Part shown: one piece after another, positions 1 to 64,000 of the stretch
How positions within the stretch are numbered: position 1 is the first letter of the stretch
Layout: each line of letters begins with the position of its first letter
Virus record (IMG/VR): IMGVR_UViG_3300028800_000002
Location: 32,001-96,000 of that record
Source of the DNA: a virus
Length of the DNA stretch: 64,000 nt
Reading direction: 5' to 3' (one strand)
Made by a program: the position numbers and the translations under genes
Notes under the pieces: generated by a model
The model's input: only the letters and a program-made list of their open reading frames with translations
The model's database searches: none
What the model was told of the DNA's origin: nothing

Positions 1-1
1 G

Positions 2-1213
2 GAGAACATCGTGCGCCGGGGGCGCGGGCGCGGCATTGGGATGACCCTTATTACTCAGCGCAGCGCCGTGGTCAATAAGGACGTGCTCACCCAAGTGGAA
101 ACGCTTTTTGTGATGCGTACGACGGGCCCGCAGGACATCAAAGCCATTGAGGGGTGGACTAAGTACCACGACTTTGGGCACGACTTGCTCAGCAAGCTGT
201 CGGGGCTTGAGGACGGGGAGGCCTACGTCTGGTCTCCGCATTTCCTCAAAACCAACAAGCGGTTCAAGTTCCGTATGAGCACTACCTTCGACTCTGGGGC
301 AACTCCCAAGAACTTGAAAGGTACGGCGGCTAGGAAAATAGCCACGCTGCGAGATGTCGACGTGGACAAGTTGAAGGGTCGCATCGAGGCCACTGTTGAA
401 AAGGTCAAGTTGGAAAACCCGGCGCTGCTGCGCGGGGAAGTAGCACGTTTGAAGCAGCAACAACTAGTCGACAATGCAGAAATACAACGTCTTCACACAG
501 AACTTTCAAAGGCAAAGCCACCAGTGGACCTCAAAGGGCTCAATGCCCTTATTGAGAAGTTGGCAGTTGCCTCCGAGAAGACCGAAGGTGCGGTGAACAA
601 GCTGCATGGGATGGTGAAGGCATCGCCCATGACATCGGGGCAGGTTGCTCGAGTAAAGGATGTCCCTTTGACCTATGCGCAGAGGGTACCAAGCAGGAAA
701 CCACTGGAATTGCCTGCGGGCGCGCGCACCGACGGGGAGTTCAAGCTGCAGGCTTGCCCGCGCAGCTTGCTCGAGGTTCTCGTAGTTCACTATCCCAAGT
801 CCCTGAAGGCCTCTGCGGTCTCCATTCTTTCGGGGTATTTGGTCAAAAGCAGCGGATTCCAGAATGGACTCTCAACGCTGCGGGTGGCCAAGTTGATCGT
901 GGGCAAAAGCGACGCCCTTACCGCCACGGAGCTTGGTTGCAGTGTGGCTGGAGAAGTTTCAGCTCTCCCATCTGGTAAGGATTTGCTCGAGTATTGGAAG
1001 AACAAGCTCGACAAGTGCCCAGCAACGCTGCTGCAGGTTATCTACGATGCAGGCGTAATGCGCGAGCAAGCAGTCGCAAAGAAATACATCGCGGAGCACG
1101 CTGGCTACTCAGAATCGAGTAGTGGATTTCAGAATGGGTTGAGCACATTGCGCACGCTTGAGCTCATTACTGGCTACAAGGAGATGAAGGCAGCCGATAC
1201 ATTTTACGATTGA
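2..1213 (+). CDS. HerA/FtsK-like ATPase, C-terminal part (5'-truncated), with coiled coil and two tandem wHTH-like repeats
   Basis: Frame is open from base 2. RGRGRGIGMTLITQR matches the HerA/FtsK arginine-finger and strand motif. Two copies of SSGFQNGLSTLR near the C-terminus. Confidence 0.75.
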   Translation, partial: ENIVRRGRGRGIGMTLITQRSAVVNKDVLTQVETLFVMRTTGPQDIKAIEGWTKYHDFGHDLLSKLSGLEDGEAYVWSPHFLKTNKRFKFRMSTTFDSGATPKNLKGTAARKIATLRDVDVDKLKGRIEATVEKVKLENPALLRGEVARLKQQQLVDNAEIQRLHTELSKAKPPVDLKGLNALIEKLAVASEKTEGAVNKLHGMVKASPMTSGQVARVKDVPLTYAQRVPSRKPLELPAGARTDGEFKLQACPRSLLEVLVVHYPKSLKASAVSILSGYLVKSSGFQNGLSTLRVAKLIVGKSDALTATELGCSVAGEVSALPSGKDLLEYWKNKLDKCPATLLQVIYDAGVMREQAVAKKYIAEHAGYSESSSGFQNGLSTLRTLELITGYKEMKAADTFYD

Positions 1214-1234
1214 TTTCAACAAAGGAGCAGTTAG

Positions 1235-1528
1235 ATGGAAAGTACAAAGGGCCCCTACCGAGGCCCACCTCCGTACTTATTACGAATCTCTAGCAGAGCA
1301 AATCCCAAGCACCGCACGATTGCTGGGGCTGCATTTCCGGTCAACTTCGGCCAATTCAATTTGGTGCTGAATCCTGGAGTAGTCCTCTCGTGGACCGACG
1401 ACGTCTGGGTTACACTAGTACCAACCAAAGATGTCGAACGAGAGCCAATGGACCCGGGATGTGCAAGTGATGGCGTCGATGCTGCGCCAACCTCAGGAGG
1501 GGGAAGAAGAGATGACTTCCCCCTCTGA
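1235..1528 (+). CDS. Small hypothetical protein, possibly OB-fold/SSB-like
   Basis: SD (GGAG) upstream. TIAGAAFPVNFGQFNLVLN resembles small phage beta-rich ssDNA-binding proteins; weak similarity. Confidence 0.4.
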   Translation: MESTKGPYRGPPPYLLRISSRANPKHRTIAGAAFPVNFGQFNLVLNPGVVLSWTDDVWVTLVPTKDVEREPMDPGCASDGVDAAPTSGGGRRDDFPL

Positions 1529-2144
1529 GTTGACCCCAACCTCCTCTAGTATCATGAGCCGGAGACCCCGTGTATTGCTTGACGTGGATGGGGTCATTGC
1601 GGATTTCGTGCAGTTGATGGTCAATGCTGTTCGGAATCTCAAGCTCAGCGATGTCCCCATAACTTGGCGTCCCGCGCATTGGGATGTAGCAAAGGAGTTG
1701 GGGCTTACCAGGAAGCAGGAAGACGCCGTTTACGATGTTCTTCGTCTCCCTGGGTCTGCGAACATGCTGCACCCGCTCCCTGGGGCGATACAAGGTGTGA
1801 AGAAGCTCGCGGGTTTGTTTGATGTGGCTTTTGTGACAACCCCATTGGATGGCGGCCAAACCTGGTGCTTCGACAGGATCGAGTGGCTTGTGCGGCACTT
1901 CGGTGAGGAGCTGGGTAACCGCTGGGTATTTACAGAGAACAAGTACTTGATCTACGGGGACTTCCTAGTTGACGACAAGCCTTCGCACTGCTTGGACTTC
2001 AAGAAGGCCTGGCCAGGAAGTGTCCCTCTTCGCTGGCTTGCCCCTGGTATGACAGTTCAGGATGGTATTGCTCACGTCAGTACTTGGCGCGAGGTAGAGT
2101 TTGCCGTTAGACGTTGGGGCAAACGGATGTCACTGGCTGTGTAA
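1512..2144 (+). CDS. 5'(3')-deoxyribonucleotidase, HAD superfamily (NT5C-like)
   Basis: HAD motif I LLDVDGVIADF, motif II VTTP, motif IV LVDDKP. Start moved to the ATG at 1512 behind a purine-rich SD. Confidence 0.88.
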   Translation: MTSPSELTPTSSSIMSRRPRVLLDVDGVIADFVQLMVNAVRNLKLSDVPITWRPAHWDVAKELGLTRKQEDAVYDVLRLPGSANMLHPLPGAIQGVKKLAGLFDVAFVTTPLDGGQTWCFDRIEWLVRHFGEELGNRWVFTENKYLIYGDFLVDDKPSHCLDFKKAWPGSVPLRWLAPGMTVQDGIAHVSTWREVEFAVRRWGKRMSLAV

Positions 2145-2153
2145 CTCGCTGAT

Positions 2154-2174
2154 GGCGCCCGCAGGGGCGCCTTT
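2154..2174 (+). terminator. Probable intrinsic terminator
   Basis: GGCGCCC-gcag-GGGCGCC followed by TTT, just after the nucleotidase stop. Confidence 0.6.
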
Positions 2175-2220
2175 AGCATAATTACTTGTTGTGAACTCCC
2201 ACCAGCAAACTTCGCTCGCG

Positions 2221-2247
2221 CCGAGGCAATAAGGGAGGTAAAGGAGA
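2221..2247 (+). promoter_or_regulatory. Variant copy of the phage promoter/RBS motif
   Basis: CCGAGGCAATAAGGGAGGTAAAGGAGA resembles CGGGAATAAGAAAGGTAGAAGGAGA at 10085-10117 (-); it ends 9 nt before the ATG at 2257. Confidence 0.5.
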
Positions 2248-2256
2248 CTAGCCAAT

Positions 2257-2721
2257 ATGGCCGCTAGGCGCCCTATTCTTTCGAAGTATCCTCATCTGCG
2301 CGCAGTGCTGCAAAATGATGCCAGGGCCAATGCCGAGTTCAATGCAGCGTTGAATGAGTGCTCCTCTCAAGAGTCTTCCTCTGCGGAGCTCAACCAAGCC
2401 TTGGAGGAACTAAGAAGATCAGAATCCAACTTGCAGGAGCAATTCAATAAGGCCACCTCCGCTGAAAGAACCTTAGAGAAGTCGATTCGCTTCATCCGTT
2501 TATTGGGGGAGTTACTCGAGGCGCAGACGAATTTTAGTCCTTACACAGAGGACTTGGCAGAGAAGAGAAAATACAACATTGAATTTAGCCCAGCGCAGAT
2601 TAGGCTAGCCCTTCGTTGGTATTGGGACGTTCTTGGGTCTGCGATGGAGAATTCAATTACCCGTTCTGTAGTTTTTGATCCAGCAGCGGAGCGCGAAGAT
2701 GACAATGATCCCACCCAATAG
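2257..2721 (+). CDS. Hypothetical coiled-coil protein
   Basis: SD GGAGA; heptad-like N-terminal half. Confidence 0.65.
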   Translation: MAARRPILSKYPHLRAVLQNDARANAEFNAALNECSSQESSSAELNQALEELRRSESNLQEQFNKATSAERTLEKSIRFIRLLGELLEAQTNFSPYTEDLAEKRKYNIEFSPAQIRLALRWYWDVLGSAMENSITRSVVFDPAAEREDDNDPTQ

Positions 2722-2998
2722 GCGCTTCTTACCAACCCCTAGCGGGCAACTAGTATGCATCGATCATCGGTGCTCCGCCGTTGTAGATGATGACTCTGTT
2801 GAGTTTGCTCGCAAGCTTCAAGAGGTTTTGAACTCATATACTCAAGATGGCTACACGATGCAGACGATGATCCCTCGAGATAAAGATCAGGGATTGGTGG
2901 TCGTCTTTCAGAGGGTGAGCCTGATGGATACTACTGAAACAGCACAAGGGGAGCGGTCGCCAGTCGTGGCTCCCCCATCACAAGGAACGAGGCATTGA
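2699..2998 (+). CDS. Hypothetical protein
   Basis: Tight packing with neighbours; no recognisable motif. Confidence 0.55.
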   Translation: MTMIPPNRRFLPTPSGQLVCIDHRCSAVVDDDSVEFARKLQEVLNSYTQDGYTMQTMIPRDKDQGLVVVFQRVSLMDTTETAQGERSPVVAPPSQGTRH

Positions 2999-2999
2999 C

Positions 3000-3590
3000 A
3001 TGGATGAGGCAGTTATAGCTAGTCAAATTGATCCGAGAATCAAAGAGCTGCGGCTCAAGGACATACAGCGTGAGCAGTGCGCGTGGTCATTGAGCAACTT
3101 CGGGGAGCAAACTACTGGAAGGATGGCCCTCGGCCTCATCGAAGAGTTGGGCGAGGTAGAAGAGGCTTGGGCAGAGGACAACACAGAGAAGCTCTTCGAC
3201 GCCATCGGCGATGTTGGCATTTACATGCTCAACTACTGCAACATCGTAAACTGGGATATTGCTAAGATTTTTGCTGCGCGCACCCCCTGTAACCCTGACG
3301 CTCAAAGATATCCACAACGTGTAACACCATTGATGCGGGCTATCGCCCACCATCAGCTCAAGGGAGAGCAGAATATCCGTGGTGGCAGCGCCCATCATGC
3401 AAGGCAAATGGAGCTAACGCTGTGCCATGTGCTGTATCAGATCGATCAGCTGTCGTATCGGGCCATGCCCTGTGGGGATTTCTTCACCATCTTGGATTCG
3501 GTTTGGGTAAAGGTCAGCAAGCGCGACTGGGTGAAGAACCCTGACAACGCGGATGTGGTGGCAGAGGAGCAGGAGATCAAAGATGCCTAA
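3000..3590 (+). CDS. MazG-like NTP pyrophosphohydrolase
   Basis: LGLIEELGEVEEA...LFDAIGDVGIYMLNYC matches the all-alpha NTP-PPase EExGE...DxxxY pattern. Confidence 0.8.
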   Translation: MDEAVIASQIDPRIKELRLKDIQREQCAWSLSNFGEQTTGRMALGLIEELGEVEEAWAEDNTEKLFDAIGDVGIYMLNYCNIVNWDIAKIFAARTPCNPDAQRYPQRVTPLMRAIAHHQLKGEQNIRGGSAHHARQMELTLCHVLYQIDQLSYRAMPCGDFFTILDSVWVKVSKRDWVKNPDNADVVAEEQEIKDA

Positions 3591-4338
3591 TGGAGGTATT
3601 CTCACAGGCCCTGAAATTCGAAATGCCATCTATGCAGGGGACATTGAAATTGACCCGCTTGTTGGCCTCGAAGAAGGGACCTACGTCAATCCTGCCTCGT
3701 ATGACCTGACCCTTGGCAATAGGGTAGCAGTCTACTCACGTGCAGTCTATGCAGTGCTAGGTGGCGCGCATCGGGAGACCGACTCTAGCTTCTCAGAGGA
3801 TGAGATGCAGCGCATTGAACTTTGCATGGGTAATAACTTGTATCCTGATCCAACTAGAGTGTTGGATTCCAAACTTGAGCAGCATGCGCTCGAATTTACT
3901 ATGTACCCAACTAATGGTTGGTGGCTCAAGCCGGGAATTGGCTACCTCATGCATACGGCGGAGCGCGTAACTACCAAACGGTACGTGCCAGTGCTGGATG
4001 GAAAGTCCTCGATTGGGCGGCTTTTTATCACGGCCCATATCACCGCCGGTTATGGGGACCCTGGCTTCGATGGGCAGTACACTCTCGAAGTGGTGGCGAC
4101 ACATCCGGTGCTTGTTTATCCGGGCATGCGATTCTGCCAGATTCGATTCCACACACCCGTTGGAGAGCTTCTTGAGTATGGACATCGAGGTCATTACACC
4201 GGCAAGGCGTCAATGGGCCCTGTACCGTCTATGGCGTATCTCCAATTCACCGAACAGAGCGGCGACTCAACTGGGATCAATGCTGCTCCGGCGTCAGTCA
4301 ATGCCTGTTGGTCTGGGAGAGGATGCCACAATGGCTGA
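3583..4338 (+). CDS. dcd: dCTP deaminase
   Basis: NPASYDL, GKSSIGR, TAGYGDPGFDGQYTLE, YPGMRFCQI motifs of the dCTP deaminase/trimeric dUTPase family. Confidence 0.88.
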   Translation: MPNGGILTGPEIRNAIYAGDIEIDPLVGLEEGTYVNPASYDLTLGNRVAVYSRAVYAVLGGAHRETDSSFSEDEMQRIELCMGNNLYPDPTRVLDSKLEQHALEFTMYPTNGWWLKPGIGYLMHTAERVTTKRYVPVLDGKSSIGRLFITAHITAGYGDPGFDGQYTLEVVATHPVLVYPGMRFCQIRFHTPVGELLEYGHRGHYTGKASMGPVPSMAYLQFTEQSGDSTGINAAPASVNACWSGRGCHNG

Positions 4339-4828
4339 AGATAATACTGTTGTAGTTGACCCATTCTTTAGTGCTAAGTTCTACGATTGCAAGGAGAGTG
4401 AGCAACTAAGCCACGACTCTGCTGAAGGAGCCATCGTGGACTTCTTCGAGGAATACAAAGAGGTTGGGGACGCTCTTGTTGCCGAGGTAGATGAGCGATG
4501 CCCACTCGAGGTCTCTGCGTATAACCATATCGCTATTACCGACGAAATGCTTCTTGATTGCGCGGAAGATGGGCTAGAGGCCGCTGCGGAGTCACTCAGC
4601 AACTATGAAGAGCTTTGGGATCCCGATGGTGATGGCCTTGAGATTACCAAGGAGCAATTGAAGGCTGTTGCTCCAAAGATGGTCGAGATTCTTCGAGAGT
4701 TGTTCAGTGGGGTAAAGGTCTGGGGTTGTGAGGTTGTTGCTACGCGCGAGTACAGCACGGAGGAGGTTGTAGCCATTCTTCGTGAGGATTCTCCGTCTAG
4801 GTTCCCGGAGGAATCCCCCAATGGCTAA
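4331..4828 (+). CDS. Acidic hypothetical protein
   Basis: True start probably the ATG at 4331 (MAEDNT...), overlapping the dcd stop; strongly D/E-rich. Confidence 0.65.
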   Translation: MAEDNTVVVDPFFSAKFYDCKESEQLSHDSAEGAIVDFFEEYKEVGDALVAEVDERCPLEVSAYNHIAITDEMLLDCAEDGLEAAAESLSNYEELWDPDGDGLEITKEQLKAVAPKMVEILRELFSGVKVWGCEVVATREYSTEEVVAILREDSPSRFPEESPNG

Positions 4829-5033
4829 AGTCGAATGCGCGGTTACATTCGACCAGGCCAAGAATGACCAAGGGAGGATGCAGGATTGCACCAAGGTGAC
4901 CTGCGGAAATTGTGGTCACACCACGCAGTCGTGGGGGACGGGCCCTGGTAGTGTGAAGCGCTGCCTCATGCTACTCAAGGAGGAGTGCCCTGAGGGCGAA
5001 TCCAACTTCTATGTAGGAGATGTTGATGACTAA
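4821..5033 (+). CDS. Small Cys-rich (Zn-ribbon-like) protein
   Basis: SD GGAGG; CGNCG plus further Cys. Confidence 0.6.
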   Translation: MAKVECAVTFDQAKNDQGRMQDCTKVTCGNCGHTTQSWGTGPGSVKRCLMLLKEECPEGESNFYVGDVDD

Positions 5034-5280
5034 GACGATTTGGGTAATGTGGAAGCCGGGGGAAGAACGCGTATACGCCATGGCGGTGCAGCCATCGGAG
5101 CCCTGGGCTACAAAGCAGAAGAAGGATGGATACTTCATCGCTAGCTTTGATGTTGAACTTCCAGACCCCACTGTAAGCCTGGTCGTGACGGGCCCGCTTC
5201 AAATGAGGGTGCACATCGCTGATCAGATTGTAGAGAGAATGCAGCCCTACCTGTCGCCCCCTGGTACAATCAGTACGTAA
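5026..5280 (+). CDS. Hypothetical protein
   Basis: SD GGAG; TAATG stop/start coupling with the next ORF. Confidence 0.55.
   Translation: MTKTIWVMWKPGEERVYAMAVQPSEPWATKQKKDGYFIASFDVELPDPTVSLVVTGPLQMRVHIADQIVERMQPYLSPPGTIST
5260..5272 (+). promoter_or_regulatory. Extended -10 promoter element (CCTGGTACAATCA)
   Basis: TG-G-TACAAT 9 nt before the ATG at 5280; the identical 13-mer recurs at 14521-14533. Confidence 0.6.
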
Positions 5281-5627
5281 TGCCGTCAGTCGCAAGCCCC
5301 TCTGCACAAGCCAACCAAGAGTCGGAAGGACTGGACTTGAACTTCCAGCTGCGGCTGGTCATCAACCAATCCTTGGGGGCTGTGCAGGGGAGGCAGGTGG
5401 CGGAGGCCTTCGCGGCCATTACTTATGAGGAGCTGGCTGACCAGCAGATAGAAAGAATTACTGGCGTTGGCACTACAACTAGGCCCAACGAGCTCGAACG
5501 GATCAACAAGATCGAGAGCGATATGCTGAATGCCGTTGCGCAAATCAGGAACATTCCTCCTGAAAAGTTCTTGATGAGCGATTCGTCACGGGACGTGAAC
5601 ACCCCGGTGGACCCTACTACTGAGTGA
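5280..5627 (+). CDS. Hypothetical protein
   Basis: ORF with plausible helical composition, directly behind an extended -10 element. Confidence 0.6.
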   Translation: MPSVASPSAQANQESEGLDLNFQLRLVINQSLGAVQGRQVAEAFAAITYEELADQQIERITGVGTTTRPNELERINKIESDMLNAVAQIRNIPPEKFLMSDSSRDVNTPVDPTTE

Positions 5628-5692
5628 ATGTGCCCTAGGCCACCACTCCGGTCTGCCTTTGCTCTTTACAAGCCCTCGTGCATAATGAGGGA

Positions 5693-6067
5693 ATGAGTGA
5701 CTCCAGTGCCCCTGTTCCCCCATGCAACAGCACGACGTGCAGGTGCTACCGAGAACAGTCTGATTTGACTCAGGAGCTGTTCAACAGCCCAGACCCGCAC
5801 ATTAGGATCATCGCGCACATGTCATCTCGGCAGCTATCGCTGGTTGAGTCCATGAACAATGTGCAGCTCACCCAACACGGGTTGATTCAAGCGGTAAATG
5901 GGCTTCGTGCAGACATGACAAAGGGGTTCAGGATCGTGGGCGAGCGCATATCGACGTTGCAGACTGATCATGGGGTAGTGGAAGAGGTGGTTGAGGAGGA
6001 CGATGAAGCACCTCAATCTGTAGCTGCCTCAATTGTCGGCACTATTCCGCCGAAGAGGCAACCGTAG
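5693..6067 (+). CDS. Hypothetical coiled-coil protein
   Basis: CATAAT 6 nt before the ATG; central heptad segment and acidic tail. Confidence 0.55.
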   Translation: MSDSSAPVPPCNSTTCRCYREQSDLTQELFNSPDPHIRIIAHMSSRQLSLVESMNNVQLTQHGLIQAVNGLRADMTKGFRIVGERISTLQTDHGVVEEVVEEDDEAPQSVAASIVGTIPPKRQP

Positions 6068-6137
6068 TCATGTAGTTTGTGACATCCGTACAGTTTTGGC
6101 GGATTGTCGTATGCTACAGTGTTTCGTGGAGGAGTTA

Positions 6138-6788
6138 GTGAGTAGTTGGAAAGCATTTGGTTGCTTCATTGCAGTGCTGTTGGCTTCATCGAAAGCTGGC
6201 GGGGAAGTTGACTGCCCCGATGGGATGGTACATGCACGCGGTAAGGTGTGCATAGACACCTATGAATGGCCCAATACTCCAGGGCATAGGCCGTTGGTAG
6301 GGGCTAGCGGTATTCCTGAAGGGGTGGGATCAGCCATAGATGCTGACATGCTTTGTCTCTCCGTAGGCAAACGCGTGTGCACTCGTGCGGAGTGGGTTTC
6401 AGCATGCCGTGGACCTGGCGGATCGAAATACCCCTATGGCCCAGAGTACAGAAGTGATGCGTGCAACACAGGCGCGCGATGGAAGGAGCTCGATACAAAA
6501 AAGGTAGCAAAGCGGGATTGGTACGAGCTAACGAAGCTCGATCAGAGTGTGCCGTCCGGCTCTTTTGAAAATTGCGTAAGCTGGGCAGGAGCTTACGATA
6601 TGGTCGGCAATGCCGAGGAATGGGTTCAGTGCGATGTTGGAGTTTATGGCTGGTGTTTGGCCGGAGGCTATTGGGCTTCTAAGAACGCCTCCTGCGACTA
6701 CGTAATTACAACGCACGCCCCGAACTGGCATTTCTATGAAACAGGCTTCAGATGCTGCTTGGATGCGGTAACTGATGAGGCCTGCTAG
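6138..6788 (+). CDS. Secreted FGE-sulfatase/SUMF1-fold (C-type-lectin-like) protein
   Basis: CPDGMV...CIDTYEWPN, RVCTRAEWVSAC, GAYDMVGNAEEW, GFRCC. Hydrophobic N-terminus. GTG start 5 nt after GGAGG. Confidence 0.85.
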   Translation: MSSWKAFGCFIAVLLASSKAGGEVDCPDGMVHARGKVCIDTYEWPNTPGHRPLVGASGIPEGVGSAIDADMLCLSVGKRVCTRAEWVSACRGPGGSKYPYGPEYRSDACNTGARWKELDTKKVAKRDWYELTKLDQSVPSGSFENCVSWAGAYDMVGNAEEWVQCDVGVYGWCLAGGYWASKNASCDYVITTHAPNWHFYETGFRCCLDAVTDEAC

Positions 6789-6801
6789 AGGAGTAGTTAC
6801 C

Positions 6802-7539
6802 ATGTTAGTACAAGCGTTGACCCCTTTGATTCTTGCCATGATTTTGCAGGAAGCCCCTAATGTCGCTAGAAACCCAAAGTTGCGTGATGACTTCGAAGCG
6901 GACATCACGGAAATGGTTTCTGTGCATGAGACGGTCTCTGATGGCCGCTTGATTGATGAGGGGTTTGACACATTGCTGCTTTCTGCAGTGAACTACAAAG
7001 AGAATCGCATGCGACTTCCTGCGCCCGACGGCGACTGCGGGATGCGTCACAAGTACAGCAATCTCCCAAGTGGTCAATGGCCCATCGGATACAAGCCTAA
7101 AGCCAAGGTGGTTTGTAATTCCGCAGGTCCCATGCAAATCAACAAAGGCTCCATTTACACGCTACCCGTTTGGGGTGAGATTCGCCATGAATTCCCAGAG
7201 CGCGGTTGGTTCGATGAGGCTCGTGGGAAATTGACAGGGGTGGATGCATTCACCAAGGATCAGTTGAATGATCCGGTAATCAATGTGCGAATTTCCTACG
7301 CCATCCTTCAGCATTGGAAGAATACCTGCTCCATGCCCAACGGAGATCCGGCGCCTATCGGCGTATGGCTAACAGCTTACCGTTACGGGAAATGCCCGGC
7401 AGTTAGCCATGGAAAGTACTACATTGACGCCGAGGCTAAACGTCGTTGTGGCATGGCAGTAGATTGGGCCAAGCAGTTGTCTTCTGACGACGATGGGGCT
7501 GCGTACACAGGGGCAAAAGAACCCCCGTGCACGTACTGA
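6802..7539 (+). CDS. Lysozyme-like/lytic transglycosylase-like protein
   Basis: N-terminal hydrophobic anchor; helix-ending YKEN (putative catalytic Glu), AGPMQIN, NVRISYAIL, LTAYRYG. Confidence 0.65.
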   Translation: MLVQALTPLILAMILQEAPNVARNPKLRDDFEADITEMVSVHETVSDGRLIDEGFDTLLLSAVNYKENRMRLPAPDGDCGMRHKYSNLPSGQWPIGYKPKAKVVCNSAGPMQINKGSIYTLPVWGEIRHEFPERGWFDEARGKLTGVDAFTKDQLNDPVINVRISYAILQHWKNTCSMPNGDPAPIGVWLTAYRYGKCPAVSHGKYYIDAEAKRRCGMAVDWAKQLSSDDDGAAYTGAKEPPCTY

Positions 7540-7551
7540 TATGATCGTTGC

Positions 7552-8241
7552 ATGACTGTCTCTACGTATGGTGTTGATGTCTCTGGCTATCAGCCTGACG
7601 GAAGAGTTCCGTGGTCTGACCCTAGGGTGGGGTACGGTATTGTAAAAGCCACGGAGAATGTTACGCGTTCGAAGGGGCTCGCATACCATGTGGCTGCCAT
7701 ACGAAAGGAGCAGGGTGCGAGAATGGCGGAGGCTGGGGATGCAGTTTTGCAGCTTGGCCTCTATCACTTCTTCCATGTGGAAAGCCCCGTGGCGCAGCAA
7801 TTGGCTGCCTTCAACTCCGCGGCCATTGACGTGGGTTACGGCATTGGCGACATCATCCCAGCGGTGGACTTGGAGAAGTACTCTACGCATGCGGTGACTC
7901 CCGCGTGGCGAGAAGGGTCTGAGGAGTTGTGCGCTGCACTGGCGCAGCGTTATGGCGGTTGCATGCCGTACATCAATGACTCTGTTTGGTATGCGATGGG
8001 TAAGCCAGCATGGGTGTTGAACTACGATCTCTGGGTTCCTCAGTACAACTACAACGGGAAGTTACCTCTATCTGAGTGCACGGCTTCTCCCAGGCCGGGG
8101 CTCCCCAGGCTTTGGCAAAATTACGTTGGTCCGATGTTCGGAGCAGTAACTGGCAAGCTACAGGAGAGTAATTCTCCCGTGGGTGTAGACCAGAACATGC
8201 TGTACGGTGAGTTCCAGTTGATCCTCTCGCTTGACAGCTAG
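7552..8241 (+). CDS. GH25 muramidase (endolysin)
   Basis: YGVDVSGYQ, VKATE, GLYHFF, AVDLE, WVPQY, LWQ, VDQN motifs. Confidence 0.9.
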   Translation: MTVSTYGVDVSGYQPDGRVPWSDPRVGYGIVKATENVTRSKGLAYHVAAIRKEQGARMAEAGDAVLQLGLYHFFHVESPVAQQLAAFNSAAIDVGYGIGDIIPAVDLEKYSTHAVTPAWREGSEELCAALAQRYGGCMPYINDSVWYAMGKPAWVLNYDLWVPQYNYNGKLPLSECTASPRPGLPRLWQNYVGPMFGAVTGKLQESNSPVGVDQNMLYGEFQLILSLDS

Positions 8242-8328
8242 TCGGGTGGGTTGTAACTTCTGCGGGCGTACTTGATTCTCGACTGCAGATTTGGCATTGT
8301 TCTCACGGATACGTTGAAGCGAAGCGAT

Positions 8329-8367
8329 GAGCAGCCTCCTGACACCACAGGGGGCTGTTCTTTTTTT
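8329..8367 (+). terminator. Intrinsic terminator
   Basis: GAGCAGCCTCCT/AGGGGGCTGTTC stem (with G-U pairs) followed by T7. Confidence 0.85.
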
Positions 8368-8393
8368 AGCTCCTTGTTGTGTTAGTATGAATC

Positions 8394-9050
8394 ATGCCCG
8401 TCGACTTCCAGGTCTGTTTTCCTCAGGAGACCGCGAAGATCAGTAAGGTCAGGACTGTCCCAGGGCTGGCCGTGCGCACGCTGGATATCTATGGCGATGA
8501 CTTCTTGGCAGCGGAGGATGTGCTGCTCAATCAGGTTTCAGTTCCATCGTTCATTGTGCTCAGTAAGAACCGGCTCTTGGCGGAGGTGCCGCAACTGCTG
8601 ATTTCTTCCACCATAACCTCAGTGATGGTTCTCAGTCGGCGTTTGCTGATCTCCTCGCGCAGCTACATTCGTTTCAATATCGGCCGAACTCCGAGCAAGA
8701 CACGCGGCATTTTGAAGTTGATGCAACTGTTCTTGAAGCTGCTGCTGACTACTCCGGGCTCCGACATCTTTGCCCCAAAGTCTGGAGGAGGGGCACTAGT
8801 GCATCTTGGGCAAAGCGTGAGCACTGACGAGGGGACTGATATCGTAGCCGACTTCATAGTAAGCGTAGATTCAACGGCTCGTCAAATAGTGCAAATACAA
8901 GGGCGCACTCAGTCAGCGCCGCCCGACGAGCGACTGCTGTCGGCGAAGGTCTTGTCGGCTGGATTCAACAAGAACGAGACAGCCATCGTGGTGAGTATTG
9001 AGTTGACCTCGCAGGCAGGTGTCAGCGCTGTTGCCCGCTTCACTGCCTAA
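8394..9050 (+). CDS. Probable baseplate protein (Ig-like N-terminus, gp25-like C-terminus)
   Basis: First gene of the structural run. LLLTTPGSDIFAPKSGG...ERLLSAKV...VSIELTS resembles the gp25/GPW family. Confidence 0.6.
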   Translation: MPVDFQVCFPQETAKISKVRTVPGLAVRTLDIYGDDFLAAEDVLLNQVSVPSFIVLSKNRLLAEVPQLLISSTITSVMVLSRRLLISSRSYIRFNIGRTPSKTRGILKLMQLFLKLLLTTPGSDIFAPKSGGGALVHLGQSVSTDEGTDIVADFIVSVDSTARQIVQIQGRTQSAPPDERLLSAKVLSAGFNKNETAIVVSIELTSQAGVSAVARFTA

Positions 9051-9063
9051 TGGGTAGCTAAAC

Positions 9064-9128
9064 AGTGCGCACGCCGCAAGGCGTGCCCTTGCCTGAGTGG
9101 CAACTTTCTCTTGCGAGACAACGCAGCT
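9064..9128 (-). ncRNA. Candidate structured small RNA (three hairpins plus closing stem)
   Basis: Hairpins at 9069-9086, 9089-9103 and 9107-9118, closable by 9064-9068/9123-9128. Promoter-like motifs on the - strand at 9128-9135 and 9170-9181. Confidence 0.35.
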
Positions 9129-9203
9129 CTTATCTTAGTGATTCGCGCAAATGCTATGGACTCAAAATACTTATGCCCGAACCCTGTCTGGAATTGAGGA
9201 GCT

Positions 9204-9235
9204 AAAAAGAAGAACCAGCTTGTGGCTAGTTCTTC
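9204..9235 (-). terminator. Intrinsic terminator of the lipoprotein gene
   Basis: GAAGAAC..GTTCTTC stem followed by T5 on the - strand, 11 nt after the stop at 9247. Confidence 0.8.
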
Positions 9236-9246
9236 CTCTGGTGCAG

Positions 9247-10080
9247 TTAGCAAGATACCGCTCCATGCGCTCCGTAGTACTCCGTGCAACAACTGGTTTG
9301 ACAGTTAGCGCAGGATGCATGCAATGGATCGATCTCGCAACTGCCTCCCCATGCATAGCAGGCGCTTATGCATGCGTTGTACTCGGCTTCCACCAACGTG
9401 GATCCGCCAGTACCCTGGCTCGCTCCACCCGTTGATGATTTTCCACCGGTTGTCAGTGCACCACCAGTGCCTTGGTTTCCACCAGTAGTTGATGCGCCGC
9501 CAGTATTAGATGCTCCTCCAGTGCCTGCGTCAGGGCAGCCATAGGTGTTTAGGCAGATTTGGTAGTCTGCGGGGTTTCCGATAAGTCCTTCGCAGCCCTG
9601 CTTGGCAACGTCCAAGCATGTGGCATTTCCGCCAGTGCCCAGGGCACCGCCAGTCCCAAAAGAACCTCCAGTGGTTTTTGCTCCACCCGTCCCTTGGTTA
9701 GACTTGCCTCCAGTGGCAGGTGTTCCGCCAGTAGCCGGTGAGCCACCAGTAGTTTTTGTGCCACCTGTTGCCTGTGTGGTGCTAATTGAACTGGAACCTC
9801 CTGTTGCCTGCTGCCCGCCTGTGGTCGGTAGCGTTGTAGCTTCCCATGTATTTCCACCGGTGGATGAGGCGGTTGATGTCGGCGCGTTAGTTGAACCACC
9901 GGTAATGGTCTGAGATGTGTTTGATGATCCGCCTGTTGCATCTGGTTGAGTTGTAGTTTGTACTGCCGACATCCCTGCTACGTTGTCTATTACGGAGGGA
10001 GGTGGGGCTGCCACATCAACGTTGCCGCAGGCAGCCATAGCCATGGACAGCAGTAAACCTTCGAGGAATTTAGTAGTCAT
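9247..10080 (-). CDS. Gly/Thr-rich, Cys-rich lipoprotein (myxobacterial style)
   Basis: Lipobox MAMAA-C; 20 xTGG repeats; a 4-Cys block and an 8-Cys C-terminal block; own SD, promoter motif and terminator. Confidence 0.8.
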   Translation of the reverse strand: MTTKFLEGLLLSMAMAACGNVDVAAPPPSVIDNVAGMSAVQTTTQPDATGGSSNTSQTITGGSTNAPTSTASSTGGNTWEATTLPTTGGQQATGGSSSISTTQATGGTKTTGGSPATGGTPATGGKSNQGTGGAKTTGGSFGTGGALGTGGNATCLDVAKQGCEGLIGNPADYQICLNTYGCPDAGTGGASNTGGASTTGGNQGTGGALTTGGKSSTGGASQGTGGSTLVEAEYNACISACYAWGGSCEIDPLHASCANCQTSCCTEYYGAHGAVSC

Positions 10081-10084
10081 AGTG

Positions 10085-10117
10085 TTCTCCTTCTACCTTT
10101 CTTATTCCCGAATTTTC
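10085..10117 (-). promoter_or_regulatory. Phage promoter/RBS element, copy 1
   Basis: Reads GAAAATTCGGGAATAAGAAAGGTAGAAGGAGAA on the - strand; 30 of 33 positions match 54015-54046. Confidence 0.7.
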
Positions 10118-10151
10118 GGTGTTCTTACATGCTATGCTATGTCTAAGCACA

Positions 10152-13100
10152 ATGGCCGTTTTCGATTTGCAGGTGTTTTTACAAGAACGATTGCGCGCGT
10201 TTGACGAGAACATGGATGTCTCGTCAGGGTCCCCCGCGGACACGCAGGTAATCCAACCTATAATGAGGCGACTTGGGACTGACCCATTTACTGTAGATTC
10301 GGCCACGTTCATTACGTCGCGTTTGCAGCAAGCCTTCCCAGAAATGTCCACCGAAGAGGGGGACGCGCTCACAGACATGTTGGTGAAACCTAGTGTTCTG
10401 ATCCTTGATCCATTCGTACGGGAGGTATTCAGGATACGTAATGGCCAAAGCTTCAAGGATCCCACTATCCTTACAACGGATGAAGCAGATGCACTGGGGG
10501 CAAACCTCTTCAGCACTCGAGAGTTAGGGGATTTTGCTAGGGGCACCGGGCGCGTGTACTTTTCTCAGCCAAGGACAGTTTCGGTCACACCCGCCAACTT
10601 CTTCACTTCGAAGGGAGGCTTGCATTTCTTTCCTGACGGGAAGCAGGACATCACTGTGGAGGAGATGCTTCTCAATGTTGACGGAAGCCTTTACTACTTC
10701 GACATCAATGCCATCGCTGAGCAGGCTGGTACGTCGTACAACATCGATCCACGAGAACTTGTCAACATCGCCAATTTGGAGGGCACCGCGAAGGTCACGA
10801 ACCTTAGGCGCTTTGCATCTGGCAACTCGGCAGAGACCGCTGTGGAATTTGCTGGGCGTGCGCAGCAGGAGCTCACAGAGCGCTCCATGGTCACCTTGCG
10901 TGGCATAGGTGCTCAGATCCCTAAGGCATTTGCAGAGGTGACTCGCTTGGCCGTTGTGGGTTTTGGTGATCCGGAGATGCAGCGTGATGTCCTACGTGGC
11001 GGTGGCTTGGGTAATCTACTGGCTGGTGGGACTCTGGGCAAAACGGTTTTGGACGGCATCAACAAGGCTAACACCCGTCGATTTGCCGTGGATGACGTAG
11101 GCATTGACTTCACCGCACTGGTAGATTCCAACAACGCCAGCGCCTACGTGTTGACGGTCATGTTCGCGTTTGATGGTACGCCACTGATTCGTGATCTTCC
11201 TATTTTGAAGGTCATTGACTCGGTAACCTTGGATGTCGTTGATCAAGCATTTCTCCCTTACTACACGCAGCGCCCTTGGACTTTGAGAAAGCAAGAGCTG
11301 ACACTAAGTGGCATCCCAGGGGGTATTCTCTTCCCCGACACAGCGGCAGGTACCGTGTCCATCCCGGACAATGAAGTTCATGTTGGCGGGCATTACGACG
11401 TGTCGGTGCGCGGCAGCTCTTTTGACAGTTCCAGTCTAGTATTGGACAACATCACAGATGCTGATCCAGCAGCGGCTGGTGTCTCTTTGGTGTTTGTGTC
11501 GGATAGCGTAGTGCAGTTGAATGACTTGATTCTTGGGAATTCTCCGGGTGACAACTACGCTATAGGGGATGACACCTACTTGGCGTTGTACTACGCGCAG
11601 CAGTATGGGTACACTCTGCAAATTCTCGATGGAATTGCTGCAGGAGACTACCGAGTGACTGCACAAGTGCAGCTGTTTGGAGCTTCTCCCCAACTCACTA
11701 TTTCTCCAGCGGTTACCGACGCTGTGGCAGCTGCCGTATCAATACCCCCTGGGATTCCTGCTCGTTGGAGACTGGTGGATACGATTGATATTGATCTGAC
11801 AGAGCCTAAGGACACTAGGATTTCAGGTACTGACCTGCGGACGCTGCAGAACTCTGATACGGTTAGCACAGGGACAGCCGTCAATTTCGCAGCTTTGGGA
11901 GTTAGCGTCGGAGATACGCTGCGGGTGTTCGAGGGTCTCAGCAAGGGGGACTACAGTGTCAAGTCGTTTCCAACCTTCGACGCAATCAAGGTTGATCGCG
12001 CACTTGCTGCCACGGAACTCGGTATTGAGTACTCCATATTCAAGGCTAATACCGCGGGTGGTTTGCAGTTGCCCTTGATCCGTATAAGTCAGCTAGAGCT
12101 GTTGGACACCGCGGGGCAGCCAGTTGGCTCCATCATTCCGTACGCAAACCCAGTTGATATTCAAAGCCGTGCCTTTGAGAACCCTGGCCGTGGGGTGAAA
12201 AAAGATTTGCCGAATGCAACGCTAGGTCTTGTCTCGGTGCCCATAACTACTTTTGGGCTGCCGTTGGGACTGCAGACTTTGGTGATCTCATTTTCCGATA
12301 CGTCTACCTCGGTGATAGTGACGTTTGGTGGAACTTTTGGCTCGATGTTGTCTGCACAGCAAATAGTGGACTACATCAATGATCAGGCCGCCATTTCCAT
12401 TGGGGTGAATACGACGTTGGCAGTGCTTTTGCAGTACCAAGGGGATTACTATGTTGGGTTGGTTCCGCTCGATGTCAGTATGTACGTAGGACCTTGCTCA
12501 GCGCAGCCCATCTTGTTTGGTGGTGACGTGATGTATCGGGTTGGTGATGTTCGTGCGGATGGGATCATCTGGAACGACCCTACCTTGTCCATTTCATCGG
12601 ATAATCTTGACGTGGTGCAAGTACTTGATGGGGTACAGCCTGGTTTCTATGGGAACTTGAATCCGACGGACACAGTTTTAGTGTCATCTGGATCGGGGTT
12701 TGCCCCGGAGCTTGGGCGGCACATCAAAGTTGGATCCCGTTCTTTGGGCGGAGCTAGGTGCTACTTCTTGTCTCCAACAAGTATCGAATTTGGTGCTAAT
12801 TCCGTCTTCGAAGTGACGCTCTCTAGTGGGGCCATACTCAAGTACTTGCCGGATCCAACCTTGGGCGCTGTGCGGGTTCCTCCTTACCCAACAACCACAT
12901 ACCCAAGCGATGGCAGCGTAGCTGCGAGTTCCTACAGCTTTTATGCTTCCTACAATTTCGCTCAAGAGTCCACGATTCCTGGAGACATACTGACATTGCT
13001 CTATGTACCCATCGTTGGGACCACTTCTGTGGCTTCGATCATTGCGGGGTTGGTGGGGAAGTCACTTGTAGTATCTGTGGCTGGCAGCGCTGATCAGGTG

Positions 13101-14129
13101 ATCGTGTTTGGGCATGATAAGGCTAATAACGCGGACGATGTCCTGCGCGAGGAGTTGGTTGGTCAGATCAATACTGCAGTGGGCAAGCAGATCGCAAGCT
13201 TGTCGGCCACGAATTACCTCACCTTCATAGGAGACGTCAGCATTGTAGTTCGTGGCACAGGGACAGCCAACGGTCTTTTGGGTTACCCATTATCGGATTC
13301 ACCTAACAATTCCTTCAATGTGGGTGACAACGGGGTTTATACGATCACGTCTGTCAGCGACGGCGCCTTGCTGGTTACTCCTGCCTTTACCTATTCGGAG
13401 TCGAGCGTAAAGTACCAGATCAGTCGCCCGGGAACGCAGCGTTGTAGTTCCACGCAGATGAGTGCCAATACATCCGCAGCTGGTCTTTACTACTTTGACG
13501 TCGAGTTGGTGAGTGAAGGAACTGGCGATCAATACAACATCGACAGTAACGTGCAGCTACATGCCAGGGGATACCGCAGCGATGGGTACTACCTGACAAC
13601 CGAGGATTCGAATTTGACGTTCTCAGTTACAGAGCGTCCGCATTTGCACGTGTCTAGATCGATTCTTGAGGTGGGTGTTTCGGATAAGCCATCTAATGCA
13701 ACTCAGCTCAGCGGGCAAAACTTGGAGGTTACTTACGACAGGTCCACCCTCACATCAGATGTACAGAACTTTGTACTTGCTGAGACGGAGCGCGTGGTCT
13801 GCTCGAATCCCCTGTCTAGGCACTTAGTTCCACATTTGGTGCGATTCGATCTCGAATACGTAGGGGGCTCAAGCGCCGATATCGTCTCAAACGATATCAC
13901 CACCTACGTGCAGAAATTATTCCCATCAGACTTCCTAGAGGTTGGGGCACTTGTGAACATAGCCTACCAGCGAGGGGCCACCGGGGTTATGAACCCAATC
14001 GACCTGATAGCCATCGTGCACAATTACGACAGGACCGTTCAAGCGCAGCGGTCGCAGAATGCCCTCAATACTGGGAGATTGGCAGCCTTCATGGTTGACG
14101 TGATCAATGTGAATCGCCGTTCGAGTTGA
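10152..14129 (+). CDS. Large baseplate wedge protein (baseplate-J/gp6-like)
   Basis: EEGDALTDMLVKP, ARGTGRVYFS, GTSYNID, AETAVEFAGRAQQELTERS resemble the baseplate-J N-terminus; long beta-rich insertions. Start at MAVFDL. Confidence 0.75.
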   Translation: MAVFDLQVFLQERLRAFDENMDVSSGSPADTQVIQPIMRRLGTDPFTVDSATFITSRLQQAFPEMSTEEGDALTDMLVKPSVLILDPFVREVFRIRNGQSFKDPTILTTDEADALGANLFSTRELGDFARGTGRVYFSQPRTVSVTPANFFTSKGGLHFFPDGKQDITVEEMLLNVDGSLYYFDINAIAEQAGTSYNIDPRELVNIANLEGTAKVTNLRRFASGNSAETAVEFAGRAQQELTERSMVTLRGIGAQIPKAFAEVTRLAVVGFGDPEMQRDVLRGGGLGNLLAGGTLGKTVLDGINKANTRRFAVDDVGIDFTALVDSNNASAYVLTVMFAFDGTPLIRDLPILKVIDSVTLDVVDQAFLPYYTQRPWTLRKQELTLSGIPGGILFPDTAAGTVSIPDNEVHVGGHYDVSVRGSSFDSSSLVLDNITDADPAAAGVSLVFVSDSVVQLNDLILGNSPGDNYAIGDDTYLALYYAQQYGYTLQILDGIAAGDYRVTAQVQLFGASPQLTISPAVTDAVAAAVSIPPGIPARWRLVDTIDIDLTEPKDTRISGTDLRTLQNSDTVSTGTAVNFAALGVSVGDTLRVFEGLSKGDYSVKSFPTFDAIKVDRALAATELGIEYSIFKANTAGGLQLPLIRISQLELLDTAGQPVGSIIPYANPVDIQSRAFENPGRGVKKDLPNATLGLVSVPITTFGLPLGLQTLVISFSDTSTSVIVTFGGTFGSMLSAQQIVDYINDQAAISIGVNTTLAVLLQYQGDYYVGLVPLDVSMYVGPCSAQPILFGGDVMYRVGDVRADGIIWNDPTLSISSDNLDVVQVLDGVQPGFYGNLNPTDTVLVSSGSGFAPELGRHIKVGSRSLGGARCYFLSPTSIEFGANSVFEVTLSSGAILKYLPDPTLGAVRVPPYPTTTYPSDGSVAASSYSFYASYNFAQESTIPGDILTLLYVPIVGTTSVASIIAGLVGKSLVVSVAGSADQVIVFGHDKANNADDVLREELVGQINTAVGKQIASLSATNYLTFIGDVSIVVRGTGTANGLLGYPLSDSPNNSFNVGDNGVYTITSVSDGALLVTPAFTYSESSVKYQISRPGTQRCSSTQMSANTSAAGLYYFDVELVSEGTGDQYNIDSNVQLHARGYRSDGYYLTTEDSNLTFSVTERPHLHVSRSILEVGVSDKPSNATQLSGQNLEVTYDRSTLTSDVQNFVLAETERVVCSNPLSRHLVPHLVRFDLEYVGGSSADIVSNDITTYVQKLFPSDFLEVGALVNIAYQRGATGVMNPIDLIAIVHNYDRTVQAQRSQNALNTGRLAAFMVDVINVNRRSS

Positions 14130-14457
14130 TGATGGGTATGCTCCCATAGCGGGCGATGTTCGGGTCTCCCCGTTCTACGGTCATGCCATCGAATGGGTTC
14201 ATGGTGCGTCCGCAGGCGTGGCACTTCATCAAACTGCGAGGGATGAGCCAATTCTCGTCTGCAAATGCAAAGGTCGTTCCGCCGAATGACTTCTCCATGG
14301 TGGGCCCGCAGCCGTTCGGGCAATAGCGGTGCTGTCGGTAAAGAGCCTCTGCCTTCACGCTTTCTGGGGATAGGAGGTCTGGGATGCCTTCAATTGCCTT
14401 GAGAGCCACTGCAGGATCCAGTGGAATGAACGCGAGGGGTATGCCGTTGCCTGCCAT
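14104..14457 (-). CDS. Small Zn-finger protein, antisense within the tail module
   Basis: CPNGC and CHAC pairs; TACACT 6 nt before the ATG. Confidence 0.65.
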   Translation of the reverse strand: MAGNGIPLAFIPLDPAVALKAIEGIPDLLSPESVKAEALYRQHRYCPNGCGPTMEKSFGGTTFAFADENWLIPRSLMKCHACGRTMNPFDGMTVERGDPNIARYGSIPIINSNGDSH

Positions 14458-14537
14458 GCTGCTAGTGTAATTGCGCTTTGGAAGTCGGCAATGCTGGCGT
14501 TTAGGTCGGTGTTCCAGTAGCCTGGTACAATCAATTT

Positions 14538-15443
14538 ATGTCAGCAACTGCATTGCTCAAATTCTCGCAGGGGTCCGTGGTTGGTGGTGCCGGTGAGGCT
14601 TTGATTGTCGGTTTGGGCACGTCGGTGAATTTGACAAATGCCGATAACTCCGACGTTCGGTCATGGCAGTTGGACCTTGTGTCCGTGGATCCCACGAGTG
14701 CTTTTTCTCCGTCAGCGCCTTACGCATACAACAACAACGGGAATGTTCCGTCATTGAGCATTACACCTGATGTGCGCGGGAGTTACCGGTGGGTATTGAA
14801 GGTATGGAATCTAGCGAACAGGCCGGGAGATCCCGTAGACGTCGACATCCGTAATTTCGCGGTTCCAGAGCTGAACGGCTTTATTGTACTTCCTCAGCAG
14901 TTATTCCCAATACCACTTCCTGATCCACGCTCAGGACTCCCAGGTGCGAAGCCCAACGAATTGAACTTCGGCAACCAGTTGAATGGATTTGCCGGTGATG
15001 GCAATAGCGATGGATTGATGAATCGTCTGATTCGTTCTGTGGATGGTAGCAGGGTTTGGCCTTTTCAGGTTGATACGACCACAGCGGGACCTCATGAGCT
15101 GTGCCGCGTAGATACTTCGAAGTGGCCGCAGAACTGTTACGTACGTGCAGTGTTTGACGTGATCGTTGATAACGCAGCTGGAAACAACGTTGGCTACTTC
15201 GACAGAACTAGCATCTACCGAAGGGTTGCCGGTTCGTTGACCCATTTGGCTACTGGCGAGCGTATTTTTGCGAATGTACCAGCGGATGACGGGGCCTTAT
15301 CGTTGAATACTTCGCACGTGATCAAAGCTACGGCGGACTCCGGCAGGTACATTGTGCTAACAGGGACACCAAGTGGCGCTACTTCCCCGGAGCTGGACCT
15401 AGTCTGGAAGGTCTCTGCTCAGTTCTACCTCTCCATCAGGTAA
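14538..15443 (+). CDS. Tail/baseplate-associated protein with PKD/Ig-like N-terminus
   Basis: SWQLDLV...PSLSITPDVRGSYRWVLKV resembles PKD/K319-like repeats; structural context. Confidence 0.6.
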   Translation: MSATALLKFSQGSVVGGAGEALIVGLGTSVNLTNADNSDVRSWQLDLVSVDPTSAFSPSAPYAYNNNGNVPSLSITPDVRGSYRWVLKVWNLANRPGDPVDVDIRNFAVPELNGFIVLPQQLFPIPLPDPRSGLPGAKPNELNFGNQLNGFAGDGNSDGLMNRLIRSVDGSRVWPFQVDTTTAGPHELCRVDTSKWPQNCYVRAVFDVIVDNAAGNNVGYFDRTSIYRRVAGSLTHLATGERIFANVPADDGALSLNTSHVIKATADSGRYIVLTGTPSGATSPELDLVWKVSAQFYLSIR

Positions 15444-15476
15444 ATCCATGCCCGTACACAAGCTAATAGGTGCCGT

Positions 15477-18400
15477 ATGAGCGGCGGTTGGGGCTCTAAC
15501 TGGGGTCAGTACTGGGGAGGCTTTTTACTTCCTTCTAGCATTGTTCCGCCCACACCGGTCGCTTGCGCGCTGGAGTTCAATGTCTACTGCTTTTGCGAGT
15601 CGGACAACATGGGTGACATACTGACGGATTCCAATATCTCCGTCGTCAACCCAGCCCGCTTTCAGATCACTGACAATAACTACTTACATGTATCCAGCTC
15701 AGCGACTAACTCCAGCACTTCCGATGCTTTCTTGAATATCGACTACGCAGTACCTGCTACGCGTACGCAGCGCATCGACGCCATCTTCCATGACATACCG
15801 CCTAGTTTTTCAAGTATCACCACGTCCCACATTTACTTTGGGTCAGTGGATGAGACAGGCTTTGCTGCTGGATTGTTTATTTCGGCGACCGGATTGGCCT
15901 ACGCCGGAGGAGTAAACCTAGATAGTTCGCATGTTATTCACATTGGCGGGGCTTTTCAGATCATCCCTGGGACCGCTGGTTTGGTGCAGCCAGATGTACT
16001 TTACCGGTTTCAGATCGCGGTGGACGCTACGACAGCCACCGTCTACATTTTCATTGCTCAGCCGCCATCCCCCACGGAATATGACACGCCCCTAACTTTG
16101 GTCGCAATTCTTCCCGGGATAGCAAACGATGGTTTTGCCACGGATGGAGCTGCAGTAAGCGTCTGCGGTACGCAAGTGCATCCCTCTAGCGTTTACTTCA
16201 CGACGGTGTGCTTAGCCAATGGGTTGCTGCTGCAAGTCCCTCCCCCTATATCCAACGCCGGCAAAGACCAATCGTTGCGTACTTGTTCTATTGGGATGTT
16301 GGACGGTTCTTCTAGTTACGATCCGGAGGGAGGAACACTGGCGTTCAGCTGGCGTCTTGTAGATGCCCCTATTGGAAGCTCATTTGAGTTCGAAGGGTCT
16401 GATGGCTACACCGTTCCAGTGTCACCTCCCAATGGGTATACCGACAAATTCCATTCTTCCGAACTTGGTGCAGCCGCCGAGCTTGACCCGGTAGTCGTTG
16501 GCGACGTGCTTGTGTTTAGCATGCAGACGAGTCTTCCTGGGGTAACTCCCATTACGTACTTGGCCCCAGTCAGCGTACGAGAGACTGGAGTTGACGACTT
16601 AGGTTATTACGTGCAGCTCAATGACAATGTGCTTGTGGACTCATTAGTGGGGGCACATTTCAAGTTGTTGCGGCAACGGTTCTTGACTGGCGCCACCACC
16701 ATAAAGCCCACTTTTTATCCAGACATTCCTGGCCTTTACAAGTTCGACCTAGTGGTGTTCAACGGAAAGTACCTAAGCGAGACGTCGTATGTGGTCACCA
16801 ACGTTCTTGAGAGTCAGGTTCCCAAAGGGTGCACGCCCGACTTGAGTTTTGTCTGGCAGTACTTGAGCGACTTCTGGAAGCTCGTCGAGGATCGAGAGCG
16901 AATCCAGGTGTTTTGGGAAAGCATGGCCCAAGTGGTCGCTGCAGAGATGTTGACTCTTTGGCAGGTCGACTACTCGAAGAGTCTGCGTGATATTCAACGT
17001 ACGTTTCAACGCCGTTGGCTGCATTACGATTTGAGGCTTCCAGAGCCTGTACCTGACTTGACCGTAATTCGAGAATGCTTTGGGAGTGTCGATAGCTCCG
17101 TGGTCATATCAACCCCCATTGTTGGGGTGCACGGCACAGTGTTGGAAATTGTATCCCCTGCGCACGATCCAATTAGGATAGATTTCCCATTGGCGGATCC
17201 GTATTCAGCAACTGTCCTTCAGGGCATTTTACAGCGCAAGTTGCAGTGGGTGCACCCAGGCTACAACGTGTCGGTTGTTGACTCTGGGGTACTTCGGATC
17301 ACAGCATCAATCACATTTCAGGTTGGGACTGCTACGACGATTCCGTGCTTCACAATAGGCGACAGGAACCTTCCGATGTCAGGCACGCATGGAGTTCGTG
17401 TCGCTGCCCGGATATACTTGGTAGATCGTAGTCTTCAGGGGTTGGACATTCGTCTACATGACCTGCTTGCCATAGGTGGGGAAAGCTACAGGATTGTTCG
17501 TGTTATCGACGACAGCACCGACGTGCATAGGTTTCAGCGCATCATTGTAGAGTCCGATTTGCCTCTTCTTCCAGGCGTAGATTGGTCGTTACCGTCGCAC
17601 GTCACCAGCCGCCTCTTGGACTTCTACGACGGCCTGGTCACCGCCGGCGATACGGCCACTTTAGAACTGTTGGACGCAAACACCGACACTATGGCTCTGT
17701 TCGACGTGCCCGTTGTTGCTGCGTGCGCGGCGGAGGTCAATAAGCTTGCGGTGAACTTGGCATCGGTGGACTTGTACTTGTCCTCTACTGGATTCACAGC
17801 GAGGCTAGCCTACCTATTGCGAAGGACGAGGGTACCAGTAGGGAAACTTGTGGTCGATATCCCTTGCCTGCAGGAGTTCATCAGCGAGAAGTCCGATAGT
17901 GCCATCCTTAGGAGAAATGTCGATTACTACCTGGAGACGTTTCGTGGGCAGAACTCAGTCCGTTTTGTCGCCGGCAATGCAGGGGACGTAGGGGATGTTT
18001 GGGCTGGGAAAACTCCCCCGAGTCGAATGTGGGCCGAGGTCACTTACATAGACAACAGCCCAACTATTGAGGCTAACTTCGGCATACCTGCTCAGTTCAC
18101 GTTGGATCAGCTCGCTGAGTTGGACACCGATTTGGACTACTTGTCCGCCATCCAAGGCCTTTGGTATGCATACTTGAATGGCCCCACGATGTTCAACATG
18201 CGGGCAGGGGTGCAAATATTGCTGGGTCTTCCGTTTGCTGAGGAGCGCGGCATCATCGAGGAAATACAAGAGAGATTTTCAGTGGCCCAGGGCAGGATCC
18301 TTGTGCGAGATGTTGCCAACTCAGCTATTGTGCGCTCGTACACTTACCCAAGGACTTTGGATCTTGCAGTAAACCCAGCCACTGGTCTCCACTACGCGGT

Positions 18401-19397
18401 AGGGGACACCATCGCTCAACTGGCCCCCATGGTCTATGGATCTGATGTGATGGATTATGTAAAGAATCCCACTTGGTTTCAAGGTCTGTTGACGCAAGGA
18501 AACTTCCTTGAAGTGGAGAAGTTCCACAAGTTCATGGTCAGCGTGGATAGTTCAGTGTTTAGCCTCAGCTCTTTGATGTTCGTCATGAGTTTCATCATGC
18601 GAGTGAAGCCCACGTACACCCGCCCGATCTTCCTGGTCAAGAAGACGCAGGACATAGCCGATGTGAGCGTTACAGATGAGCTGGCATTCACGGGTCACTT
18701 GTACTTGAATGCTGGGCTTTGTGCGCCTAACTTCGGAGCGGTTCAGATGTTCGACGACTACAGCCCGGCGGCTTATGGCGTCAGGAACCAATTCGACGCG
18801 GATAGCGATCAGTCGACGCCACCCCCGATTTACCCGACTCCAGACTCCCACATCACTTGGGGATTTGACAAGATGTACTTGTGCCCCGTGGAAGAGGTTA
18901 CATTCTTGTGGTGTGTCAGCCATCCTGGTGGCGTCGTACCTTATGACGTCGGGTTCTCCTACGATGGTAAAGGGAATCGACCTTCCTACGTGTATACCGG
19001 AGTGTCAATCTCTGACGTGCCAATGTCCGGGTACCTTTTGTCTTCACAAGCTATCGCTAGTGCATCGAGCCCCATTACCTCGTTGCATCTGCGAATAGAG
19101 GGGGGCCTCTGGTTTGACTCAGGGGACTATAACCTTGTTGTTCTGGTGAACAGCGTCGATGTAGGTCATGTCGGGTTTGTAGTGGGTCCTGACGGGTATG
19201 TCGGCACAACAACCATTCCGGGTATTTCTGTCGCGCTAGGGGATACCATCGACGTGAGTATTATTCCAGGGAGCGGCTCCTCTGATAGAAGCCCGAATTG
19301 GGATTTTGTGAAGGTTACGCTGTACCAAGGTGAGGTTGTCTTTCAGTTTGACACTGGGTTACCCGCCGGTACGTACTGCTTTGAGAGAACGGCCTAG
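15477..19397 (+). CDS. Large baseplate/tail protein with lectin-like and PKD domains
   Basis: NAGKDQS...LDGSSSYDPEGGTLAFSW and PTFYPDIPGLYKFDLVV (PKD-like); YLSAIQGLWYAYLNGPT wedge-like segment. Confidence 0.7.
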   Translation: MSGGWGSNWGQYWGGFLLPSSIVPPTPVACALEFNVYCFCESDNMGDILTDSNISVVNPARFQITDNNYLHVSSSATNSSTSDAFLNIDYAVPATRTQRIDAIFHDIPPSFSSITTSHIYFGSVDETGFAAGLFISATGLAYAGGVNLDSSHVIHIGGAFQIIPGTAGLVQPDVLYRFQIAVDATTATVYIFIAQPPSPTEYDTPLTLVAILPGIANDGFATDGAAVSVCGTQVHPSSVYFTTVCLANGLLLQVPPPISNAGKDQSLRTCSIGMLDGSSSYDPEGGTLAFSWRLVDAPIGSSFEFEGSDGYTVPVSPPNGYTDKFHSSELGAAAELDPVVVGDVLVFSMQTSLPGVTPITYLAPVSVRETGVDDLGYYVQLNDNVLVDSLVGAHFKLLRQRFLTGATTIKPTFYPDIPGLYKFDLVVFNGKYLSETSYVVTNVLESQVPKGCTPDLSFVWQYLSDFWKLVEDRERIQVFWESMAQVVAAEMLTLWQVDYSKSLRDIQRTFQRRWLHYDLRLPEPVPDLTVIRECFGSVDSSVVISTPIVGVHGTVLEIVSPAHDPIRIDFPLADPYSATVLQGILQRKLQWVHPGYNVSVVDSGVLRITASITFQVGTATTIPCFTIGDRNLPMSGTHGVRVAARIYLVDRSLQGLDIRLHDLLAIGGESYRIVRVIDDSTDVHRFQRIIVESDLPLLPGVDWSLPSHVTSRLLDFYDGLVTAGDTATLELLDANTDTMALFDVPVVAACAAEVNKLAVNLASVDLYLSSTGFTARLAYLLRRTRVPVGKLVVDIPCLQEFISEKSDSAILRRNVDYYLETFRGQNSVRFVAGNAGDVGDVWAGKTPPSRMWAEVTYIDNSPTIEANFGIPAQFTLDQLAELDTDLDYLSAIQGLWYAYLNGPTMFNMRAGVQILLGLPFAEERGIIEEIQERFSVAQGRILVRDVANSAIVRSYTYPRTLDLAVNPATGLHYAVGDTIAQLAPMVYGSDVMDYVKNPTWFQGLLTQGNFLEVEKFHKFMVSVDSSVFSLSSLMFVMSFIMRVKPTYTRPIFLVKKTQDIADVSVTDELAFTGHLYLNAGLCAPNFGAVQMFDDYSPAAYGVRNQFDADSDQSTPPPIYPTPDSHITWGFDKMYLCPVEEVTFLWCVSHPGGVVPYDVGFSYDGKGNRPSYVYTGVSISDVPMSGYLLSSQAIASASSPITSLHLRIEGGLWFDSGDYNLVVLVNSVDVGHVGFVVGPDGYVGTTTIPGISVALGDTIDVSIIPGSGSSDRSPNWDFVKVTLYQGEVVFQFDTGLPAGTYCFERTA

Positions 19398-19425
19398 ATC
19401 ACGTGCTAGAATTGCTGGAAATACA

Positions 19426-20055
19426 ATGAGATTCATCGAGAAGATAGAGGTTCGAAGCAACCTGAGGCTAACGATGCGTGAGCGAGGCAAGATTCGCGCG
19501 CGTAGGGAAGGCCACAACATCTGGTTGAACTTGGGCAGAGAGTATTTAGCGAACCTGATTTCATTGTCTTCCTATGGTCCGGATGTTCCTCAAGAGGATC
19601 ACCGAATCAAGTATATGGGTCTCGGTATCGGAGGTTCGCGCCAGGTCGCTCCTGGAGTCGCAGATGTTGCCCCGATGTCTGTCGCCTACCCGGGAACGAA
19701 CCTGCAGACGGATACGGACCCTGAGACGCATACTCTCGAACGGCCCGTGCGCATTTCTGGAAGTACTACCGGTCCAACTGATCCGTATTCAGTTACGGAT
19801 GTTTGGCTAGGGACAGTACAAGCCCCTCCTGTGCACACTACACCAACTGAAACGACATTCATTCGGGTATTCACCCAAACGGAGGTGAGCTACCTGTCTT
19901 TCATTACGGTGCCACTGAGTGAGATCATGCTGTTCACTTCTGCAGCTAATCCCATAGGAAATCCCTCTAATACCGGCGTCGCCTACGACACGTTTGATAC
20001 TCTTTCCAAGACTGGTGATTTCGCACTTGAGTGCGAATGGACGATAAGGTTCTAA
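19426..20055 (+). CDS. Baseplate/tail-fibre attachment protein
   Basis: HNIWLNLGREYLA, YMGLGIG, LSEIMLF, LSKT..LECEWTIRF resemble tail-collar/baseplate N-terminal families. Confidence 0.7.
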   Translation: MRFIEKIEVRSNLRLTMRERGKIRARREGHNIWLNLGREYLANLISLSSYGPDVPQEDHRIKYMGLGIGGSRQVAPGVADVAPMSVAYPGTNLQTDTDPETHTLERPVRISGSTTGPTDPYSVTDVWLGTVQAPPVHTTPTETTFIRVFTQTEVSYLSFITVPLSEIMLFTSAANPIGNPSNTGVAYDTFDTLSKTGDFALECEWTIRF

Positions 20056-20059
20056 GCGC

Positions 20060-22186
20060 ATGTTCCATCGACTAAACGTTCCCTCGTACTACGGCGGTCT
20101 ACCCGCGGGCTTCGACTACATCAACACCCCATCCTTGAGCGGAGGAAGTGGCGCCCCAGCCTACATGGACAACAAGAAGGCGGGAGGTCCAAACGATGGC
20201 ACGTACATGGTGGCTTTCGGGGAGGATGCCACGAGTAATTTTGCCAACCGCGGGATCAAGGCCGTCTCTGAAAACACCGACATACTTGATGACTTGCTGC
20301 GCAGGGATCTGGCGATTAGCGCTCGAACTGCGAATGTGACGGCAGGCAGTCCTGTAAGCAGTGTCACCATCACTGGGCAGGTCTTCGTAGCCACCTTTGG
20401 CACCCCCAATAACCAAGACCAGCGGGATCAGCTCATCAGCGTGCTGGATAGTAATGACGAGGAGATTCTAGATTCGTCTGGAGCGAAAGTAGTAGCCATC
20501 TCTATCGTTGACAACAACGTTAGCTCCACAAACCTAGTTGGAACTCAGGCATCTGGGTTTTTCGGGACTCCTACTATCAACTTCAACACGTCAATTCCTG
20601 CCGGTGTGACTTACCGCATTTATTACGGGGAGCGCAGCAATCTAGCCTCCCTTCCGCAGAATGCATTCACGACGATCAAGATTCGAGGGGCTCAGGAGGT
20701 TTCCGCCGACATTGAGCGCACGCTTCGTTCACTGCACTCCAGTTACGAGACTACATGGGATGCACCTTGGGATGCCTCTATTCGTTCTCTCACGCAGACC
20801 GGGTTGGATGGGCGTTACCGTCTTTCCACCGTGGATACGTCCGACCCGTACTCAGCGAATAGCGCAGGTGCCGGTGGGTACATCAAACGGGATGGACCTG
20901 CCCCGTATATCTCGCAACCTGCCTATGATCTTAGCCAATTTGGGCAGATAGGTGGTGGTGCCTACTACCCTGACCCGATCATGGCCTCATGGCGGCTGAC
21001 ATCGCAGAGAACCAACGTTGCCTCTAACTACAACAACTCTTTCGGGGGTGATGTAGGTCTTTTTCAAGAGTCTCCATTTCACAGCACTTCGGATGTGAAC
21101 GAACATGCAGGTGATCGCGTGGCTGGCCCACTAGTGTATGACGTTACCCCGAGAACGTTTACTGCATCCACTCTCGGAGGCAACCAAGTAATTACGCGAA
21201 TCACACCCAACTTCTTAGCCACAGTGAACCCGGATGCCACCAATACGGTGGATGGCAGGCGCACAGTTCAAGTATCGGTTAGTGACTACCTAAGGGACGG
21301 CTCAGGCAACATCGCAATTCGCTCTACTGACTTGATCGAGGTGAGTGAGCCAGGCACTGGGGTAATCATCGGTGTTTTCCGTGTTGATACTGTCTTGAGC
21401 GCCTCTAGGATGACGTTGCGCACGCTGCCCGGAGCCTATCCGCACATAGGTGCCGCTAATACTGCATCGAATGTGCTGCTGCGGTGGCTTCAACCAACGA
21501 TGCAACTAGGTGGCAGGTACCGAGACGCTACTGATGGGAGTCAAGGATTTCCGTACTTCACCGTGGCGGCACCTTCCCCAGCAGTAAATGCATGGAGTTC
21601 TAACAGGGGCACGCTCAATGCCGTGTTCTTGTCCGCCATTATGGATCGGACTCTCATAAGTGGTGGAGGTGGCTCACTCTACAACTCAATGGCTTGGGGC
21701 GGCTTCGGATCATCCGGGTATTGGTTTGTAAGTGGGCAACTAGATGGTGATGGCAGCATTTCTACAACTGGTGGCAAGCAGCGTTTCAACATCATAGGGC
21801 GGCGCACATACAACTATGCCCTTGGCGAGGGTGGAAGATCTGTTGTTTGGGATCCCTACGTAAACGGCAGCCAGGTGCACATCTACACGAGCTCAGCTCT
21901 TACAACGGTCTCTCCAGTGGTGTTTTCTGTTAGCACCACTAGCGGGTACATCCCGACAGCTGGAGATGAGTTCGACTTGTTCTTCACGGTTTTGGCCACC
22001 ACAGCCCCTGGCACACTCAGCATCACGTGGCCATCGGACTTCGTGTTCAGCGGTAATGATGATGAGGTCCCAGACGGTTACCCAATCTTTGGCCCTAGCC
22101 CGGCGACTATAACGATTCATTACAAGTTCCGGTACTTGGCGACGCCAAGTGCCACTGGTTGGTACGCCACTCGTACCGACTTCTAA
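20060..22186 (+). CDS. Probable tail fibre/structural protein
   Basis: G/S/T/N-rich beta composition; position directly after the baseplate genes. Confidence 0.6.
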   Translation: MFHRLNVPSYYGGLPAGFDYINTPSLSGGSGAPAYMDNKKAGGPNDGTYMVAFGEDATSNFANRGIKAVSENTDILDDLLRRDLAISARTANVTAGSPVSSVTITGQVFVATFGTPNNQDQRDQLISVLDSNDEEILDSSGAKVVAISIVDNNVSSTNLVGTQASGFFGTPTINFNTSIPAGVTYRIYYGERSNLASLPQNAFTTIKIRGAQEVSADIERTLRSLHSSYETTWDAPWDASIRSLTQTGLDGRYRLSTVDTSDPYSANSAGAGGYIKRDGPAPYISQPAYDLSQFGQIGGGAYYPDPIMASWRLTSQRTNVASNYNNSFGGDVGLFQESPFHSTSDVNEHAGDRVAGPLVYDVTPRTFTASTLGGNQVITRITPNFLATVNPDATNTVDGRRTVQVSVSDYLRDGSGNIAIRSTDLIEVSEPGTGVIIGVFRVDTVLSASRMTLRTLPGAYPHIGAANTASNVLLRWLQPTMQLGGRYRDATDGSQGFPYFTVAAPSPAVNAWSSNRGTLNAVFLSAIMDRTLISGGGGSLYNSMAWGGFGSSGYWFVSGQLDGDGSISTTGGKQRFNIIGRRTYNYALGEGGRSVVWDPYVNGSQVHIYTSSALTTVSPVVFSVSTTSGYIPTAGDEFDLFFTVLATTAPGTLSITWPSDFVFSGNDDEVPDGYPIFGPSPATITIHYKFRYLATPSATGWYATRTDF

Positions 22187-22200
22187 CAGAAAGTGTTGCC

Positions 22201-22539
22201 ATGGCCATTTACAATTTCATTCAGCAGGTTTTCGATTCGAACCCGAAGATGGCCTCGTCCATATTGACGTTTTTAGGGTTGATGTTCACCACATGGCTAG
22301 CCAGGTACAAGATTGCCCCTTCCAATTGGATATTGATTGCAGCCAGGGTCTTCCTGGGGGCAGTCTTCGATCAGATTCATCCAGCAGCGTTCAAGAAGTT
22401 GGCTTTGGCTTCGCGTAAAGCACAGCTTTCCAGGAAGCTGAAAGTCGCCACTGCTAAGTTAGAGAAGTCAGAGTCTCCTGTAGAAGTTCCTGCAGGATCT
22501 GACACCACAGTGATTACGGAGAAGGATGTATTGTCATGA
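22201..22539 (+). CDS. Membrane protein, holin candidate
   Basis: One or two hydrophobic helices followed by a basic C-terminal stretch. Confidence 0.5.
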   Translation: MAIYNFIQQVFDSNPKMASSILTFLGLMFTTWLARYKIAPSNWILIAARVFLGAVFDQIHPAAFKKLALASRKAQLSRKLKVATAKLEKSESPVEVPAGSDTTVITEKDVLS

Positions 22540-23033
22540 ATAAGTTGAGACTACTATTTTTGATGCTCATGTCTGCCCTACTGGGCACAGGTTGCGCGGG
22601 CGTTACAAAGCAGCTCACCGCGATTACGGTGCTCGAGCACTCAGCACTAGGCTACGTGCAGGATTTGACCACCATAGCCACTGAGGCGGTAGCTCTTCTG
22701 CCCGTGGATCAACAGGCGGCTCGGCGCGCACAGATTACTGCAGCATCTGCAGCCATTACCACGGCCATGTCGGCGAAGGATGTAGCCATGCAAGATGCGG
22801 CTGCAGCCAACAGCTTGGCTGGTATCGACTTTGGGAAACTGACCCAAGATGTGATCACTGCCGTACAGGCATTTGTTGCCTTGGTAGATTTGATTGGCAA
22901 CGATGTGGCCTCTACTAAGGCAGTGGCCGGCGCACCTACTGATGTCGTGCAGAAGTTGCACAAGAGTACTCAGGAGGTGAGTGCCGCGCTCATTGTGCAG
23001 CAGATGCGAGTAAAGGCGGCCTTGGCCCAATGA
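22536..23033 (+). CDS. Alpha-helical lipoprotein (spanin-like candidate)
   Basis: Signal peptide II MNKLRLLFLMLMSALLGTG-C; Ala-rich helices. Confidence 0.6.
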   Translation: MNKLRLLFLMLMSALLGTGCAGVTKQLTAITVLEHSALGYVQDLTTIATEAVALLPVDQQAARRAQITAASAAITTAMSAKDVAMQDAAAANSLAGIDFGKLTQDVITAVQAFVALVDLIGNDVASTKAVAGAPTDVVQKLHKSTQEVSAALIVQQMRVKAALAQ

Positions 23034-23365
23034 AGTGGCTGGCCGTCGTATTGATGGCTGGGTTGATGGGGTCATGCATAGTGACCCCAGCTCCTAACCC
23101 TATTCCTCCACCCGATCTTGGCACCGGAGGCTCGCCTCCAGTATGGGATGCAGGTGGTTCCCCTTGCGATGTGATGTGCGCCAACTTGGCGGCAATTTCA
23201 TGCCCCGAGGGAGTTGATATCAATTGCGTCCCGTTGTGCATCACCATTACGACTGATACACGATTCTCGCCAACGGCGGGGGACGCCGCGCACTTCTTGG
23301 AATGTAGAACCAATGCGAAAACACAGGCGCAGGCCCAGCAATGTGGTCCCGCTAGCTGCAGGTGA
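23030..23365 (+). CDS. Small Cys-rich lipoprotein
   Basis: MKWLAVVLMAGLMGS-C lipobox, Pro/GTGG/DAGG linker, Cys-rich C-terminal domain. Confidence 0.7.
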   Translation: MKWLAVVLMAGLMGSCIVTPAPNPIPPPDLGTGGSPPVWDAGGSPCDVMCANLAAISCPEGVDINCVPLCITITTDTRFSPTAGDAAHFLECRTNAKTQAQAQQCGPASCR

Positions 23366-23369
23366 TGAA

Positions 23370-24110
23370 ATGAAGTTTGGAGCAATTCCGACACCGGCGC
23401 ACATCTTGGCTAAGGTTCCTTACATCCACAGCTACATGGATGAGGAACTTGCCCCCTTGATTCCAAATCAGACCATTTATTCAGCGGCTGTGAAGGGACA
23501 ATGGGGAGACCTAGGGAACATTCATTACAGCGATTGTATTTTCGCTGGCTTCGGTCATTACAAGCAATGCACTAGCGTGAATGCCAGCGGGGTGCAGGCT
23601 GTTGTAACGACCGATCAAGTCCTTGGCTGGTACAGCGACGTCAAGGGTTTTGTCAAAGGTGATCCAGCCACAGATAACGGGGCATACCCGATTGAGGCCT
23701 TGAACTACTTCGTCGATAGGAAAGAGATCGTTGCCTATGCACGCGTGAATCTATTAGATCCAGCATGCGTGGCTCGAGCCGTAAATCTCTTCGGTGGTAT
23801 CTACACGGTAGTGACAATGCCAACCGCCTGGAAGACATCAGTCGTTTGGGGAGCAGGGCCTAATAGAAGCGGAGTCTGGGCTCCTGGCTCTTGGGGAAAT
23901 CATTGTCTTTACGTCCCAGACTACAACTCCTCCATGACGCTGAACTCGGTGTCTTGGGGCACAATTTATCCCATCACCGAGGACGGCTATGAGGCGTATA
24001 TGCCCGAGGCCTACGTACTGCTCAGTGACTACTGGGTAAACACCATCGGGAAGACTATTCAAGGGTTCGATTTGAGTAGCCTCACAGATGCAATCAAGCT
24101 AGTCGCGTAA
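23370..24110 (+). CDS. Papain-like (C1/C39-type) cysteine peptidase
   Basis: YSDCIFAG (Cys), GNHCLYVPDY (His), NSVSWG. Start at MKFGAIP. Confidence 0.7.
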   Translation: MKFGAIPTPAHILAKVPYIHSYMDEELAPLIPNQTIYSAAVKGQWGDLGNIHYSDCIFAGFGHYKQCTSVNASGVQAVVTTDQVLGWYSDVKGFVKGDPATDNGAYPIEALNYFVDRKEIVAYARVNLLDPACVARAVNLFGGIYTVVTMPTAWKTSVVWGAGPNRSGVWAPGSWGNHCLYVPDYNSSMTLNSVSWGTIYPITEDGYEAYMPEAYVLLSDYWVNTIGKTIQGFDLSSLTDAIKLVA

Positions 24111-24132
24111 CAAGGAAGCAAAGGCGTACGAG

Positions 24133-25080
24133 ATGGATCACGGTTCAAACACACCAGCAAACGGCATCCATGGCGTGATAGCCCTCCCGTACGCCAATGC
24201 GGCTGCTCGTTTAGCAGTCGCTAGCTTTCCCACCACGTATTTGTACCGGGTCGCCATCGACGAAGACACAGAGCTGCAATGGCTTCTCGCAAGTGTTTCT
24301 CCTGCGCGATGGATCCCACTTGGTTCAATTGCCACTGGTCTAAGGGCCACCGCAATTGCCATTTCAACAGAGAACATCAGCAGCCTTTCTGGATTAGACA
24401 AGATTGCTGATGGCGTAACCCTAGACACAGATGGGTATAGAGTGCTGCTCGACGGGCAAGATACTGCCACGCAGAATGGTCTCTGGGAGGTGCATGAGCT
24501 TGCTTGGGTTCGATCTTCCGACTACTCCGCGAACACCCACGTATCGGGGTCTATTGTTCCGATCTTGTCAGGTGTGACGTACAAAGGAACCTTGTGGATG
24601 TGCGACGCACCCGCAGGCTCTGATGTAGTTGGTACAGACAATCTGCACTTTGTTTGCGTAGGTGGGGCTCCAACGAACATCAAGGTTTCGTTCGACATAG
24701 ATTTGACGGTGGCAGGCAATGTGGTCATAGACACTCGCCCGGCAGTACCTACAGGACCTGGCAGATGGAAGTTGGTCTCCATTGATCTGCGTATAAAGGA
24801 GGCGTTATCAGGTGGTACTGCCCCTGTGGCACATCTAACCATTGGCTCGGAGTCAGCGGGGAATCAAGTAGTTACTGATCAAACCATCAATGAATCAGTT
24901 GCCGTGGGGAGCATCATAGGTGGTTTCGCCCTTTCCTCTTTAGGCTCAGATATGTCGCAATCTACTGGGTTTGAGGCCATGTACCCCGCGGAGCAGCAGC
25001 TTTTTGCTGGTGTATCTAACACAGGGGTGCCAACAGCTGGTGTAGTGACTGCCGTCATGATCTGGAATGCAATGCCGTGA
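24133..25080 (+). CDS. Tail fibre-associated protein
   Basis: RVLLDGQDTATQNGLW...WVRSSD matches the RVLVxxQxxxxENGIY-type fibre module. Confidence 0.65.
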   Translation: MDHGSNTPANGIHGVIALPYANAAARLAVASFPTTYLYRVAIDEDTELQWLLASVSPARWIPLGSIATGLRATAIAISTENISSLSGLDKIADGVTLDTDGYRVLLDGQDTATQNGLWEVHELAWVRSSDYSANTHVSGSIVPILSGVTYKGTLWMCDAPAGSDVVGTDNLHFVCVGGAPTNIKVSFDIDLTVAGNVVIDTRPAVPTGPGRWKLVSIDLRIKEALSGGTAPVAHLTIGSESAGNQVVTDQTINESVAVGSIIGGFALSSLGSDMSQSTGFEAMYPAEQQLFAGVSNTGVPTAGVVTAVMIWNAMP

Positions 25081-25092
25081 AGGAGCTAGGGG

Positions 25093-26115
25093 ATGCCACG
25101 TAAGTTTTTGTACACCCTTCACGCGCTGGTTTCCAATTACTCATCAAATTTGGTGACGCACTTGCTGCGTGACGGCGCAGGAGCCTGGTCAGTGATTGAG
25201 AATATCACTGCTGGTCCTACCTCAAATAACCTGTCATCTATTGCCTGTAATATTCAGGGTTCTCGTGTGCTGTTTGCTAACTACCCTTCTGGGACTGTAG
25301 TTCCATTAGGATTTTCCGGTAGTACTTGGGTTCCAGGTGCCCCCGTTTCAGCCCTTGGTGGAGGAAACATCTCCGCAGTAGCTATGTCCGATGACGGTAA
25401 GCACTCATTAGCGTCCGGGGATTTCACCGCTGATGTTTCTCCATTCGAGTTCGATGACAGCTCTGGTCTTTGGGTTGCTCAAGCTCCTGTTGTACTTCCG
25501 TCTTCGCACCTGAACACTGTAGGCATGTCCCGCGATGGGTCACGAGCTATGGCAGTCCCAAAGTATGACGATGCTGCATATCCACTTTTCCGTAACCCAG
25601 GCACAGGTACTTGGACTGCGGGAAGCGGTATGCCCATAAACGTCTCCTCTGAGAGGTTCTTCTCGGCAGGGTTCTCTCACGATGGCGATACTGTCGTTGT
25701 GGCGAGTAACTATGCGAGTTCTGACTCAGACGGCTTCGTCTGGAATGGCAGTGGCTGGGATCATGTAGCCGTGCCGTTCTCGTTGAACAGCACCTCTTGG
25801 CGCCCCGATGGGCTGTCTGTGCTTGGCGGCAATGGCGCGGGTGCGCCCGGTTCAATTACAGCGATCAACTATGATCCTGTGTCCCATGTATTTTCCTCTG
25901 GTCAGGTTATTAGCGTCCCCGGATCAGGCATTGCGCTCAAGACTGCTTTAGCCAACGATGGAATTGGCGATGCCGGTTTGGTTGCAGACTTCACGAGAAG
26001 TCAGGTTTTTCCTCTTGATTACTCGCGCAGTACAGGCCTTTGGTCGTTAGGGGATCCCATCACCAGCTTGCTTTTCTCCAACCCATGGAACATCCTGGTC
26101 TTCCCAGTCTGGTGA
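25093..26115 (+). CDS. Beta-propeller protein (WD40/YVTN-like), putative receptor-binding
   Basis: Repeated units ending in MSDDGKH, MSRDGSR, FSHDGDT, WRPDGLS, each with a W-strand motif. Confidence 0.7.
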   Translation: MPRKFLYTLHALVSNYSSNLVTHLLRDGAGAWSVIENITAGPTSNNLSSIACNIQGSRVLFANYPSGTVVPLGFSGSTWVPGAPVSALGGGNISAVAMSDDGKHSLASGDFTADVSPFEFDDSSGLWVAQAPVVLPSSHLNTVGMSRDGSRAMAVPKYDDAAYPLFRNPGTGTWTAGSGMPINVSSERFFSAGFSHDGDTVVVASNYASSDSDGFVWNGSGWDHVAVPFSLNSTSWRPDGLSVLGGNGAGAPGSITAINYDPVSHVFSSGQVISVPGSGIALKTALANDGIGDAGLVADFTRSQVFPLDYSRSTGLWSLGDPITSLLFSNPWNILVFPVW

Positions 26116-26118
26116 GCA

Positions 26119-27303
26119 ATGACCGACTTGGTTGAAGTTTGGAATGAGACTACTGGCCCGCGGATGGTTGATACATCCGAGTTCGGTGGTGGCGGCACAG
26201 GTAGTGGTCCTCCGGGACCAACCGGTCCGCGTGGAGCGACTGGAGCGACTGGGCCTGCTGGAGCCACCGGAGCTACTGGCCCAGCTGGTGCTCGAGGTGC
26301 CACCGGTGCAACTGGGTCTACAGGTGAGCAGGGTATCGCGGGCGCCACTGGAGCTACGGGCCCTGCGGGTGCAACTGGTGCCACAGGCCCTGCTGGAGCC
26401 ACTGGGGCAACCGGTGCGACAGGTGCGACAGGATCTGCGGGTGCGACGGGTGCCACTGGAGCAACTGGTGCGACCGGTGCGACCGGTAATACAGGTCCTG
26501 CCGGAGGCGGTGGTACTTACCCAGGGACGTACACGTACGCGACGCTTCCTAGCGCGGTAACGGCAGGAATTGGTGCGCAGCAGATCGTGTCTGATGTGCC
26601 TGATTGTGTTTTCATTTCGAACGGAACGTCTTGGCAGCCATTCTGCAGCGGAGTCCCTGTAACTCCACCATCAATACCAGTCTCAGCGTTGACTGCATAC
26701 AACTCAAATGCAGCCACTGTGCTCACGCAGGAGGGCCCGTTCTGGAGATATACTTCGTCCGAGTCGCTAAACAACACACTCCGTGCTTGGATGGTTGGCC
26801 CTATCGCAAAGGATGCAAATGGCCAGTACAGCATTGAACTCGGCATAGATTCGGCAGACACCCTTATGCTGCTACCCTTTGGTACACTTGGGATTTTTGC
26901 CACGGACTCAACTCAAGGTTGTACTTGGTTTTGGTACACTCAGCCTTCCGGTGAGCAGGGCATGTCGTCCCACTATTTTTCTCCAGTACCTTTTTATGCG
27001 TCGTCTTCCGGGACCACTCCGGCGGGCCTTTCTAGAACGCTAAGATTCATACGACTTGGCTGCATTATTGGTCCAACTTATCTCATTGATCTATCAGTGG
27101 ATGGCGTGCATTGGGTTCGTGTTTTCAGCGGGGGTGGTTGGAACATCAACTTTGGTGCTCCTGTGATAGTTACTGACTTTGGCGTTGGTATTGATAATTC
27201 TGTGAACTACTCGAATGGCGTAGCCTCTGGGACCAGCAGGACATATGCTCGTATTTGCCACTTAGTGCAGACGGCAGGACCCCCACCTGCTCCTATCCTA
27301 TGA
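26119..27303 (+). CDS. Collagen-like fibre protein with C-terminal lectin-like domain
   Basis: 33 consecutive G-X-Y triplets followed by an aromatic beta-rich domain. Confidence 0.8.
26206..26502 (+). repeat. Collagen G-X-Y coding repeat
   Basis: GAT/GPA triplets encoded by degenerate 9-nt units (GGNGCNACN). Confidence 0.9.
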
Positions 27304-27364
27304 CGGCTTTCCGCCAGTTTTGCTGGTATACTAGCGGCTGTATTGGGCTGCAAAGAGCTACTCC

Positions 27365-27904
27365 ATGATAGTCATTCAAAAGTACGCCACAGTGGCCGAG
27401 GCCAGGTTCAAGATCAGCGGGGGTATCGTTGGCGGTGTCAAGACCAATGAGCCATTTGGAGGCCTGGTGGGCACCACCATCACGTTTCTCAATCCCGCTG
27501 GGCATTGTACTTTTTCCCCAGCAACTGTTGCCGGATTTGGCCAGCTTCTTTTCTCAGACGTAAAGTCTCAGATTGAAGCATCTGCAGGGCTATCGAATGT
27601 AGATGTGGTGACTATCAACAACGTGTTGGGATTCAGGCATAGAGTCAGCGGGCAGTCTATCAAGTTGGACGCTGCGGATGAATCGGCCCGCACAATTCTT
27701 GGCTTCGAAAACAACAGTTACATCGGTGGGGTTTCCCTAAATGGACCATCCGGCGCACTGCCGAAGTACCTTGAAATGGTGACCGAGAACGGCGCCGTGT
27801 ACGTGTCAGCGGAGATTGCTGCCGATGACACAGAGTCAGCGATGTCTTTCGGTGGAAGTTACGCGGTTTCTATGGGCGGCGAACAAGCAAGGGCAAATGG
27901 TTGA
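27365..27904 (+). CDS. Hypothetical structural protein
   Basis: Tail context; TGGTATACT at 27324-27332 upstream. Confidence 0.55.
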   Translation: MIVIQKYATVAEARFKISGGIVGGVKTNEPFGGLVGTTITFLNPAGHCTFSPATVAGFGQLLFSDVKSQIEASAGLSNVDVVTINNVLGFRHRVSGQSIKLDAADESARTILGFENNSYIGGVSLNGPSGALPKYLEMVTENGAVYVSAEIAADDTESAMSFGGSYAVSMGGEQARANG

Positions 27905-27907
27905 ACG

Positions 27908-30900
27908 ATGTCTGAAAAACTTTTAGCTGATTGGTCTGAAGCCGACGGCATCCCTCGGTCCATTGCATTGACGGTGGCTAGCTACGCAGCGCTGATGGCT
28001 GCCACTGCGTTCCCTGGGAAAGCAGCGTTTGACGTCAGTGATCAGGCGAAGCTGGTAGAACTTGCAGATTGCCGACAGGTATGGAGGATGACAGCGTTCT
28101 CCCCACCTGCGTGGGATCTGGATGACGCAGGGCCCGACGATCATACGGCAGACTTCCAGGTGATTGGGGTGCTGGCAAGCTTGACCGGCTTAGCCTCCAA
28201 TGCGTTTGATGTAGGAAATGGGACGTTAGCTGCCGGAAAACGAGTTTTGTCGGTGGTCCCTGGTGGTTACCAAGGACTCTTCATTCTGTCGGCGAATGGC
28301 TCAAATTGGGATTTGACTAGAGCTCCTGATCTGTCTGCCGATGGGCAGGTGATCAATGGTGCTGCGGTGACAGTCCGCTTCGGTCAATTCTCAGGTAACT
28401 TATACGTTCAACTAGGGACGTCGCTGTCCACCTTGTCTTACGCAGCCCCTAGCAACTTGTCAACGTCAGCTGCCCCCACGCTCACAGGCCCATCATCGAC
28501 ACTATTTGACTTTAGCCAGTCCCAGACGGTCGAGATCATACCTCTGGCTGGGAATAATCCGGTGGCAGGTACTTGGGAAACTCTCACTGGTTTGACAGCC
28601 TCCAATGGACAACCTGATGCTGATGGGATTCCCAGGGCTACGGCTTTTACGGAGACAGGCACTGGCGTGAGGGTGGCTAACCATACACCCGGCAACGTCC
28701 CACAAGCAGGTTGGGTTCGCGCTAAGTTCTCATATCTCCCTGGGCCTGCGTTTGACCCGAAGCACCTGATCTTCATGATCTCCGGGTACCATTGGCTGCT
28801 GTTGCCCACGCTACAGAGTCTGAAGTATCCGGGCAGTGACGCGAACTACACCGTCTATGGGTTGAACGGGACGGTGTTGTACTACTACGGGTTCAAGTTT
28901 ACACCCCGTGGTAAGTGGATTGACTGTGAGTATGAAACGAACATAGCGGCTGCCCACGTGGACGTTGCTCAATTTTGTTCTTTTACCACGCGTGGAGTGT
29001 CGGCTGCCGCTAGGGCAGGCGTGATTATTTCTGCAAGCAATGTGCAGCTGCAACAGGATCGCGTTGTGTCCGTGACGCCTGTACGAGGAAGCACCGATTC
29101 TCTTTTAGCCCAGAGCACCGACACTGCTCGTCCTGTACTTGCACCTGATATTTGGTTTGGGCATCCGGCGTTGGTTGAGGGCTATGGGAACAATTGCGCT
29201 CTTACCAAAGATATAGCTGCTTGCACACTAGCAACAGTTGGCGTGGTCATTTGGGTGGGATGCATACATCCGTCGACTACCTCTAGGCAGATTTATTCTC
29301 TCAACGGCACCGTCAGTAGACTTGCGCCGGAGGTAGATCCGACGGGTTTCTGGAGAATATCGCGTACCGATGATGCTGGTGTGACGACCTCTCACCTTAC
29401 AACGCATCCTGTTGCTCCTGTTCCGGTGCATGTTGAAATTGAGCAGGGGCCTACTTCAGCGACTCTATACATCGATGGGTTACCAGCGTCTGGCGGTGTG
29501 CTGGCCACATCCACCGTAGCCACGTTTACGAGTCACACGTTATTCGGAGGAGATTCACAATCTGTTGTTGAAACGCTTTCTGAGGCGTTTGGCATGGCAT
29601 TGACTGCCGCCCAAGTTGCCTCGCAATGCGCTGAAATGCGTGCTATGGCCTATCTTCCTGCGAAATGGCCTGCACTGCTCAACTCTGGTCAGAGCAATGC
29701 TGTTACTGTGAAGGGAACTACAAAAGCCTTGGTGGGTAATGGGATCTTCGCGCACCCAGGGTACGCCTTGTATGCTGGAGACAACGGTGGCTACGCCACA
29801 ACGACTGGGTGGGATACTGATCCCATCACGGGCCCAACTGGTGGTGTAGGCATACGCCTTGGGTGGCAGGCAGAAGCACAGAAGAATAACCAGCCGGCAA
29901 TTGCTATCAATATTGCGCATGGTGGCGCCGCCATTACAGCCTGGGAGCCAGGCGGGGCGGATTATGACTACATAGCCACTACACTTGCCACAGCGTTAGC
30001 ATCCTTTGGAACTCATCTGATTAGCGTCGAGGACATATTTTGGACACAGGGTGAGTACGAATCCAATGACCCCGGTACGGTTGCAGGGTATTACGCTGGA
30101 AAGCTTACGGCACTGATAGCCTACTTGCGTAGTTTGCCAGGGGTCAACCCCAATGCTTCGTTTGGGATTCATCGCGTCAATGAGTGGCTTGGCCCCGGAA
30201 CATTGGTCCCCGTTGTTTCTTACATGAGCTCGGCCCTTGTTAGAGCGGATGAGGATTTAGTAGCCGCCACGGTACCTAATTGCTACAAGACTGACCTCAG
30301 TGGTGGTGCTCAGACCAATTGGTGCGTGCACTACTCCCCTGCACAATGCATTGAGATCGGTCGCATTGCTTGGCGGACGCGTCATCGGCAGCCAGCCAGA
30401 ATACAAATTATCGAGGCGGACAGGCCGCAGCGCGGTACCTGGGGAGCAACAGGCGGCTGCTTTGATTTTGAGCACAACGTTGTACTGTCTGGCACGAATG
30501 TTGTGTCGGTGGCCAGTACTGAGGGTACCGCCATTCTTACATCGGCTGGGTCCCCCGTGTTGACCACGGACCCATTGGGAGGCAAGAAGCGGGTCACTGT
30601 TGCTGCAGGTCGCTACCTGCAGAGTTTGGATTCTGTACGGTGGGGTGTCTATTCAGGTGCATCGTCATTCCTTATGGGCATGCTGTGGTGGATTGGCTCC
30701 GGTGGCGAGGAGAATTATGCAGTGCTGTCTTCTCTTGATATTAGTAATTCAGCGTTTCTCATCAAGAGCAACACCATCTATCGTCAAGCGTACAGGAACG
30801 GTGGAGGGTCGGCGCTGGTATTTGATGCCCCAGCAGTAGCAGCGCCAGGAACACAGCAATGGGCCGTATACGGCGGTGATGGGACCAATCTATTCGCCAT

Positions 30901-31102
30901 AGACTCGGCAGGAATTCGTATTGCTGTAGATACTACGGGGGCTAGGGTTGGTGTAGACCGCTTGATGGTCAATCAGGCTCACTACAACACCCAGTCTTGG
31001 GGTAACTTCTCGTTGCGACGGTTGTACATAAAGCAGAGTACACCAGCACTTGTATTCAGTGATGGCATTGACCTTGCCACGGCATTTAGCGCATTGTTTT
31101 GA
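27908..31102 (+). CDS. Multidomain tail fibre/spike with SGNH-type carbohydrate esterase (SASA/CE6-like) and lectin-like domains
   Basis: SGQSNA, AHGGAAI, WTQGEYE and VHYS blocks; fibre attachment module near the N-terminus; LamG-like domains. Confidence 0.75.
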   Translation: MSEKLLADWSEADGIPRSIALTVASYAALMAATAFPGKAAFDVSDQAKLVELADCRQVWRMTAFSPPAWDLDDAGPDDHTADFQVIGVLASLTGLASNAFDVGNGTLAAGKRVLSVVPGGYQGLFILSANGSNWDLTRAPDLSADGQVINGAAVTVRFGQFSGNLYVQLGTSLSTLSYAAPSNLSTSAAPTLTGPSSTLFDFSQSQTVEIIPLAGNNPVAGTWETLTGLTASNGQPDADGIPRATAFTETGTGVRVANHTPGNVPQAGWVRAKFSYLPGPAFDPKHLIFMISGYHWLLLPTLQSLKYPGSDANYTVYGLNGTVLYYYGFKFTPRGKWIDCEYETNIAAAHVDVAQFCSFTTRGVSAAARAGVIISASNVQLQQDRVVSVTPVRGSTDSLLAQSTDTARPVLAPDIWFGHPALVEGYGNNCALTKDIAACTLATVGVVIWVGCIHPSTTSRQIYSLNGTVSRLAPEVDPTGFWRISRTDDAGVTTSHLTTHPVAPVPVHVEIEQGPTSATLYIDGLPASGGVLATSTVATFTSHTLFGGDSQSVVETLSEAFGMALTAAQVASQCAEMRAMAYLPAKWPALLNSGQSNAVTVKGTTKALVGNGIFAHPGYALYAGDNGGYATTTGWDTDPITGPTGGVGIRLGWQAEAQKNNQPAIAINIAHGGAAITAWEPGGADYDYIATTLATALASFGTHLISVEDIFWTQGEYESNDPGTVAGYYAGKLTALIAYLRSLPGVNPNASFGIHRVNEWLGPGTLVPVVSYMSSALVRADEDLVAATVPNCYKTDLSGGAQTNWCVHYSPAQCIEIGRIAWRTRHRQPARIQIIEADRPQRGTWGATGGCFDFEHNVVLSGTNVVSVASTEGTAILTSAGSPVLTTDPLGGKKRVTVAAGRYLQSLDSVRWGVYSGASSFLMGMLWWIGSGGEENYAVLSSLDISNSAFLIKSNTIYRQAYRNGGGSALVFDAPAVAAPGTQQWAVYGGDGTNLFAIDSAGIRIAVDTTGARVGVDRLMVNQAHYNTQSWGNFSLRRLYIKQSTPALVFSDGIDLATAFSALF

Positions 31103-31110
31103 GTAGCTAA

Positions 31111-31142
31111 AGAAAGGCCAGGCATTGCGCCCTGGCCTTTCC
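31111..31142. terminator. Bidirectional terminator between the convergent arms
   Basis: AAAGGCCAGG-cattgcgc-CCTGGCCTTT perfect 10-bp stem with A/T flanks. Confidence 0.85.
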
Positions 31143-31144
31143 GC

Positions 31145-31348
31145 CTATGCCGCTAGGGCCATTAGGCACATCAGGAAATGCTCGGTTTTGGTCATCAATG
31201 GGCTATGCGCTGTTGACCACGACGTTCCGGAGAGGCCGCAGTTTACGCAAGTCCACATTAGACCGTGTCGAAGTATCTCCCCTTTGCACGATGCACTCAT
31301 CGGTAACCTTTCTGCGTACTTGAGTGCAGGTTTCCTCAGTGCGATCAC
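31145..31348 (-). CDS. Small Cys/His protein
   Basis: GTG start overlapping the upstream TGA (GTGA); CVNC motif. Confidence 0.5.
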   Translation of the reverse strand: MIALRKPALKYAERLPMSASCKGEILRHGLMWTCVNCGLSGTSWSTAHSPLMTKTEHFLMCLMALAA

Positions 31349-31539
31349 ACCAGTTCACACTGGAGAACTCGTTGTAGTAACAAGTCGAGATTCGGATCGT
31401 CCTGTACCAGGACCCCTAAGCGCACGGCCAGGGTTCTCAATTGGTTGTAGCCAAGTCCTAGAAGGTAGGCCTTGTCTACTTCAATCGTGTCTTGAACCCT
31501 GGCTCTGATGCAGTTGGGCCAGACCTCGACTTTTACTCG
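31345..31539 (-). CDS. Startless 64-codon frame, probable -1 frameshift extension of 31533-32201
   Basis: Begins at the slippery G GGA AAC (31545-31539); no ATG; stop coupled to the next GTG. Confidence 0.5.
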   Translation of the reverse strand, partial: RVKVEVWPNCIRARVQDTIEVDKAYLLGLGYNQLRTLAVRLGVLVQDDPNLDLLLQRVLQCELV

Positions 31540-32201
31540 TTTCCCTGGTCTAGCACCTCTTCATCCTCGCCACCTGGCGTGTTGGCTTCCAGGATGGTCT
31601 TGATGCCTGGGATCTCCTCAAGTGCCATGGACACAATCTCTTCGCGGCTCATTTGGCCCGCTGCCGCCTGCTCGAGGGAGAGTAGGGTCAAGGCGCTATT
31701 GAACATGACAGCTACGGAAAGAGCCTCGATGGAGGACTGCATTCCGCCCAAAGACCCTTCTACGTTTTCCGCCAGACCAGACATCCCTTCGCAGCGCTCA
31801 GAGATTGTTTTCAGTAGCTCCATGGTCTTGGAGGCCCCAGCGGCAACAGCCGCCGTGGCTGGGGATCGGGCAGCAGCTGGATCGGTGACTGGTGTTCTGG
31901 CCTCTGTTTCTTCCGGTTCCGCGGCGGCCGCTGGCTTTCTCGCAGTAGCGGCACCGGCCTTACCCGTGGCTGGTTGCCTGGAGGCAGCTGGCTTCTTACC
32001 TCCACCGCGCTTTGATTGCACCAGACTCAATAGCTCTGTTGCTTGCTCTTCGTTCTTGAGCTGCATGAAGGCAGCTTTGTCTTTTTCAGTAGCGAATACA
32101 CCCAATTCTTGGGCGAGCAGGCGCAGATTGAACCTCCCCAGCTTGAGCATGCCGTCGTAGTCATTGGGGGCGTTCTCGAGATTGATCTTCACAGTGGTCA
32201 T
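31533..32201 (-). CDS. Hypothetical protein: N-terminal helical motif, Ala/Lys linker, coiled coil, acidic tail
   Basis: ATGA-coupled to the upstream gene; composition typical of DNA-binding/oligomeric phage proteins. Confidence 0.7.
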   Translation of the reverse strand: MTTVKINLENAPNDYDGMLKLGRFNLRLLAQELGVFATEKDKAAFMQLKNEEQATELLSLVQSKRGGGKKPAASRQPATGKAGAATARKPAAAAEPEETEARTPVTDPAAARSPATAAVAAGASKTMELLKTISERCEGMSGLAENVEGSLGGMQSSIEALSVAVMFNSALTLLSLEQAAAGQMSREEIVSMALEEIPGIKTILEANTPGGEDEEVLDQGNE

Positions 32202-32572
32202 GGTGCGGGTTTCCTCACTAATTTGTAGGACTCTATCAGTTGTTCAGCAGAATTGTTTTGCACTAGGCAAGTGATTACTTGAATGTCGGTGCAACCAAAG
32301 CAGGGCCTTGGGTTTGGGTTTACTGGATCCTTGAGTGCCTTTGCGGGGCATGTGATTTGGGTGACCATCTTCTTCCACTGATCTAAGAGAAAAGCAATGA
32401 AGGCGTTTCTCCAGGAATTCAGTACGTTGTCGTTTTCGTCGATGGCCTCTGGTTCTTCGGTACCCTCCAGGTAGGCGATGAGCATGTCGCGCGGGGTAGT
32501 CGGTAGTATCGCGAGCCCAGCTCGAATGCACATTTGGTATAGCTCGGTGTAGTTGTAACGTTCCCAGCGCAT
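32198..32572 (-). CDS. Hypothetical Cys-containing protein
   Basis: TCPA..PCFGC..TC putative metal site. Confidence 0.65.
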   Translation of the reverse strand: MRWERYNYTELYQMCIRAGLAILPTTPRDMLIAYLEGTEEPEAIDENDNVLNSWRNAFIAFLLDQWKKMVTQITCPAKALKDPVNPNPRPCFGCTDIQVITCLVQNNSAEQLIESYKLVRKPAP

Positions 32573-32587
32573 GCCTGACTCCTTTGC

Positions 32588-33052
32588 CTATTGCAGACTG
32601 CAGGCAGATGCTAGAAATGGGCAACCCTCCCCATCAAGGTTCCATATCCAGATCTCGGTGGCGGGGGTTTTGCCGACACATTTACGGCTCACGGACATCA
32701 TGTAGTTTGAGTCGTCAATTGCACTGGCTTCGGCGATGACGTCTTCGAGTACCTTGACTCGGTTGCTGACGTCGGTCCTCTTATACCGGTTGCTTGTCTT
32801 AGTTGGCCAGCCTTTATTTTCCAGGTCTGGCATTTCAAATTGAGCGAACAGGACGTAAGTGCCACCTGGTTTGAACCACCTCATTTGCTGTTGGCAGTTC
32901 TTTACCAGGTAAGAGACTGCCTCCTTCTTGAACTTTGCACCTGTTGAAGATAGTGCCAGGATTGCAATTTTCTTGAACCCTGTGCCCTTGATCATTGGCC
33001 GATAGAGCTCGTTTACGGAGGGTGGCAGGTAGGGTAACCGGATGTGGATCAT
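32588..33052 (-). CDS. RusA-like Holliday junction resolvase
   Basis: LPYLPPSVNELY and DVSNRVKVLEDVI...IDDS motifs. Confidence 0.85.
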   Translation of the reverse strand: MIHIRLPYLPPSVNELYRPMIKGTGFKKIAILALSSTGAKFKKEAVSYLVKNCQQQMRWFKPGGTYVLFAQFEMPDLENKGWPTKTSNRYKRTDVSNRVKVLEDVIAEASAIDDSNYMMSVSRKCVGKTPATEIWIWNLDGEGCPFLASACSLQ

Positions 33053-33699
33053 GGACCTCTGACCCCGGGTGTACGCATGCCGTAGGGCACGCCTCCGCGT
33101 CCCTGCACATTACCCCCTCGGTTACCCCCATCGAAGTTTTGCCTTCTAATTTCCACCTGCCTGGAGAGGAGTTGGATCTGCCGGTATAGGCTTTCAGATT
33201 TTGCCCCAAGGCGTTTGGTCAGTTCTGTCAAGCGAAGTTTCTTCTGCTTGAGAACCACGTAGCGTGGATTGGTCTGGATCCTGTCCTCCATCTCGGCCGC
33301 TCCAGGGGGTTTGGTCTCTCCGCCCTTGGTAGTCTTATTGCTGTTCTTTCGCAGAGACTCCCGCAAGTGCGAGGCTATGTCCTCCATTTCGTAATTCACT
33401 TCGAGCAGGCAGGACTCATGGCTGGCGAGTACCTCTGTCAGGAAGGTGTACCAGGCCATGAATTCGGCATAGCGAGTTGTGTACGCGGTACTGTCCGGGG
33501 TTGTTAGGTCATCCGCGGACAGGGATGGGCAAGGAAACGACGGTTCTGTCGTTGGTGGTATGCCGAGATCGTTTTCCAAGTAGTTTGTAATCTCCCCTGC
33601 GTACTCCCAGCGTTGGTGGATTGCAGTTTCATCTCGCTCTCCGACGCTATCCATACCTGGCGGTATGTAGAGCCCGCCGTGTGGTGTATTTTCTGTCAT
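33049..33699 (-). CDS. Hypothetical coiled-coil protein
   Basis: Long helical heptads; ATGA coupling on both sides. Confidence 0.65.
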   Translation of the reverse strand: MTENTPHGGLYIPPGMDSVGERDETAIHQRWEYAGEITNYLENDLGIPPTTEPSFPCPSLSADDLTTPDSTAYTTRYAEFMAWYTFLTEVLASHESCLLEVNYEMEDIASHLRESLRKNSNKTTKGGETKPPGAAEMEDRIQTNPRYVVLKQKKLRLTELTKRLGAKSESLYRQIQLLSRQVEIRRQNFDGGNRGGNVQGRGGVPYGMRTPGVRGP

Positions 33700-34613
33700 G
33701 ATGGACTCCTGGGCACGCGCATGCCAATACCGCCAACTCGCGCAGTGCGCTTGCGCATTTCATTTCTAGACTTTATGGCCGCCTTGCGACGTTCCATTTT
33801 CTTCAAATGCTCGGGTTGGCAGAGCCAAGCGTACCCGCAAAACTCGCATACAAGCCCTTCCGTACGAGGTGGTATCTCATTGATGGTGGCTAGGTGGATC
33901 ACCTCTTTGGTCTCTGATTCAATTATGTTCCAGAGGTCGTGCTCGAACGTGAATAGGTACGGAGGCTTGCTAGGGGAGATGTTGGAGTTGCTCTTGTTGA
34001 TGTACTGGGTCCAGAGCAGCGGTACATCGAGGCACTTCATGTAAACGCAGGTCTGCCTCTTGTGCTCCTCAGATGGCTTTATCCTTTTCGCGAATTGCTT
34101 ATCCGAGTCGCTCTTGATCTCCAGCCCCACTCGCAGGACCACTTCTCCCCATGGGTGGTCACGCAACTCGATGACTCCATCGCAGCTCGAGTGAATGCCG
34201 TATTGCTGGGCGATGTCCTGTAGTGACGGGTCAATGCGGACCTCCTTGGCAAAGGACATTAGCCCGCCACTCTTTTCGCAGATGCGTCTCCAGTCTTCCT
34301 GGATCATGCCATGGAACATGTGCCCAGCTCGGAACCTCTTCTTCCAGGAGGAATCCAGCGTTGACTTCTCTGAGCGCTTGGTGCCAGTTATGGAATACCA
34401 GACTTGGCGGCGGCATTCCCCAGATAGTTCGGACGCGTGCACTCCTGCCGCGCGCCCCTTGGCTCCGTGCCACCCGGCGATGAATGCTACATCTTCATCG
34501 TCGTTCTTGACGAACTCCTCGTACAGGGTCCCTAGGTCTCCTGCCCACAGCATGTAGTTGGCGACCACCTCTGCTGGTTGCGTGTAGAGGTCAGCTACTG
34601 TTACAAGTCCCAT
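33696..34613 (-). CDS. Cas4/AddB-like PD-(D/E)xK exonuclease with Fe-S cluster
   Basis: HASELSGECRR, GHMFH, SCDG, LEIKS, QTCVY, CEFCGYAWLC. Confidence 0.85.
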   Translation of the reverse strand: MGLVTVADLYTQPAEVVANYMLWAGDLGTLYEEFVKNDDEDVAFIAGWHGAKGRAAGVHASELSGECRRQVWYSITGTKRSEKSTLDSSWKKRFRAGHMFHGMIQEDWRRICEKSGGLMSFAKEVRIDPSLQDIAQQYGIHSSCDGVIELRDHPWGEVVLRVGLEIKSDSDKQFAKRIKPSEEHKRQTCVYMKCLDVPLLWTQYINKSNSNISPSKPPYLFTFEHDLWNIIESETKEVIHLATINEIPPRTEGLVCEFCGYAWLCQPEHLKKMERRKAAIKSRNEMRKRTARVGGIGMRVPRSPS

Positions 34614-34628
34614 AAGCCTTGAACTTTC

Positions 34629-34958
34629 TCAGTCTAGATAGAATACGTCTATCCGTTTGCCTTTGTAGTTCCATACCTCGACGTGCTTAGTGTCTTCGCT
34701 GCCTTGCTTTTTCCATTCGGCGCGCACTTGGTCACGATTCAACATGCAGCGCATGCCGAATTCAATGAATTGCAGTCGTAGGCCCTGTGGGTCAAGGTGT
34801 AGCGCCGTCGAATTTGGGAATACAATGATGTCCAGATCCTTGCAGCTATTTCCCTTGTGAAGGACTCCGCCAGTCATACCAACACTGAATCCGACGATGT
34901 ATTTCTGCAGTTCTCGGCAGAAGGTGAGCGCCTCATCAAGTGTCCACTTGACTTTCAT
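34629..34958 (-). CDS. Minimal Pol-beta-superfamily nucleotidyltransferase
   Basis: MTGGVLHKGNSCKDLDII (G[G/S]...DxD) plus a distal RIDVF. Confidence 0.7.
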   Translation of the reverse strand: MKVKWTLDEALTFCRELQKYIVGFSVGMTGGVLHKGNSCKDLDIIVFPNSTALHLDPQGLRLQFIEFGMRCMLNRDQVRAEWKKQGSEDTKHVEVWNYKGKRIDVFYLD

Positions 34959-35302
34959 GGTAGTTTTCCTTGTTGTTGCCTTACCCACGACTCGTACGGC
35001 ATGCATACCCAACGCTCATCGGTTCTTCCTTCAGGGGAGACAAACGATATGTCGAAGATGGGTACTTCGTGGAAGTCGCACTCTCCACGAAGTTTGTCGA
35101 TGAGCCTCTTGGTGATCGAGAACGACTTGGACCGGGTGAATTTGCACTCTGCCCTGAAGTGCTCAAACACCTTGACTACGTCGCTTTTTGCCCACGGGAG
35201 GCACCCAGAGCCTCTCTGGGTTTTGCCTCCTGTAGCTTGCGCTAGTTCATTCTCTTGTCTCTGGGAACGCCGGCGAGTTGCCTTCGCTGATAATGCTCGC
35301 AT
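34955..35302 (-). CDS. Hjc-like PD-(D/E)xK nuclease
   Basis: QENELA, GSG, KSDV, AECK motifs. Confidence 0.75.
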   Translation of the reverse strand: MRALSAKATRRRSQRQENELAQATGGKTQRGSGCLPWAKSDVVKVFEHFRAECKFTRSKSFSITKRLIDKLRGECDFHEVPIFDISFVSPEGRTDERWVCMPYESWVRQQQGKLP

Positions 35303-35305
35303 GCG

Positions 35306-36664
35306 CTACCTGTATGTACTTGGGACGCCGGCAGCGGCCAATATGGCCGCACGAAGTTGCCACTCGCTGTCAGGTTCTTCTTGTAAGGCCTGCACGAACA
35401 GCTCAGGGCCTGAGATGTTGCAGAGGTACTGGTCTGGTTGGCCATTGTTCATGAACGTTAGTAGGCCCTCGTATTCTCTGATGACACCATAGCGAAGACC
35501 CGAGATGATGATGCTGCGTAGGGTATCGAAGCATCGGGGATCGTAGTAGTAGGGAGTTGATCCTTTGATGCCGTCGTGGGTTCCCTCCTTCCCCTTGCTG
35601 ACGTCCCAGTTGACGTCCTTGCCTACCACATGCTGATTAGCTTTAGGTCCCTCGTAGAGCTTCCCTCCGCTATAGACTTTCAAGTGGATTGAGCGCCAGT
35701 GTTTGAGTGCCCAGGAGCTGGCATCGTCAGACCAATCCTTGGCATACTTTGCCATGGGCGCTGGCAGTTCAGATTTCTTGCGGTTGCTGCGCACCTGCGT
35801 AGTCATGATGAGGGTGGTGAAGTGCCCAGGGTTTCGCTTGATAGGTCCGTAGTGCTGGAAGAATCTCGTGATGTTGTTGGCTCTAAGTGCCTGCTGTGCA
35901 TGGTCGTCGAGAGAATCTAGGGCGAGCTCGGCTCTAGGGGATAGACCCTCGTAGGAGTCGATCCCGACTAGACCGTAGAGGTTCGTTGCCAGGAGGTCCT
36001 CCGTTACATCGAGGATGTCTTCCATTGTGGTGGCTTCAACGATGGTGTTTGTCCCAATACCACGTCGCAGGTCTGCTATTTCCTCGGATGTGAGCAGGGG
36101 CACTCCTCGGTCTTGCCTCTCTTGCTGTTTCGCATTGATGTAGCTCCATGGCACAGGAACAATCCACCCACAGCGTCGGGCTTGTAGGTAGTCGATGTTT
36201 CCTTCAGAATTGGCAAGTGCAATGTATGCTTCCTCGCCATAGAGGCGTTGGTGCATTGCGAAGTAGCAGTAGAGCAGGCTTGATTTGCCTGAGTTGTCTG
36301 GGCCTCCTATCGTCACGAATGCCTGTGCTGGCATGCCCCCTCCGGTGTCGATGTCAATTTGCATGACACCGCAGGGCCTTCTTAGGTAGGAGTTTGAGCT
36401 GGCTTCATCCGCGGGGATGACCACAGGGCCTTTGTGCTTTTCGTTTATCTTGTGCATCGTCGCTTTGAGCTTTGCTGCTCGCTGCGCCGGTGTAATTTCC
36501 GCGAGGCCAAGTAGGCGACCCCGTGTTGGAGTCGCCGCTGGCCTTCTACTCTCCACTGCCACCGCCGCAGCTACGGCGCGTGGTGGTTGCACCGTAGTCT
36601 TGGGGGATCTTCTCACTGGCTTGACTTGTTTGGATTGTTTCTTTGCGGTTTTCTTAGCTGCCAT
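35306..36664 (-). CDS. recA: RecA/UvsX-like recombinase with basic N-terminal extension
   Basis: IDIDTGGG, Walker A GPDNSGKS, Walker B VGIDS, MTTQVR. Confidence 0.9.
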   Translation of the reverse strand: MAAKKTAKKQSKQVKPVRRSPKTTVQPPRAVAAAVAVESRRPAATPTRGRLLGLAEITPAQRAAKLKATMHKINEKHKGPVVIPADEASSNSYLRRPCGVMQIDIDTGGGMPAQAFVTIGGPDNSGKSSLLYCYFAMHQRLYGEEAYIALANSEGNIDYLQARRCGWIVPVPWSYINAKQQERQDRGVPLLTSEEIADLRRGIGTNTIVEATTMEDILDVTEDLLATNLYGLVGIDSYEGLSPRAELALDSLDDHAQQALRANNITRFFQHYGPIKRNPGHFTTLIMTTQVRSNRKKSELPAPMAKYAKDWSDDASSWALKHWRSIHLKVYSGGKLYEGPKANQHVVGKDVNWDVSKGKEGTHDGIKGSTPYYYDPRCFDTLRSIIISGLRYGVIREYEGLLTFMNNGQPDQYLCNISGPELFVQALQEEPDSEWQLRAAILAAAGVPSTYR

Positions 36665-36825
36665 CACTCATGCTTTTCGAACGGCTCACTCCCATGGACG
36701 GGACAAAAGAGTAAGTCGCCATGCCGTTCGCATTTGGCGCCACACTCTGGGCAGCCCTGTGCGGCTGCCTTTTCCATCTTCTCTTGGTCTACTTGTTCAG
36801 ATACGGCGAATTTGTCTATGGACAT
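36664..36825 (-). CDS. 53-aa Zn-ribbon protein (not in ORF track)
   Basis: MSIDKF...GCPECGAKCERHGDLLFCPVHG; its TGA overlaps the recA ATG (TGATG). Confidence 0.7.
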   Translation of the reverse strand: MSIDKFAVSEQVDQEKMEKAAAQGCPECGAKCERHGDLLFCPVHGSEPFEKHE

Positions 36826-37114
36826 TGGCTTTCTCCAGTCGGCGCTTGAGGAGTCGTTTGATTGTCGTCGACTTGCTGAAGTTTACCCGATACTGGAGTG
36901 TTTGCCCGGTCTTCATGATTCCGAAGCGTTTATTTGCCGGAGGTCCGCCTTGCACAGACAATTTGAAGCGCCCCAGGCAGCGCAGTCGAACGTCTGATCC
37001 TTTCGCAATCTCTTCCGCCACTAGGTTCAAAAACAGCTCAGTGATGGTGGACACCTCATCGATGCTGTTGTCAGTGGCAAATGCCACCTTTCGATCAAAT
37101 TCAAACTTATTCAT
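36797..37114 (-). CDS. HU/IHF-like DNA-binding protein
   Basis: EIAKGSDVRLRCLGRF...TGQT..RVNFS fits the HU fold. Confidence 0.8.
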   Translation of the reverse strand: MNKFEFDRKVAFATDNSIDEVSTITELFLNLVAEEIAKGSDVRLRCLGRFKLSVQGGPPANKRFGIMKTGQTLQYRVNFSKSTTIKRLLKRRLEKANVHRQIRRI

Positions 37115-37376
37115 GCTGGGGCTCTACGTCCTCTATTAGGACTCGTATTGCTGCTGAGGTGTGCACCACATCTTCTTTTAGACGTAGAGAAAGCTGTGGC
37201 CGTAGTGTCTGGTGAACCTCACTCAGTACCTTGCTCGCTAGCTTTGCCAATCCGAACAGGCGGATTAGTTCATCTACAGCAACAAGAGCTTTCTTTAGCT
37301 CCTGATCATCCGCATCGATGTATCCTTGCAGGCACTCTAGCTGGCTCCGTATTAGTTTGATGTCTGAGCGCTTCAT
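37107..37376 (-). CDS. Hypothetical protein
   Basis: SD GGAGGAG; helical composition. Confidence 0.6.
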   Translation of the reverse strand: MKRSDIKLIRSQLECLQGYIDADDQELKKALVAVDELIRLFGLAKLASKVLSEVHQTLRPQLSLRLKEDVVHTSAAIRVLIEDVEPQHE

Positions 37377-37385
37377 GGTCTCCTC

Positions 37386-39440
37386 CTACTTGGCTGCCCC
37401 CCAGGATGGCCCAGACCCCACATCTGCAAGTAGTGGAACTCCGATGTCGGTTGGGAACGGGTGCGCCATCCACTCATTGATGCGGGCTTTGACGATCTCT
37501 GTGTACTCCTTGGGGCATGTACCGATGATTTCATCATGTACTTGCATGCGCATCCGGAACCCATACTTGTGCTCGAGTTCACCGTCCTCGCTGATGTTGA
37601 TCATGGCCATTTTACAAACTTCGGCAGCAGTGCCCTGGATAGGCATGTTGGAGGCTTGTCGTTCAGCCCTGAAGCGCTGGTAGTCGCGCTTGGCCCAGAT
37701 GTCTGGAAGGCTTCTTCGGCGCCCAAGTAGTGTGAAGGCATAGCCGCATTCGCGTACCTCCTCGATAGCGGTATCGAAGTAGGCACGTACCGCAGGGTAG
37801 GTGGCCATGTACCGTTCGATCTTCTTCTCGGCTTCTTCCACGGTGCAGCCCATGCGCAGTGCCATGGCTTTGGCTTTCATGCCGTAGTTGAGGCCGAACC
37901 CGATATTCTTCACGTCGCTGCGTGCGTTGAGGCATTCCCAAACACGTGCAGTGAGCGCAGTCTCTGGCAGCTTGCCCTTTTTGACCTGCTTGGAGATGGC
38001 GGTGGCCTCTACGATTTCCTCGTAGGGGATGTTGTACATGAGCACAGCATTGCCGGTGTGGATGTCCCAGTTCTTGTGGAAGATCTCCATCATGGCAGGT
38101 TCTTGTGCCGCGGCCGCTAGTAGTCGCATTTCTAATTGGGAGTAGTCAGCCACCACCATGTCTTCGTCAGCTTCACAGATAAAGGCATTGCGCAGGTGGA
38201 ACCTGTCCTTCTCGCCTGTGGTGACGTTCTGCATGTTCGGGTCGCTCGAGGATAGACGCCCAGTGCGCGCTACGTCTTGGTTGAGCCTCGAGTGCACGCA
38301 ATCATTTGAGTCTAGTCGTCCAGGCATTTTCTCGATGTACGTGCTGTACTGCTTGGAAATGGCACCGTGCTCTACGAGAAATGCTGCTACCTTCCCAAAG
38401 TCCTCGTCGGGGTATTCCTCTGCCACGTAGGTCAAGTACTTGGTGTCGATGGAGGGCTTTTTGACTCCAGACTTGCCCCCTTTGGTCATCTTGTGCGGTG
38501 TGAGCCGGCACTCGTCGATGAAGTATTTGGCTAGGTCTGGGCCTGCTGTCTTCATCATGCGCCCGGTGAGGCCATTGATCTTGAATCGAAGTTGCTCGAG
38601 GCTCTTGATGATTTCTGGTGAGATCTTCTCTAGGTAGCCCCTATCAACCTTGAGCCCATTGCGTTCGCAGCGGTAAAGCACACGAGTGAAGGGGACCTCG
38701 GTTTGGTAGAAGTAGTCGTGCATTGACTTGATGCCGGGCCAGGTGTCTGGGTACAGGCTGTGCGTTAGTGCATCCTCTAGCTCTTTGTCCAGAAGTTGCT
38801 TGAGCTTCCACGTGGCATAGGCGTCATTTGCGGCATAGTCCACGAGCAGATCTGGGTTGTCCTTTTCAGCCCTACGCAGCACATCGAGCGACGTAATCTG
38901 CCTGTATTCCATGCATCCAGTGCGCTTGCACCAATTGCCGTCGGGTCCGTGCGAGGCCTTTGTTCCACCACAAGCGCAGGTGTTGCTCCGCACGCTTCCG
39001 AAAGTGTTGGTGAAGTCGGACCACTTCCATCCGAACAGCGACGCCGTCATGTCCTTTAGACCGTGCGGTTCTTCCTCATACAACAGTGCGTGCATCACAG
39101 AGACGTCGACAAGCTTGCCCCGAAGCTGGAACCCAGCGTTGGCAAACATGTGCGCGTCGAACTTGGCATTGACTAGTGCCCAACTGCGCTCGTAGTCATT
39201 GAAAATGTACTTGAATGCCGGGAACGTATCAGCATTCAGGGTTACACGGCGGTCGCGCCCATTGGAGCTGTTCCAGCTGATGGACCAGTAGTAAGGGCGA
39301 CAATGGACGATGGAGAGACCATCCGTCTCAGTATCAATTGCTATCGTGCGGTTGTCTTGTATTTCCCGCACTAGCCCGTCTAGGCTTGGGCTTTGTATAT
39401 GATAGTACTCGGCTTCAGGGAGTTGTATGTTCCAGCCCAT
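37386..39440 (-). CDS. polA: Family A DNA polymerase with 3'-5' exonuclease
   Basis: AIDTET (ExoI), motif A ADYSQLEMR, motif B KNIGFGLNYG, motif C QVHDEI. Start revised to MGWNIQL at 39440. Confidence 0.95.
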   Translation of the reverse strand: MGWNIQLPEAEYYHIQSPSLDGLVREIQDNRTIAIDTETDGLSIVHCRPYYWSISWNSSNGRDRRVTLNADTFPAFKYIFNDYERSWALVNAKFDAHMFANAGFQLRGKLVDVSVMHALLYEEEPHGLKDMTASLFGWKWSDFTNTFGSVRSNTCACGGTKASHGPDGNWCKRTGCMEYRQITSLDVLRRAEKDNPDLLVDYAANDAYATWKLKQLLDKELEDALTHSLYPDTWPGIKSMHDYFYQTEVPFTRVLYRCERNGLKVDRGYLEKISPEIIKSLEQLRFKINGLTGRMMKTAGPDLAKYFIDECRLTPHKMTKGGKSGVKKPSIDTKYLTYVAEEYPDEDFGKVAAFLVEHGAISKQYSTYIEKMPGRLDSNDCVHSRLNQDVARTGRLSSSDPNMQNVTTGEKDRFHLRNAFICEADEDMVVADYSQLEMRLLAAAAQEPAMMEIFHKNWDIHTGNAVLMYNIPYEEIVEATAISKQVKKGKLPETALTARVWECLNARSDVKNIGFGLNYGMKAKAMALRMGCTVEEAEKKIERYMATYPAVRAYFDTAIEEVRECGYAFTLLGRRRSLPDIWAKRDYQRFRAERQASNMPIQGTAAEVCKMAMINISEDGELEHKYGFRMRMQVHDEIIGTCPKEYTEIVKARINEWMAHPFPTDIGVPLLADVGSGPSWGAAK

Positions 39441-39446
39441 AGAATG

Positions 39447-39476
39447 AAAAGGGGGCCTCCCGTAAAGAAGGCCCCC
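39447..39476 (-). terminator. Terminator-like hairpin between ssb and polA
   Basis: GGGGGCCT..AGGCCCCC followed by TTTT on the - strand, 6 nt before the polA ATG. Confidence 0.65.
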
Positions 39477-39489
39477 ACTCCTGTGTTTG

Positions 39490-40734
39490 TTATTCTGGCA
39501 AGTAGTCGTCAGCGTCAATGGCAGATGGTTCGGCGTCTAATTCATCTGCTGGCTCTTCATGCGAGACCATGCTGGAGCGAGTTACTGGCGTCCTAGGTAT
39601 TTGCGCCTCTTCGTCTTCAGGAGGCAGTCCAAATGTCTTTTCCTGTTCAGCTAGCGGTGTCGGTGCGAATATCTTCTTCAGGTCGAGGGGCTTTCGAAGA
39701 TCTTCTCCATACTTGGCTGGAAGAGGCCGTGGTCCGATGGCTCGTAGTATCTGCAGTGCTGTCTGCTTTCCACCCCCATCTGAGTTGGGGACACGCTTGA
39801 CTTCTAGGTCGAAGTCAAAGAGCGTCGCCGATTCCGGCTTGGAGCATCCCGAGCATTCAATCATGCTCTCGAGGAACCCGTTGTGTTTGCAGTGCGGGCA
39901 TTGAACTGCCTCGTCCCGCATTCGGATTAGCTCCTCGTCACTGAGCGCTGTTTCCGCCATGACCACGATAGCTTCCCCGCAATTCTGGCAGAGTAGTGCG
40001 ATCTCGCTGATAGTGTTGTTACCCCCGCATGTACGGCAGTGGCGGGCCAGCGTGTCTTCATACTCTGTGAGTACTCGGAAGTGCCCGTAGCTCAAGGACC
40101 AGTGTTGACGATGTCCTTCCTTTCTCTTGTATCCTGCCGCGGCGTATTCGTCATTGCCGCGCACCGAGCCTTTTCTCCAATCGGTGTATGGCTCTTTGGT
40201 ATTGGGGTTGATGCGTAGCTGCTTGGTTACATTGTCGATTTGAGGCACCTGGTAGAACGGAGCTTCAACGACTACAGTAAATGCCCACTTGTCCCCGCGG
40301 CTCATGGCCTTGGGGTGATCTTTGTCACCTGTGATTTGACGTTGTCGCCACTCCCACCAGTACCAGTCTGCCGCGATGCATGGATCGCCCTTACCCTTGA
40401 ATTCCCCTAATGCGCCTTCAGATCCGATACAACCACGTTTCTTTCCACCGTGGAAGTAGTTGATGTACCGGTAAAAGGGGTACACCATTTCAACGACCTT
40501 ACCCGTCTCGTCGTATAGGTAATCCCGGTTGTCTTGGTCCACCACCGGCATTGCGAATTCACCGGGGATGAGGCGGATGATGTCCGAGGGTCCTGTGACG
40601 GGAGGCTCATACCGGTTGACGAAGTACGGTGCAGCTCTGCCACCTCCAGTCTTTGGTGCCCGTTTGGAGCCCATGCGCATTTTCTGGCGCAGGCTCATTT
40701 TCTTCAGTGCTTCGTTGTTTTTACCAAATGCCAT
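39490..40734 (-). CDS. Probable gp32-type ssDNA-binding protein with double Zn-ribbon insertion
   Basis: IIRLIPG, aromatic OB-like core, four CxxC pairs, acidic C-tail; lies between polA and primase. Confidence 0.6.
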   Translation of the reverse strand: MAFGKNNEALKKMSLRQKMRMGSKRAPKTGGGRAAPYFVNRYEPPVTGPSDIIRLIPGEFAMPVVDQDNRDYLYDETGKVVEMVYPFYRYINYFHGGKKRGCIGSEGALGEFKGKGDPCIAADWYWWEWRQRQITGDKDHPKAMSRGDKWAFTVVVEAPFYQVPQIDNVTKQLRINPNTKEPYTDWRKGSVRGNDEYAAAGYKRKEGHRQHWSLSYGHFRVLTEYEDTLARHCRTCGGNNTISEIALLCQNCGEAIVVMAETALSDEELIRMRDEAVQCPHCKHNGFLESMIECSGCSKPESATLFDFDLEVKRVPNSDGGGKQTALQILRAIGPRPLPAKYGEDLRKPLDLKKIFAPTPLAEQEKTFGLPPEDEEAQIPRTPVTRSSMVSHEEPADELDAEPSAIDADDYLPE

Positions 40735-40775
40735 TTGTTCTGCTTTCTATTGCCACTCTGGGCGTTCTATCAATG

Positions 40776-41756
40776 TCACTCTGTGACCATGATTTCTTGG
40801 TAACTTACTGCGTTTGCGATTAGCGACGGGATGTCCTCGAGAGGAACATCCGTGGGCTGAGGGTAGTCATACTCCACAATCCGCACGTGTGCTGAATGAA
40901 TTGCGAGCTCTTTGCTTACTTTGATGAACCCGTCGACGCCGGCATCGTCGTTGTCCAACATGAGAATGTAGGAGTCACCCATCTTCTCAAGCATCCACTT
41001 CTGCTCCCAACTCATGGTCTTGGTCATCAAGGCCACTACATTGGGGATGCCGGCCTGTGTGAGCCACATGCAAGCCTTGAATCCTTCTACGATAACGATG
41101 ACCGGGTCAATGAGCATTTGCACTTCCGCATAGACTCGGTGTGCATTCCAGAGCAGGTGGCTTTTTTCTGTGTCGTAGGCAGGGAGATCCCAGGCCTTGT
41201 ACTCTTCCTTGTAGATCTTGTACCGGCTACCGACCACATTTTCTGAGATGGCTCTGCCGCTGATACCCACCAGGTTGCCGGCTAAGTCACGCAGCGGGTA
41301 CGTGATCCTGCGGTGAACTGCGTCGACTCCCACGCCAAAGTCACGCAGTATTTCCTGCGAGAATCCATCAGCTAAAAGAGAACGCGGGCACTTATGGAAG
41401 ATGCCCAAGAGCTCTTCTGGTACCCGGCGATTGGTCTCCATGACGACCCCGGGTTTGGTTGGATCCGGAGGGGGTGGGGCATTTTTCTTCAGCTCATCGA
41501 GGGTGATCCCGTAATGGAATTGGATGTCCTGTTTGGACATACCCATCTTCGATAGGAAGCCTCGGAAGTTCCCCTTTTCCCCGCATGCGTAGCAGAGCCA
41601 AAGCCCAGTGTTGACGTCGATGGCAAAGGATGGGCTGGTGTCATCGTGAAACGGGCAGACGGCAACCAAGTTGTCAGGTCCCGCGTGGCGGACTTTGTGC
41701 AGCCGTTCGTATACTATCTGTTTTACTTGCGAGGTGGCATCAGATTCATAGGCCAT
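40776..41756 (-). CDS. dnaG: DnaG-like primase
   Basis: CHC2 finger CPFHDDTSPSF..CYAC; TOPRIM IVEG and LDNDDAG. Confidence 0.92.
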   Translation of the reverse strand: MAYESDATSQVKQIVYERLHKVRHAGPDNLVAVCPFHDDTSPSFAIDVNTGLWLCYACGEKGNFRGFLSKMGMSKQDIQFHYGITLDELKKNAPPPPDPTKPGVVMETNRRVPEELLGIFHKCPRSLLADGFSQEILRDFGVGVDAVHRRITYPLRDLAGNLVGISGRAISENVVGSRYKIYKEEYKAWDLPAYDTEKSHLLWNAHRVYAEVQMLIDPVIVIVEGFKACMWLTQAGIPNVVALMTKTMSWEQKWMLEKMGDSYILMLDNDDAGVDGFIKVSKELAIHSAHVRIVEYDYPQPTDVPLEDIPSLIANAVSYQEIMVTE

Positions 41757-43216
41757 TAGCGAGGCTTTCCGGCAAGGGTAGGCGTGGTGGCGAAGTGGAT
41801 AGGGTGGTCCTCTCTCTTTCTGGATTCGGAAGAGAGCTTTGACTTACTTGGTCCAGCAGCTTTTGCCAGCGCCGCCTGGCCGCTAGCCTTTTCGTCTTGT
41901 CTGTCGTCGCGAGCTTTTGCGCTTTCAATCTCCTTTGAGCTCAGGTTACGGATGTAGCTGAAGTCAGTTGCTGGTACACCGTAGATTTGGCAACCGTCGA
42001 AACGGAACTCGCGAGCACCGCCCACTACCATGGTGATCTTTGGCTTGTTGATGTCGGCATCTGGGTTGCCCTCGATCTCCTTTGGATCCTCATTGATAAC
42101 GCGGATGGCGGCTGTAACGTCCTGTCCGATAGCGTCTGAGTACGCTATTTCGTCGAGGTTCGCCCCTTTGTGCGCGGCTGCTGTGCGTGTGGCTTGCATG
42201 GTGACGACCAGAGGAGTTTTGGTTTCGAGGACCATCTGCCTGGCAGCCCTCGAGATGTTCTGGACTCGGAAGTTGTCCTTCTGTCCGCGTGATCCTTTGT
42301 TGTCGCTCATCAAGTAGAGACCGTCGATGAATACGATGTCCGGCTTGTAGCGCTTCACCTTGGAGGTCAACCATTCGATGGTGTCTCCGTTGTCGGTGTC
42401 TTTTCCGTCCAGACAAATCATGTCCTTGTTGTACCGGCGAACGTCCCTGGCTAACTCCAACAGCTGCGTTAGGCGAGCACGTTCGTAGTCCGACAGGCGT
42501 CCCATCCTGAAGTCTTGGTATGGCAATCGTTGTAGGCAGGCACCTACCCGTTTGAAGATGTTGTCTGCTGTCATTTCCTTGGTGTAGATCAATGGGACTT
42601 TCCCATCGTTGAACACATGGGCGATCATCTCGGCCAGAACCCAGGACTTTTTACTCTTTGGCCTGCCGTAGAGGACGATGTAGTCGTCCTGTTCAATGCC
42701 CCCCGATGCCACGTTGAATGGATCCCAGGGCCAAGTGCACACCGCCATATTGACCCCTGACTTCCGAAGGTCATGGTCAGTGATGGAGCGTTCGATGGAG
42801 TCTGCGAAGCTTACGTCATCGCGTTGGCCGTACCCAATGGACAGCACGTTTTGTTGAAGAAGATGTGCGCAGTTCGATGCTGTGACCACCGGATCGTCGT
42901 CCACATCGACGAGTGCTCGGGCGATTGACGCGTTGGTGCGCAGGTGGCGTTCCTTGCGAACCATCTTGAAGTACAACTCTAAGGTTGTTGTTGGATCATC
43001 GCAGAATACAAATTCAGGGAATTGGTCCTTTACAGCATTGATTCCCAACTGCCCGCCCCTATTCGAGCGGTCGCGATGTATTTGCTGCATCAGTTGAAAG
43101 ATGGCGACGCCTTCGCCTGTTTTGAAATCGTCTAGGCTAAGTCCTAGTTCCAGCGCTTTGTCTACAGCACCGTTCCTGATGATGTGACTTAGTAGCGCAT
43201 GTTCCTTGCTAGCCAT
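41756..43216 (-). CDS. dnaB: DnaB-like replicative helicase
   Basis: Walker A variant GRPKSKKS, TKEM, Walker B VFIDG, TMQATR, YSDAIGQD. Confidence 0.85.
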   Translation of the reverse strand: MASKEHALLSHIIRNGAVDKALELGLSLDDFKTGEGVAIFQLMQQIHRDRSNRGGQLGINAVKDQFPEFVFCDDPTTTLELYFKMVRKERHLRTNASIARALVDVDDDPVVTASNCAHLLQQNVLSIGYGQRDDVSFADSIERSITDHDLRKSGVNMAVCTWPWDPFNVASGGIEQDDYIVLYGRPKSKKSWVLAEMIAHVFNDGKVPLIYTKEMTADNIFKRVGACLQRLPYQDFRMGRLSDYERARLTQLLELARDVRRYNKDMICLDGKDTDNGDTIEWLTSKVKRYKPDIVFIDGLYLMSDNKGSRGQKDNFRVQNISRAARQMVLETKTPLVVTMQATRTAAAHKGANLDEIAYSDAIGQDVTAAIRVINEDPKEIEGNPDADINKPKITMVVGGAREFRFDGCQIYGVPATDFSYIRNLSSKEIESAKARDDRQDEKASGQAALAKAAGPSKSKLSSESRKREDHPIHFATTPTLAGKPR

Positions 43217-43249
43217 GCTGCGGTCTCCGTTGCTGAAAAGGGGAAGTGA

Positions 43250-43340
43250 TACTGCGATTAGGCCAAGGTGACGTCAACCTAATCGCAGTAGACCACAACA
43301 TGTTGTGCATGTTGTCACGTATGGCACCAAGCGCTGGTGC
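43250..43340. repeat. Cluster of three inverted repeats
   Basis: 13-bp perfect inverted repeat at 43250-43262/43278-43290; 14-bp palindrome at 43294-43307; 6-bp hairpin at 43324-43340. Confidence 0.85.
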
Positions 43341-43341
43341 G

Positions 43342-43677
43342 TTAGACTGATGGAGCTTCGTTAGCAGTAGTTGCGTGCTCGCCTATTCCTTCAGGCGGCT
43401 TGCTGGCTAACGAACCAAAGGCAGTCGGGGATGCTGAGTCGGTTACGAAGACTACCTCTGCGATATCCTGCTCCATGCAGTCCTTTAGGTGCGCCAACGC
43501 CTCCATGGTATCTTTCGACCATCTGGAATGGACGCTGGTTTCTCCATAGGTGTTACCAGTTTTCATGTTTACGAAGGCAGCGTGCCCAGTGAGGCTAGGG
43601 GCAGCGCTGGCGAAACTTATCGCATCGATGTCGAGTAGCGTAACGGCGTCAAACGCCGGTGTTCCTTGTACTGGCAT
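43342..43677 (-). CDS. Hypothetical protein
   Basis: Packed in the replication operon. Confidence 0.6.
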   Translation of the reverse strand: MPVQGTPAFDAVTLLDIDAISFASAAPSLTGHAAFVNMKTGNTYGETSVHSRWSKDTMEALAHLKDCMEQDIAEVVFVTDSASPTAFGSLASKPPEGIGEHATTANEAPSV

Positions 43678-43679
43678 GG

Positions 43680-43976
43680 TTACCCTGTCTTGCTTCCGTT
43701 GAATTCCGCCCAGCTGTCGCGGAGGAGCTCAAGCGCTTTTGCAAATGCAAGCTCCCCCGCCTTATTGATGACTGCTTCCCTTTGGTCACAGGCCAGGCTG
43801 ACTGTGACCGAGACTTTCATGGAGCCGAAATCTAGGCTCTCCGATAGACCGATGGCTACTCGGGCTGGGTCCTTTGCACCCTTGGAAAGCAACTTTGTGT
43901 AGGCGTCTCCGGTGATTTGCCCAGTCTCAGAGACAGCGCCCTCAGCCCCTTCTCTGACTTTGCTGTAGTTGCTCAT
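43680..43976 (-). CDS. Hypothetical protein
   Basis: ATGA-coupled start MSNYSK. Confidence 0.6.
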   Translation of the reverse strand: MSNYSKVREGAEGAVSETGQITGDAYTKLLSKGAKDPARVAIGLSESLDFGSMKVSVTVSLACDQREAVINKAGELAFAKALELLRDSWAEFNGSKTG

Positions 43977-44446
43977 ACGATGTTGATTGGGTCGGGCTTG
44001 TGGTAGCTGCGGCTGACTGTTCTGAAGTACTGGATGCACTCCTTGGGTATCTTGCCGTTGGCAATTGCGGCGTCTACGATGGCTGGGTCGACCTTGAGCA
44101 CTTCAACTTTGCTCGTTGATCCACCGCATTGTAGAAATAGTTCTTCGCCAATCTCGTCACGCATCTTAGCTGCATCGTACTTGGTACTGACCGAGAAGTT
44201 CTCGAAAGGACCGCAGGTAACTTCTCTTGTCCGCACTACATTTGAGGCTATCTCTAGCGCTGTGTTGTATCGATCAACTAGATCAGCTAATCGAATGAAG
44301 ACCTCAGGGTTTTCCGCCTTGATGGCTTCAATTTCCTGTCGTAGGTCGACCACCTCCTGTACTTCTGGGATTTCCGTGATCGGGATCCGTTGGGCTTTCG
44401 TAGGAGTGGGACCACTTGTAATTGCACCGCGTTTTTTACTGGCCAT
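43973..44446 (-). CDS. Hypothetical protein
   Basis: SD GAGGA; N-terminal coiled coil. Confidence 0.65.
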   Translation of the reverse strand: MASKKRGAITSGPTPTKAQRIPITEIPEVQEVVDLRQEIEAIKAENPEVFIRLADLVDRYNTALEIASNVVRTREVTCGPFENFSVSTKYDAAKMRDEIGEELFLQCGGSTSKVEVLKVDPAIVDAAIANGKIPKECIQYFRTVSRSYHKPDPINIV

Positions 44447-45341
44447 TATTCTCGTCCTCTATTTCCATCTCATCAAGTATGTCCTCAGGGACGTCCATTG
44501 CGTAGGATTCAGGGATTACTCCTTCAGTCTCTTCGTAGTAACGGTCGTAGATCATCTTTGCCAAGAGCATGTCGCTCGTGAACTCACGGAAGATGTTCCC
44601 ATCGGTTGTGTCGTGCCTACTGTCGTACACCGTGGCAATGTCAAAGGTTGGAACCATGATGTATCGAACCTTGTTCTGTTCGATTGGAGTTACCCTGACT
44701 CCTTTGACTACTCTCCCCCATTCGTGCTTCTTTGGGGAGACTATTGCGCGCGACCCAGCGCCGGGTATCTGCACTTCCAGTGGGTTGCCGCGAAGCTTTT
44801 TGATATTCACGGAATACCCAGCTAAGAAAGAAGCGGCTGGTTGCCCCATGGCCACGATGATGATCGGGTCGATGCTGTAGATTTCTTGAAATAAGCGCGG
44901 GGAGCACTTCTCAAGTTGTGCAGCTGTCGGCGGTTGCTCTTGGTAAATGATTCCTCCAGGTCTCCCATTTCTCTCTGGATACATCTTGGGAGATCCGTCA
45001 TTTCCTAGGACTGGGGCACATGCTCTGCAGGCGGTCAGGTTGGTGATGTAGTAGTTTTTTATGCGGTAGTGGTCCATGCATTTGCGCAATAGGCGACCAC
45101 CCTTGTCATCGATGTATGGCCTCCCATAGCGCTCGTCGATGTTGCTAGGACTTCTGCCCAGGAATAGGATTCCGCGCTCTTTACCTTCCCCGAATACTAC
45201 CTGCCCGGCGTTGGCCTGCCGTTGCTTTCCTAGCTCGCATTTACTGCAGTTACCCCACTCTTGTTCCAGCACTTGAATGGGTTTGCTGAAGTCTGGGATG
45301 AAAGCAGGCGTTTCGCTACCGATTGATGAGTCCTCTGCCAT
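44436..45341 (-). CDS. Family-4 uracil-DNA glycosylase-like Fe-S protein with degenerate catalytic motifs
   Basis: CSKC..VVFGEG..ILFLGRSP..GRPY..YITN..ACR..PIIIVAMG; the HP motif B is not recognisable. Confidence 0.75.
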   Translation of the reverse strand: MAEDSSIGSETPAFIPDFSKPIQVLEQEWGNCSKCELGKQRQANAGQVVFGEGKERGILFLGRSPSNIDERYGRPYIDDKGGRLLRKCMDHYRIKNYYITNLTACRACAPVLGNDGSPKMYPERNGRPGGIIYQEQPPTAAQLEKCSPRLFQEIYSIDPIIIVAMGQPAASFLAGYSVNIKKLRGNPLEVQIPGAGSRAIVSPKKHEWGRVVKGVRVTPIEQNKVRYIMVPTFDIATVYDSRHDTTDGNIFREFTSDMLLAKMIYDRYYEETEGVIPESYAMDVPEDILDEMEIEDENNGQ

Positions 45342-45810
45342 TCTGGTCTCCAGGCAAGTTTGTAGCCAGCACAATGTTGGAGTTACGTGCGCTGCGCTCT
45401 TTGGCTGCTGCCTCCGCTGAGTCTATCGCCTTTTTGATGAAGTCCTTGTACTGGGTGTAGTCTCCGCCTTTTGCGTCAAGGTCCTCAAGGTAGTACAGTT
45501 GCGCTCCCGTTAGATTGAACTGCACCGGGCATGGGCAGAGCGTTGAATCCATCCTGGACGAGTAATGAAGTTTGCCCATGCGTGTTCCACCGCTTTGTAG
45601 TGGTGTCATTTGCATCGGGCACCCGTAGTCAAAGCACGTGAGGCACTTGAGAAGCCCACCGCGCCCATGGACTTCATCGATGTATTCTCGCGATCCGATA
45701 GCCTGTGCGATGAACTTCCCAGTAGTGCAAGTGAGAATTACCCAATGCACTTTTATGGCTGCCGTCTCGGTACCCATAGATCTGTTGTCTGCTGCGCTGC
45801 TTGATTCCAT
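45316..45810 (-). CDS. Hypothetical protein
   Basis: Operon packing; start uncertain (45810 or 45777). Confidence 0.55.
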   Translation of the reverse strand: MESSSAADNRSMGTETAAIKVHWVILTCTTGKFIAQAIGSREYIDEVHGRGGLLKCLTCFDYGCPMQMTPLQSGGTRMGKLHYSSRMDSTLCPCPVQFNLTGAQLYYLEDLDAKGGDYTQYKDFIKKAIDSAEAAAKERSARNSNIVLATNLPGDQNGRGLINR

Positions 45811-47534
45811 GCTGAATTTCCTTGTCTTCTTAGGGTTGCTGGGTGGCCAATGAGCTTGTACCTGAAGGGCCCGCCTTCTTCGACGGGCCAATCACGCAAG
45901 TGTCTCCGAAGTTTTCGGCATTGGCTGATGAGGGGTCCTAGGTCGTCTTCGAGGAACACGAGCTCAGAGTGCTTTTTATCCCTGGGGCGTCCCATGATCT
46001 GCTGCAAGGTATTCTTGTCCGACATGGGCTCGCTGACCACGATGGCTGAGAGGTTTTTATCGTCCAGCCCTTCCTTGCCGTACTTCATGATGGCAAAAAT
46101 GACCTTGCGCTCACGCAGCATCTTGAAACGGTCCTCTGGCTTTACTGCCTCTGTGAATAGCCCTGAGTCGCTCTTCATCGTGAGGAGTTCTTTGAGAAAT
46201 TCCCGTTGTCTCTGCCGGTATAGTCGCTCAGTCTTTCTCCAAATTTCAAATTGTTGCAGTATCAGCACGTAGCTATCCCTGCGTTCCTCGAACGCTGCGC
46301 GCTTCGCCGGCGGTAGCGTACTTCTGGTCAGATTTCTTTCTATCTCGGCAAGCGTTGTGGCTAACTTCTGCGCCGCCTTTGGGGTTAGTGCAATGGGCAG
46401 TAATTGCTCGCCGACCTCGGTCGGAGTTGGGTATGGGATGTCCGAGTACAGTAGCGTGCTTGGATCTTGCCTGGACCAAAGCGTCATGAGGTTGATAACT
46501 TCATCTACAGAGTACGACAGTACTAGGACCTTGTGCTTGGCATCCACCAGCCGTTGTACTTCGGGCAACACCGTGCAGGTCAATCGCTCGCGGTTATTCC
46601 CAAAGTGGCTTGCGATCTTTCCCAGATGCAACTCACCGTTCTTGTCGAACACTTCCTTCTTCACTTTCTTGTCTTCCAGGTCAAGCTTGTGACCAGTCCA
46701 CTTGAAGGAAATGGCTGGTGGGCAATTCTGTATGACGTCTTTGAAGATGATTTCCCCCACGTGGTGCTGGCAGATTACGTGGGATCCATCATTGCGCCAA
46801 GGGGTGGCAGTGAGTGCCAAGCGGTACCCATAGAAGAGTGGCGCTGACTTTGAGAAGGTGGGTGCATTGACGTGGTGACCTTCGTCCCAAACTACAAGTC
46901 CAAACCTTCTCCTGATTCTCTCAGGCATTGTGTCGGCCCAGCGTGCCAGCGTTTGGTAGGTGGCCATTACAATGGCCTTGTCCCAGTCCTTGGTTTGTCC
47001 CTGTATGAGACCGATGCCCCCAGGAACTATCAGGTGCTTGTCTATTTCTTCCTGCCATTGACGGAGCAGATGCGTGTTGTCTACTGCGATGATGGTGGGC
47101 ACCTGAAGTATGGAGCTAAAGTGAAGAGCAACGACTGTCTTCCCCTTCCCGCACGCCAACTGGAGGGTTCCTCCGTTGGCGAGCAAGAGAGCTTCTATTG
47201 CACGTGACTGTAAATCGCTGCCGGTTTGTTGTAGTAACCCGCCAGGTCCTGGCTTCATATCCAGGCACACCTTGCTTTGAACCCCTGTTCGTCGGAAGGA
47301 CTTGGGCCTGCAGTCAATGCAGGTGAAGTTCAAATCCTCAGGTTTCCAGAATGCGCGTGGAACGACTAGGTGGTGTTCCGATTCATCCCAGAGCTGGAGA
47401 GTTTTTACTTCGTCCCTTTCGGAGATCTCAAACTCGAGGGCGTTCTTCACGCCCTCTACGTTGATTTGACTCTTGGGTACATGCAGCATGGTGTCGATGT
47501 ACCCTAGGTTCGGATCACGCCTAATGAGCTTCAT
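45753..47534 (-). CDS. Superfamily 2 helicase (UvsW/XPB-like)
   Basis: LACGKGKT, VWDEGHH, LTATPWRNDG, GKEGLD, QQIMGR. Confidence 0.9.
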   Translation of the reverse strand: MKLIRRDPNLGYIDTMLHVPKSQINVEGVKNALEFEISERDEVKTLQLWDESEHHLVVPRAFWKPEDLNFTCIDCRPKSFRRTGVQSKVCLDMKPGPGGLLQQTGSDLQSRAIEALLLANGGTLQLACGKGKTVVALHFSSILQVPTIIAVDNTHLLRQWQEEIDKHLIVPGGIGLIQGQTKDWDKAIVMATYQTLARWADTMPERIRRRFGLVVWDEGHHVNAPTFSKSAPLFYGYRLALTATPWRNDGSHVICQHHVGEIIFKDVIQNCPPAISFKWTGHKLDLEDKKVKKEVFDKNGELHLGKIASHFGNNRERLTCTVLPEVQRLVDAKHKVLVLSYSVDEVINLMTLWSRQDPSTLLYSDIPYPTPTEVGEQLLPIALTPKAAQKLATTLAEIERNLTRSTLPPAKRAAFEERRDSYVLILQQFEIWRKTERLYRQRQREFLKELLTMKSDSGLFTEAVKPEDRFKMLRERKVIFAIMKYGKEGLDDKNLSAIVVSEPMSDKNTLQQIMGRPRDKKHSELVFLEDDLGPLISQCRKLRRHLRDWPVEEGGPFRYKLIGHPATLRRQGNSAWNQAAQQTTDLWVPRRQP

Positions 47535-47542
47535 TGGGAGTC

Positions 47543-48073
47543 TTATCCCTCGTTCGGTTTATTTCCTCCACCACCAAATATCTGATTGTCGAAGAAGCTG
47601 CTAATGGTGTGGCCTACGGATTTCCCGATAGACCGAGTTACTTCGATGGCAAGTCGCCTGCCGATGCTTTGCCCTGGGACTACTGGCTGAGGCACTGATA
47701 GGTACGGCGGCATGTAGTGGTTCACCGGCATCATCTGCTGATATGCCTGCCCACTATGCGGCTGTCCTGGCTGCGGGTACGCGGTTGGCTGATACGGTGG
47801 GCTCCATTGGGGTCGGGGGACGGGTTGACTATATGGCACAGCTGGTCTTGTCAAGTTGGCTGTTGGTACATGCACCGTATTGCCTGCATTCCTTACGGCC
47901 TGCAGGTGCGAGGCGCAGGATGACGCGAAACTACATCTGTCCCTTACGTGGCTTCCATTCTCCTCGTTCAAAAACGCTGGATCGTGTCCTCCTACACATT
48001 CAGCGGCTGCGCTGCTGTACTGCTTGCCGAAGCATCCTGGTTTTTCGTCCACTACTTGGTTCAATTTCAGCAT
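47543..48073 (-). CDS. Hypothetical protein with N-terminal Cys cluster and P/Q-rich linker
   Basis: PGCFG..EC..RC..SC; SD AAGGAG. Confidence 0.65.
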   Translation of the reverse strand: MLKLNQVVDEKPGCFGKQYSSAAAECVGGHDPAFLNEENGSHVRDRCSFASSCASHLQAVRNAGNTVHVPTANLTRPAVPYSQPVPRPQWSPPYQPTAYPQPGQPHSGQAYQQMMPVNHYMPPYLSVPQPVVPGQSIGRRLAIEVTRSIGKSVGHTISSFFDNQIFGGGGNKPNEG

Positions 48074-48232
48074 GATTCTCCTTAGTGCTACCGGCGTATC
48101 CTCTGCTCTAGTTCTCTTTTCCCAGTTCTTCTGTGTTGTTTGCAGGTCTTGCCCCCGATATTCCCCTAAACCTGAAGACCTAGTACTATTTCAATGGTAT
48201 AAACTCCTAGTTGCGCTAACGGAGAAGCATCG

Positions 48233-49684
48233 ATGCACACCACTGGACTGGTTCTAGACTTGTACGACAACCCCAGCGACCTTGGGACCATCTTTCCCTC
48301 GTTGGATGAAGTTCCCGAGACTGTGAAGACCGCCCAAGCCTTGACACCGACCATGCTGGAGTCTTTGCCGGACGATGTATTTGCCCTGGTACTACTGACG
48401 GACGGGGATCGCTTGCGCAAGTATGCCTGTGTGGACGCTGGCAATACTGAATTGAACGTCGCTTACTTCTTCAAGCATGGGCACAAGTTACCCGCTGATG
48501 TTCAGCGCCGAGCCGCGGAGAACTTGAAGATAGCCTGTGCTTGGTACGATGTTGAAGTCCCTGAGGCTCTTGAGAAGGTGGCCCTCGGCGTGAATACGGT
48601 ATTGACCGCTGTGACAGCCCCGTCTCAGATCAAAGGGGCCGTGGGACAGACTGGCAGGAACTTGGCTGCTACTGGGGCGGCCGGTGGACAGGTACTGACT
48701 CCCAAGAACCAGGCATCTCTCGGTCACATGCTCAAGGGAGCTGAAGCTACAGGCACCAGCCTTATGCCAGTGCAGCCGCCCGGCGATTTGGCCCTTGCCA
48801 GCGTTCGGGGCAGACCGGGGACTAGCAACACCAGCGTTATGAAATCCGCCGGTGCTGGTCATCTTGTCGATGGGCATCGAGGTGACGTACCGCCAGAGCT
48901 CGAGACAACTCGTGGGGCCGCCGGCGAGCAGTACGAGAGCGCGCCGCAGACGCCGAAGACCACCATGAAGCCGCACATTGGCATCATGAACAAGGAGCCA
49001 CCAAAGCTCATCAGCGAAAAAGAAGCCTCGCGGTATGCGTACAACGGGGTATTCCCGCTTGATAGCTACGTGCAGGTGAAGGCTGCCTCCATGTACTTCG
49101 ACGCGCAGCATGGCGCCATGGATCCGGGGATGCGTCGAGAGTTTGCTTCCAACTTGGTGCCTCGAGCTATGGAATTGGGCATCGCGTTCAGCAAGGAAGC
49201 CGCCGCTTATGGGTCAAGTACCTTCGCCTCTGTGGAGCAAATTCAAGTAGGGCATGATTTGCGCGTAAACCAGCTCCTGGAAAAGCAGGCTGCTGTGCTC
49301 GACACACTTTACAGTCATCGCGAGGAACTTGGGCCAGAGTTGTTCTGCGACTCACTTGCAGAGTTCGATAAGCTTGCGGAGATAGACCACTTGTACGACC
49401 GGGCCATCTTCGATCCATACATCTCTACGTACGGAGTGCAGAAGCAGGCGGCAGAGAGCGGGAACACTTGGGTCAATGGCAATGACTACGTGACTGAGCG
49501 GCAAATCTCCAATTACTCAGTCACCGCGGGGATTACATTAGCCGATGATTACGGGCCTGACTTCAAGAAAGAGTTCATGAAGGACCCCTGGGGTATCTTC
49601 ATGTCTTTGCCCTTAGAGCAAAAGCGGCGTATGGCTCGATCTGCTACCGACAATAGCGCAACGGGTCTACATGACGTCCAATGA
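48233..49684 (+). CDS. Probable head/internal virion protein with two helical repeats and many K-x-A motifs
   Basis: First gene of the portal-containing run; LPDDVFA..RKYAC.D..YF and FPLDS..VKAASMYF are related units. Confidence 0.6.
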   Translation: MHTTGLVLDLYDNPSDLGTIFPSLDEVPETVKTAQALTPTMLESLPDDVFALVLLTDGDRLRKYACVDAGNTELNVAYFFKHGHKLPADVQRRAAENLKIACAWYDVEVPEALEKVALGVNTVLTAVTAPSQIKGAVGQTGRNLAATGAAGGQVLTPKNQASLGHMLKGAEATGTSLMPVQPPGDLALASVRGRPGTSNTSVMKSAGAGHLVDGHRGDVPPELETTRGAAGEQYESAPQTPKTTMKPHIGIMNKEPPKLISEKEASRYAYNGVFPLDSYVQVKAASMYFDAQHGAMDPGMRREFASNLVPRAMELGIAFSKEAAAYGSSTFASVEQIQVGHDLRVNQLLEKQAAVLDTLYSHREELGPELFCDSLAEFDKLAEIDHLYDRAIFDPYISTYGVQKQAAESGNTWVNGNDYVTERQISNYSVTAGITLADDYGPDFKKEFMKDPWGIFMSLPLEQKRRMARSATDNSATGLHDVQ

Positions 49685-50465
49685 TGGTATCTATGAGCGT
49701 GTCCTTTCAAAAGTTCGTACTGACAAGCTCGTTGAAGAGGACCCGACTATCGTAGTTGAAACTACGCAGGTGGATGACCGCGTCAATCCTACTGAGCCTG
49801 CGGCAGCGGAGCAGAAGACAAAGTCAGCCGCCGTGACGTTGGACAATCTGTTCAGGAATCCCGAATCCCACCCATTGCTTTTGGACTTAGCCCTTCTGGA
49901 CAAGTATGGGTCCGAGTGGTTGGGGTGGGAGCTTGAGACGTTATTGACTCGCGTGCAGCAGGATTTCCGCACGCCGACCATCGCAGAGATCAACGTGGAG
50001 AAGTTGCACGCGTGCATGACGCTGCACTTGGTCGATACCTTCTGGGAGCGCTGGGAGGTATTTTTGCATTGTTGCTCGGCGTTCAACGGCACCTTTGCCG
50101 ACTTCCACAGCATGCAGATCCCTGAAGTTGCCGAGTGCCTTTTGGCAGTCGACATTGCCAATCGCATTCGAGACGACATGCAATGGAGCGGCGAGGTCAA
50201 GACGTATCTGAAAGCAGTGCATATTTACCGCGGGGAAGTATTCCCGCTGCCCCCTATGGACTTTGTGCAGGTGGATGTGTCGGAGCTCCCAGTGGATGCA
50301 GCTGCCGTGAGGTCGAAGTGGCCACTGGTGAAAGCATCAGGGCGCGCGCCGCGCGGGGAGACTGCCGAGGATGTGCAGCTACGTAAGATGCTTGCTTCTT
50401 GGCAGTACTTGGAGCTTCATCGGCATAGGTTGGAAACTCAACTGCAGGTTCTTCGCCATGTTTGA
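49671..50465 (+). CDS. Hypothetical head-module protein
   Basis: Overlap-coupled on both sides. Confidence 0.65.
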   Translation: MTSNDGIYERVLSKVRTDKLVEEDPTIVVETTQVDDRVNPTEPAAAEQKTKSAAVTLDNLFRNPESHPLLLDLALLDKYGSEWLGWELETLLTRVQQDFRTPTIAEINVEKLHACMTLHLVDTFWERWEVFLHCCSAFNGTFADFHSMQIPEVAECLLAVDIANRIRDDMQWSGEVKTYLKAVHIYRGEVFPLPPMDFVQVDVSELPVDAAAVRSKWPLVKASGRAPRGETAEDVQLRKMLASWQYLELHRHRLETQLQVLRHV

Positions 50466-51498
50466 GACCACGTTGACTCCTTTTGTGATGCGAGCCTTCG
50501 TTGACCAGCTCAGCAAAGAAGCTTTGGCTGGTAGTGCAATTCAGGCTGGTTTAGGCAGCGGGATGGGCCTTGGATTAGGCGCTGGACTTGCCGTTGGAGG
50601 CGCTCATGGCGCGATCAAAGGTTACCGGGACGCGCGGGCGCAGGGCGCGGGAGTGTTAGGTTCTGCCGGTGCCGCTTTGCAGCATGGTCTTGGCGGTGCT
50701 GTTAGGGGAGGTGCCATTGGTTCATTAGCCGGGGCCGGATTGGGCGCGGTTGCCGGCGGGGTACTCCCTGGCCAGGTCACTTCAGCCACGAAGAGCCTAG
50801 CTACTGCGGGTAATAAGGCTGGGGCTTTCTCTCGTTTTGGTCAAAGGCAAGTGCACAGTCTTACCGGCTGGACCCCAGGAGGAACCACTAAGTCCATCGA
50901 AAGCATTGGTGCAGGGGCTGCAGGTCCGAGAAAAGCCTTGGCGGATGCAAAGCTCAAGGGCGATCCTAAGACCATAGGGCGCGCGCGCTCGGCACTTGCT
51001 GCCACGGAAAAAGCTCAGAATATGGGGCTAACTAGTCTTCCTGGCATTGTGAAATCCGTGGGAGCCAATGGGTTGTTGCCGACGGCTAAGGCAGGAATGC
51101 ATGCTGGGTGGGCCGGCAGCACTCCCAAGATGAAAGCCCTCATGGTGGGGTTGCCAGCGGCGCAAGCCGCGCAGACGCTTCGATCACAAGGAGACCCTAA
51201 TCATCCAGAGAAGGGTAAGGGTGAGCGAGTGGGTCGACTGCTTGGCGGTGCCGTAGGTACGATGGCAGCTCCCATTTCGTTAGCAGGTGGTTTGGCTTTG
51301 AGTACCGCGATGGAGCGCGCCGGAGGAGCTGCTGGGCGCGGAGTAGACAAACTCACCCGAGGCAAGAAAGTCGTTCCTCCACAAGTTCAGCATGAGCCGT
51401 CGAGGCCACCAGCGAGTGAGCCAGGGGACACGGGTCAAGTAGCCACCGAGCGGGTGTTCGGGACAGGTTATAGTGGTGGTTCCGGAGGTATGGAGTAA
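50458..51498 (+). CDS. Gly/Ala-rich glycine-zipper protein, candidate ejection/internal protein
   Basis: GSGMGLGLGAGLAVGG and GGAIGSLAGAGLGAVAGG segments; immediately upstream of the portal. Confidence 0.55.
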   Translation: MFETTLTPFVMRAFVDQLSKEALAGSAIQAGLGSGMGLGLGAGLAVGGAHGAIKGYRDARAQGAGVLGSAGAALQHGLGGAVRGGAIGSLAGAGLGAVAGGVLPGQVTSATKSLATAGNKAGAFSRFGQRQVHSLTGWTPGGTTKSIESIGAGAAGPRKALADAKLKGDPKTIGRARSALAATEKAQNMGLTSLPGIVKSVGANGLLPTAKAGMHAGWAGSTPKMKALMVGLPAAQAAQTLRSQGDPNHPEKGKGERVGRLLGGAVGTMAAPISLAGGLALSTAMERAGGAAGRGVDKLTRGKKVVPPQVQHEPSRPPASEPGDTGQVATERVFGTGYSGGSGGME

Positions 51499-51501
51499 CC
51501 C

Positions 51502-53577
51502 ATGAGCATTCCTGGCGCGATGAGTATGGGCGGCGTTGGCGCCGGAGGCGGGGGTCGTTTCAATGCAACGCGGGGTCGCATCAACAATGGGTTTAGTCAG
51601 GGTGTCAACTACCCAAGCCCATTCTTTGATATCGCTCACACTTACTTGCCGGTCACGGTCAAGGGCATGTTCCGTTGGTGCAGGTATTACTTCCTCACCA
51701 ATCCCATCATCAATGCCGCGGTTTTCAAACTTTCGGAATACCCCATCACTGAGCTGCTTATCGACCATGAGGACAGCAAGGTTGCCAAGAAGTGGAAGGA
51801 ATACTTCGAAGACCACTTGAACTATCGAGCGTATCAGATTGAGTGCGGCCTCGATTACCACACGTATGGCAATTGCCTTTCAAGCTTGAGTTTCCCCTTC
51901 AAGAAGTACCTGACGTGCCCTCAATGTAAGTTCCAGGCGGAAGCCAAGCGGATACGTCCCCATTGGGTGTTCACCAATTTTGAATTCAGGTTGAGTTGCC
52001 CCAAGTGCGGTTACCTGGGTACCGCGAAGTCGAAGGACATCTACTTCAAGAACGAGGCCGGGGTTCGCGTGATGCGATGGAACCCTGAGGATGTTGAGGT
52101 AACCCACTCAGATTTGACTGGTGAGTACACGTACTTTTACAACATCCCGCCAACGATCCGCAACGACGTCATTATCGGCAAGAAGGATGCTGTCGAGAAG
52201 GTGCCTGAGGTGTTCATCCAGGCATTGAGGCAGCAGAAGGGGATTGTATTCAACCAGGATACGTTCTTCCATCTACGGCGCCCCACGCTGGCAGATCAGG
52301 ATCGTGGTTGGGGCCTGCCACTGTTGCTGCCCTGTTTGAAGGACACGTTTTACCTGCAGCTGATGAAGAAGGCACAGGAGTCCATTCTGCTCGAGCACAT
52401 TCTTCCGCTGCGTATCCTGTTTCCGCAGGCGGGTTCTGGGACTTCTGATCCTTACACAAGCATCAATCTTGTCGACTGGCGGGATCACGTAGCTACGGAA
52501 ATTGCCCGTTGGCGCATGGATCCCAATTACATCCCCATCCTGCCGTTGCCCATTGGTAACCAGACTATTGGTGGAGACGGTCGGGCACTTCTTCTCGTGC
52601 AAGAGATGCAAGCACTCAGCGAGCAGCTCATCAATGGCATGCAGGTTCCCCTCGAGTTCATCAAGGGTGGTTTGAGTTACGCTGGCACGAACGTGTCCAT
52701 GCGCATGCTTGAGAACCAGTTTATCGTGTACCTGTCGCGGCATGAGAGGATGGCCAACTGGGTGATGCGGCAAGCGGCTGACTACCTCGATTGGCCGATG
52801 GCGCATATTCGATTCAAGCCGTTCAAGATGGCTGACGACATTCAGCGCAAGGCCTTCTTGTTCCAACTCAATCAAGCGAACAAGATCAGTGACACCACAC
52901 TGTTGGCGGATTCCGACTTGAGCCAGGAGGATGAGGACAACATCATGGAGCGCGAGACTGCCGCGCGCATGAAAGCGACAGAGAAGCAGCAAATGGCCAT
53001 GGCGCAGCTTCAAGGTAAGCAGCAGTCCATCATGATGAAGATGCAAGCCAAGGCTCAGCAAGAAGCCCAGCAAGCTGCTATGGCTCCGAACGCCCCTGGA
53101 GAACCAGGTGGGCCAGAGGCGAATACTGGAGCACCCGGAGGTCAGGGCGGAGTCCCCGCATTGCCATCGGCATCCCCGGATGGTGCCTCACAGGATCCAA
53201 TGCCCGCGGTACAGAGCCCGCTCAGCGCTGGACAGAATATGGGCATGGGTACTAGTGGTCCTGCGGGGCAAGCGATGTTGGGTGGTTCGAGCATCCTGGC
53301 GATGGCACAGACCATCGCGTCCCAATTGTCTCAGCAGGATCCTGCCAGTCAGATGCTTGCGATCAAGCAACTCAAAACACAGTACGGCCCAGAGCTAGCA
53401 GACTTAGTTCTGCAGTACTTGCAGACGATGCCAGGAGCTGCCCCTCAGGGACAACCTGGGCAAGGTGGCCCAGCTGGTATGCAAGCACTGGGGGCTAACG
53501 GTGCAGCTGCGACTCAAGTGGACATGCGGCCACTCCCAGACAAGCTCCCTCCGCGCAGAGCTGCAGCTACGGTTTAG
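51502..53577 (+). CDS. Probable portal protein with Zn-ribbon insertion and Q/P/G-rich tail
   Basis: NPIINAAVFKLSEYP, RWNPEDV, FFHLRR..RGWGLP, QVPLEFIKGGLSYA, IRFKPF are portal-like features. Confidence 0.75.
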   Translation: MSIPGAMSMGGVGAGGGGRFNATRGRINNGFSQGVNYPSPFFDIAHTYLPVTVKGMFRWCRYYFLTNPIINAAVFKLSEYPITELLIDHEDSKVAKKWKEYFEDHLNYRAYQIECGLDYHTYGNCLSSLSFPFKKYLTCPQCKFQAEAKRIRPHWVFTNFEFRLSCPKCGYLGTAKSKDIYFKNEAGVRVMRWNPEDVEVTHSDLTGEYTYFYNIPPTIRNDVIIGKKDAVEKVPEVFIQALRQQKGIVFNQDTFFHLRRPTLADQDRGWGLPLLLPCLKDTFYLQLMKKAQESILLEHILPLRILFPQAGSGTSDPYTSINLVDWRDHVATEIARWRMDPNYIPILPLPIGNQTIGGDGRALLLVQEMQALSEQLINGMQVPLEFIKGGLSYAGTNVSMRMLENQFIVYLSRHERMANWVMRQAADYLDWPMAHIRFKPFKMADDIQRKAFLFQLNQANKISDTTLLADSDLSQEDEDNIMERETAARMKATEKQQMAMAQLQGKQQSIMMKMQAKAQQEAQQAAMAPNAPGEPGGPEANTGAPGGQGGVPALPSASPDGASQDPMPAVQSPLSAGQNMGMGTSGPAGQAMLGGSSILAMAQTIASQLSQQDPASQMLAIKQLKTQYGPELADLVLQYLQTMPGAAPQGQPGQGGPAGMQALGANGAAATQVDMRPLPDKLPPRRAAATV

Positions 53578-53599
53578 ACTTCTTTACTGTTTGGGTGTA

Positions 53600-53764
53600 A
53601 TGGCAAAGAAGAAAAGAATCGTTGTAGTTACGAGGCTAAATGCAGCTGAGGTGCGGGATTTCAAGAAGGCCAAGAAGTACGTGGTTGCCTATTGTGGCAA
53701 GGTATCTGATGCTGAGGTACTTAGATTTTTGGTTCGGAGTTGGGGTGAGTCGGGGTGGGCTTGA
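53600..53764 (+). CDS. 54-aa ribbon-helix-helix-like DNA-binding protein
   Basis: KKKRIVVVTRL (strand), helix, SDAEVLRFLV (helix). Confidence 0.55.
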   Translation: MAKKKRIVVVTRLNAAEVRDFKKAKKYVVAYCGKVSDAEVLRFLVRSWGESGWA

Positions 53765-53779
53765 CTAACAAGGAGCTAC

Positions 53780-53813
53780 GAAAAAACCCCTGCTCGAGCG
53801 TAGGGGTTTTTCC
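53780..53813. terminator. Bidirectional terminator
   Basis: AAAAAACCCCT-gctcgagcgt-AGGGGTTTTT between convergent genes. Confidence 0.85.
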
Positions 53814-53822
53814 GGTTCTGAC

Positions 53823-53984
53823 TTAGGCCTGCGCAGGATTCTGTGCGAACGCCTGCGGTGCCGGCTGCGGCTGTTGTACTTTTGTTGCGGCCTTGATTCC
53901 GGTGATGCGACCGGCAACGAAGGCAGCAGTAGTAGCAACAACGCCGATGCTTGAATATACAACGATGGTCCAGGTTTTTGACAT
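53823..53984 (-). CDS. 53-aa single-pass membrane protein (not in ORF track)
   Basis: MSKTWTIVVYSSIGVVATTAAFVAGRITG...; stops 9 nt before the terminator. Confidence 0.5.
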   Translation of the reverse strand: MSKTWTIVVYSSIGVVATTAAFVAGRITGIKAATKVQQPQPAPQAFAQNPAQA

Positions 53985-54014
53985 GTGATTTCGTGTGTAG
54001 CCAATGCGGGCTAC

Positions 54015-54046
54015 TTCTCCTCTACCTTTCTTATACCCGAGTTTTC
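54015..54046 (-). promoter_or_regulatory. Phage promoter/RBS element, copy 2
   Basis: GAAAACTCGGGTATAAGAAAGGTAGAGGAGAA, near-identical to 10085-10117. Confidence 0.7.
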
Positions 54047-54055
54047 AGTATATTT

Positions 54056-55492
54056 TCAGGCAACTTCGGATTGGACCAGATCGTCGAGCTCGATGATTTC
54101 TCCCCACTCAGCAGGCTTTGCTTTGTAGGGTGTTGGCACGATGCACCAAATGAACTGCATGTTCTGTGGGGCTACATCAGGCGCCACACCAGCACCGTCT
54201 GTTAGGTACATCGTCATGTGCGGTCTTGGGAAGAACTCTGTGTCGACAAAGTTGATGGCTTGTCGGAAGTCTGTGCCACCTCTTCCCAATATTTCAATAG
54301 AGCGCAGATCCGCTGGAGTCACCAGGATGGGGGTGCGCTTACCATCCGTATCCGCCTCCATGAACCAGGCATGTTGGATTCCTGTCTGCAGCATAACGTC
54401 AGACATGACCTTGAGCGCGTCCGCGATTTGTCCTCTCCCCATCGATCCAGAGCTGTCTACGATGAAGAATAGAACCGGGTCGTAGCCAATGAGTCCCGGT
54501 AAGGTAATCCCCCTCAAGTAGGAGCGCTTCGAGGGGCGCCGCATGCTGTAGTCAAGTCCACCGCTGCGGATGCGCCCAATGGACAGGCGAGCCATGTTGG
54601 CCAGCTTGCTTCTCCATGGGACATCAAATACGGTTTCACTGACTTCCACCAGTTCAGCCCAACTTCCTGGTAAGGTTCCTCGACCTTGCTGGGATTCCAT
54701 GTGCTGCTTGATGGCCCGCGCTGTCTCTCTGGCTACGTTCTTGCAGTTTGCTTCTGACCGGCCTTTTTCTGCGCTCTGCTCCTTCTCCAGCTCCTTGCCG
54801 ATTGGGTTACCTGCTATGCCACCGCAGCATCCGGATAGAATTCTGGGTGAACCTTTTCCTTCAGCCTCACAGTCAGGGCAGTGGCCGCCCTCGCCGTTTT
54901 CTCCTTCCCCGTCACCCTTTCCGTGCTGGCACTTCGCGGGTTTGCTGCTCGATTTGCTCTTGCTTTCATACTGCTCGAGGAGCTTGTAGTACGCATCAGC
55001 CGTCAACCCTTCTGGGAATCCGTACTGTTCTGGCATGAGCGCCCAGTCCGGGAACTCCCACATGGGTTCAGTGACTATGTTCGATCCGTTCGACGACTTC
55101 TGGCCAGTGACACGCACCTGTTTCGTTTGCGCGCGCATTGAGCTGTTGATGAATAGATCCCCAGCGCGGTTGAATCGTTTGGGATCTTCGTAGCCAGATC
55201 CTCGCCGTACGTGAAGGAGTTGGGCATGCATGCACTCATGCATTAGGCCTGTAGCGACTACAATAGCGCTAGATGCTTCTACCCAAGCTGGGTCGTATAC
55301 GAGCACCAAGTTTGCACTTACTCCCATGGGCCCACCTACGAGCTTCATGAGATTTTCTACTGGCGATGGCACCAACGCGTACAAGGTCGAGCACATGTAG
55401 GGAGCGTATTGCTTCACATATGCTCGACCGATGACGAGAGGCGAGGCTTTTGCTCGCGCGTGCCACCCCTTACCTGAGGGGTTGCCTGCCAT
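54056..55492 (-). CDS. Putative metallopeptidase-vWA protein (DUF2201-like)
   Basis: HECMH (HExxH), SGCCGG, MIDAS VDSSGSM, GRGGTDF. Confidence 0.9.
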   Translation of the reverse strand: MAGNPSGKGWHARAKASPLVIGRAYVKQYAPYMCSTLYALVPSPVENLMKLVGGPMGVSANLVLVYDPAWVEASSAIVVATGLMHECMHAQLLHVRRGSGYEDPKRFNRAGDLFINSSMRAQTKQVRVTGQKSSNGSNIVTEPMWEFPDWALMPEQYGFPEGLTADAYYKLLEQYESKSKSSSKPAKCQHGKGDGEGENGEGGHCPDCEAEGKGSPRILSGCCGGIAGNPIGKELEKEQSAEKGRSEANCKNVARETARAIKQHMESQQGRGTLPGSWAELVEVSETVFDVPWRSKLANMARLSIGRIRSGGLDYSMRRPSKRSYLRGITLPGLIGYDPVLFFIVDSSGSMGRGQIADALKVMSDVMLQTGIQHAWFMEADTDGKRTPILVTPADLRSIEILGRGGTDFRQAINFVDTEFFPRPHMTMYLTDGAGVAPDVAPQNMQFIWCIVPTPYKAKPAEWGEIIELDDLVQSEVA

Positions 55493-55495
55493 TAT

Positions 55496-56749
55496 TTAGG
55501 TCCTTTGCTCCAAGTATTTACCGAGGCCGCTGTCTGCCAATGGCACAAGTACCAGATTGGCTGCTGCCTTGATTGCGGATTTCCCGGAAGCGTGCCCTAG
55601 ACGTTCCTTGATGAGTCCTTCCACCGCTGGAATTACAATGTCAGACAGCTCAGCGTCAAGCAGCTTGGCAATTGCTTTCCATGCCAGTGGGGCAAGGTCC
55701 TCTTGTTCTGCTCGAGTGGGGCGCTGTCTGACGTAGGCTACAGCCCCAGTATAGGCCGCAAGTACAACGTCCAGACGATCTTTGTTGATTTTCCATTTGC
55801 CGTTGAGAACGTCGAGGGGCTTGGGAAGGTCCGCCTCATGGAAGTAGCGAATGAGTTCTTCAGCAGCCCCGGATCCTACGCAGGCTTCAATCATGGCATC
55901 TCGGATTCCATCGCTCTTCTCTAGGATTCTTGCGGTGGTCCATGCCCTAGTGGCAAAGTCCCATGTGCGGTGAGAGGGCCATGCCTTGCCACAGTTCGGG
56001 TCACTCATTGGCGGGCGTTTGTGCAGCAGTGATGGATTGCTCTCGATGAAGCCAGCGAACAGGCTTTGTGCTTCAGGGTAGAGGTTTGGCCACTCATCGA
56101 TGACAGCCTTCTCGATGTCGTCCAGCGAACCTTGCAGGCGCACCGCGGAAGATCCCATAAGCCACGTGGTCCATTCGCGCGCATCTGGCCCTGGGTCTGT
56201 GATGTGGATGAATCGATTCGCTAGCGGTGGTGAAAGACGGAAGCCACAGGCTGCAATTTCCTCTGGATTCATGGCTGCAAGGATGCGCACACGGTGGGGA
56301 ATGTCCAAGTCTCCGGTGTGTCGTTCATGGATCAAGCTCATCAGCGCTCCCTGCGTTGCAGGCATAGCGCCGTTGATTTCATCGAAGAACAGAATTCCTA
56401 CCTTCTCTTTGACCATTCTCCGTATCTGAGGAAGAGGGGCGATATGGGTTGCATCACCTTTCCCGTCAGGGATGAGAGCTCCACCGAAGTCTTCTGGAGG
56501 ATGGGGCGCTGCGTAGATTGTGGACAGGTGGGTTTGCAGGGATGCAGCAATTCCCTTGATGCGTGCCGTCTTGGCGATGCCGGAATCCCCTTCAATGAGC
56601 AGTGGTAATCCCCATTTGCAGTCTGGCTTGCCTGGGTAGCCATCCATCGGCGCGGATACGGAGACTTCAATAATCTCATCGACCTCTGAGCTCTTGAGTG
56701 TGGCTCCAGACAATGCGCTTGCGGGTGCGGTAACTTTCTTAGCGGCCAT
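55496..56749 (-). CDS. MoxR/AAA_5-type AAA+ ATPase
   Basis: Walker A EGDSGIAKT, Walker B FFDEI, AAMNP, PLANRF, PSHRTW. Confidence 0.9.
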   Translation of the reverse strand: MAAKKVTAPASALSGATLKSSEVDEIIEVSVSAPMDGYPGKPDCKWGLPLLIEGDSGIAKTARIKGIAASLQTHLSTIYAAPHPPEDFGGALIPDGKGDATHIAPLPQIRRMVKEKVGILFFDEINGAMPATQGALMSLIHERHTGDLDIPHRVRILAAMNPEEIAACGFRLSPPLANRFIHITDPGPDAREWTTWLMGSSAVRLQGSLDDIEKAVIDEWPNLYPEAQSLFAGFIESNPSLLHKRPPMSDPNCGKAWPSHRTWDFATRAWTTARILEKSDGIRDAMIEACVGSGAAEELIRYFHEADLPKPLDVLNGKWKINKDRLDVVLAAYTGAVAYVRQRPTRAEQEDLAPLAWKAIAKLLDAELSDIVIPAVEGLIKERLGHASGKSAIKAAANLVLVPLADSGLGKYLEQRT

Positions 56750-57355
56750 TCATGATCTCCATTTTCTTTCGAATATATCGTCTACAGTTTGTACGTCGAA
56801 GCCAGCTACGGGTTCAATCCCTTCCGGCCATAGTGGGTTGTCCCTGTTTTCATCGAGATGGTACAAGCACCCAATGCAGATGTGCTTTGGGTCATCGTTG
56901 TCCATGTTGACAAATACTGGGCTGTGCCTGCAGTCTGGGGCTCGTTCCGACCAGTGTATTTCTCCAAAGTGAAGAAGCCCCACTAGCTCATTGGGCAGCA
57001 CATCGCTGCGGCAGATATCGCACAGTATTATGCCGTTTGGATGTTCGAGCGGTGGTAGATCCTCGTGCATTTCAACGAGCTCTTCTTCTGCACTCTCCCA
57101 ACAATCGAAGCAATAGAATGCTGGTTCATACCTGCAGTTACCATCGGAGGCCAATACATCCAGGTGTTGTACTTCTGCACCCACGATCACTGGCCGTACG
57201 ATTCGAAGTAGGAATACTTCTGCAACCATTCCGATTTCTTCGATACACTGAACGCAGAAGCAACCGGTGGGCTCTTCCAGTATTAGCTCTTCGGTGTCTT
57301 CAGAATCGTCCTCCACTTCCTCTTCCTCTATGTGGTCAGCTACAACCTGCTCCAT
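56750..57355 (-). CDS. Acidic protein with four CxxC pairs
   Basis: CVQC, CFDC, CDIC, CIGC. Confidence 0.7.
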   Translation of the reverse strand: MEQVVADHIEEEEVEDDSEDTEELILEEPTGCFCVQCIEEIGMVAEVFLLRIVRPVIVGAEVQHLDVLASDGNCRYEPAFYCFDCWESAEEELVEMHEDLPPLEHPNGIILCDICRSDVLPNELVGLLHFGEIHWSERAPDCRHSPVFVNMDNDDPKHICIGCLYHLDENRDNPLWPEGIEPVAGFDVQTVDDIFERKWRS

Positions 57356-57951
57356 AGGTGCGTCCTTTCTCTTCCGTGCGTTCTTTCAATGCTTCGCCAC
57401 CTTTGCTGCACAGTCTCCAGGCGGGTGTCTGGTCCAAAATTCCCAGCTGTGTCGTAGTCCCAAAGTAACAGCATTGCCTCTATGAAGTCGTTGTATTTTC
57501 CGTCGTGAACGCGCCGCTCGAAGTTTGTTCCTTCTGGCAGGCAGGATCCCTCTGGATATTGCGCGCGAAGGACTAGTTCATGTTCGAACAAATCGTCGAC
57601 CAAGTCCTCAGTATCCACGCAGAGCCCAATCCACCCAGCTTCCCCAGGCTCCAGGTATTCACTACCAAGCCACTTGCACCAGGTACCTGGCTTGGATTCC
57701 TCAACGAGCACCTCTAAGTCTCGTTGGTTGCAGAAGGTTACGAACCCTTTTTGGTCTAGGACCCTAGCTCTAATTCCTCCAACGGCCCTACCGGCAACTG
57801 GTAGGTATAGCCCTTGGATGGTCCATTCACGTTCGGGTATTGTTGGGTCTATGAATGTAACTCCCACCAGACCCATTGTATTTTCTAGTATGTTCGTGCC
57901 GGGCAGTACTGCCAGTTCCCTTTGCTCAACTGCAAACGGGTTTACGAGCAT
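57340..57951 (-). CDS. Hypothetical protein
   Basis: SD GGAGG; operon packing. Confidence 0.65.
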   Translation of the reverse strand: MLVNPFAVEQRELAVLPGTNILENTMGLVGVTFIDPTIPEREWTIQGLYLPVAGRAVGGIRARVLDQKGFVTFCNQRDLEVLVEESKPGTWCKWLGSEYLEPGEAGWIGLCVDTEDLVDDLFEHELVLRAQYPEGSCLPEGTNFERRVHDGKYNDFIEAMLLLWDYDTAGNFGPDTRLETVQQRWRSIERTHGRERTHLWSRL

Positions 57952-58045
57952 TTGCCACCTCCATCTCGAGCAGGAAATCTTGCATTCTCAGGATGATTCC
58001 ATTCAGTAGGCCAGCGATAAACGCCCAGATCAGGAGAGCCTTCAT
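57926..58045 (-). CDS. 39-aa hydrophobic peptide
   Basis: MKALLIWAFIAGLLNGIILR...; GAGATAAGA 5 nt upstream. Confidence 0.45.
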   Translation of the reverse strand: MKALLIWAFIAGLLNGIILRMQDFLLEMEVANARKPVCS

Positions 58046-58052
58046 GTAATTC

Positions 58053-58217
58053 TTATCTCGGATTGTTCCTGGTGTTTTTTGCTGCCTGTGCCGATTCGTT
58101 TTGGTTGACACCGAACAGACTTGCCACCAAAGTCTCGTAGCGTTGGCCGGTACTTTGTGAAGTAACTTGCTTCTTTTTGCCTCGTTGAGTAGTCTTAGTA
58201 GGCACACGCTTTTCCAT
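58053..58217 (-). CDS. 54-aa basic peptide
   Basis: MEKRVPTKTTQRGKKK...; GAGATAAGA 6 nt upstream. Confidence 0.45.
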   Translation of the reverse strand: MEKRVPTKTTQRGKKKQVTSQSTGQRYETLVASLFGVNQNESAQAAKNTRNNPR

Positions 58218-58304
58218 CAAAGCTCTTATCTCGGTGTTTCTGCAGTCCTTGCGCATATTCCATGAGCGGTTGCCTGGAGGGTGCGGTTATACTCTGGAGA
58301 ACGC

Positions 58305-61300
58305 ATGTCGTACCTGGATCCAGTCGAAGCCTTTGAACATTACCGGGATCGTTCTCTTGAAGCGATTCGAAGTCAGTTCCCAGTCGACGGGCGTAACCAA
58401 GTCTTGGAATTGGAGAAACTCGAGGTTCAGGACAACTTAGATCCTGACGATATTCGGAGCCAGCATCAAGCCAAGGTGAGCGGACAGACTTGGGGTGTGC
58501 CCGTTGTTGCTCATCTGATTTTGAGAGACAAGCTCACCGGTAAAGAAGTCCGTGCCAAGACTAGGATTGCCGATTTGCCTAAAGTCACCTGCCGGCACAG
58601 CCAGATAGTTTCGGGGCAAGAGTACCAGGTAGACAACCAGTGGCAGCTCAAGCCTGGCGCCTATGTGCGCCGTAAGCAGACTGGTCAAATAGAGACGCAG
58701 TTTCAGTCAACTAGGAAGCCATCCTTCAAAGTCACTTTTGACGATGAGTCGAAGGAATTCCGTGTTGAGTTCGGTACCAAGGCGCGCATTCCGTTGTACC
58801 CGCTGCTATCCACGCTGGGGGCATCCGACGCGGATTTGGAGAAGACTTGGGGCAAGGATATTCTTGCGGCCAACAAGGGTGCTCGTAACGTTGCGGGCGC
58901 CGTTGACAACTTTTACCGCACCACGCGTAGGGTAGACCCTCCGTCGCAAGCTGCTGCTATCAGCAATGTAACGCAGCACTTCAAGGACTTCGATTTGCGA
59001 CCTGACGCTACGGCAGTTACATTGGGTCGCCCAGCGGATCATGTAGACAGTGATGTTCTGCTGCGCGCCACCCGCAAAATGATTGATGTGCATGGTGGTG
59101 CTCCAGAGGATGATCGTGATTCTCTGATCTTCAAAGACCTGCGCAGCGTGGGGGATTTTTCCTTTGAAAAAATTCTCAAGGAAGGCCCTGCCATTCGCCG
59201 TAAGATGCAGCGCCAAATCAACGATGCGTCGTCGCCTAGGGATGTGGTTCGGCTCGAGGCCTTCAACAAACCCATCCGTGAGACCTTCTACAAGAATTCT
59301 GCCGCGCAGGTAGCCAAGCAGGTGAACCCTGTCGAGATGTTATCTGCTGCGCAGCAGACCACGGTTATGGGCCCTGGTGGAATTCAGTCGGAGAATGCCA
59401 TCCTAGACGAGGTGAAGTTCATCAATCCCTCGCACATGTGCTTCTTGGATCCTATACATACGCCTGAGGGAAGTAAGACTGGCATTACGCTGCGAATGCC
59501 CTTAGGTGTGCGTAAACATGGGATGGAGCCTCAGGTTCCTCTCTACAACACGCGTACAGGAACCACTGACTATGTGGGGCCTGCCACGTTCCTTCGTTCA
59601 CGCGTGGTGTTACCTGACCAAGTCGAGTGGCATGGAGATCACCCTGTGCAAAAGGGTCCCATGGTGAAGTGGTCAGCCCCTGGCAATGAGATTGCTGAGG
59701 GGCACTTGAAAGACGCCGACTACGTGATGCGTCATCCTTCGCAGTTCTTCAACGTCACGAGTAATCTCATTCCGTTTGTAGGCAATACATCAGGCGGCAG
59801 AGCCTCGATGGCCACTCGGCACATGGAGCAGGCCATTTCTCTTGAGCATAGGGAATCCCCCTTGGTTCAGGTGGGTACGGGACGAGACTGGCCTGGGGCC
59901 AGCACCTTTGAAGAGGTAGTTGGTACACAGGCCTCGCACCATGCCCCTGTGGCCGGCACCGTAAAGAAGGTCGGAACGGATGCCATTGTAGTTACCGACG
60001 AAGCAGGGCACGACCATGAAGTCCAGACGTATCGGAACTACCCGCTCAACGACGCGAAGTCCGTGCTGGATTCTACTGCGTTGGTCAAGCCTGGCGACCA
60101 CGTAAAGAAAGGGCAGGTGATTGCCGATACCAACTTCTCAAAGAACGGCGTCATCGCGCTGGGTACAAACTTGCGCGTGGCCTATATTCCATTCAAGGGC
60201 TACAACTTCGAAGACGGGGTCGTTGTTAGCGCTAGCGCTGCCAAGAAGTTGAGCAGCGTGCATTTGCACAAGCACAACTTGTCTGTTGACGACGACACCA
60301 TTCTGGCAAAAAGTCGTTTCCTTACGCAGCACATCGGTCTTTACAACAAAGACCAAGTCAGCATGATAGGAGACGATGGCGTTGTCCGTGTTGGCTCACG
60401 CGTGCAGCCAGGAGACCCGCTGATCTTGGCTATGAAGAAGACCACTGCCCAGGATCGCACTGGGTTGTCTGCCATCCGTAAGAGTCTGGGGGACCAGTTC
60501 TCGGATCAGTCATTGACTTGGCACGGGGAAGGTCCGGGAGAAGTTGTTGGATCTTTTCGGCACGGCGGCGAAGTAATTGTTCACGTCAAAGCCATTGAGC
60601 CCATGCAGGTGGGCGATAAGCTTGCAGGTCGTTACGGCAACAAGGGCATTGTCACCAAAGTGGTACCCGACGCGGAGATGCCACATACGAAGGATGGGGA
60701 CCCAATTGAGGTTGCACTCAACCCTTCAGGGGTGCCTGGTCGTATGAATCTTGGGCAGGTGTTCGAGACGGCAGCGAGCAAGATCGCGAAAAAGACTGGC
60801 AAGCCTTATGTAGTGAACAACTTCAACGGCTCTAACCAACTTGCCAAGTTGCAGAAGGAACTCAGCGCCCATGGCATTTCAGACACAGAAGTTCTCATTG
60901 ACCCAGTAACAGGGCACACGCTTGGACCAGCCATGGTCGGCTACCAGCACCTTATCAAGTTGCACCACCAGGTGGACAAGAAGGTCTCTGTGCGCTCTGG
61001 ACTCAATCTACCAGGGCAAGAGCCAGGTCGTTATGACATCAACATGCAGCCTTCCGGGGGCGGACACGCCGGCGGGCAGTCCATGGATCCGTTGGGTCTT
61101 TATGCGATGCTGGCGCACGGGGCCCGCGCCAATATCCGTGAGATGCAGACGTGGAAGAGCGAAGGCCCCGACATGTCGACTAGTCCCCAGAAGCAATGGC
61201 AGAGCCAGCATCATGATGTGTGGGATGCCATCCAGCATGGGGACGCGCTCCCAACACCCAAGCCCACCTTTGCCTTCAAGAAGTTTACAGATATGTTGAT

Positions 61301-64000
61301 TGGCGCTGGCATCAACATTGAAAAACGTGGGCATGAGCTTGTACTGTCCCCGTTGACGGATGCCCAGATCAAGAACCTCACGGGGGATCGTGTTCTGCCT
61401 AAGCCTGCCGAGCTGCTATACGCAAAGATCGACGCGAAAACTGGGGAGCCTCGCCCTAAGCCCGGTGGGCTCTTCGACGAGAAGCTCACTGGCGGGCATG
61501 GCGGCAAGAAGTGGAGTCGGATTGAATTGTCCGAGCCAGTTCCGAACCCAATTTTCGAGAGCTCGATCAAGGCCATTACTGGTTTGAGTTCGGATGCATA
61601 CATGTCACTAGTGGAGGGTCGTCGTGCAATTGACGCTGCCGGGCATGACGTTCCTGTTGGCAAGGGGCTGACTGGAGGAGCCGCGATTCAGCACTTGCTG
61701 TCGAATATCAACGTGGACTCCGCGTTGCGTGTAGCTAAGAAGGAGTTGAGCACGGTCCCCGCATCCAAGGTGGATTCTACGCTCAAGAAGGTCAAGCGTC
61801 TTCAAGCGCTGCAGCAGGCTGGAATGTCTCCAGCGGAGGCGTACGTGTTGCACAACCTCCCTGTGTTGCCTCCTGCAATGCGCCCGATCCCAGTATTACC
61901 TGATGGAAACTTCAGTGTTTCCGATATCAATGAGTTGTATTCCCAATTTGCCCAGGTGAATTCTCAATTGGGTGACCCAACGCTGATCCACAACCTGACA
62001 GAGGAGCAGAAAGTACCGTTACGTGCAGGCGTCTATGACGGCGTAAAGGCCCTGCAGGGTATCGGAGTCCCATATGCCGATGCTCAGTACAAAGGACTCA
62101 TTCATCAGATCCACGGGGCTCAGCCGAAGACTGGGTATTTCCAGAGCACGCTAATCAGCCGCAAGCAAGACCTCAGCATGCGGTCAACTATTGTCCCAGA
62201 GCCTTCCCTTTCTCTGGATGAGGTTGGGTTGCCGGCGGAGCATGCCATGAAGTTGTTTGCTCCGTTCGTTGTTGGGGAGTTGAAGAGGTCTGGCGTGTCG
62301 GCCACTGTTCTTGATGCGCAGAAGTTAGTTGCTAAAAACACGGTGTCCGCCCAGCGCGCATTGCGCACGGTAATGAAGGATCGCCCAGTGCTATTGAAGC
62401 GAGACCCAGCCCTGCACAAGTACAGCATCCAGGCGTTTCGCCCCAAAGTCGTTGAGGGAAATGCTGTCAAGATCCATCCCTTGGTTACTGGCGGTTACAA
62501 CGCGGACTTCGATGGGGATACTATGAGCGTGTTCGTGCCGATCAGCGATGAGGCAGTCGCAGAGGCTCGGAAGATGTTCCCCTCGAACAACTTGTTTAGT
62601 GAGGCCACAGGTAGTGCGATGTACCAACCTACGTTGGAATCTGCGCTGGGGTTGTACAAGCTTTCGCGTGTGAATGATGGCAAGGCTCATGATATGTCAC
62701 ACCCTGCAGCAGCGTTACTCGCGGTGCAGAGCGGCAAGATCAACGTCAATGACAAGGTAAAGATTGGCTCCCAAGTAACAACGCCAGGACGTATTCTAGT
62801 TTCCGCAGCACTACCTGAGCCCATGCAGAAGAGAATGCTTGAGGACTTGACTTTCAGCTTGGATAAGAAGGGGCTAGGCAAGCTCCTAACTCAAGTTGGT
62901 AAGGAGCATAGTAGCGACTACTCTGGTGTTGCTGATAAGCTCAAGGACATTGGGAATGGGGCCTCTAGCGGCGTTGTGACCGTGGAGCATGATGGGTTTG
63001 TTGGCGCTGACCGATTGGATCCTTCGAAGCGCATGTACATCCCTGTGGGTGTGCACACGCTAGGGTTGGAGGATTTGGCTCCTGATATTACTACAAGGGA
63101 ACGGGTACTAGGTCCTGCGCGTAAGAAGGTTGAGGCTATCGAGAATAACCCGCACATGCAGGGTGCACGGGGAGATCGAGAGATCGTCAAGATTTGGGCA
63201 GATGCCACTAGCGAAATGAAGCAGGAGCATTTATCGCGGCATGCGGGCACGCCAAACAACTTGATGACGATGCACTTGTCTGGCGTGAAGCCAGGTTGGG
63301 ATCAGTACAAACAGCTGACGTTGGCACCTATGCTTGTGAAGGATGCTTCGGGCAGGACCATTACGACCCCGATCATGCACAGCTACGCCGAAGGATTGGA
63401 TACCGGCGAGTATTGGACGCAGATGCATGGCGCTAGGCACGGAGCCGTAATGAAGGTGCAGGAGGTGCGTGAGCCAGGTTACCTCTCCAAGTTGATGATG
63501 GCCAACACCATGGATATGGTGGTCTCCGGGCACGACTGCCACACTGAGCGAGGGATTTCTCTCCCAGTAACTGAGGACAGCGTGCACGATAGGTTTCTCC
63601 AGAAAGATTTTTCGGCTAAGGGCATGCATGTGGAGGCAGGTACACTGCTTACGCCTGACATAGTCTCTAAGATGCGTTCAGCTGACAGGAACGCCAAGAT
63701 TGAAGTGCGCAGCCCGCTGAAGTGTGAGCATGCGAAAGGCGTCTGTCAGAAGTGCATGGGCATCGCGTCAACCGGGCAATTACATGGGGTAGGGGAGAAC
63801 GTCGGTGTTGTCTCTGCCCAGTCGCTCGGAGAGCGCGCTATGCAGTTGACGCTGCGCGTATTCCACACGGGAGGTTCCGTGGATGTAGGCGGCGGCTCTA
63901 AGGCGTTGGGAGGTTTTGACCGTTTCAACGAGCTGATGACACTCCCAAAGAAGCTACCCAATTCCGCCACGCTGGCGATGCGCACAGGCGTTATTGAGAA
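58305..64000 (+). CDS. rpoBC: Fused beta-beta' DNA-directed RNA polymerase (3'-truncated by the window; not in ORF track)
   Basis: One frame with SD GGAGA and ATG at 58305. beta motifs: GPGG, HTPEG, GYNFED (YNFED at 60201), GDKLAGRYGNKG (60612). beta' motifs: RDPALH, YNADFDGD (NADFDGD 62499-62519), RSPLKC..CQKC, QSLGERAMQLTLRVFHTGG. Confidence 0.97.
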   Translation, partial: MSYLDPVEAFEHYRDRSLEAIRSQFPVDGRNQVLELEKLEVQDNLDPDDIRSQHQAKVSGQTWGVPVVAHLILRDKLTGKEVRAKTRIADLPKVTCRHSQIVSGQEYQVDNQWQLKPGAYVRRKQTGQIETQFQSTRKPSFKVTFDDESKEFRVEFGTKARIPLYPLLSTLGASDADLEKTWGKDILAANKGARNVAGAVDNFYRTTRRVDPPSQAAAISNVTQHFKDFDLRPDATAVTLGRPADHVDSDVLLRATRKMIDVHGGAPEDDRDSLIFKDLRSVGDFSFEKILKEGPAIRRKMQRQINDASSPRDVVRLEAFNKPIRETFYKNSAAQVAKQVNPVEMLSAAQQTTVMGPGGIQSENAILDEVKFINPSHMCFLDPIHTPEGSKTGITLRMPLGVRKHGMEPQVPLYNTRTGTTDYVGPATFLRSRVVLPDQVEWHGDHPVQKGPMVKWSAPGNEIAEGHLKDADYVMRHPSQFFNVTSNLIPFVGNTSGGRASMATRHMEQAISLEHRESPLVQVGTGRDWPGASTFEEVVGTQASHHAPVAGTVKKVGTDAIVVTDEAGHDHEVQTYRNYPLNDAKSVLDSTALVKPGDHVKKGQVIADTNFSKNGVIALGTNLRVAYIPFKGYNFEDGVVVSASAAKKLSSVHLHKHNLSVDDDTILAKSRFLTQHIGLYNKDQVSMIGDDGVVRVGSRVQPGDPLILAMKKTTAQDRTGLSAIRKSLGDQFSDQSLTWHGEGPGEVVGSFRHGGEVIVHVKAIEPMQVGDKLAGRYGNKGIVTKVVPDAEMPHTKDGDPIEVALNPSGVPGRMNLGQVFETAASKIAKKTGKPYVVNNFNGSNQLAKLQKELSAHGISDTEVLIDPVTGHTLGPAMVGYQHLIKLHHQVDKKVSVRSGLNLPGQEPGRYDINMQPSGGGHAGGQSMDPLGLYAMLAHGARANIREMQTWKSEGPDMSTSPQKQWQSQHHDVWDAIQHGDALPTPKPTFAFKKFTDMLIGAGINIEKRGHELVLSPLTDAQIKNLTGDRVLPKPAELLYAKIDAKTGEPRPKPGGLFDEKLTGGHGGKKWSRIELSEPVPNPIFESSIKAITGLSSDAYMSLVEGRRAIDAAGHDVPVGKGLTGGAAIQHLLSNINVDSALRVAKKELSTVPASKVDSTLKKVKRLQALQQAGMSPAEAYVLHNLPVLPPAMRPIPVLPDGNFSVSDINELYSQFAQVNSQLGDPTLIHNLTEEQKVPLRAGVYDGVKALQGIGVPYADAQYKGLIHQIHGAQPKTGYFQSTLISRKQDLSMRSTIVPEPSLSLDEVGLPAEHAMKLFAPFVVGELKRSGVSATVLDAQKLVAKNTVSAQRALRTVMKDRPVLLKRDPALHKYSIQAFRPKVVEGNAVKIHPLVTGGYNADFDGDTMSVFVPISDEAVAEARKMFPSNNLFSEATGSAMYQPTLESALGLYKLSRVNDGKAHDMSHPAAALLAVQSGKINVNDKVKIGSQVTTPGRILVSAALPEPMQKRMLEDLTFSLDKKGLGKLLTQVGKEHSSDYSGVADKLKDIGNGASSGVVTVEHDGFVGADRLDPSKRMYIPVGVHTLGLEDLAPDITTRERVLGPARKKVEAIENNPHMQGARGDREIVKIWADATSEMKQEHLSRHAGTPNNLMTMHLSGVKPGWDQYKQLTLAPMLVKDASGRTITTPIMHSYAEGLDTGEYWTQMHGARHGAVMKVQEVREPGYLSKLMMANTMDMVVSGHDCHTERGISLPVTEDSVHDRFLQKDFSAKGMHVEAGTLLTPDIVSKMRSADRNAKIEVRSPLKCEHAKGVCQKCMGIASTGQLHGVGENVGVVSAQSLGERAMQLTLRVFHTGGSVDVGGGSKALGGFDRFNELMTLPKKLPNSATLAMRTGVIE

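Follow-up and report, generated by a model that had tools for sequence, protein, structure and literature searches.

The recurrent motif found ahead of non-structural genes in the uncultured phage IMGVR_UViG_3300028800_000002 is real and most likely works as a promoter that switches these genes on. The window analysed comprises 64,000 nt (record positions 32,001-96,000) of a 186,443-bp phage genome, in which the family counts about 16-20 sites. Probably, the motif defines a two-box promoter family of non-structural (early or middle) genes, whose likeliest reader would be a sigma factor encoded by the phage, most probably together with the beta-beta' RNA polymerase. That the sites are promoters is well supported by sequence and comparative data: they combine a box pair at fixed spacing with the orientation of the downstream genes, they lie at the heads of minus-strand transcription units, they are kept while their flanks diverge, and they also precede a non-coding RNA, a tRNA-like gene and ORFs lacking a Shine-Dalgarno (SD) sequence. 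These sites, for which we found no published description, would give a little-studied phage group with its own bacterial-type RNA polymerase its first testable promoter sequence.

With positions numbered by analogy with sigma-28 promoters, the consensus reads GYAA, 15 nt, (C)GGGGATAAGAA, 3-4 nt and TAGA, usually followed by AGGAG and ATG. Its -35 box is c-G-Y-A-A-a (positions -34 to -31); the -10 box, extended to span -15 to -5, is (C)GGG-G/A/T-ATAAG-AA and places A at -11; T(-1)/A(+1) is likewise conserved. All members of the seed set carry GGG-N-ATAAG, and nearly all strong sites of the two-box matrix set have the 15-nt spacer. G occupies -7 in all strong sites, being nearly invariant, and predominates at -12, and some sites read GGGTATAAG or GGGAATAAG. 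The rough consensus proposed in the initial annotation had caught the -10 part but missed both the GYAA box, 19 nt upstream of ATAAG, and the T/A start dinucleotide, while the upstream GAAA that it included, present in about a quarter to a third of sites, is no more than a weak A-rich feature of the spacer. The geometry was also recovered in a non-circular test, in which 45 sites from three genomes were chosen by the -10 nonamer GGNATAAGA alone. AA occurred 18 nt upstream in 34 of the 45, compared with 0-7 sites at other offsets (spacer and upstream, excluding the box and the weak A-rich tract before the -10 box), and G at -20, T at +13 and a purine at +14 were found in 33, 33 and 43 sites, respectively.

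Genome-wide, a two-box matrix that leaves out the SD sequence scored 18 sites at 14 bits or more, whereas 20 first-order Markov shuffles averaged 0.5 (range 0-2). Sixteen of the 18 fell on the minus strand, whose genes occupy ~21% of the genome length and comprise the non-structural set with the replication module, and no site of at least 14 bits was found on the plus strand inside the window. ATAAGA was present at -60 to -11 of 9 out of 71 minus-strand genes (0.3 expected, P = 6e-11), and an unseeded EM search of minus-strand intergenic gaps rediscovered the motif in ~13 of 41. The same upstream k-mer analysis of 176 plus-strand genes found nothing comparable, and no promoter class was found for the plus-strand (structural) genes. 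All the strings quoted in that annotation occur where it had placed them, on the strand given; its two long copies, 10085-10117 and 54015-54046, match at 30 of 33 positions with one 1-nt indel and rank first and second in the genome. Its list of nine sites held up in part, with four clear members (10085, 54015, 48115 and 58224), one probable member (58051), two possible variants (9170 and 2223 on the plus strand) and two non-members (47541 and 9128).

Conservation of individual sites was followed in two relatives, G1 and G2, that share ~71% DNA identity with this phage over 64% of the genome and show the same architecture and strand bias; at syntenic sites the boxes are kept while spacers and flanks drift. 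The best site of the genome, P1 (10094..10131, minus strand; 47.4 and 36.2 bits in two scans), has its -35 GTAA at 10125-10128, its -10 box GGGAATAAGAA at 10099-10109 and a predicted +1 at the A of TAGA (10094), followed by AGGAG (10087-10091) and ATG (10078-10080). In G1 and G2 both boxes are kept and the spacer varies. P1 is predicted to drive a 277-aa product (9247..10080, minus strand) with a lipoprotein-signal-like N-terminus and no family match. P2 (54023..54060, minus strand; 46.2 and 36.4 bits in the two scans), also conserved in G1 and G2, comprises GAAA at 54054-54057, GGGTATAAGAA at 54028-54038 and a predicted +1 at A 54023. Just after this start, the 5' leader contains a hairpin (53997..54014, minus strand; GTAGCC, 6-nt loop, GGCTAC) whose stem is identical and whose loop is variable across the three genomes; it is followed by a small hydrophobic ORF of ~73 aa (53765..53984, minus strand), the ATG of which (53982-53984) is conserved in the relatives.

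P3 (48109..48146, minus strand; 25.3 bits) stands at the head of the replication module. It carries GCAA at 48140-48143, TGGGAAAAGAG at 48114-48124 and a predicted +1 at A 48109; the core at 48115-48123 is a clear member with the -35 box at the right distance, and its T-to-A change at -10 is conserved in G1 and G2. Downstream, PHROG matches and gene maps place the module at 32244..48073 (minus strand), with a helicase, a DnaB-like helicase, primase, DNA polymerase, a UvsX-like recombinase and a Cas4-type exonuclease, and a refined genome-wide gene map extends the replication block to window position 31145. P4 (58218..58255, minus strand; 21.2 bits) is nearly identical in G1 and G2, with GCAA at 58249-58252, CGAGATAAGAG at 58223-58233 (core 58224-58232, -35 box at the right distance) and a predicted +1 at G 58218. 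An ATG without SD sequence (58215-58217) lies one nt after that position, and the predicted transcript of the basic 54-aa ORF that it opens (58053..58217, minus strand; 54-61 codons, open in all three genomes) would be leaderless. The TAA stop of this ORF falls inside the next ATAAG box, that of a probable internal promoter (58045..58084, minus strand; CCGAGATAAGAA, 9.0 bits). There, an ATG (58043-58045) without SD sequence follows 7 nt after the box at 58051-58059, and the -35 GCAA sits 3 nt too far upstream in this phage, whereas G1 and G2 conserve it at the correct spacing. The rest of the operon (54056..58045, minus strand) includes an ATPase (55496-56749) and an HNH-endonuclease-like protein (54056-55492). 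Divergent from P4 starts the single fused beta-beta' RNA polymerase gene (58305..64000, plus strand), the frame of which (~2131-2144 aa) runs beyond the window end and constitutes the only RNA polymerase set in the genome.

Four weaker sites complete the list. A possible variant promoter at 9163..9200 (minus strand; -35 CTCAAT, -10 TCGGGCATAAGTA, 14.0 bits), which contains the listed site 9170-9181, is preceded by a T-run terminator hairpin and followed by a ~115-nt ORF-free stretch that ends in another hairpin; the equivalently placed sites of G1 and G2 reach 24-27 bits and drive a gene that this phage lacks. On the plus strand, a candidate variant at 2205..2242 (GCAA, 16 nt, GGCAATAAGGGAGG; 8.7 bits) precedes ORF 2257-2721; it covers the listed site 2223-2233, has a spacer one nt longer and is retained in G2 as GCAA, 16 nt, GGTGATAAGGGA. 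The other two do not belong to the family: 47541..47549 (minus strand, GGGATAAGA) has no -35 box, a PWM score of -5 and no counterpart in G1, and 9128..9135 (minus strand, AGATAAGA) has no -35 box and a PWM score of -8. The first of these, 47541, lies at a stop/start junction.

More distant phages carry a related signal. In Salmonella phage Arash (OQ632216) it reads GGTATAAG(T/A)A-N3-TR, with a TCCAATA box upstream and 37 minus-strand versus 2 plus-strand sites; in Vibrio phage D69 (OZ195729) it reads TTCAATA-N13-TGTTATAAGTAAT, with 25 versus 5 sites by strand. Common to both and to our phage are the core ATAAG(T/A)A, a CAAT-like box upstream of it, T(-1)/R(+1), a marked preference for the strand that carries the non-structural genes, and a homologous sigma factor and beta-beta' polymerase. 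The two phages differ from ours in positions -15 to -12 (TGGT in Arash and TTGT in D69, GGGG here), in their -35 box T(C/T)CAATA and in their leaders, which are longer and often start with a hairpin. The paper describing Arash makes no mention of promoters (PMC10585845).

The sigma-70-family factor of this phage, a 253-aa protein encoded outside the window (genome 165364-166125), matches Pfam Sigma70_r3 above the cut-off (2.3e-11) and regions 2 and 4 weakly. Among NCBIfam models the best match is SigB/F/G (2.8e-10), followed by FliA/WhiG (9e-9); it aligns full-length to SigB and matches PDB sigma factors at 1e-5. Its homologues are 80% identical in G1 and G2, 32% in Arash (gp10, 5e-23) and 30% in D69, so that all five genomes encode such a factor alongside the polymerase. 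The motif displays what is expected of a sigma-70-family promoter of the group-3 type, namely a box pair at fixed spacing, A(-11) with a G-rich -10 extension by sigma-28 numbering (PMC12784957) and a cognate sigma factor. Because of the sigma homologue in the five genomes and the sigma-28-like geometry, we regard the sites as promoters of a kind other than housekeeping sigma-70 ones, probably read by the phage sigma. The label "non-sigma70" given in the initial annotation, which had overlooked this gene, is correct in that the sites do not fit TTGACA-N17-TATAAT but misleading as to their architecture. Its proposal that the phage RNA polymerase reads the motif is plausible from the single fused beta-beta' gene, the co-occurrence of sigma in five genomes and the detection of both in Arash virion preparations.

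Among other possible readers, the unmodified host RNA polymerase, acting on early promoters with the housekeeping sigma-70 (extended -10) or an alternative sigma such as sigma-28, is unlikely. Infection starts on the host polymerase in many phages, the geometry equals that of sigma-28 promoters, and the sites of Arash (TGGTATAAG) and D69 (TGTTATAAG) are one base from the extended -10 TGnTATAAT, for which reason the host sigma-70 holoenzyme might use them. Against this reading, -7 is a nearly invariant G where sigma-70 needs T, -12 is mostly G in this phage, the -35 box is GYAA rather than TTGACA, and a sigma-70 consensus scan called none of the sites and gave fewer hits than in shuffles (3, versus 6.8 +/- 2.9). 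Where sigma-28 promoters have the core CCGA, the motif has GGG(G), and phages whose hosts use CCGATAA have GGT or TGT; the additional conserved positions -6, -5, -1 and +1 are common to phages of different hosts, and every genome encodes its own sigma.

It is less likely still that the motif is read by the beta-beta' polymerase independently of the phage sigma, either unaided or with a different phage factor, in the manner of phiKZ/AR9-type phages. Multisubunit polymerases of jumbo phages do read short phage-specific motifs without sigma (PMC7598289, PMC9209446), and either the core enzyme or a specificity subunit could recognize the downstream T/A start and the -10 part. However, a -35 box kept at a constant 15 nt from the -10 box is the hallmark of sigma regions 4 and 2, and a full-length sigma (regions 2-4) is conserved beside the polymerase in all five genomes. 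Moreover, the phage beta' retains the segment aligned to the presumed clamp-helix part of cellular beta', in which we place the sigma-binding clamp helices.

That the signal acts on DNA is indicated by sites ahead of a conserved small RNA, of a tRNA-like gene and of ORFs that lack an SD sequence. The site at genome position 150284 lies upstream of a conserved structured RNA of ~176 nt (42 predicted pairs, 9 with compensatory changes) in which the first helix opens 2 nt past the predicted +1; in Arash, one site is located 6 nt ahead of a tRNA-like gene, and two conserved SD-less ORFs begin 7-8 nt after the box. Transcription would start 7-8 nt past the -10 box, a prediction indirectly supported by the conserved T/R dinucleotide, by where the small RNA's first helix begins and by the placement of the leaderless ATGs. 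It is very improbable that the motif is an RNA-level element (a 5' leader, translation enhancer, nuclease site or operator before the SD sequence) or a mobile repeat spread by recombination: the distance to AGGAG and ATG is fixed at most sites and terminator-plus-promoter cassettes recur, much like the repeated promoter-plus-stem-loop cassettes of T4-type phages, but conservation is highest upstream of the predicted start, the motif stands as well before the non-coding RNA, the tRNA-like gene and leaderless ORFs, which have no SD sequence, its distance to ATG varies widely in Arash and D69, and no flank similarity extends beyond it.

In the preferred reading, the 253-aa phage sigma would recognize the motif, most probably as a holoenzyme with the single-chain beta-beta' polymerase, although it could instead redirect the host core enzyme. 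Transcripts would start at the A of TAGA; AGGAG would occupy +4 to +8 and the ATG would follow 13-17 nt from the 5' end, and two sites would be leaderless. Virions may deliver the holoenzyme: mass spectrometry of Arash virions found beta, beta' and the sigma Gp10 (PMC10585845). Packaging is not secure, because the same proteome also lists many metabolic enzymes (PMC10585845). We put forward, tentatively and as a somewhat doubtful extension, a self-contained transcription system in which the virion-packaged single-chain polymerase is injected with its own sigma and the motif serves as an early promoter, so that replication genes would be expressed without any host polymerase. The operon containing sigma is itself preceded by a conserved plus-strand variant of the motif, which would establish a positive loop, and the same promoter class would also make an anti-Shine-Dalgarno small RNA. 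If true, the phage would possess a minimal holoenzyme that lacks alpha and has a defined promoter, which would set it apart from the sigma-less enzymes of the phiKZ type as well as from phages with a sigma only.

Among known systems, T4 late promoters, single TATAAATA elements that serve late structural genes, are read by gp55 and lack a -35 box; they also depend on gp33 and the sliding clamp acting with the host core enzyme. The Arash/D69 core TATAAGTA is one base from that sequence, and a phage-encoded sigma-like factor gives specificity in both cases; the motif differs from the T4 late type in its -35 box, in a sigma with regions 2-4 and in serving replication and small non-structural genes. 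Gram-positive SigB/SigF-type promoters (GTTTAA-N12-14-GGGTAT) show a resemblance in a -10 element that starts with GGG and continues T/A-A-T, and differ in -35 sequence and spacing. Sigma-28 (FliA) promoters, TAAA-N15-GCCGATAA or (-36)TCTAAAG(-30) and (-15)GCCGATAA(-8) (PMC12784957), share the 15-nt gap, a G/C-rich extension before the GATAA core, A(-11), no need for T at -7 and a compact group-3-like cognate sigma, the phage protein matching FliA/WhiG as well as SigB/F/G models. In the phage motif, however, the -35 box is GYAA instead of TAAA, GGGG replaces GCCG, and conservation extends to G(-7)A(-6)A(-5) and T(-1)/A(+1); the phage's own sigma is only distantly related (E ~1e-9, far below family cut-offs), and the targets are replication and small phage genes instead of flagellar genes. 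Finally, phiKZ/AR9 promoters are likewise phage-specific and serve a phage-encoded cellular-type polymerase, with a virion/early-gene logic, but those phages possess two split polymerases and lack a sigma, and their motifs are short AT-rich or template-strand ones (PMC7598289, PMC9209446), whereas this phage has one fused beta-beta' chain, a genuine sigma-family protein and a promoter of two boxes.

A mismatch scan of the genome with a long copy of the motif as the query placed both long copies in a bigger family, with every match on the minus strand. Alignment of eleven seeds gave the form G-Y-A-A, 15 nt, (C)GGG-N-ATAAGAA, 3-4 nt and TAGA, usually followed by AGGAG and ATG. Because AGGAG is the ribosome-binding site, the matrix was rebuilt without it, as two boxes separated by a flexible spacer. 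With this two-box matrix, 18 sites scored 14 bits or more genome-wide, 16 of them on the minus strand, compared with a mean of 0.5 in 20 shuffled genomes; at a threshold of at least 8 bits, 31 sites were found against a shuffle mean of 3.6. Unseeded EM recovered the motif from the minus-strand intergenic gaps and nothing similar from the plus-strand ones. In ORF-based gene maps, ATAAGA lies 5′ of 9 of the 71 minus-strand genes (expected 0.3, p = 6e-11), while k-mer enrichment 5′ of the 176 plus-strand genes revealed no outstanding word. As a check free of circularity, the nonamer GGNATAAGA was used on its own to choose sites here and in two relatives; of the resulting sites, 45 fall on the dominant strand and 13 on the opposite one. 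An AA dinucleotide occurs exactly 18 nt 5′ of the nonamer in 34 of the 45 dominant-strand sites, compared with 0-7 of 45 at other spacer or upstream offsets (excluding the box and a weak A-rich tract before the -10 box), and the same sites share a G at -20 (33/45), a T at +13 (33/45) and a purine at +14 (43/45).

Pattern scans of IMG/VR for relatives retrieved three contigs carrying the motif with the same kind of one-strand bias. Two of them, hereafter G1 (186,879 bp) and G2 (188,971 bp), share ~71% DNA identity with this phage over 64% of the genome; in both, syntenic sites have kept the boxes despite diverged spacers and flanks. Salmonella phage Arash (OQ632216) has 37 minus-strand and two plus-strand matches to the pattern GGTATAAG(T/A)A-N3-TR (reversed-pattern controls, 1 and 2), with a TCCAATA-like box upstream. 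The exact motif is not enriched in Vibrio phage D69 (OZ195729), where a k-mer search for strand asymmetry found a diverged version, TTCAATA, ~13 nt, TGTTATAAGTAAT, distributed 25 to 5 between the strands. Common to all three versions are T(-1) and, seven bases past G(-7), a purine at +1.

All nine strings quoted in the initial annotation are found at their assigned window coordinates. Those at 10085 and 54015 mark, in that order, the two top-ranked promoter-family sites genome-wide, and those at 48115 and 58224 each have a -35 box at the correct distance, which makes them family members too. The matches at 58051, 9170 and 2223 (+) are weak in this genome, although their counterparts are conserved in the relatives. 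The remaining two, 9128 and 47541, fall outside the family; 47541 is not conserved in G1 and the upstream gene's stop codon accounts for its string, so that a promoter lacking a -35 box was rejected there.

Within the window, minus-strand site P3 (start 48109) stands first in a minus-strand replication module encoding helicases, primase, DNA polymerase, recombinase and exonuclease, P4 (58218) is the leading site of an operon that includes an ATPase and an HNH-like protein, and P1 (10094) and P2 (54023) each precede one small gene. Sites beyond the window form two clusters, one amid small minus-strand genes (genome 16-29 kb) and the other at 149.8-150.3 kb. No strong site is oriented toward the large plus-strand genes, and a search for a separate promoter class for these structural genes by EM on gaps, k-mer enrichment, GCAAA upstream regions and TATACT-like words gave nothing convincing. 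The sole plus-strand candidates are a few motif variants (genome 163802, 174573 and 28752; window 2240), which have either a spacer 1 nt longer or C or A at -12. A further plus-strand match at genome 11101-11120 is kept in the relatives, but it lies inside a conserved coding region on the strand opposite to all others and was taken as chance. Next to P1, a divergent plus-strand ORF of 1336 aa more likely starts at ATG 10143 than at GTG 10119 (window 10119-10145); its start is ~15 nt from the -35 box of P1, and the intervening stretch TAGCATAGCA is kept in G1 and G2.

Several sites precede something other than a gene with a ribosome-binding site. The site at genome 150284 has neither a Shine-Dalgarno sequence nor an ORF downstream; what follows it is a ~176-nt non-coding RNA (genome 150105-150284, minus strand) that is conserved and structured and has a CCUCCUUCU stretch exposed. 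In this RNA, RNAalifold on three genomes predicted 42 pairs, including 9 that show compensatory changes, and a first helix that starts 2 bases past the +1 predicted from the motif. In Arash, one site lies 6 nt upstream of a tRNA-like gene detected by ARAGORN with an odd two-base anticodon loop call (59003-59076, minus strand). At P4 and at window 58045, conserved ORFs without a Shine-Dalgarno have their ATG 7-8 nt past the -10 box (ATAAG); the two genes are consecutive (window 58043-58217, minus strand), with the -10 box of the second containing the stop codon (TAA) of the first, and are probably expressed as leaderless mRNAs starting at the ATG. The presence of a non-coding RNA, a tRNA-like gene and ORFs lacking a Shine-Dalgarno downstream of the sites indicates that the signal acts on DNA, and we consider it very probable that the sites function as promoters.

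The small RNA is followed on the same strand by two tandem family sites separated by ~220 nt, with predicted starts (+1) at genome 150062 and 149820 and a tiny ORF behind each. The idea that this anti-Shine-Dalgarno RNA pairs specifically with the AGAAGGAG 5′ ends of the promoter class was discarded, the duplex energy being no better (-14.4 kcal/mol) than for all gene starts (-13.95 kcal/mol, p = 0.25). Elsewhere, the P2 transcript contains a hairpin at about +10 to +27 (window 53997-54014, minus strand) whose stem is invariant and whose loop varies across three genomes, and many Arash and D69 sites are immediately followed by a GGAG...CUCC-type hairpin, so that 5′ stem-loops seem typical of transcripts from these promoters. 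At window 9201-9230 and genome 18295-18330 and 150100-150125 (minus strand), the -35 box is preceded by a terminator hairpin, a T-run and AGCTC, in that order, forming compact terminator-promoter units; D69 has a matching junction of TTTTAG and TTCAATA. Between a variant promoter (window 9163-9200) and a terminator-like hairpin, ~115 nt without an ORF (9050-9163, minus strand) represent either a deletion remnant or a second small RNA; at this locus G1 and G2 carry a ~600-nt gene (MKLVSW...).

The complete genome of this uncultured IMG/VR phage is one contig of 186,443 bp whose ends overlap by 127 bp, and the window spans its bases 32001-96000; a megablast search of cultured phages with the window gave no match. 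The genome encodes one bacterial-type RNA polymerase and no second set, a fused beta-beta′ chain from window 58305 onward that matches Pfam Rpb2_6 at 5.7e-58 and Rpb1_2 at 6e-32, and whose closest cultured relatives (~32% identity) are Vibrio phages D69, D148 and D181 and Salmonella phage Arash. Its gene probably starts at ATG 58305, with GGAGAA 5 nt upstream, rather than at GTG 58281. Just 5′ of it (window 58256-58304, plus strand), GCGG(T/C)TATACTCTGGAGA is kept in G1 and G2 and could be a separate, different promoter of the polymerase gene itself.

A sigma-70-family protein of 253 aa is encoded at genome 165364-166125 (plus strand). Its Sigma70_r3 match is above the Pfam cut-off, with weak matches to regions 2 and 4; NCBIfam gave SigB/F/G at 2.8e-10, with an end-to-end SigB alignment, and FliA/WhiG at 9e-9, and sigma factors in the PDB matched at 1e-5. 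Homologues are present in G1 and G2 (80% identity), Arash (gp10; 32%, 5e-23) and D69 (30%). The gene is the fourth in an operon whose plus-strand ORFs are supported by conservation in G1 and G2; the same conservation test showed longer overlapping minus-strand ORFs to be spurious. Upstream of the operon (genome 163755-163805, plus strand) lies a motif variant, TTGCAAAC, ~16-17 nt, GGCATAAGAA, conserved in G1 and in the examined part of G2. Similarly, Arash gp9-gp10 is preceded by one of the two plus-strand matches, the sole one with the exact GGTATAAG core. The beta′ chain retains the segment aligning to the cellular beta′ region that we take to hold the sigma-binding clamp helices. In Arash virions, mass spectrometry detected beta, beta′ and sigma (PMC10585845), which does not prove their packaging since many metabolic enzymes were detected too. 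Taken together, we think it likely that the motif is read by the phage sigma, and regard it as an evenly balanced question whether the phage core or the host core is used.

The description of the motif as non-sigma70 holds for the housekeeping consensus, which the sites fail (G at -7, no TTGACA) and which, in a genome scan, matched less often than in shuffles and never at the motif; it does not hold for the geometry, which is of the sigma-28 type. Sigma-28 promoters read (-36)TCTAAAG(-30) and (-15)GCCGATAA(-8) (PMC12784957), so that TAAA-N15-GCCGATAA compares with GYAA-N15-GGGGATAA in the phage; by sigma-28 numbering, the A of TAGA is the predicted +1. Outside the phiKZ group, phages carrying a beta-beta′ polymerase of the cellular type are known nearly exclusively from metagenomic data; they comprise the 'mReC' lineage (PMC7481178) and an orphan phage, Arash (PMC10585845). 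The searchable literature on the former mentions neither sigma nor promoters, the Arash paper does not mention promoters, and our searches for the motif, for transcription of Arash-like or mReC phages, or for how such an enzyme locates its genes found nothing relevant. The motif adds a new specificity to a general kind of promoter already known, and it is tied to an unstudied polymerase-plus-sigma system. A conserved promoter that varies within the group, together with a cultured relative growing on Salmonella, makes the questions of whether a fused, alpha-less core uses a sigma, which residues read G(-7) and whether early transcription is host-independent approachable by simple run-off or 5′-end experiments, and the promoter would help annotators to divide such genomes into transcription units and temporal classes. 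Polymerases of the phiKZ type are sigma-less (PMC7598289), and a jumbo-phage survey describes phages in which the polymerase occurs without a sigma, or the sigma without a polymerase (PMC7824862), whereas the present group has both.

Follow-up and report, generated by a model that had tools for sequence, protein, structure and literature searches.

One reading frame for both large subunits

Does a phage genome encode a bacterial-type RNA polymerase (RNAP) whose two large subunits form one polypeptide, and how might the phage use it? Cell-like RNAPs normally comprise at least four chains, which are assembled on a scaffold of two α subunits. The window, that is, the whole stretch of 64,000 nucleotides analysed here (G000:C1:32001-96000), is part of the complete 186-kb genome of an uncultured phage. 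As an earlier note on this DNA had claimed, the plus-strand frame from the ATG at 58305 runs for at least 1898 codons without a stop; the frame is also open from a GTG at 58281. The full genome shows its end at L002:8700, which is 700 nt outside the window, and the product counted from the ATG has 2131 amino acids. This ATG is the likely start, since GGAG precedes it and the consensus N-terminus of the protein family matches MSYLDPVEAF. The TAA of the gene, which lies outside the window, overlaps with the ATG of the next gene (TAATG).

58296..58299, plus strand: Shine-Dalgarno sequence GGAG, 5 nt before the ATG (from the sequence)
58305..64000, plus strand: in-window part of the single-chain ββ′ RNAP gene, amino acids 1-1898 of 2131
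58305..61319, plus strand: β module, amino acids 1-1005 (Pfam, alignment to Salmonella RpoB, fold match)
61308..61331, plus strand: β/β′ junction, GINIE and then a turn KRG (alignment, AF2 model)
61320..64000, plus strand: in-window part of the β′ module, amino acids 1006-1898; the whole module is 1006-2131 (Pfam, PDB, Foldseek)

Along the protein, the Pfam domains Rpb2_3 and Rpb2_6 are followed by Rpb1_1, Rpb1_2, and Rpb1_5. This order of Rpb2-type and then Rpb1-type domains, together with the motif alignment described below, confirmed that the phage encodes a single-chain ββ′ RNAP of the bacterial type, which had been the central claim of the note. Is the fusion real? An independent ENA assembly (a MEGAHIT contig of 41.7 kb) encodes an identical protein with two synonymous nucleotide differences, and the junction is also kept in over 120 clusters of full-length homologues (55-83% identity). 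Thus, the fused gene is no artefact. A junction-spanning query retrieved 622 representatives (50% clustering) at E ≤ 1e-30, and nearly all among the 150 matches listed cross the junction in one stretch. Some homologues have intein-sized inserts precisely at the TPEG, GDK..GNKG, and NADFDGD motifs. As far as sequences can tell, the ββ′ gene is real and under selection.

The β module and the junction

59289..59372, plus strand: Rif-cluster-I equivalent, amino acids 329-356 (alignment)
60612..60647, plus strand: β catalytic motif GDKLAGRYGNKG, amino acids 770-781, the site of an intein-sized insert in some homologues

The β module, which had been put at about 1000 residues and was measured at about 1005, is a complete core. 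It has the β1 and β2 lobes, the fork, the Rif region, the ED motif, a flap bearing a flap-tip-like helix, the K-rich catalytic motif, and the C-terminal clamp part, while βSI1, βSI2, and βi11 are absent in the alignment to Salmonella RpoB. The Rpb2_6 match has an E-value of 6e-58, and the AF2 fold of residues 1-700 (pLDDT 84) gave a TMq of 0.73-0.76 to bacterial β chains. The ED and K-rich (GDK..GNKG) motifs align to E. coli β residues 808-818 and 1060-1080. In the Rif region, K, A, Q, and T occupy the positions of E. coli D516, H526, R529, and S531; with a rifampicin pocket altered in this way, the enzyme should be rifampicin-insensitive.

GINIE lies exactly at 61308-61322, as had been reported (amino acids 1002-1006), and is the C-terminus of β (around E. 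coli β1337), while KRG leads to β′ at about E. coli residues 10-14. The two parts are joined without a flexible linker. An AF2 model of residues 560-1700 (pLDDT 84) has two strands around a tight turn at the junction (pLDDT of about 83-87), and the AF2 models match bacterial β and β′ chains. The junction is located where the ends of the β and β′ chains meet in cellular enzymes.

The β′ module

61485..61514, plus strand: site of the deleted N-terminal Zn-binding domain of β′, now a Gly-rich turn (alignment)
61932..62030, plus strand: β′ clamp helices, amino acids ~1210-1242, predicted docking site of σ region 2 (alignment, complex model)
62499..62519, plus strand: catalytic NADFDGD, amino acids 1399-1405
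63402..63512, plus strand: bridge helix, amino acids ~1700-1736 (alignment)
63537..63755, plus strand: second Zn site, with Cys1745, Cys1807, Cys1814, and Cys1817 all conserved (alignment)
63792..63953, plus strand: trigger loop, amino acids 1830-1883 (alignment)

The β′ module matches PDB β′ chains at E = 1e-102. The motifs that the note had listed (GPGG, TPEG, YNFED, GDKLAGRYGNKG, KLHH, and NADFDGD), as well as the bridge helix, second Zn site, and trigger loop, were all found and aligned to their Salmonella and E. coli counterparts. In the residue-level alignment to Salmonella RpoB and RpoC, all the catalytic elements are intact across the ββ′ chain; the trigger loop retains the R and H of RxFH and has no SI3 insertion. 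E. coli β′ residues 64-95, including Cys70, Cys72, Cys85, and Cys88, have no counterpart in the phage protein, which has no Cys there, and this deletion is common to the entire phage clade. The clamp helices carry changes at σ70-contact residues (R270S, R271Q, R275V, R278Q, R281D, E295P, and A302D).

Phylogeny and distribution

Is the fused design confined to this genome? In a quick LG+G4 tree search with 18 bacteria and without an archaeal or eukaryotic outgroup, Helicobacter, or Wolbachia, all the phage RNAPs with β joined to β′ formed one clade (23 rows, 100% SH-aLRT), which lies outside the 18 sampled Bacteria and apart from the mReC phages. The protein is not nested within these sampled Bacteria, a placement that the earlier note had raised as grounds for doubt. 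Salmonella phage Arash and Vibrio phage D69 fall inside the clade, yet their β′ has been split secondarily. Across the sequences compared, the fused design is a hallmark of a very large clade of uncultured phages, with hundreds of phages. No description of a phage ββ′ fusion and no paper studying the design was found in the literature. The note had called a compact fused enzyme little characterised, but the design is not rare. A search of genome contigs for host clues gave ordinary bacterial rpoBC only and no prophage-like copy.

Comparison with known RNAPs

Natural RpoB-RpoC fusions occur in Helicobacter and Wolbachia, and engineered β-β′ tethers exist in E. coli. All of these are functional chains in which the C-terminus of β is joined to the N-terminus of β′, the same linkage as here. 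Unlike the phage enzyme, the cellular fusions are of full size, with α2 and ω, the Zn-binding domain, lineage insertions, and host σ70. The RNAPs of N4-like and crAss-like phages and YonO are also one large polypeptide, and those of N4 and crAss-like phages are delivered from the virion. However, the N4 virion RNAP is T7-like, and the two-barrel polymerases of crAss-like phages and YonO have diverged so far that no β/β′ Pfam domains can be recognised in them, while the protein here has plain bacterial-type domains.

The closest cultured counterparts are those of Arash (Gp206 and Gp216) and Vibrio phages D69, D148, and D181, which belong to the same clade and have the same β-to-β′ junction. They have likewise lost the β′ Zn-binding domain and have a substituted Rif region. 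These phages have portal, terminase, and MCP genes as well as further virion genes in common with the present phage (25-32% identity), and their genomes are of a similar size (181-187 kb), while the RNAP identity is only about 31-33%. In these phages, β and the N-terminal part of β′ are one gene, and β′ is cut after about residue 1490, with 0.6-4.7 kb of other genes between the two parts; the present enzyme is a single chain throughout. In the passages retrieved from the Arash paper, Gp206 is labelled simply as 'β' and a fusion is not mentioned (PMC10585845).

The note had also mentioned deep-branching RNAPs in uncultured phages. Such enzymes are indeed published (mReC phages, PMC7481178), but they form a different clade with separate genes. 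The mReC phages are also uncultured and tailed, with unsplit cell-like β and β′ outside the cellular clades, and their β is similarly compact (about 1000 residues). Nevertheless, β and β′ are encoded by separate genes (887-1521 residues; PMC7481178, Suppl. Data 2), β′ precedes β in the mReC-type loci examined, and the identity to the present protein is 24-26%. The fused gene, the separate clade, and this low identity rule out mReC membership. That paper mentions fusion for crAss-like phages only and does not contain the word 'virion' (Weinheimer & Aylward 2020, PMC7481178). The phiKZ/AR9-type RNAPs are also phage-encoded, α-less relatives of ββ′, are rifampicin-insensitive, and have one set packaged in the virion for early transcription (PMC7598289). 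In contrast to the present enzyme, both their β and their β′ consist of at least two separate polypeptides, and these phages have two enzyme sets with non-σ specificity subunits (PMC7598289). The PHROG matches were phrog_25354 (E = 1e-99) and phrog_24349 (E = 1e-80), with the phiKZ/AR9 families at E = 1e-35 to 1e-10. The single unsplit gene, the single set, and the presence of a σ-family gene rule out phiKZ-type membership.

A sigma factor of the phage

Which other subunits does the phage provide? The absence of α, ω, and ribosomal-protein genes, which had been noted for the flanks, extends to the whole 186-kb genome; α (PF01000) and ω (PF01192) gave no match there, with positive controls. The complete genome has no second copy of β or β′. 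A search for a T7-like RNAP (PF00940) also gave no match in the genome, although the control genomes gave none either. Instead of being taken from the phage, α or ω of the host could be recruited by the phage enzyme.

On the other hand, an ORF of 253 residues at G000:165364-166125 belongs to the σ70 family (Sigma70_r3 at E = 2e-11, weak r2 and r4 matches, and σ matches in the PDB). It shares 32% identity with Arash Gp10 (E = 5e-23) and, on this homology, is the ortholog of the virion-packaged sigma of Arash. One ortholog occurs in each of seven out of seven complete core-family genomes, and none was detectable in two distant fused genomes (L053 and L054). A complex model of the σ with β′ residues 1006-1340 scored 0.79 (the best of three controls, 0.01), passing a mark that 58 of 80 solved complexes attained, as did 2 of 110 mismatched pairs. 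At least 48% of contacts are common to the runs, the partner pLDDT is at least 73, and σ residues 36-79 lie on the clamp helices (residues 1210-1242). Since σ and β′ are a textbook pair, passing the mark means that the model resembles solved holoenzymes and is no demonstration of binding. The ββ′ chain probably works with the phage's own sigma. Many phage sigmas act on the host core, and the phage σ might instead redirect the host core enzyme. Because the phage encodes its own σ70-family factor, an assay without sigma would probably miss the natural holoenzyme.

58224..58232, minus strand: GAGATAAGA, candidate phage promoter for the divergent operon

About eight copies of a (G/A)GATAAG(A) element, GAGATAAGA being one of them, were found 14-47 nt before the starts of mostly minus-strand genes, which are too few to define a promoter. 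In a de novo k-mer promoter search, only GGGATAAG and the Shine-Dalgarno-like AGAAGGAG were enriched. A scan around the start of the RNAP gene found no σ70-type promoter or terminator.

Is the enzyme carried in the virion?

51502..53577, plus strand: portal gene, with 30% identity to portal gp204 of Arash; the RNAP gene follows 4.7 kb downstream

The RNAP gene sits between the portal gene and the terminase and MCP genes, inside the morphogenesis block. The conserved downstream gene that its stop codon overlaps has Atlas features like those of gp5/VgrG-type spike proteins, which is a lead only. A comparison of the 719-residue product with the Arash virion protein Gp218 in hhalign aligned 70 C-terminal residues at E = 0.017 and a probability of 2.7%, and BLAST of the neighbours of the RNAP gene against Arash gave no match. 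According to the Arash paper, Gp206 (β-β′N) tops the list of virion proteins detected, with 3516 spectra, and is accompanied by Gp216 (β′C, 1210 spectra) and the σ Gp10 (467 spectra) (PMC10585845). By my own arithmetic from these counts, there are about 2.3, 2.0, and 2.0 spectra per residue for Gp206, Gp216, and Gp10, respectively. By analogy with Arash, a relative only about 32% identical, and from the place of the gene inside the morphogenesis block, the ββ′ enzyme is probably carried in the virion.

It is fairly probable that the ββ′ protein is a σ-dependent, α-less transcriptase delivered from the virion. The single polypeptide would be the working catalytic core of a bacterial-type RNAP, with the covalent β-β′ link taking over from the α dimer, on which β and β′ are assembled in bacteria. 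Promoters would be recognised by the 253-residue σ, whose region 2 may dock on the β′ clamp helices, which seem to have lost the residues binding host σ70. The enzyme and σ would be made late, packed in the capsid, and delivered with the DNA, and they would start transcription in the next host. One chain would guarantee 1:1 stoichiometry and make reassembly after ejection unnecessary.

Alternatively, the polymerase may stay unpackaged and transcribe middle and late genes, while host RNAP, possibly redirected by the phage σ, reads the early genes. The genome has one RNAP set, unlike the virion and non-virion enzymes of phiKZ-type phages, and phage σ factors commonly act on the host core. In addition, the Arash particle proteome includes metabolic enzymes, for which the authors mention possible carry-over (PMC10585845), and the presence of such obvious non-structural enzymes makes carry-over possible. 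Against this, the RNAP chains and σ rank with the most abundant proteins of Arash particles at similar per-residue counts, the gene lies within the morphogenesis block and is coupled in translation to a conserved neighbour that is putatively structural, and the clamp helices lack σ70 contacts while the phage σ models onto them. I consider an unpackaged enzyme unlikely.

Might the chain be a precursor, from which a head-maturation or other protease yields β-like and β′-like subunits of a multisubunit mature enzyme? Large myoviruses have head proteases that process their internal proteins, and the Arash-like relatives function with β′ in two pieces. However, the junction is a confidently predicted two-strand hairpin without an exposed linker, its length is conserved across the family, and Arash Gp206 was reported with peptides covering 100% of it as one protein (PMC10585845), which makes processing highly improbable. 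That the phage has no use for the gene, whether as a host rpoBC operon that was captured or is decaying or as a chimera of the assembly, has nothing in its favour beyond a general bacterial likeness (27-31% identity) and is barely credible: 2131 codons are open, the second assembly has the identical protein, the fusion and the catalytic residues persist in hundreds of homologues, the branch that splits the phage clade from the sampled Bacteria has 100% support, and the genome has no ribosomal-protein, α, or ω genes.

Implications

Beyond virion delivery of a σ-dependent enzyme, it is conceivable, though somewhat doubtful, that the 235-kDa ββ′ chain and the small σ form a natural minimal machine without α, ω, or the zinc domain, which may pass through the tail unfolded or compact and be self-sufficient in the host. 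If so, the α scaffold would be dispensable once β and β′ are tethered, and the fusion would have arisen long ago as the adaptation to virion delivery that defines a major phage lineage. If ββ′ and its own σ suffice, they would provide the smallest bacterial-type holoenzyme for structural and synthetic-biology work and a direct test of the need for α, ω, and the β′ zinc domain. Since cultured relatives exist (Arash on Salmonella and D69 on Vibrio), the key experiments are feasible now. The fused RNAP family also serves well as a marker for deep phylogeny and is separate from the mReC clade already published. If virion delivery holds true, a packaged cell-type polymerase for host-independent early transcription, which would probably be rifampicin-insensitive, would not be confined to the nucleus-forming jumbo phages.

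The ββ′ Gene and Its Protein

In the six-frame ORF list, a plus-strand frame that opens at position 58281 (GTG) or 58305 (ATG) extends to the window's final base, and its translation there runs for 1898 codons without a stop. In the full record the stop codon lies 700 nt past the window end, giving a protein of 2131 aa counted from the ATG. This ATG is preceded by GGAG at 58296–58299 and agrees with the N-terminus of the family consensus. The source is a 186,443-bp IMG/VR record rated 100% complete, of which the window covers bases 32001–96000. Its "direct terminal repeat" has a length of exactly 127 bp; this is likely a k-mer overlap that the assembler left on closing a circle, not a phage end that was measured. 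An identical protein, with 2 synonymous differences in the gene, was found in an independent ENA assembly (different assembler, 41.7-kb contig).

The Pfam domains follow the order Rpb2_3 (aa 335–396), Rpb2_6 (549–898), Rpb1_1 (1140–1222), Rpb1_2 (1339–1424), and Rpb1_5 (1697–1880), and bacterial β′ chains rank first among the PDB sequence matches (E = 1e-102). Residues were mapped by aligning the protein to Salmonella RpoB/RpoC, whose numbering is the same as in E. coli, to members of the family, and to a diverse set of bacterial enzymes. All catalytic parts of β are present (the ED motif, GDKLAGRYGNKG, and KLHH), as are those of β′: NADFDGD (aa 1399–1405), the F-loop, the bridge helix, and the trigger-loop R and H. 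The four Cys residues of the second zinc site are also retained. At the junction, a position near E. coli β1337 (GINIE, aa 1002–1006) is joined to about β′ residues 10–14. The earlier note had placed this GINIE at 61308–61322 and listed the motifs of a fused enzyme; its coordinates and motif list were correct, since the junction and motifs align to their E. coli-numbered counterparts. The single-chain ββ′ is real and conserved, with its catalytic machinery intact and a defined set of deletions.

Segments missing relative to the enterobacterial enzyme, by alignment
β 1–23
βSI1 (225–341)
βSI2 (932–1043)
β 1126–1179
β′ 64–95, the Cys4 zinc-binding domain
β′SI3 (950–1134)
part of the β′ C-terminal tail
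a few short loops

In the equivalent of Rif cluster I, D516, H526, R529, and S531 of E. coli are K, A, Q, and T in the phage enzyme, which is probably insensitive to rifampicin.

Two AlphaFold2 models were made from family alignments. The model of aa 1–700 (pLDDT 84, pTM 0.78) superposes on bacterial β chains (TMq 0.73–0.76); thus, the β lobes are kept though missed by Pfam. In the model of aa 560–1700 (pLDDT 84, pTM 0.72), the β′ half matches bacterial β′ chains, and the junction consists of two strands (444–449 and 452–457 in model numbering) round a two-residue turn with pLDDT of about 83–87, without a flexible linker.

Distribution and Phylogeny

A search of 5.8 billion proteins gave more than 120 clusters of full-length homologues (2120–2160 aa, 55–83% identity) on contigs that reach 200 kb and come from four sources, and IMG/VR holds more than 570 relatives. 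A query of 401 aa with the junction at its centre matched 622 representatives (50% clustering, E ≤ 1e-30), and nearly all of the best 150 cross the junction in one stretch. The fetched loci L011–L050 have single ORFs, except for a few truncated by contig ends and L045, which is split in the manner of the Salmonella phage Arash. L053 (a 160.5-kb DTR genome) and L054 represent a deeper fused lineage (ββ′ of 2241–2329 aa, 26–28% identity). Longer homologues bear LAGLIDADG/intein domains (precomputed Pfam: LAGLIDADG_3, Intein_splicing). Intein-sized inserts of 340–511 aa lie after TPEG, inside GDK..GNKG, and after NADFDGD, which are usual homing sites of indispensable enzymes.

Intein-sized inserts, by locus
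L030/L049, after query aa 773
L036, after query aa 784
L046, after query aa 389
L032, after query aa 1406

The nearest cultured phages are Vibrio phages D181, D148, and D69 and Arash, at about 31–33% identity. There, β and the N-terminal ~490 residues of β′ come from one gene (1525–1545 aa), and the remainder of β′ is encoded by a second gene 0.6–4.7 kb away. The present phage has the portal, terminase, and MCP in common with them, along with several structural proteins, at 25–32% identity. In uncultured mReC-type phages (L055–L061, L064), the genes are separate and ordered β′ then β, the reverse of both bacterial rpoB-rpoC and the fused family.

A quick IQ-TREE analysis (LG+G4; 47 concatenated ββ′ sequences, 2013 columns) resolved three groups with 100% SH-aLRT apiece: the 18 bacteria (at least five phyla), six phages of the mReC type, and a 23-member phage clade with β joined to β′; it was a short search without an outgroup and with a non-mixture model, on sequences of heterogeneous composition and without Helicobacter or Wolbachia. 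The phage ββ′ clade is separate from the sampled Bacteria and from mReC. Since the phages with split β′ (three in the tree) group together inside the joined clade, the split of β′ is secondary. The available part of the mReC supplementary table lists only separate genes (β 900–1521 aa, β′ 887–1391 aa), and the paper speaks of fusion for crAss-like phages only (PMC7481178). Gp206 is named "β" in the paper on Arash (PMC10585845).

Eight INPHARED phage records (OR844998, OR846602, OR849902, OR848788, OR847295, AGRM01000005, AFYI01000006, and CAKLQH020000005), with matches among H4, H6–H11, H13, and H14, hold seemingly ordinary bacterial rpoB-rpoC resembling those of Staphylococcus, Enterococcus, Listeria, Salmonella, and Acinetobacter. 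These are probably bacterial contigs within the phage collection.

A Phage Sigma Factor and a Candidate Promoter

In the complete genome (G000), Rpb2_6 matches at one place and Rpb1_2 in one gene, and a profile search of the genome found no α or ω gene; the enzyme is presumably α-independent. A putative σ gene was found.

G000:165364–166125, putative σ gene, 253 aa (Sigma70_r3 E = 2e-11; r2 and r4 weak)
G000:159989–161554 (L179:2989–4551 in the fetched σ-gene region), gene with a lysozyme/transglycosylase-like domain, 521 aa, ~3.8 kb upstream of the σ gene

The 253-aa protein has PDB σ matches and is 32% identical to Arash σ Gp10 (E = 5e-23). All seven complete core-family genomes carry one ortholog each, and the phage σ co-occurs with the ββ′ enzyme, with which it would pair. 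The ortholog was not detected in L053, L054, or one mReC-type genome; the deeper fused lineage may depend on another specificity factor. When σ was modelled in complex with β′ aa 1006–1340, the score was 0.79, and the highest of three controls had 0.01. Among solved complexes 58 of 80 attain the mark, against 2 of 110 mismatched pairs. The model shows likeness only, since σ on the clamp helices is an already solved textbook interface. The runs had at least 48% of contacts in common, with partner pLDDT of at least 73, and placed σ residues 36–79 on the β′ clamp helices (aa 1210–1242). The phage enzyme has S, Q, V, Q, and D in place of R270, R271, R275, R278, and R281 of the first clamp helix, and P and D in place of E295 and A302 of the second.

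A candidate element, cgG(G/A)GATAAGA, precedes mostly minus-strand genes; AGAAGGAG lies ~8–10 nt after it, with a start codon following. Its sites are few, and it is a possible promoter class of the phage enzyme.

G000 18270(−), 23765(−), 28687(−), 28739(+), and 174437(−), candidate element
window 58224–58232(−) and 58051–58059(−), candidate element
window 54056–56749(−), MoxR-like AAA ATPase (417 aa) and DUF2201 VWA/metallopeptidase protein (478 aa)

The MoxR-like ATPase/DUF2201 pair is divergent from the RNAP gene and lies upstream of it in about 19 related loci.

A Possible Link to the Virion

The RNAP gene lies 4.7 kb past the portal gene and 6.3 kb ahead of the large terminase gene. Two genes come after it in 36 related loci.

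L002:8700–9971 (locus spanning the RNAP gene end), 423-aa gene, its ATG overlapping the RNAP TAA (TAATG)
L002:10629–12788, 719-aa gene whose product weakly resembles Arash virion protein Gp218 at the C-terminus

In its Atlas features, the 423-aa protein is similar to spikes of the gp5/VgrG type, a lead only. The lysozyme-like domain of the 521-aa protein is of a kind typical of virion-borne or ejected proteins, and its position upstream of σ echoes the gp8-gp10 arrangement of Arash. In mass spectrometry of Arash particles, Gp206 is the top protein by spectra (3516), with 1210 for Gp216 and 467 for σ Gp10 (PMC10585845). By my arithmetic, these are ~2.3, 2.0, and 2.0 spectra per residue, respectively, compatible with a 1:1:1 complex. 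Since metabolic enzymes are also in the particle list (PMC10585845), carry-over is possible there. By analogy with Arash, the ββ′ enzyme is probably delivered by the virion.

The single-chain ββ′ is a variant of phage cell-type RNAPs that is abundant in public data, yet the literature search found no paper describing the ββ′ fusion in this Arash-like joined lineage. The fusion family is experimentally tractable through its cultured relatives Arash and D69.
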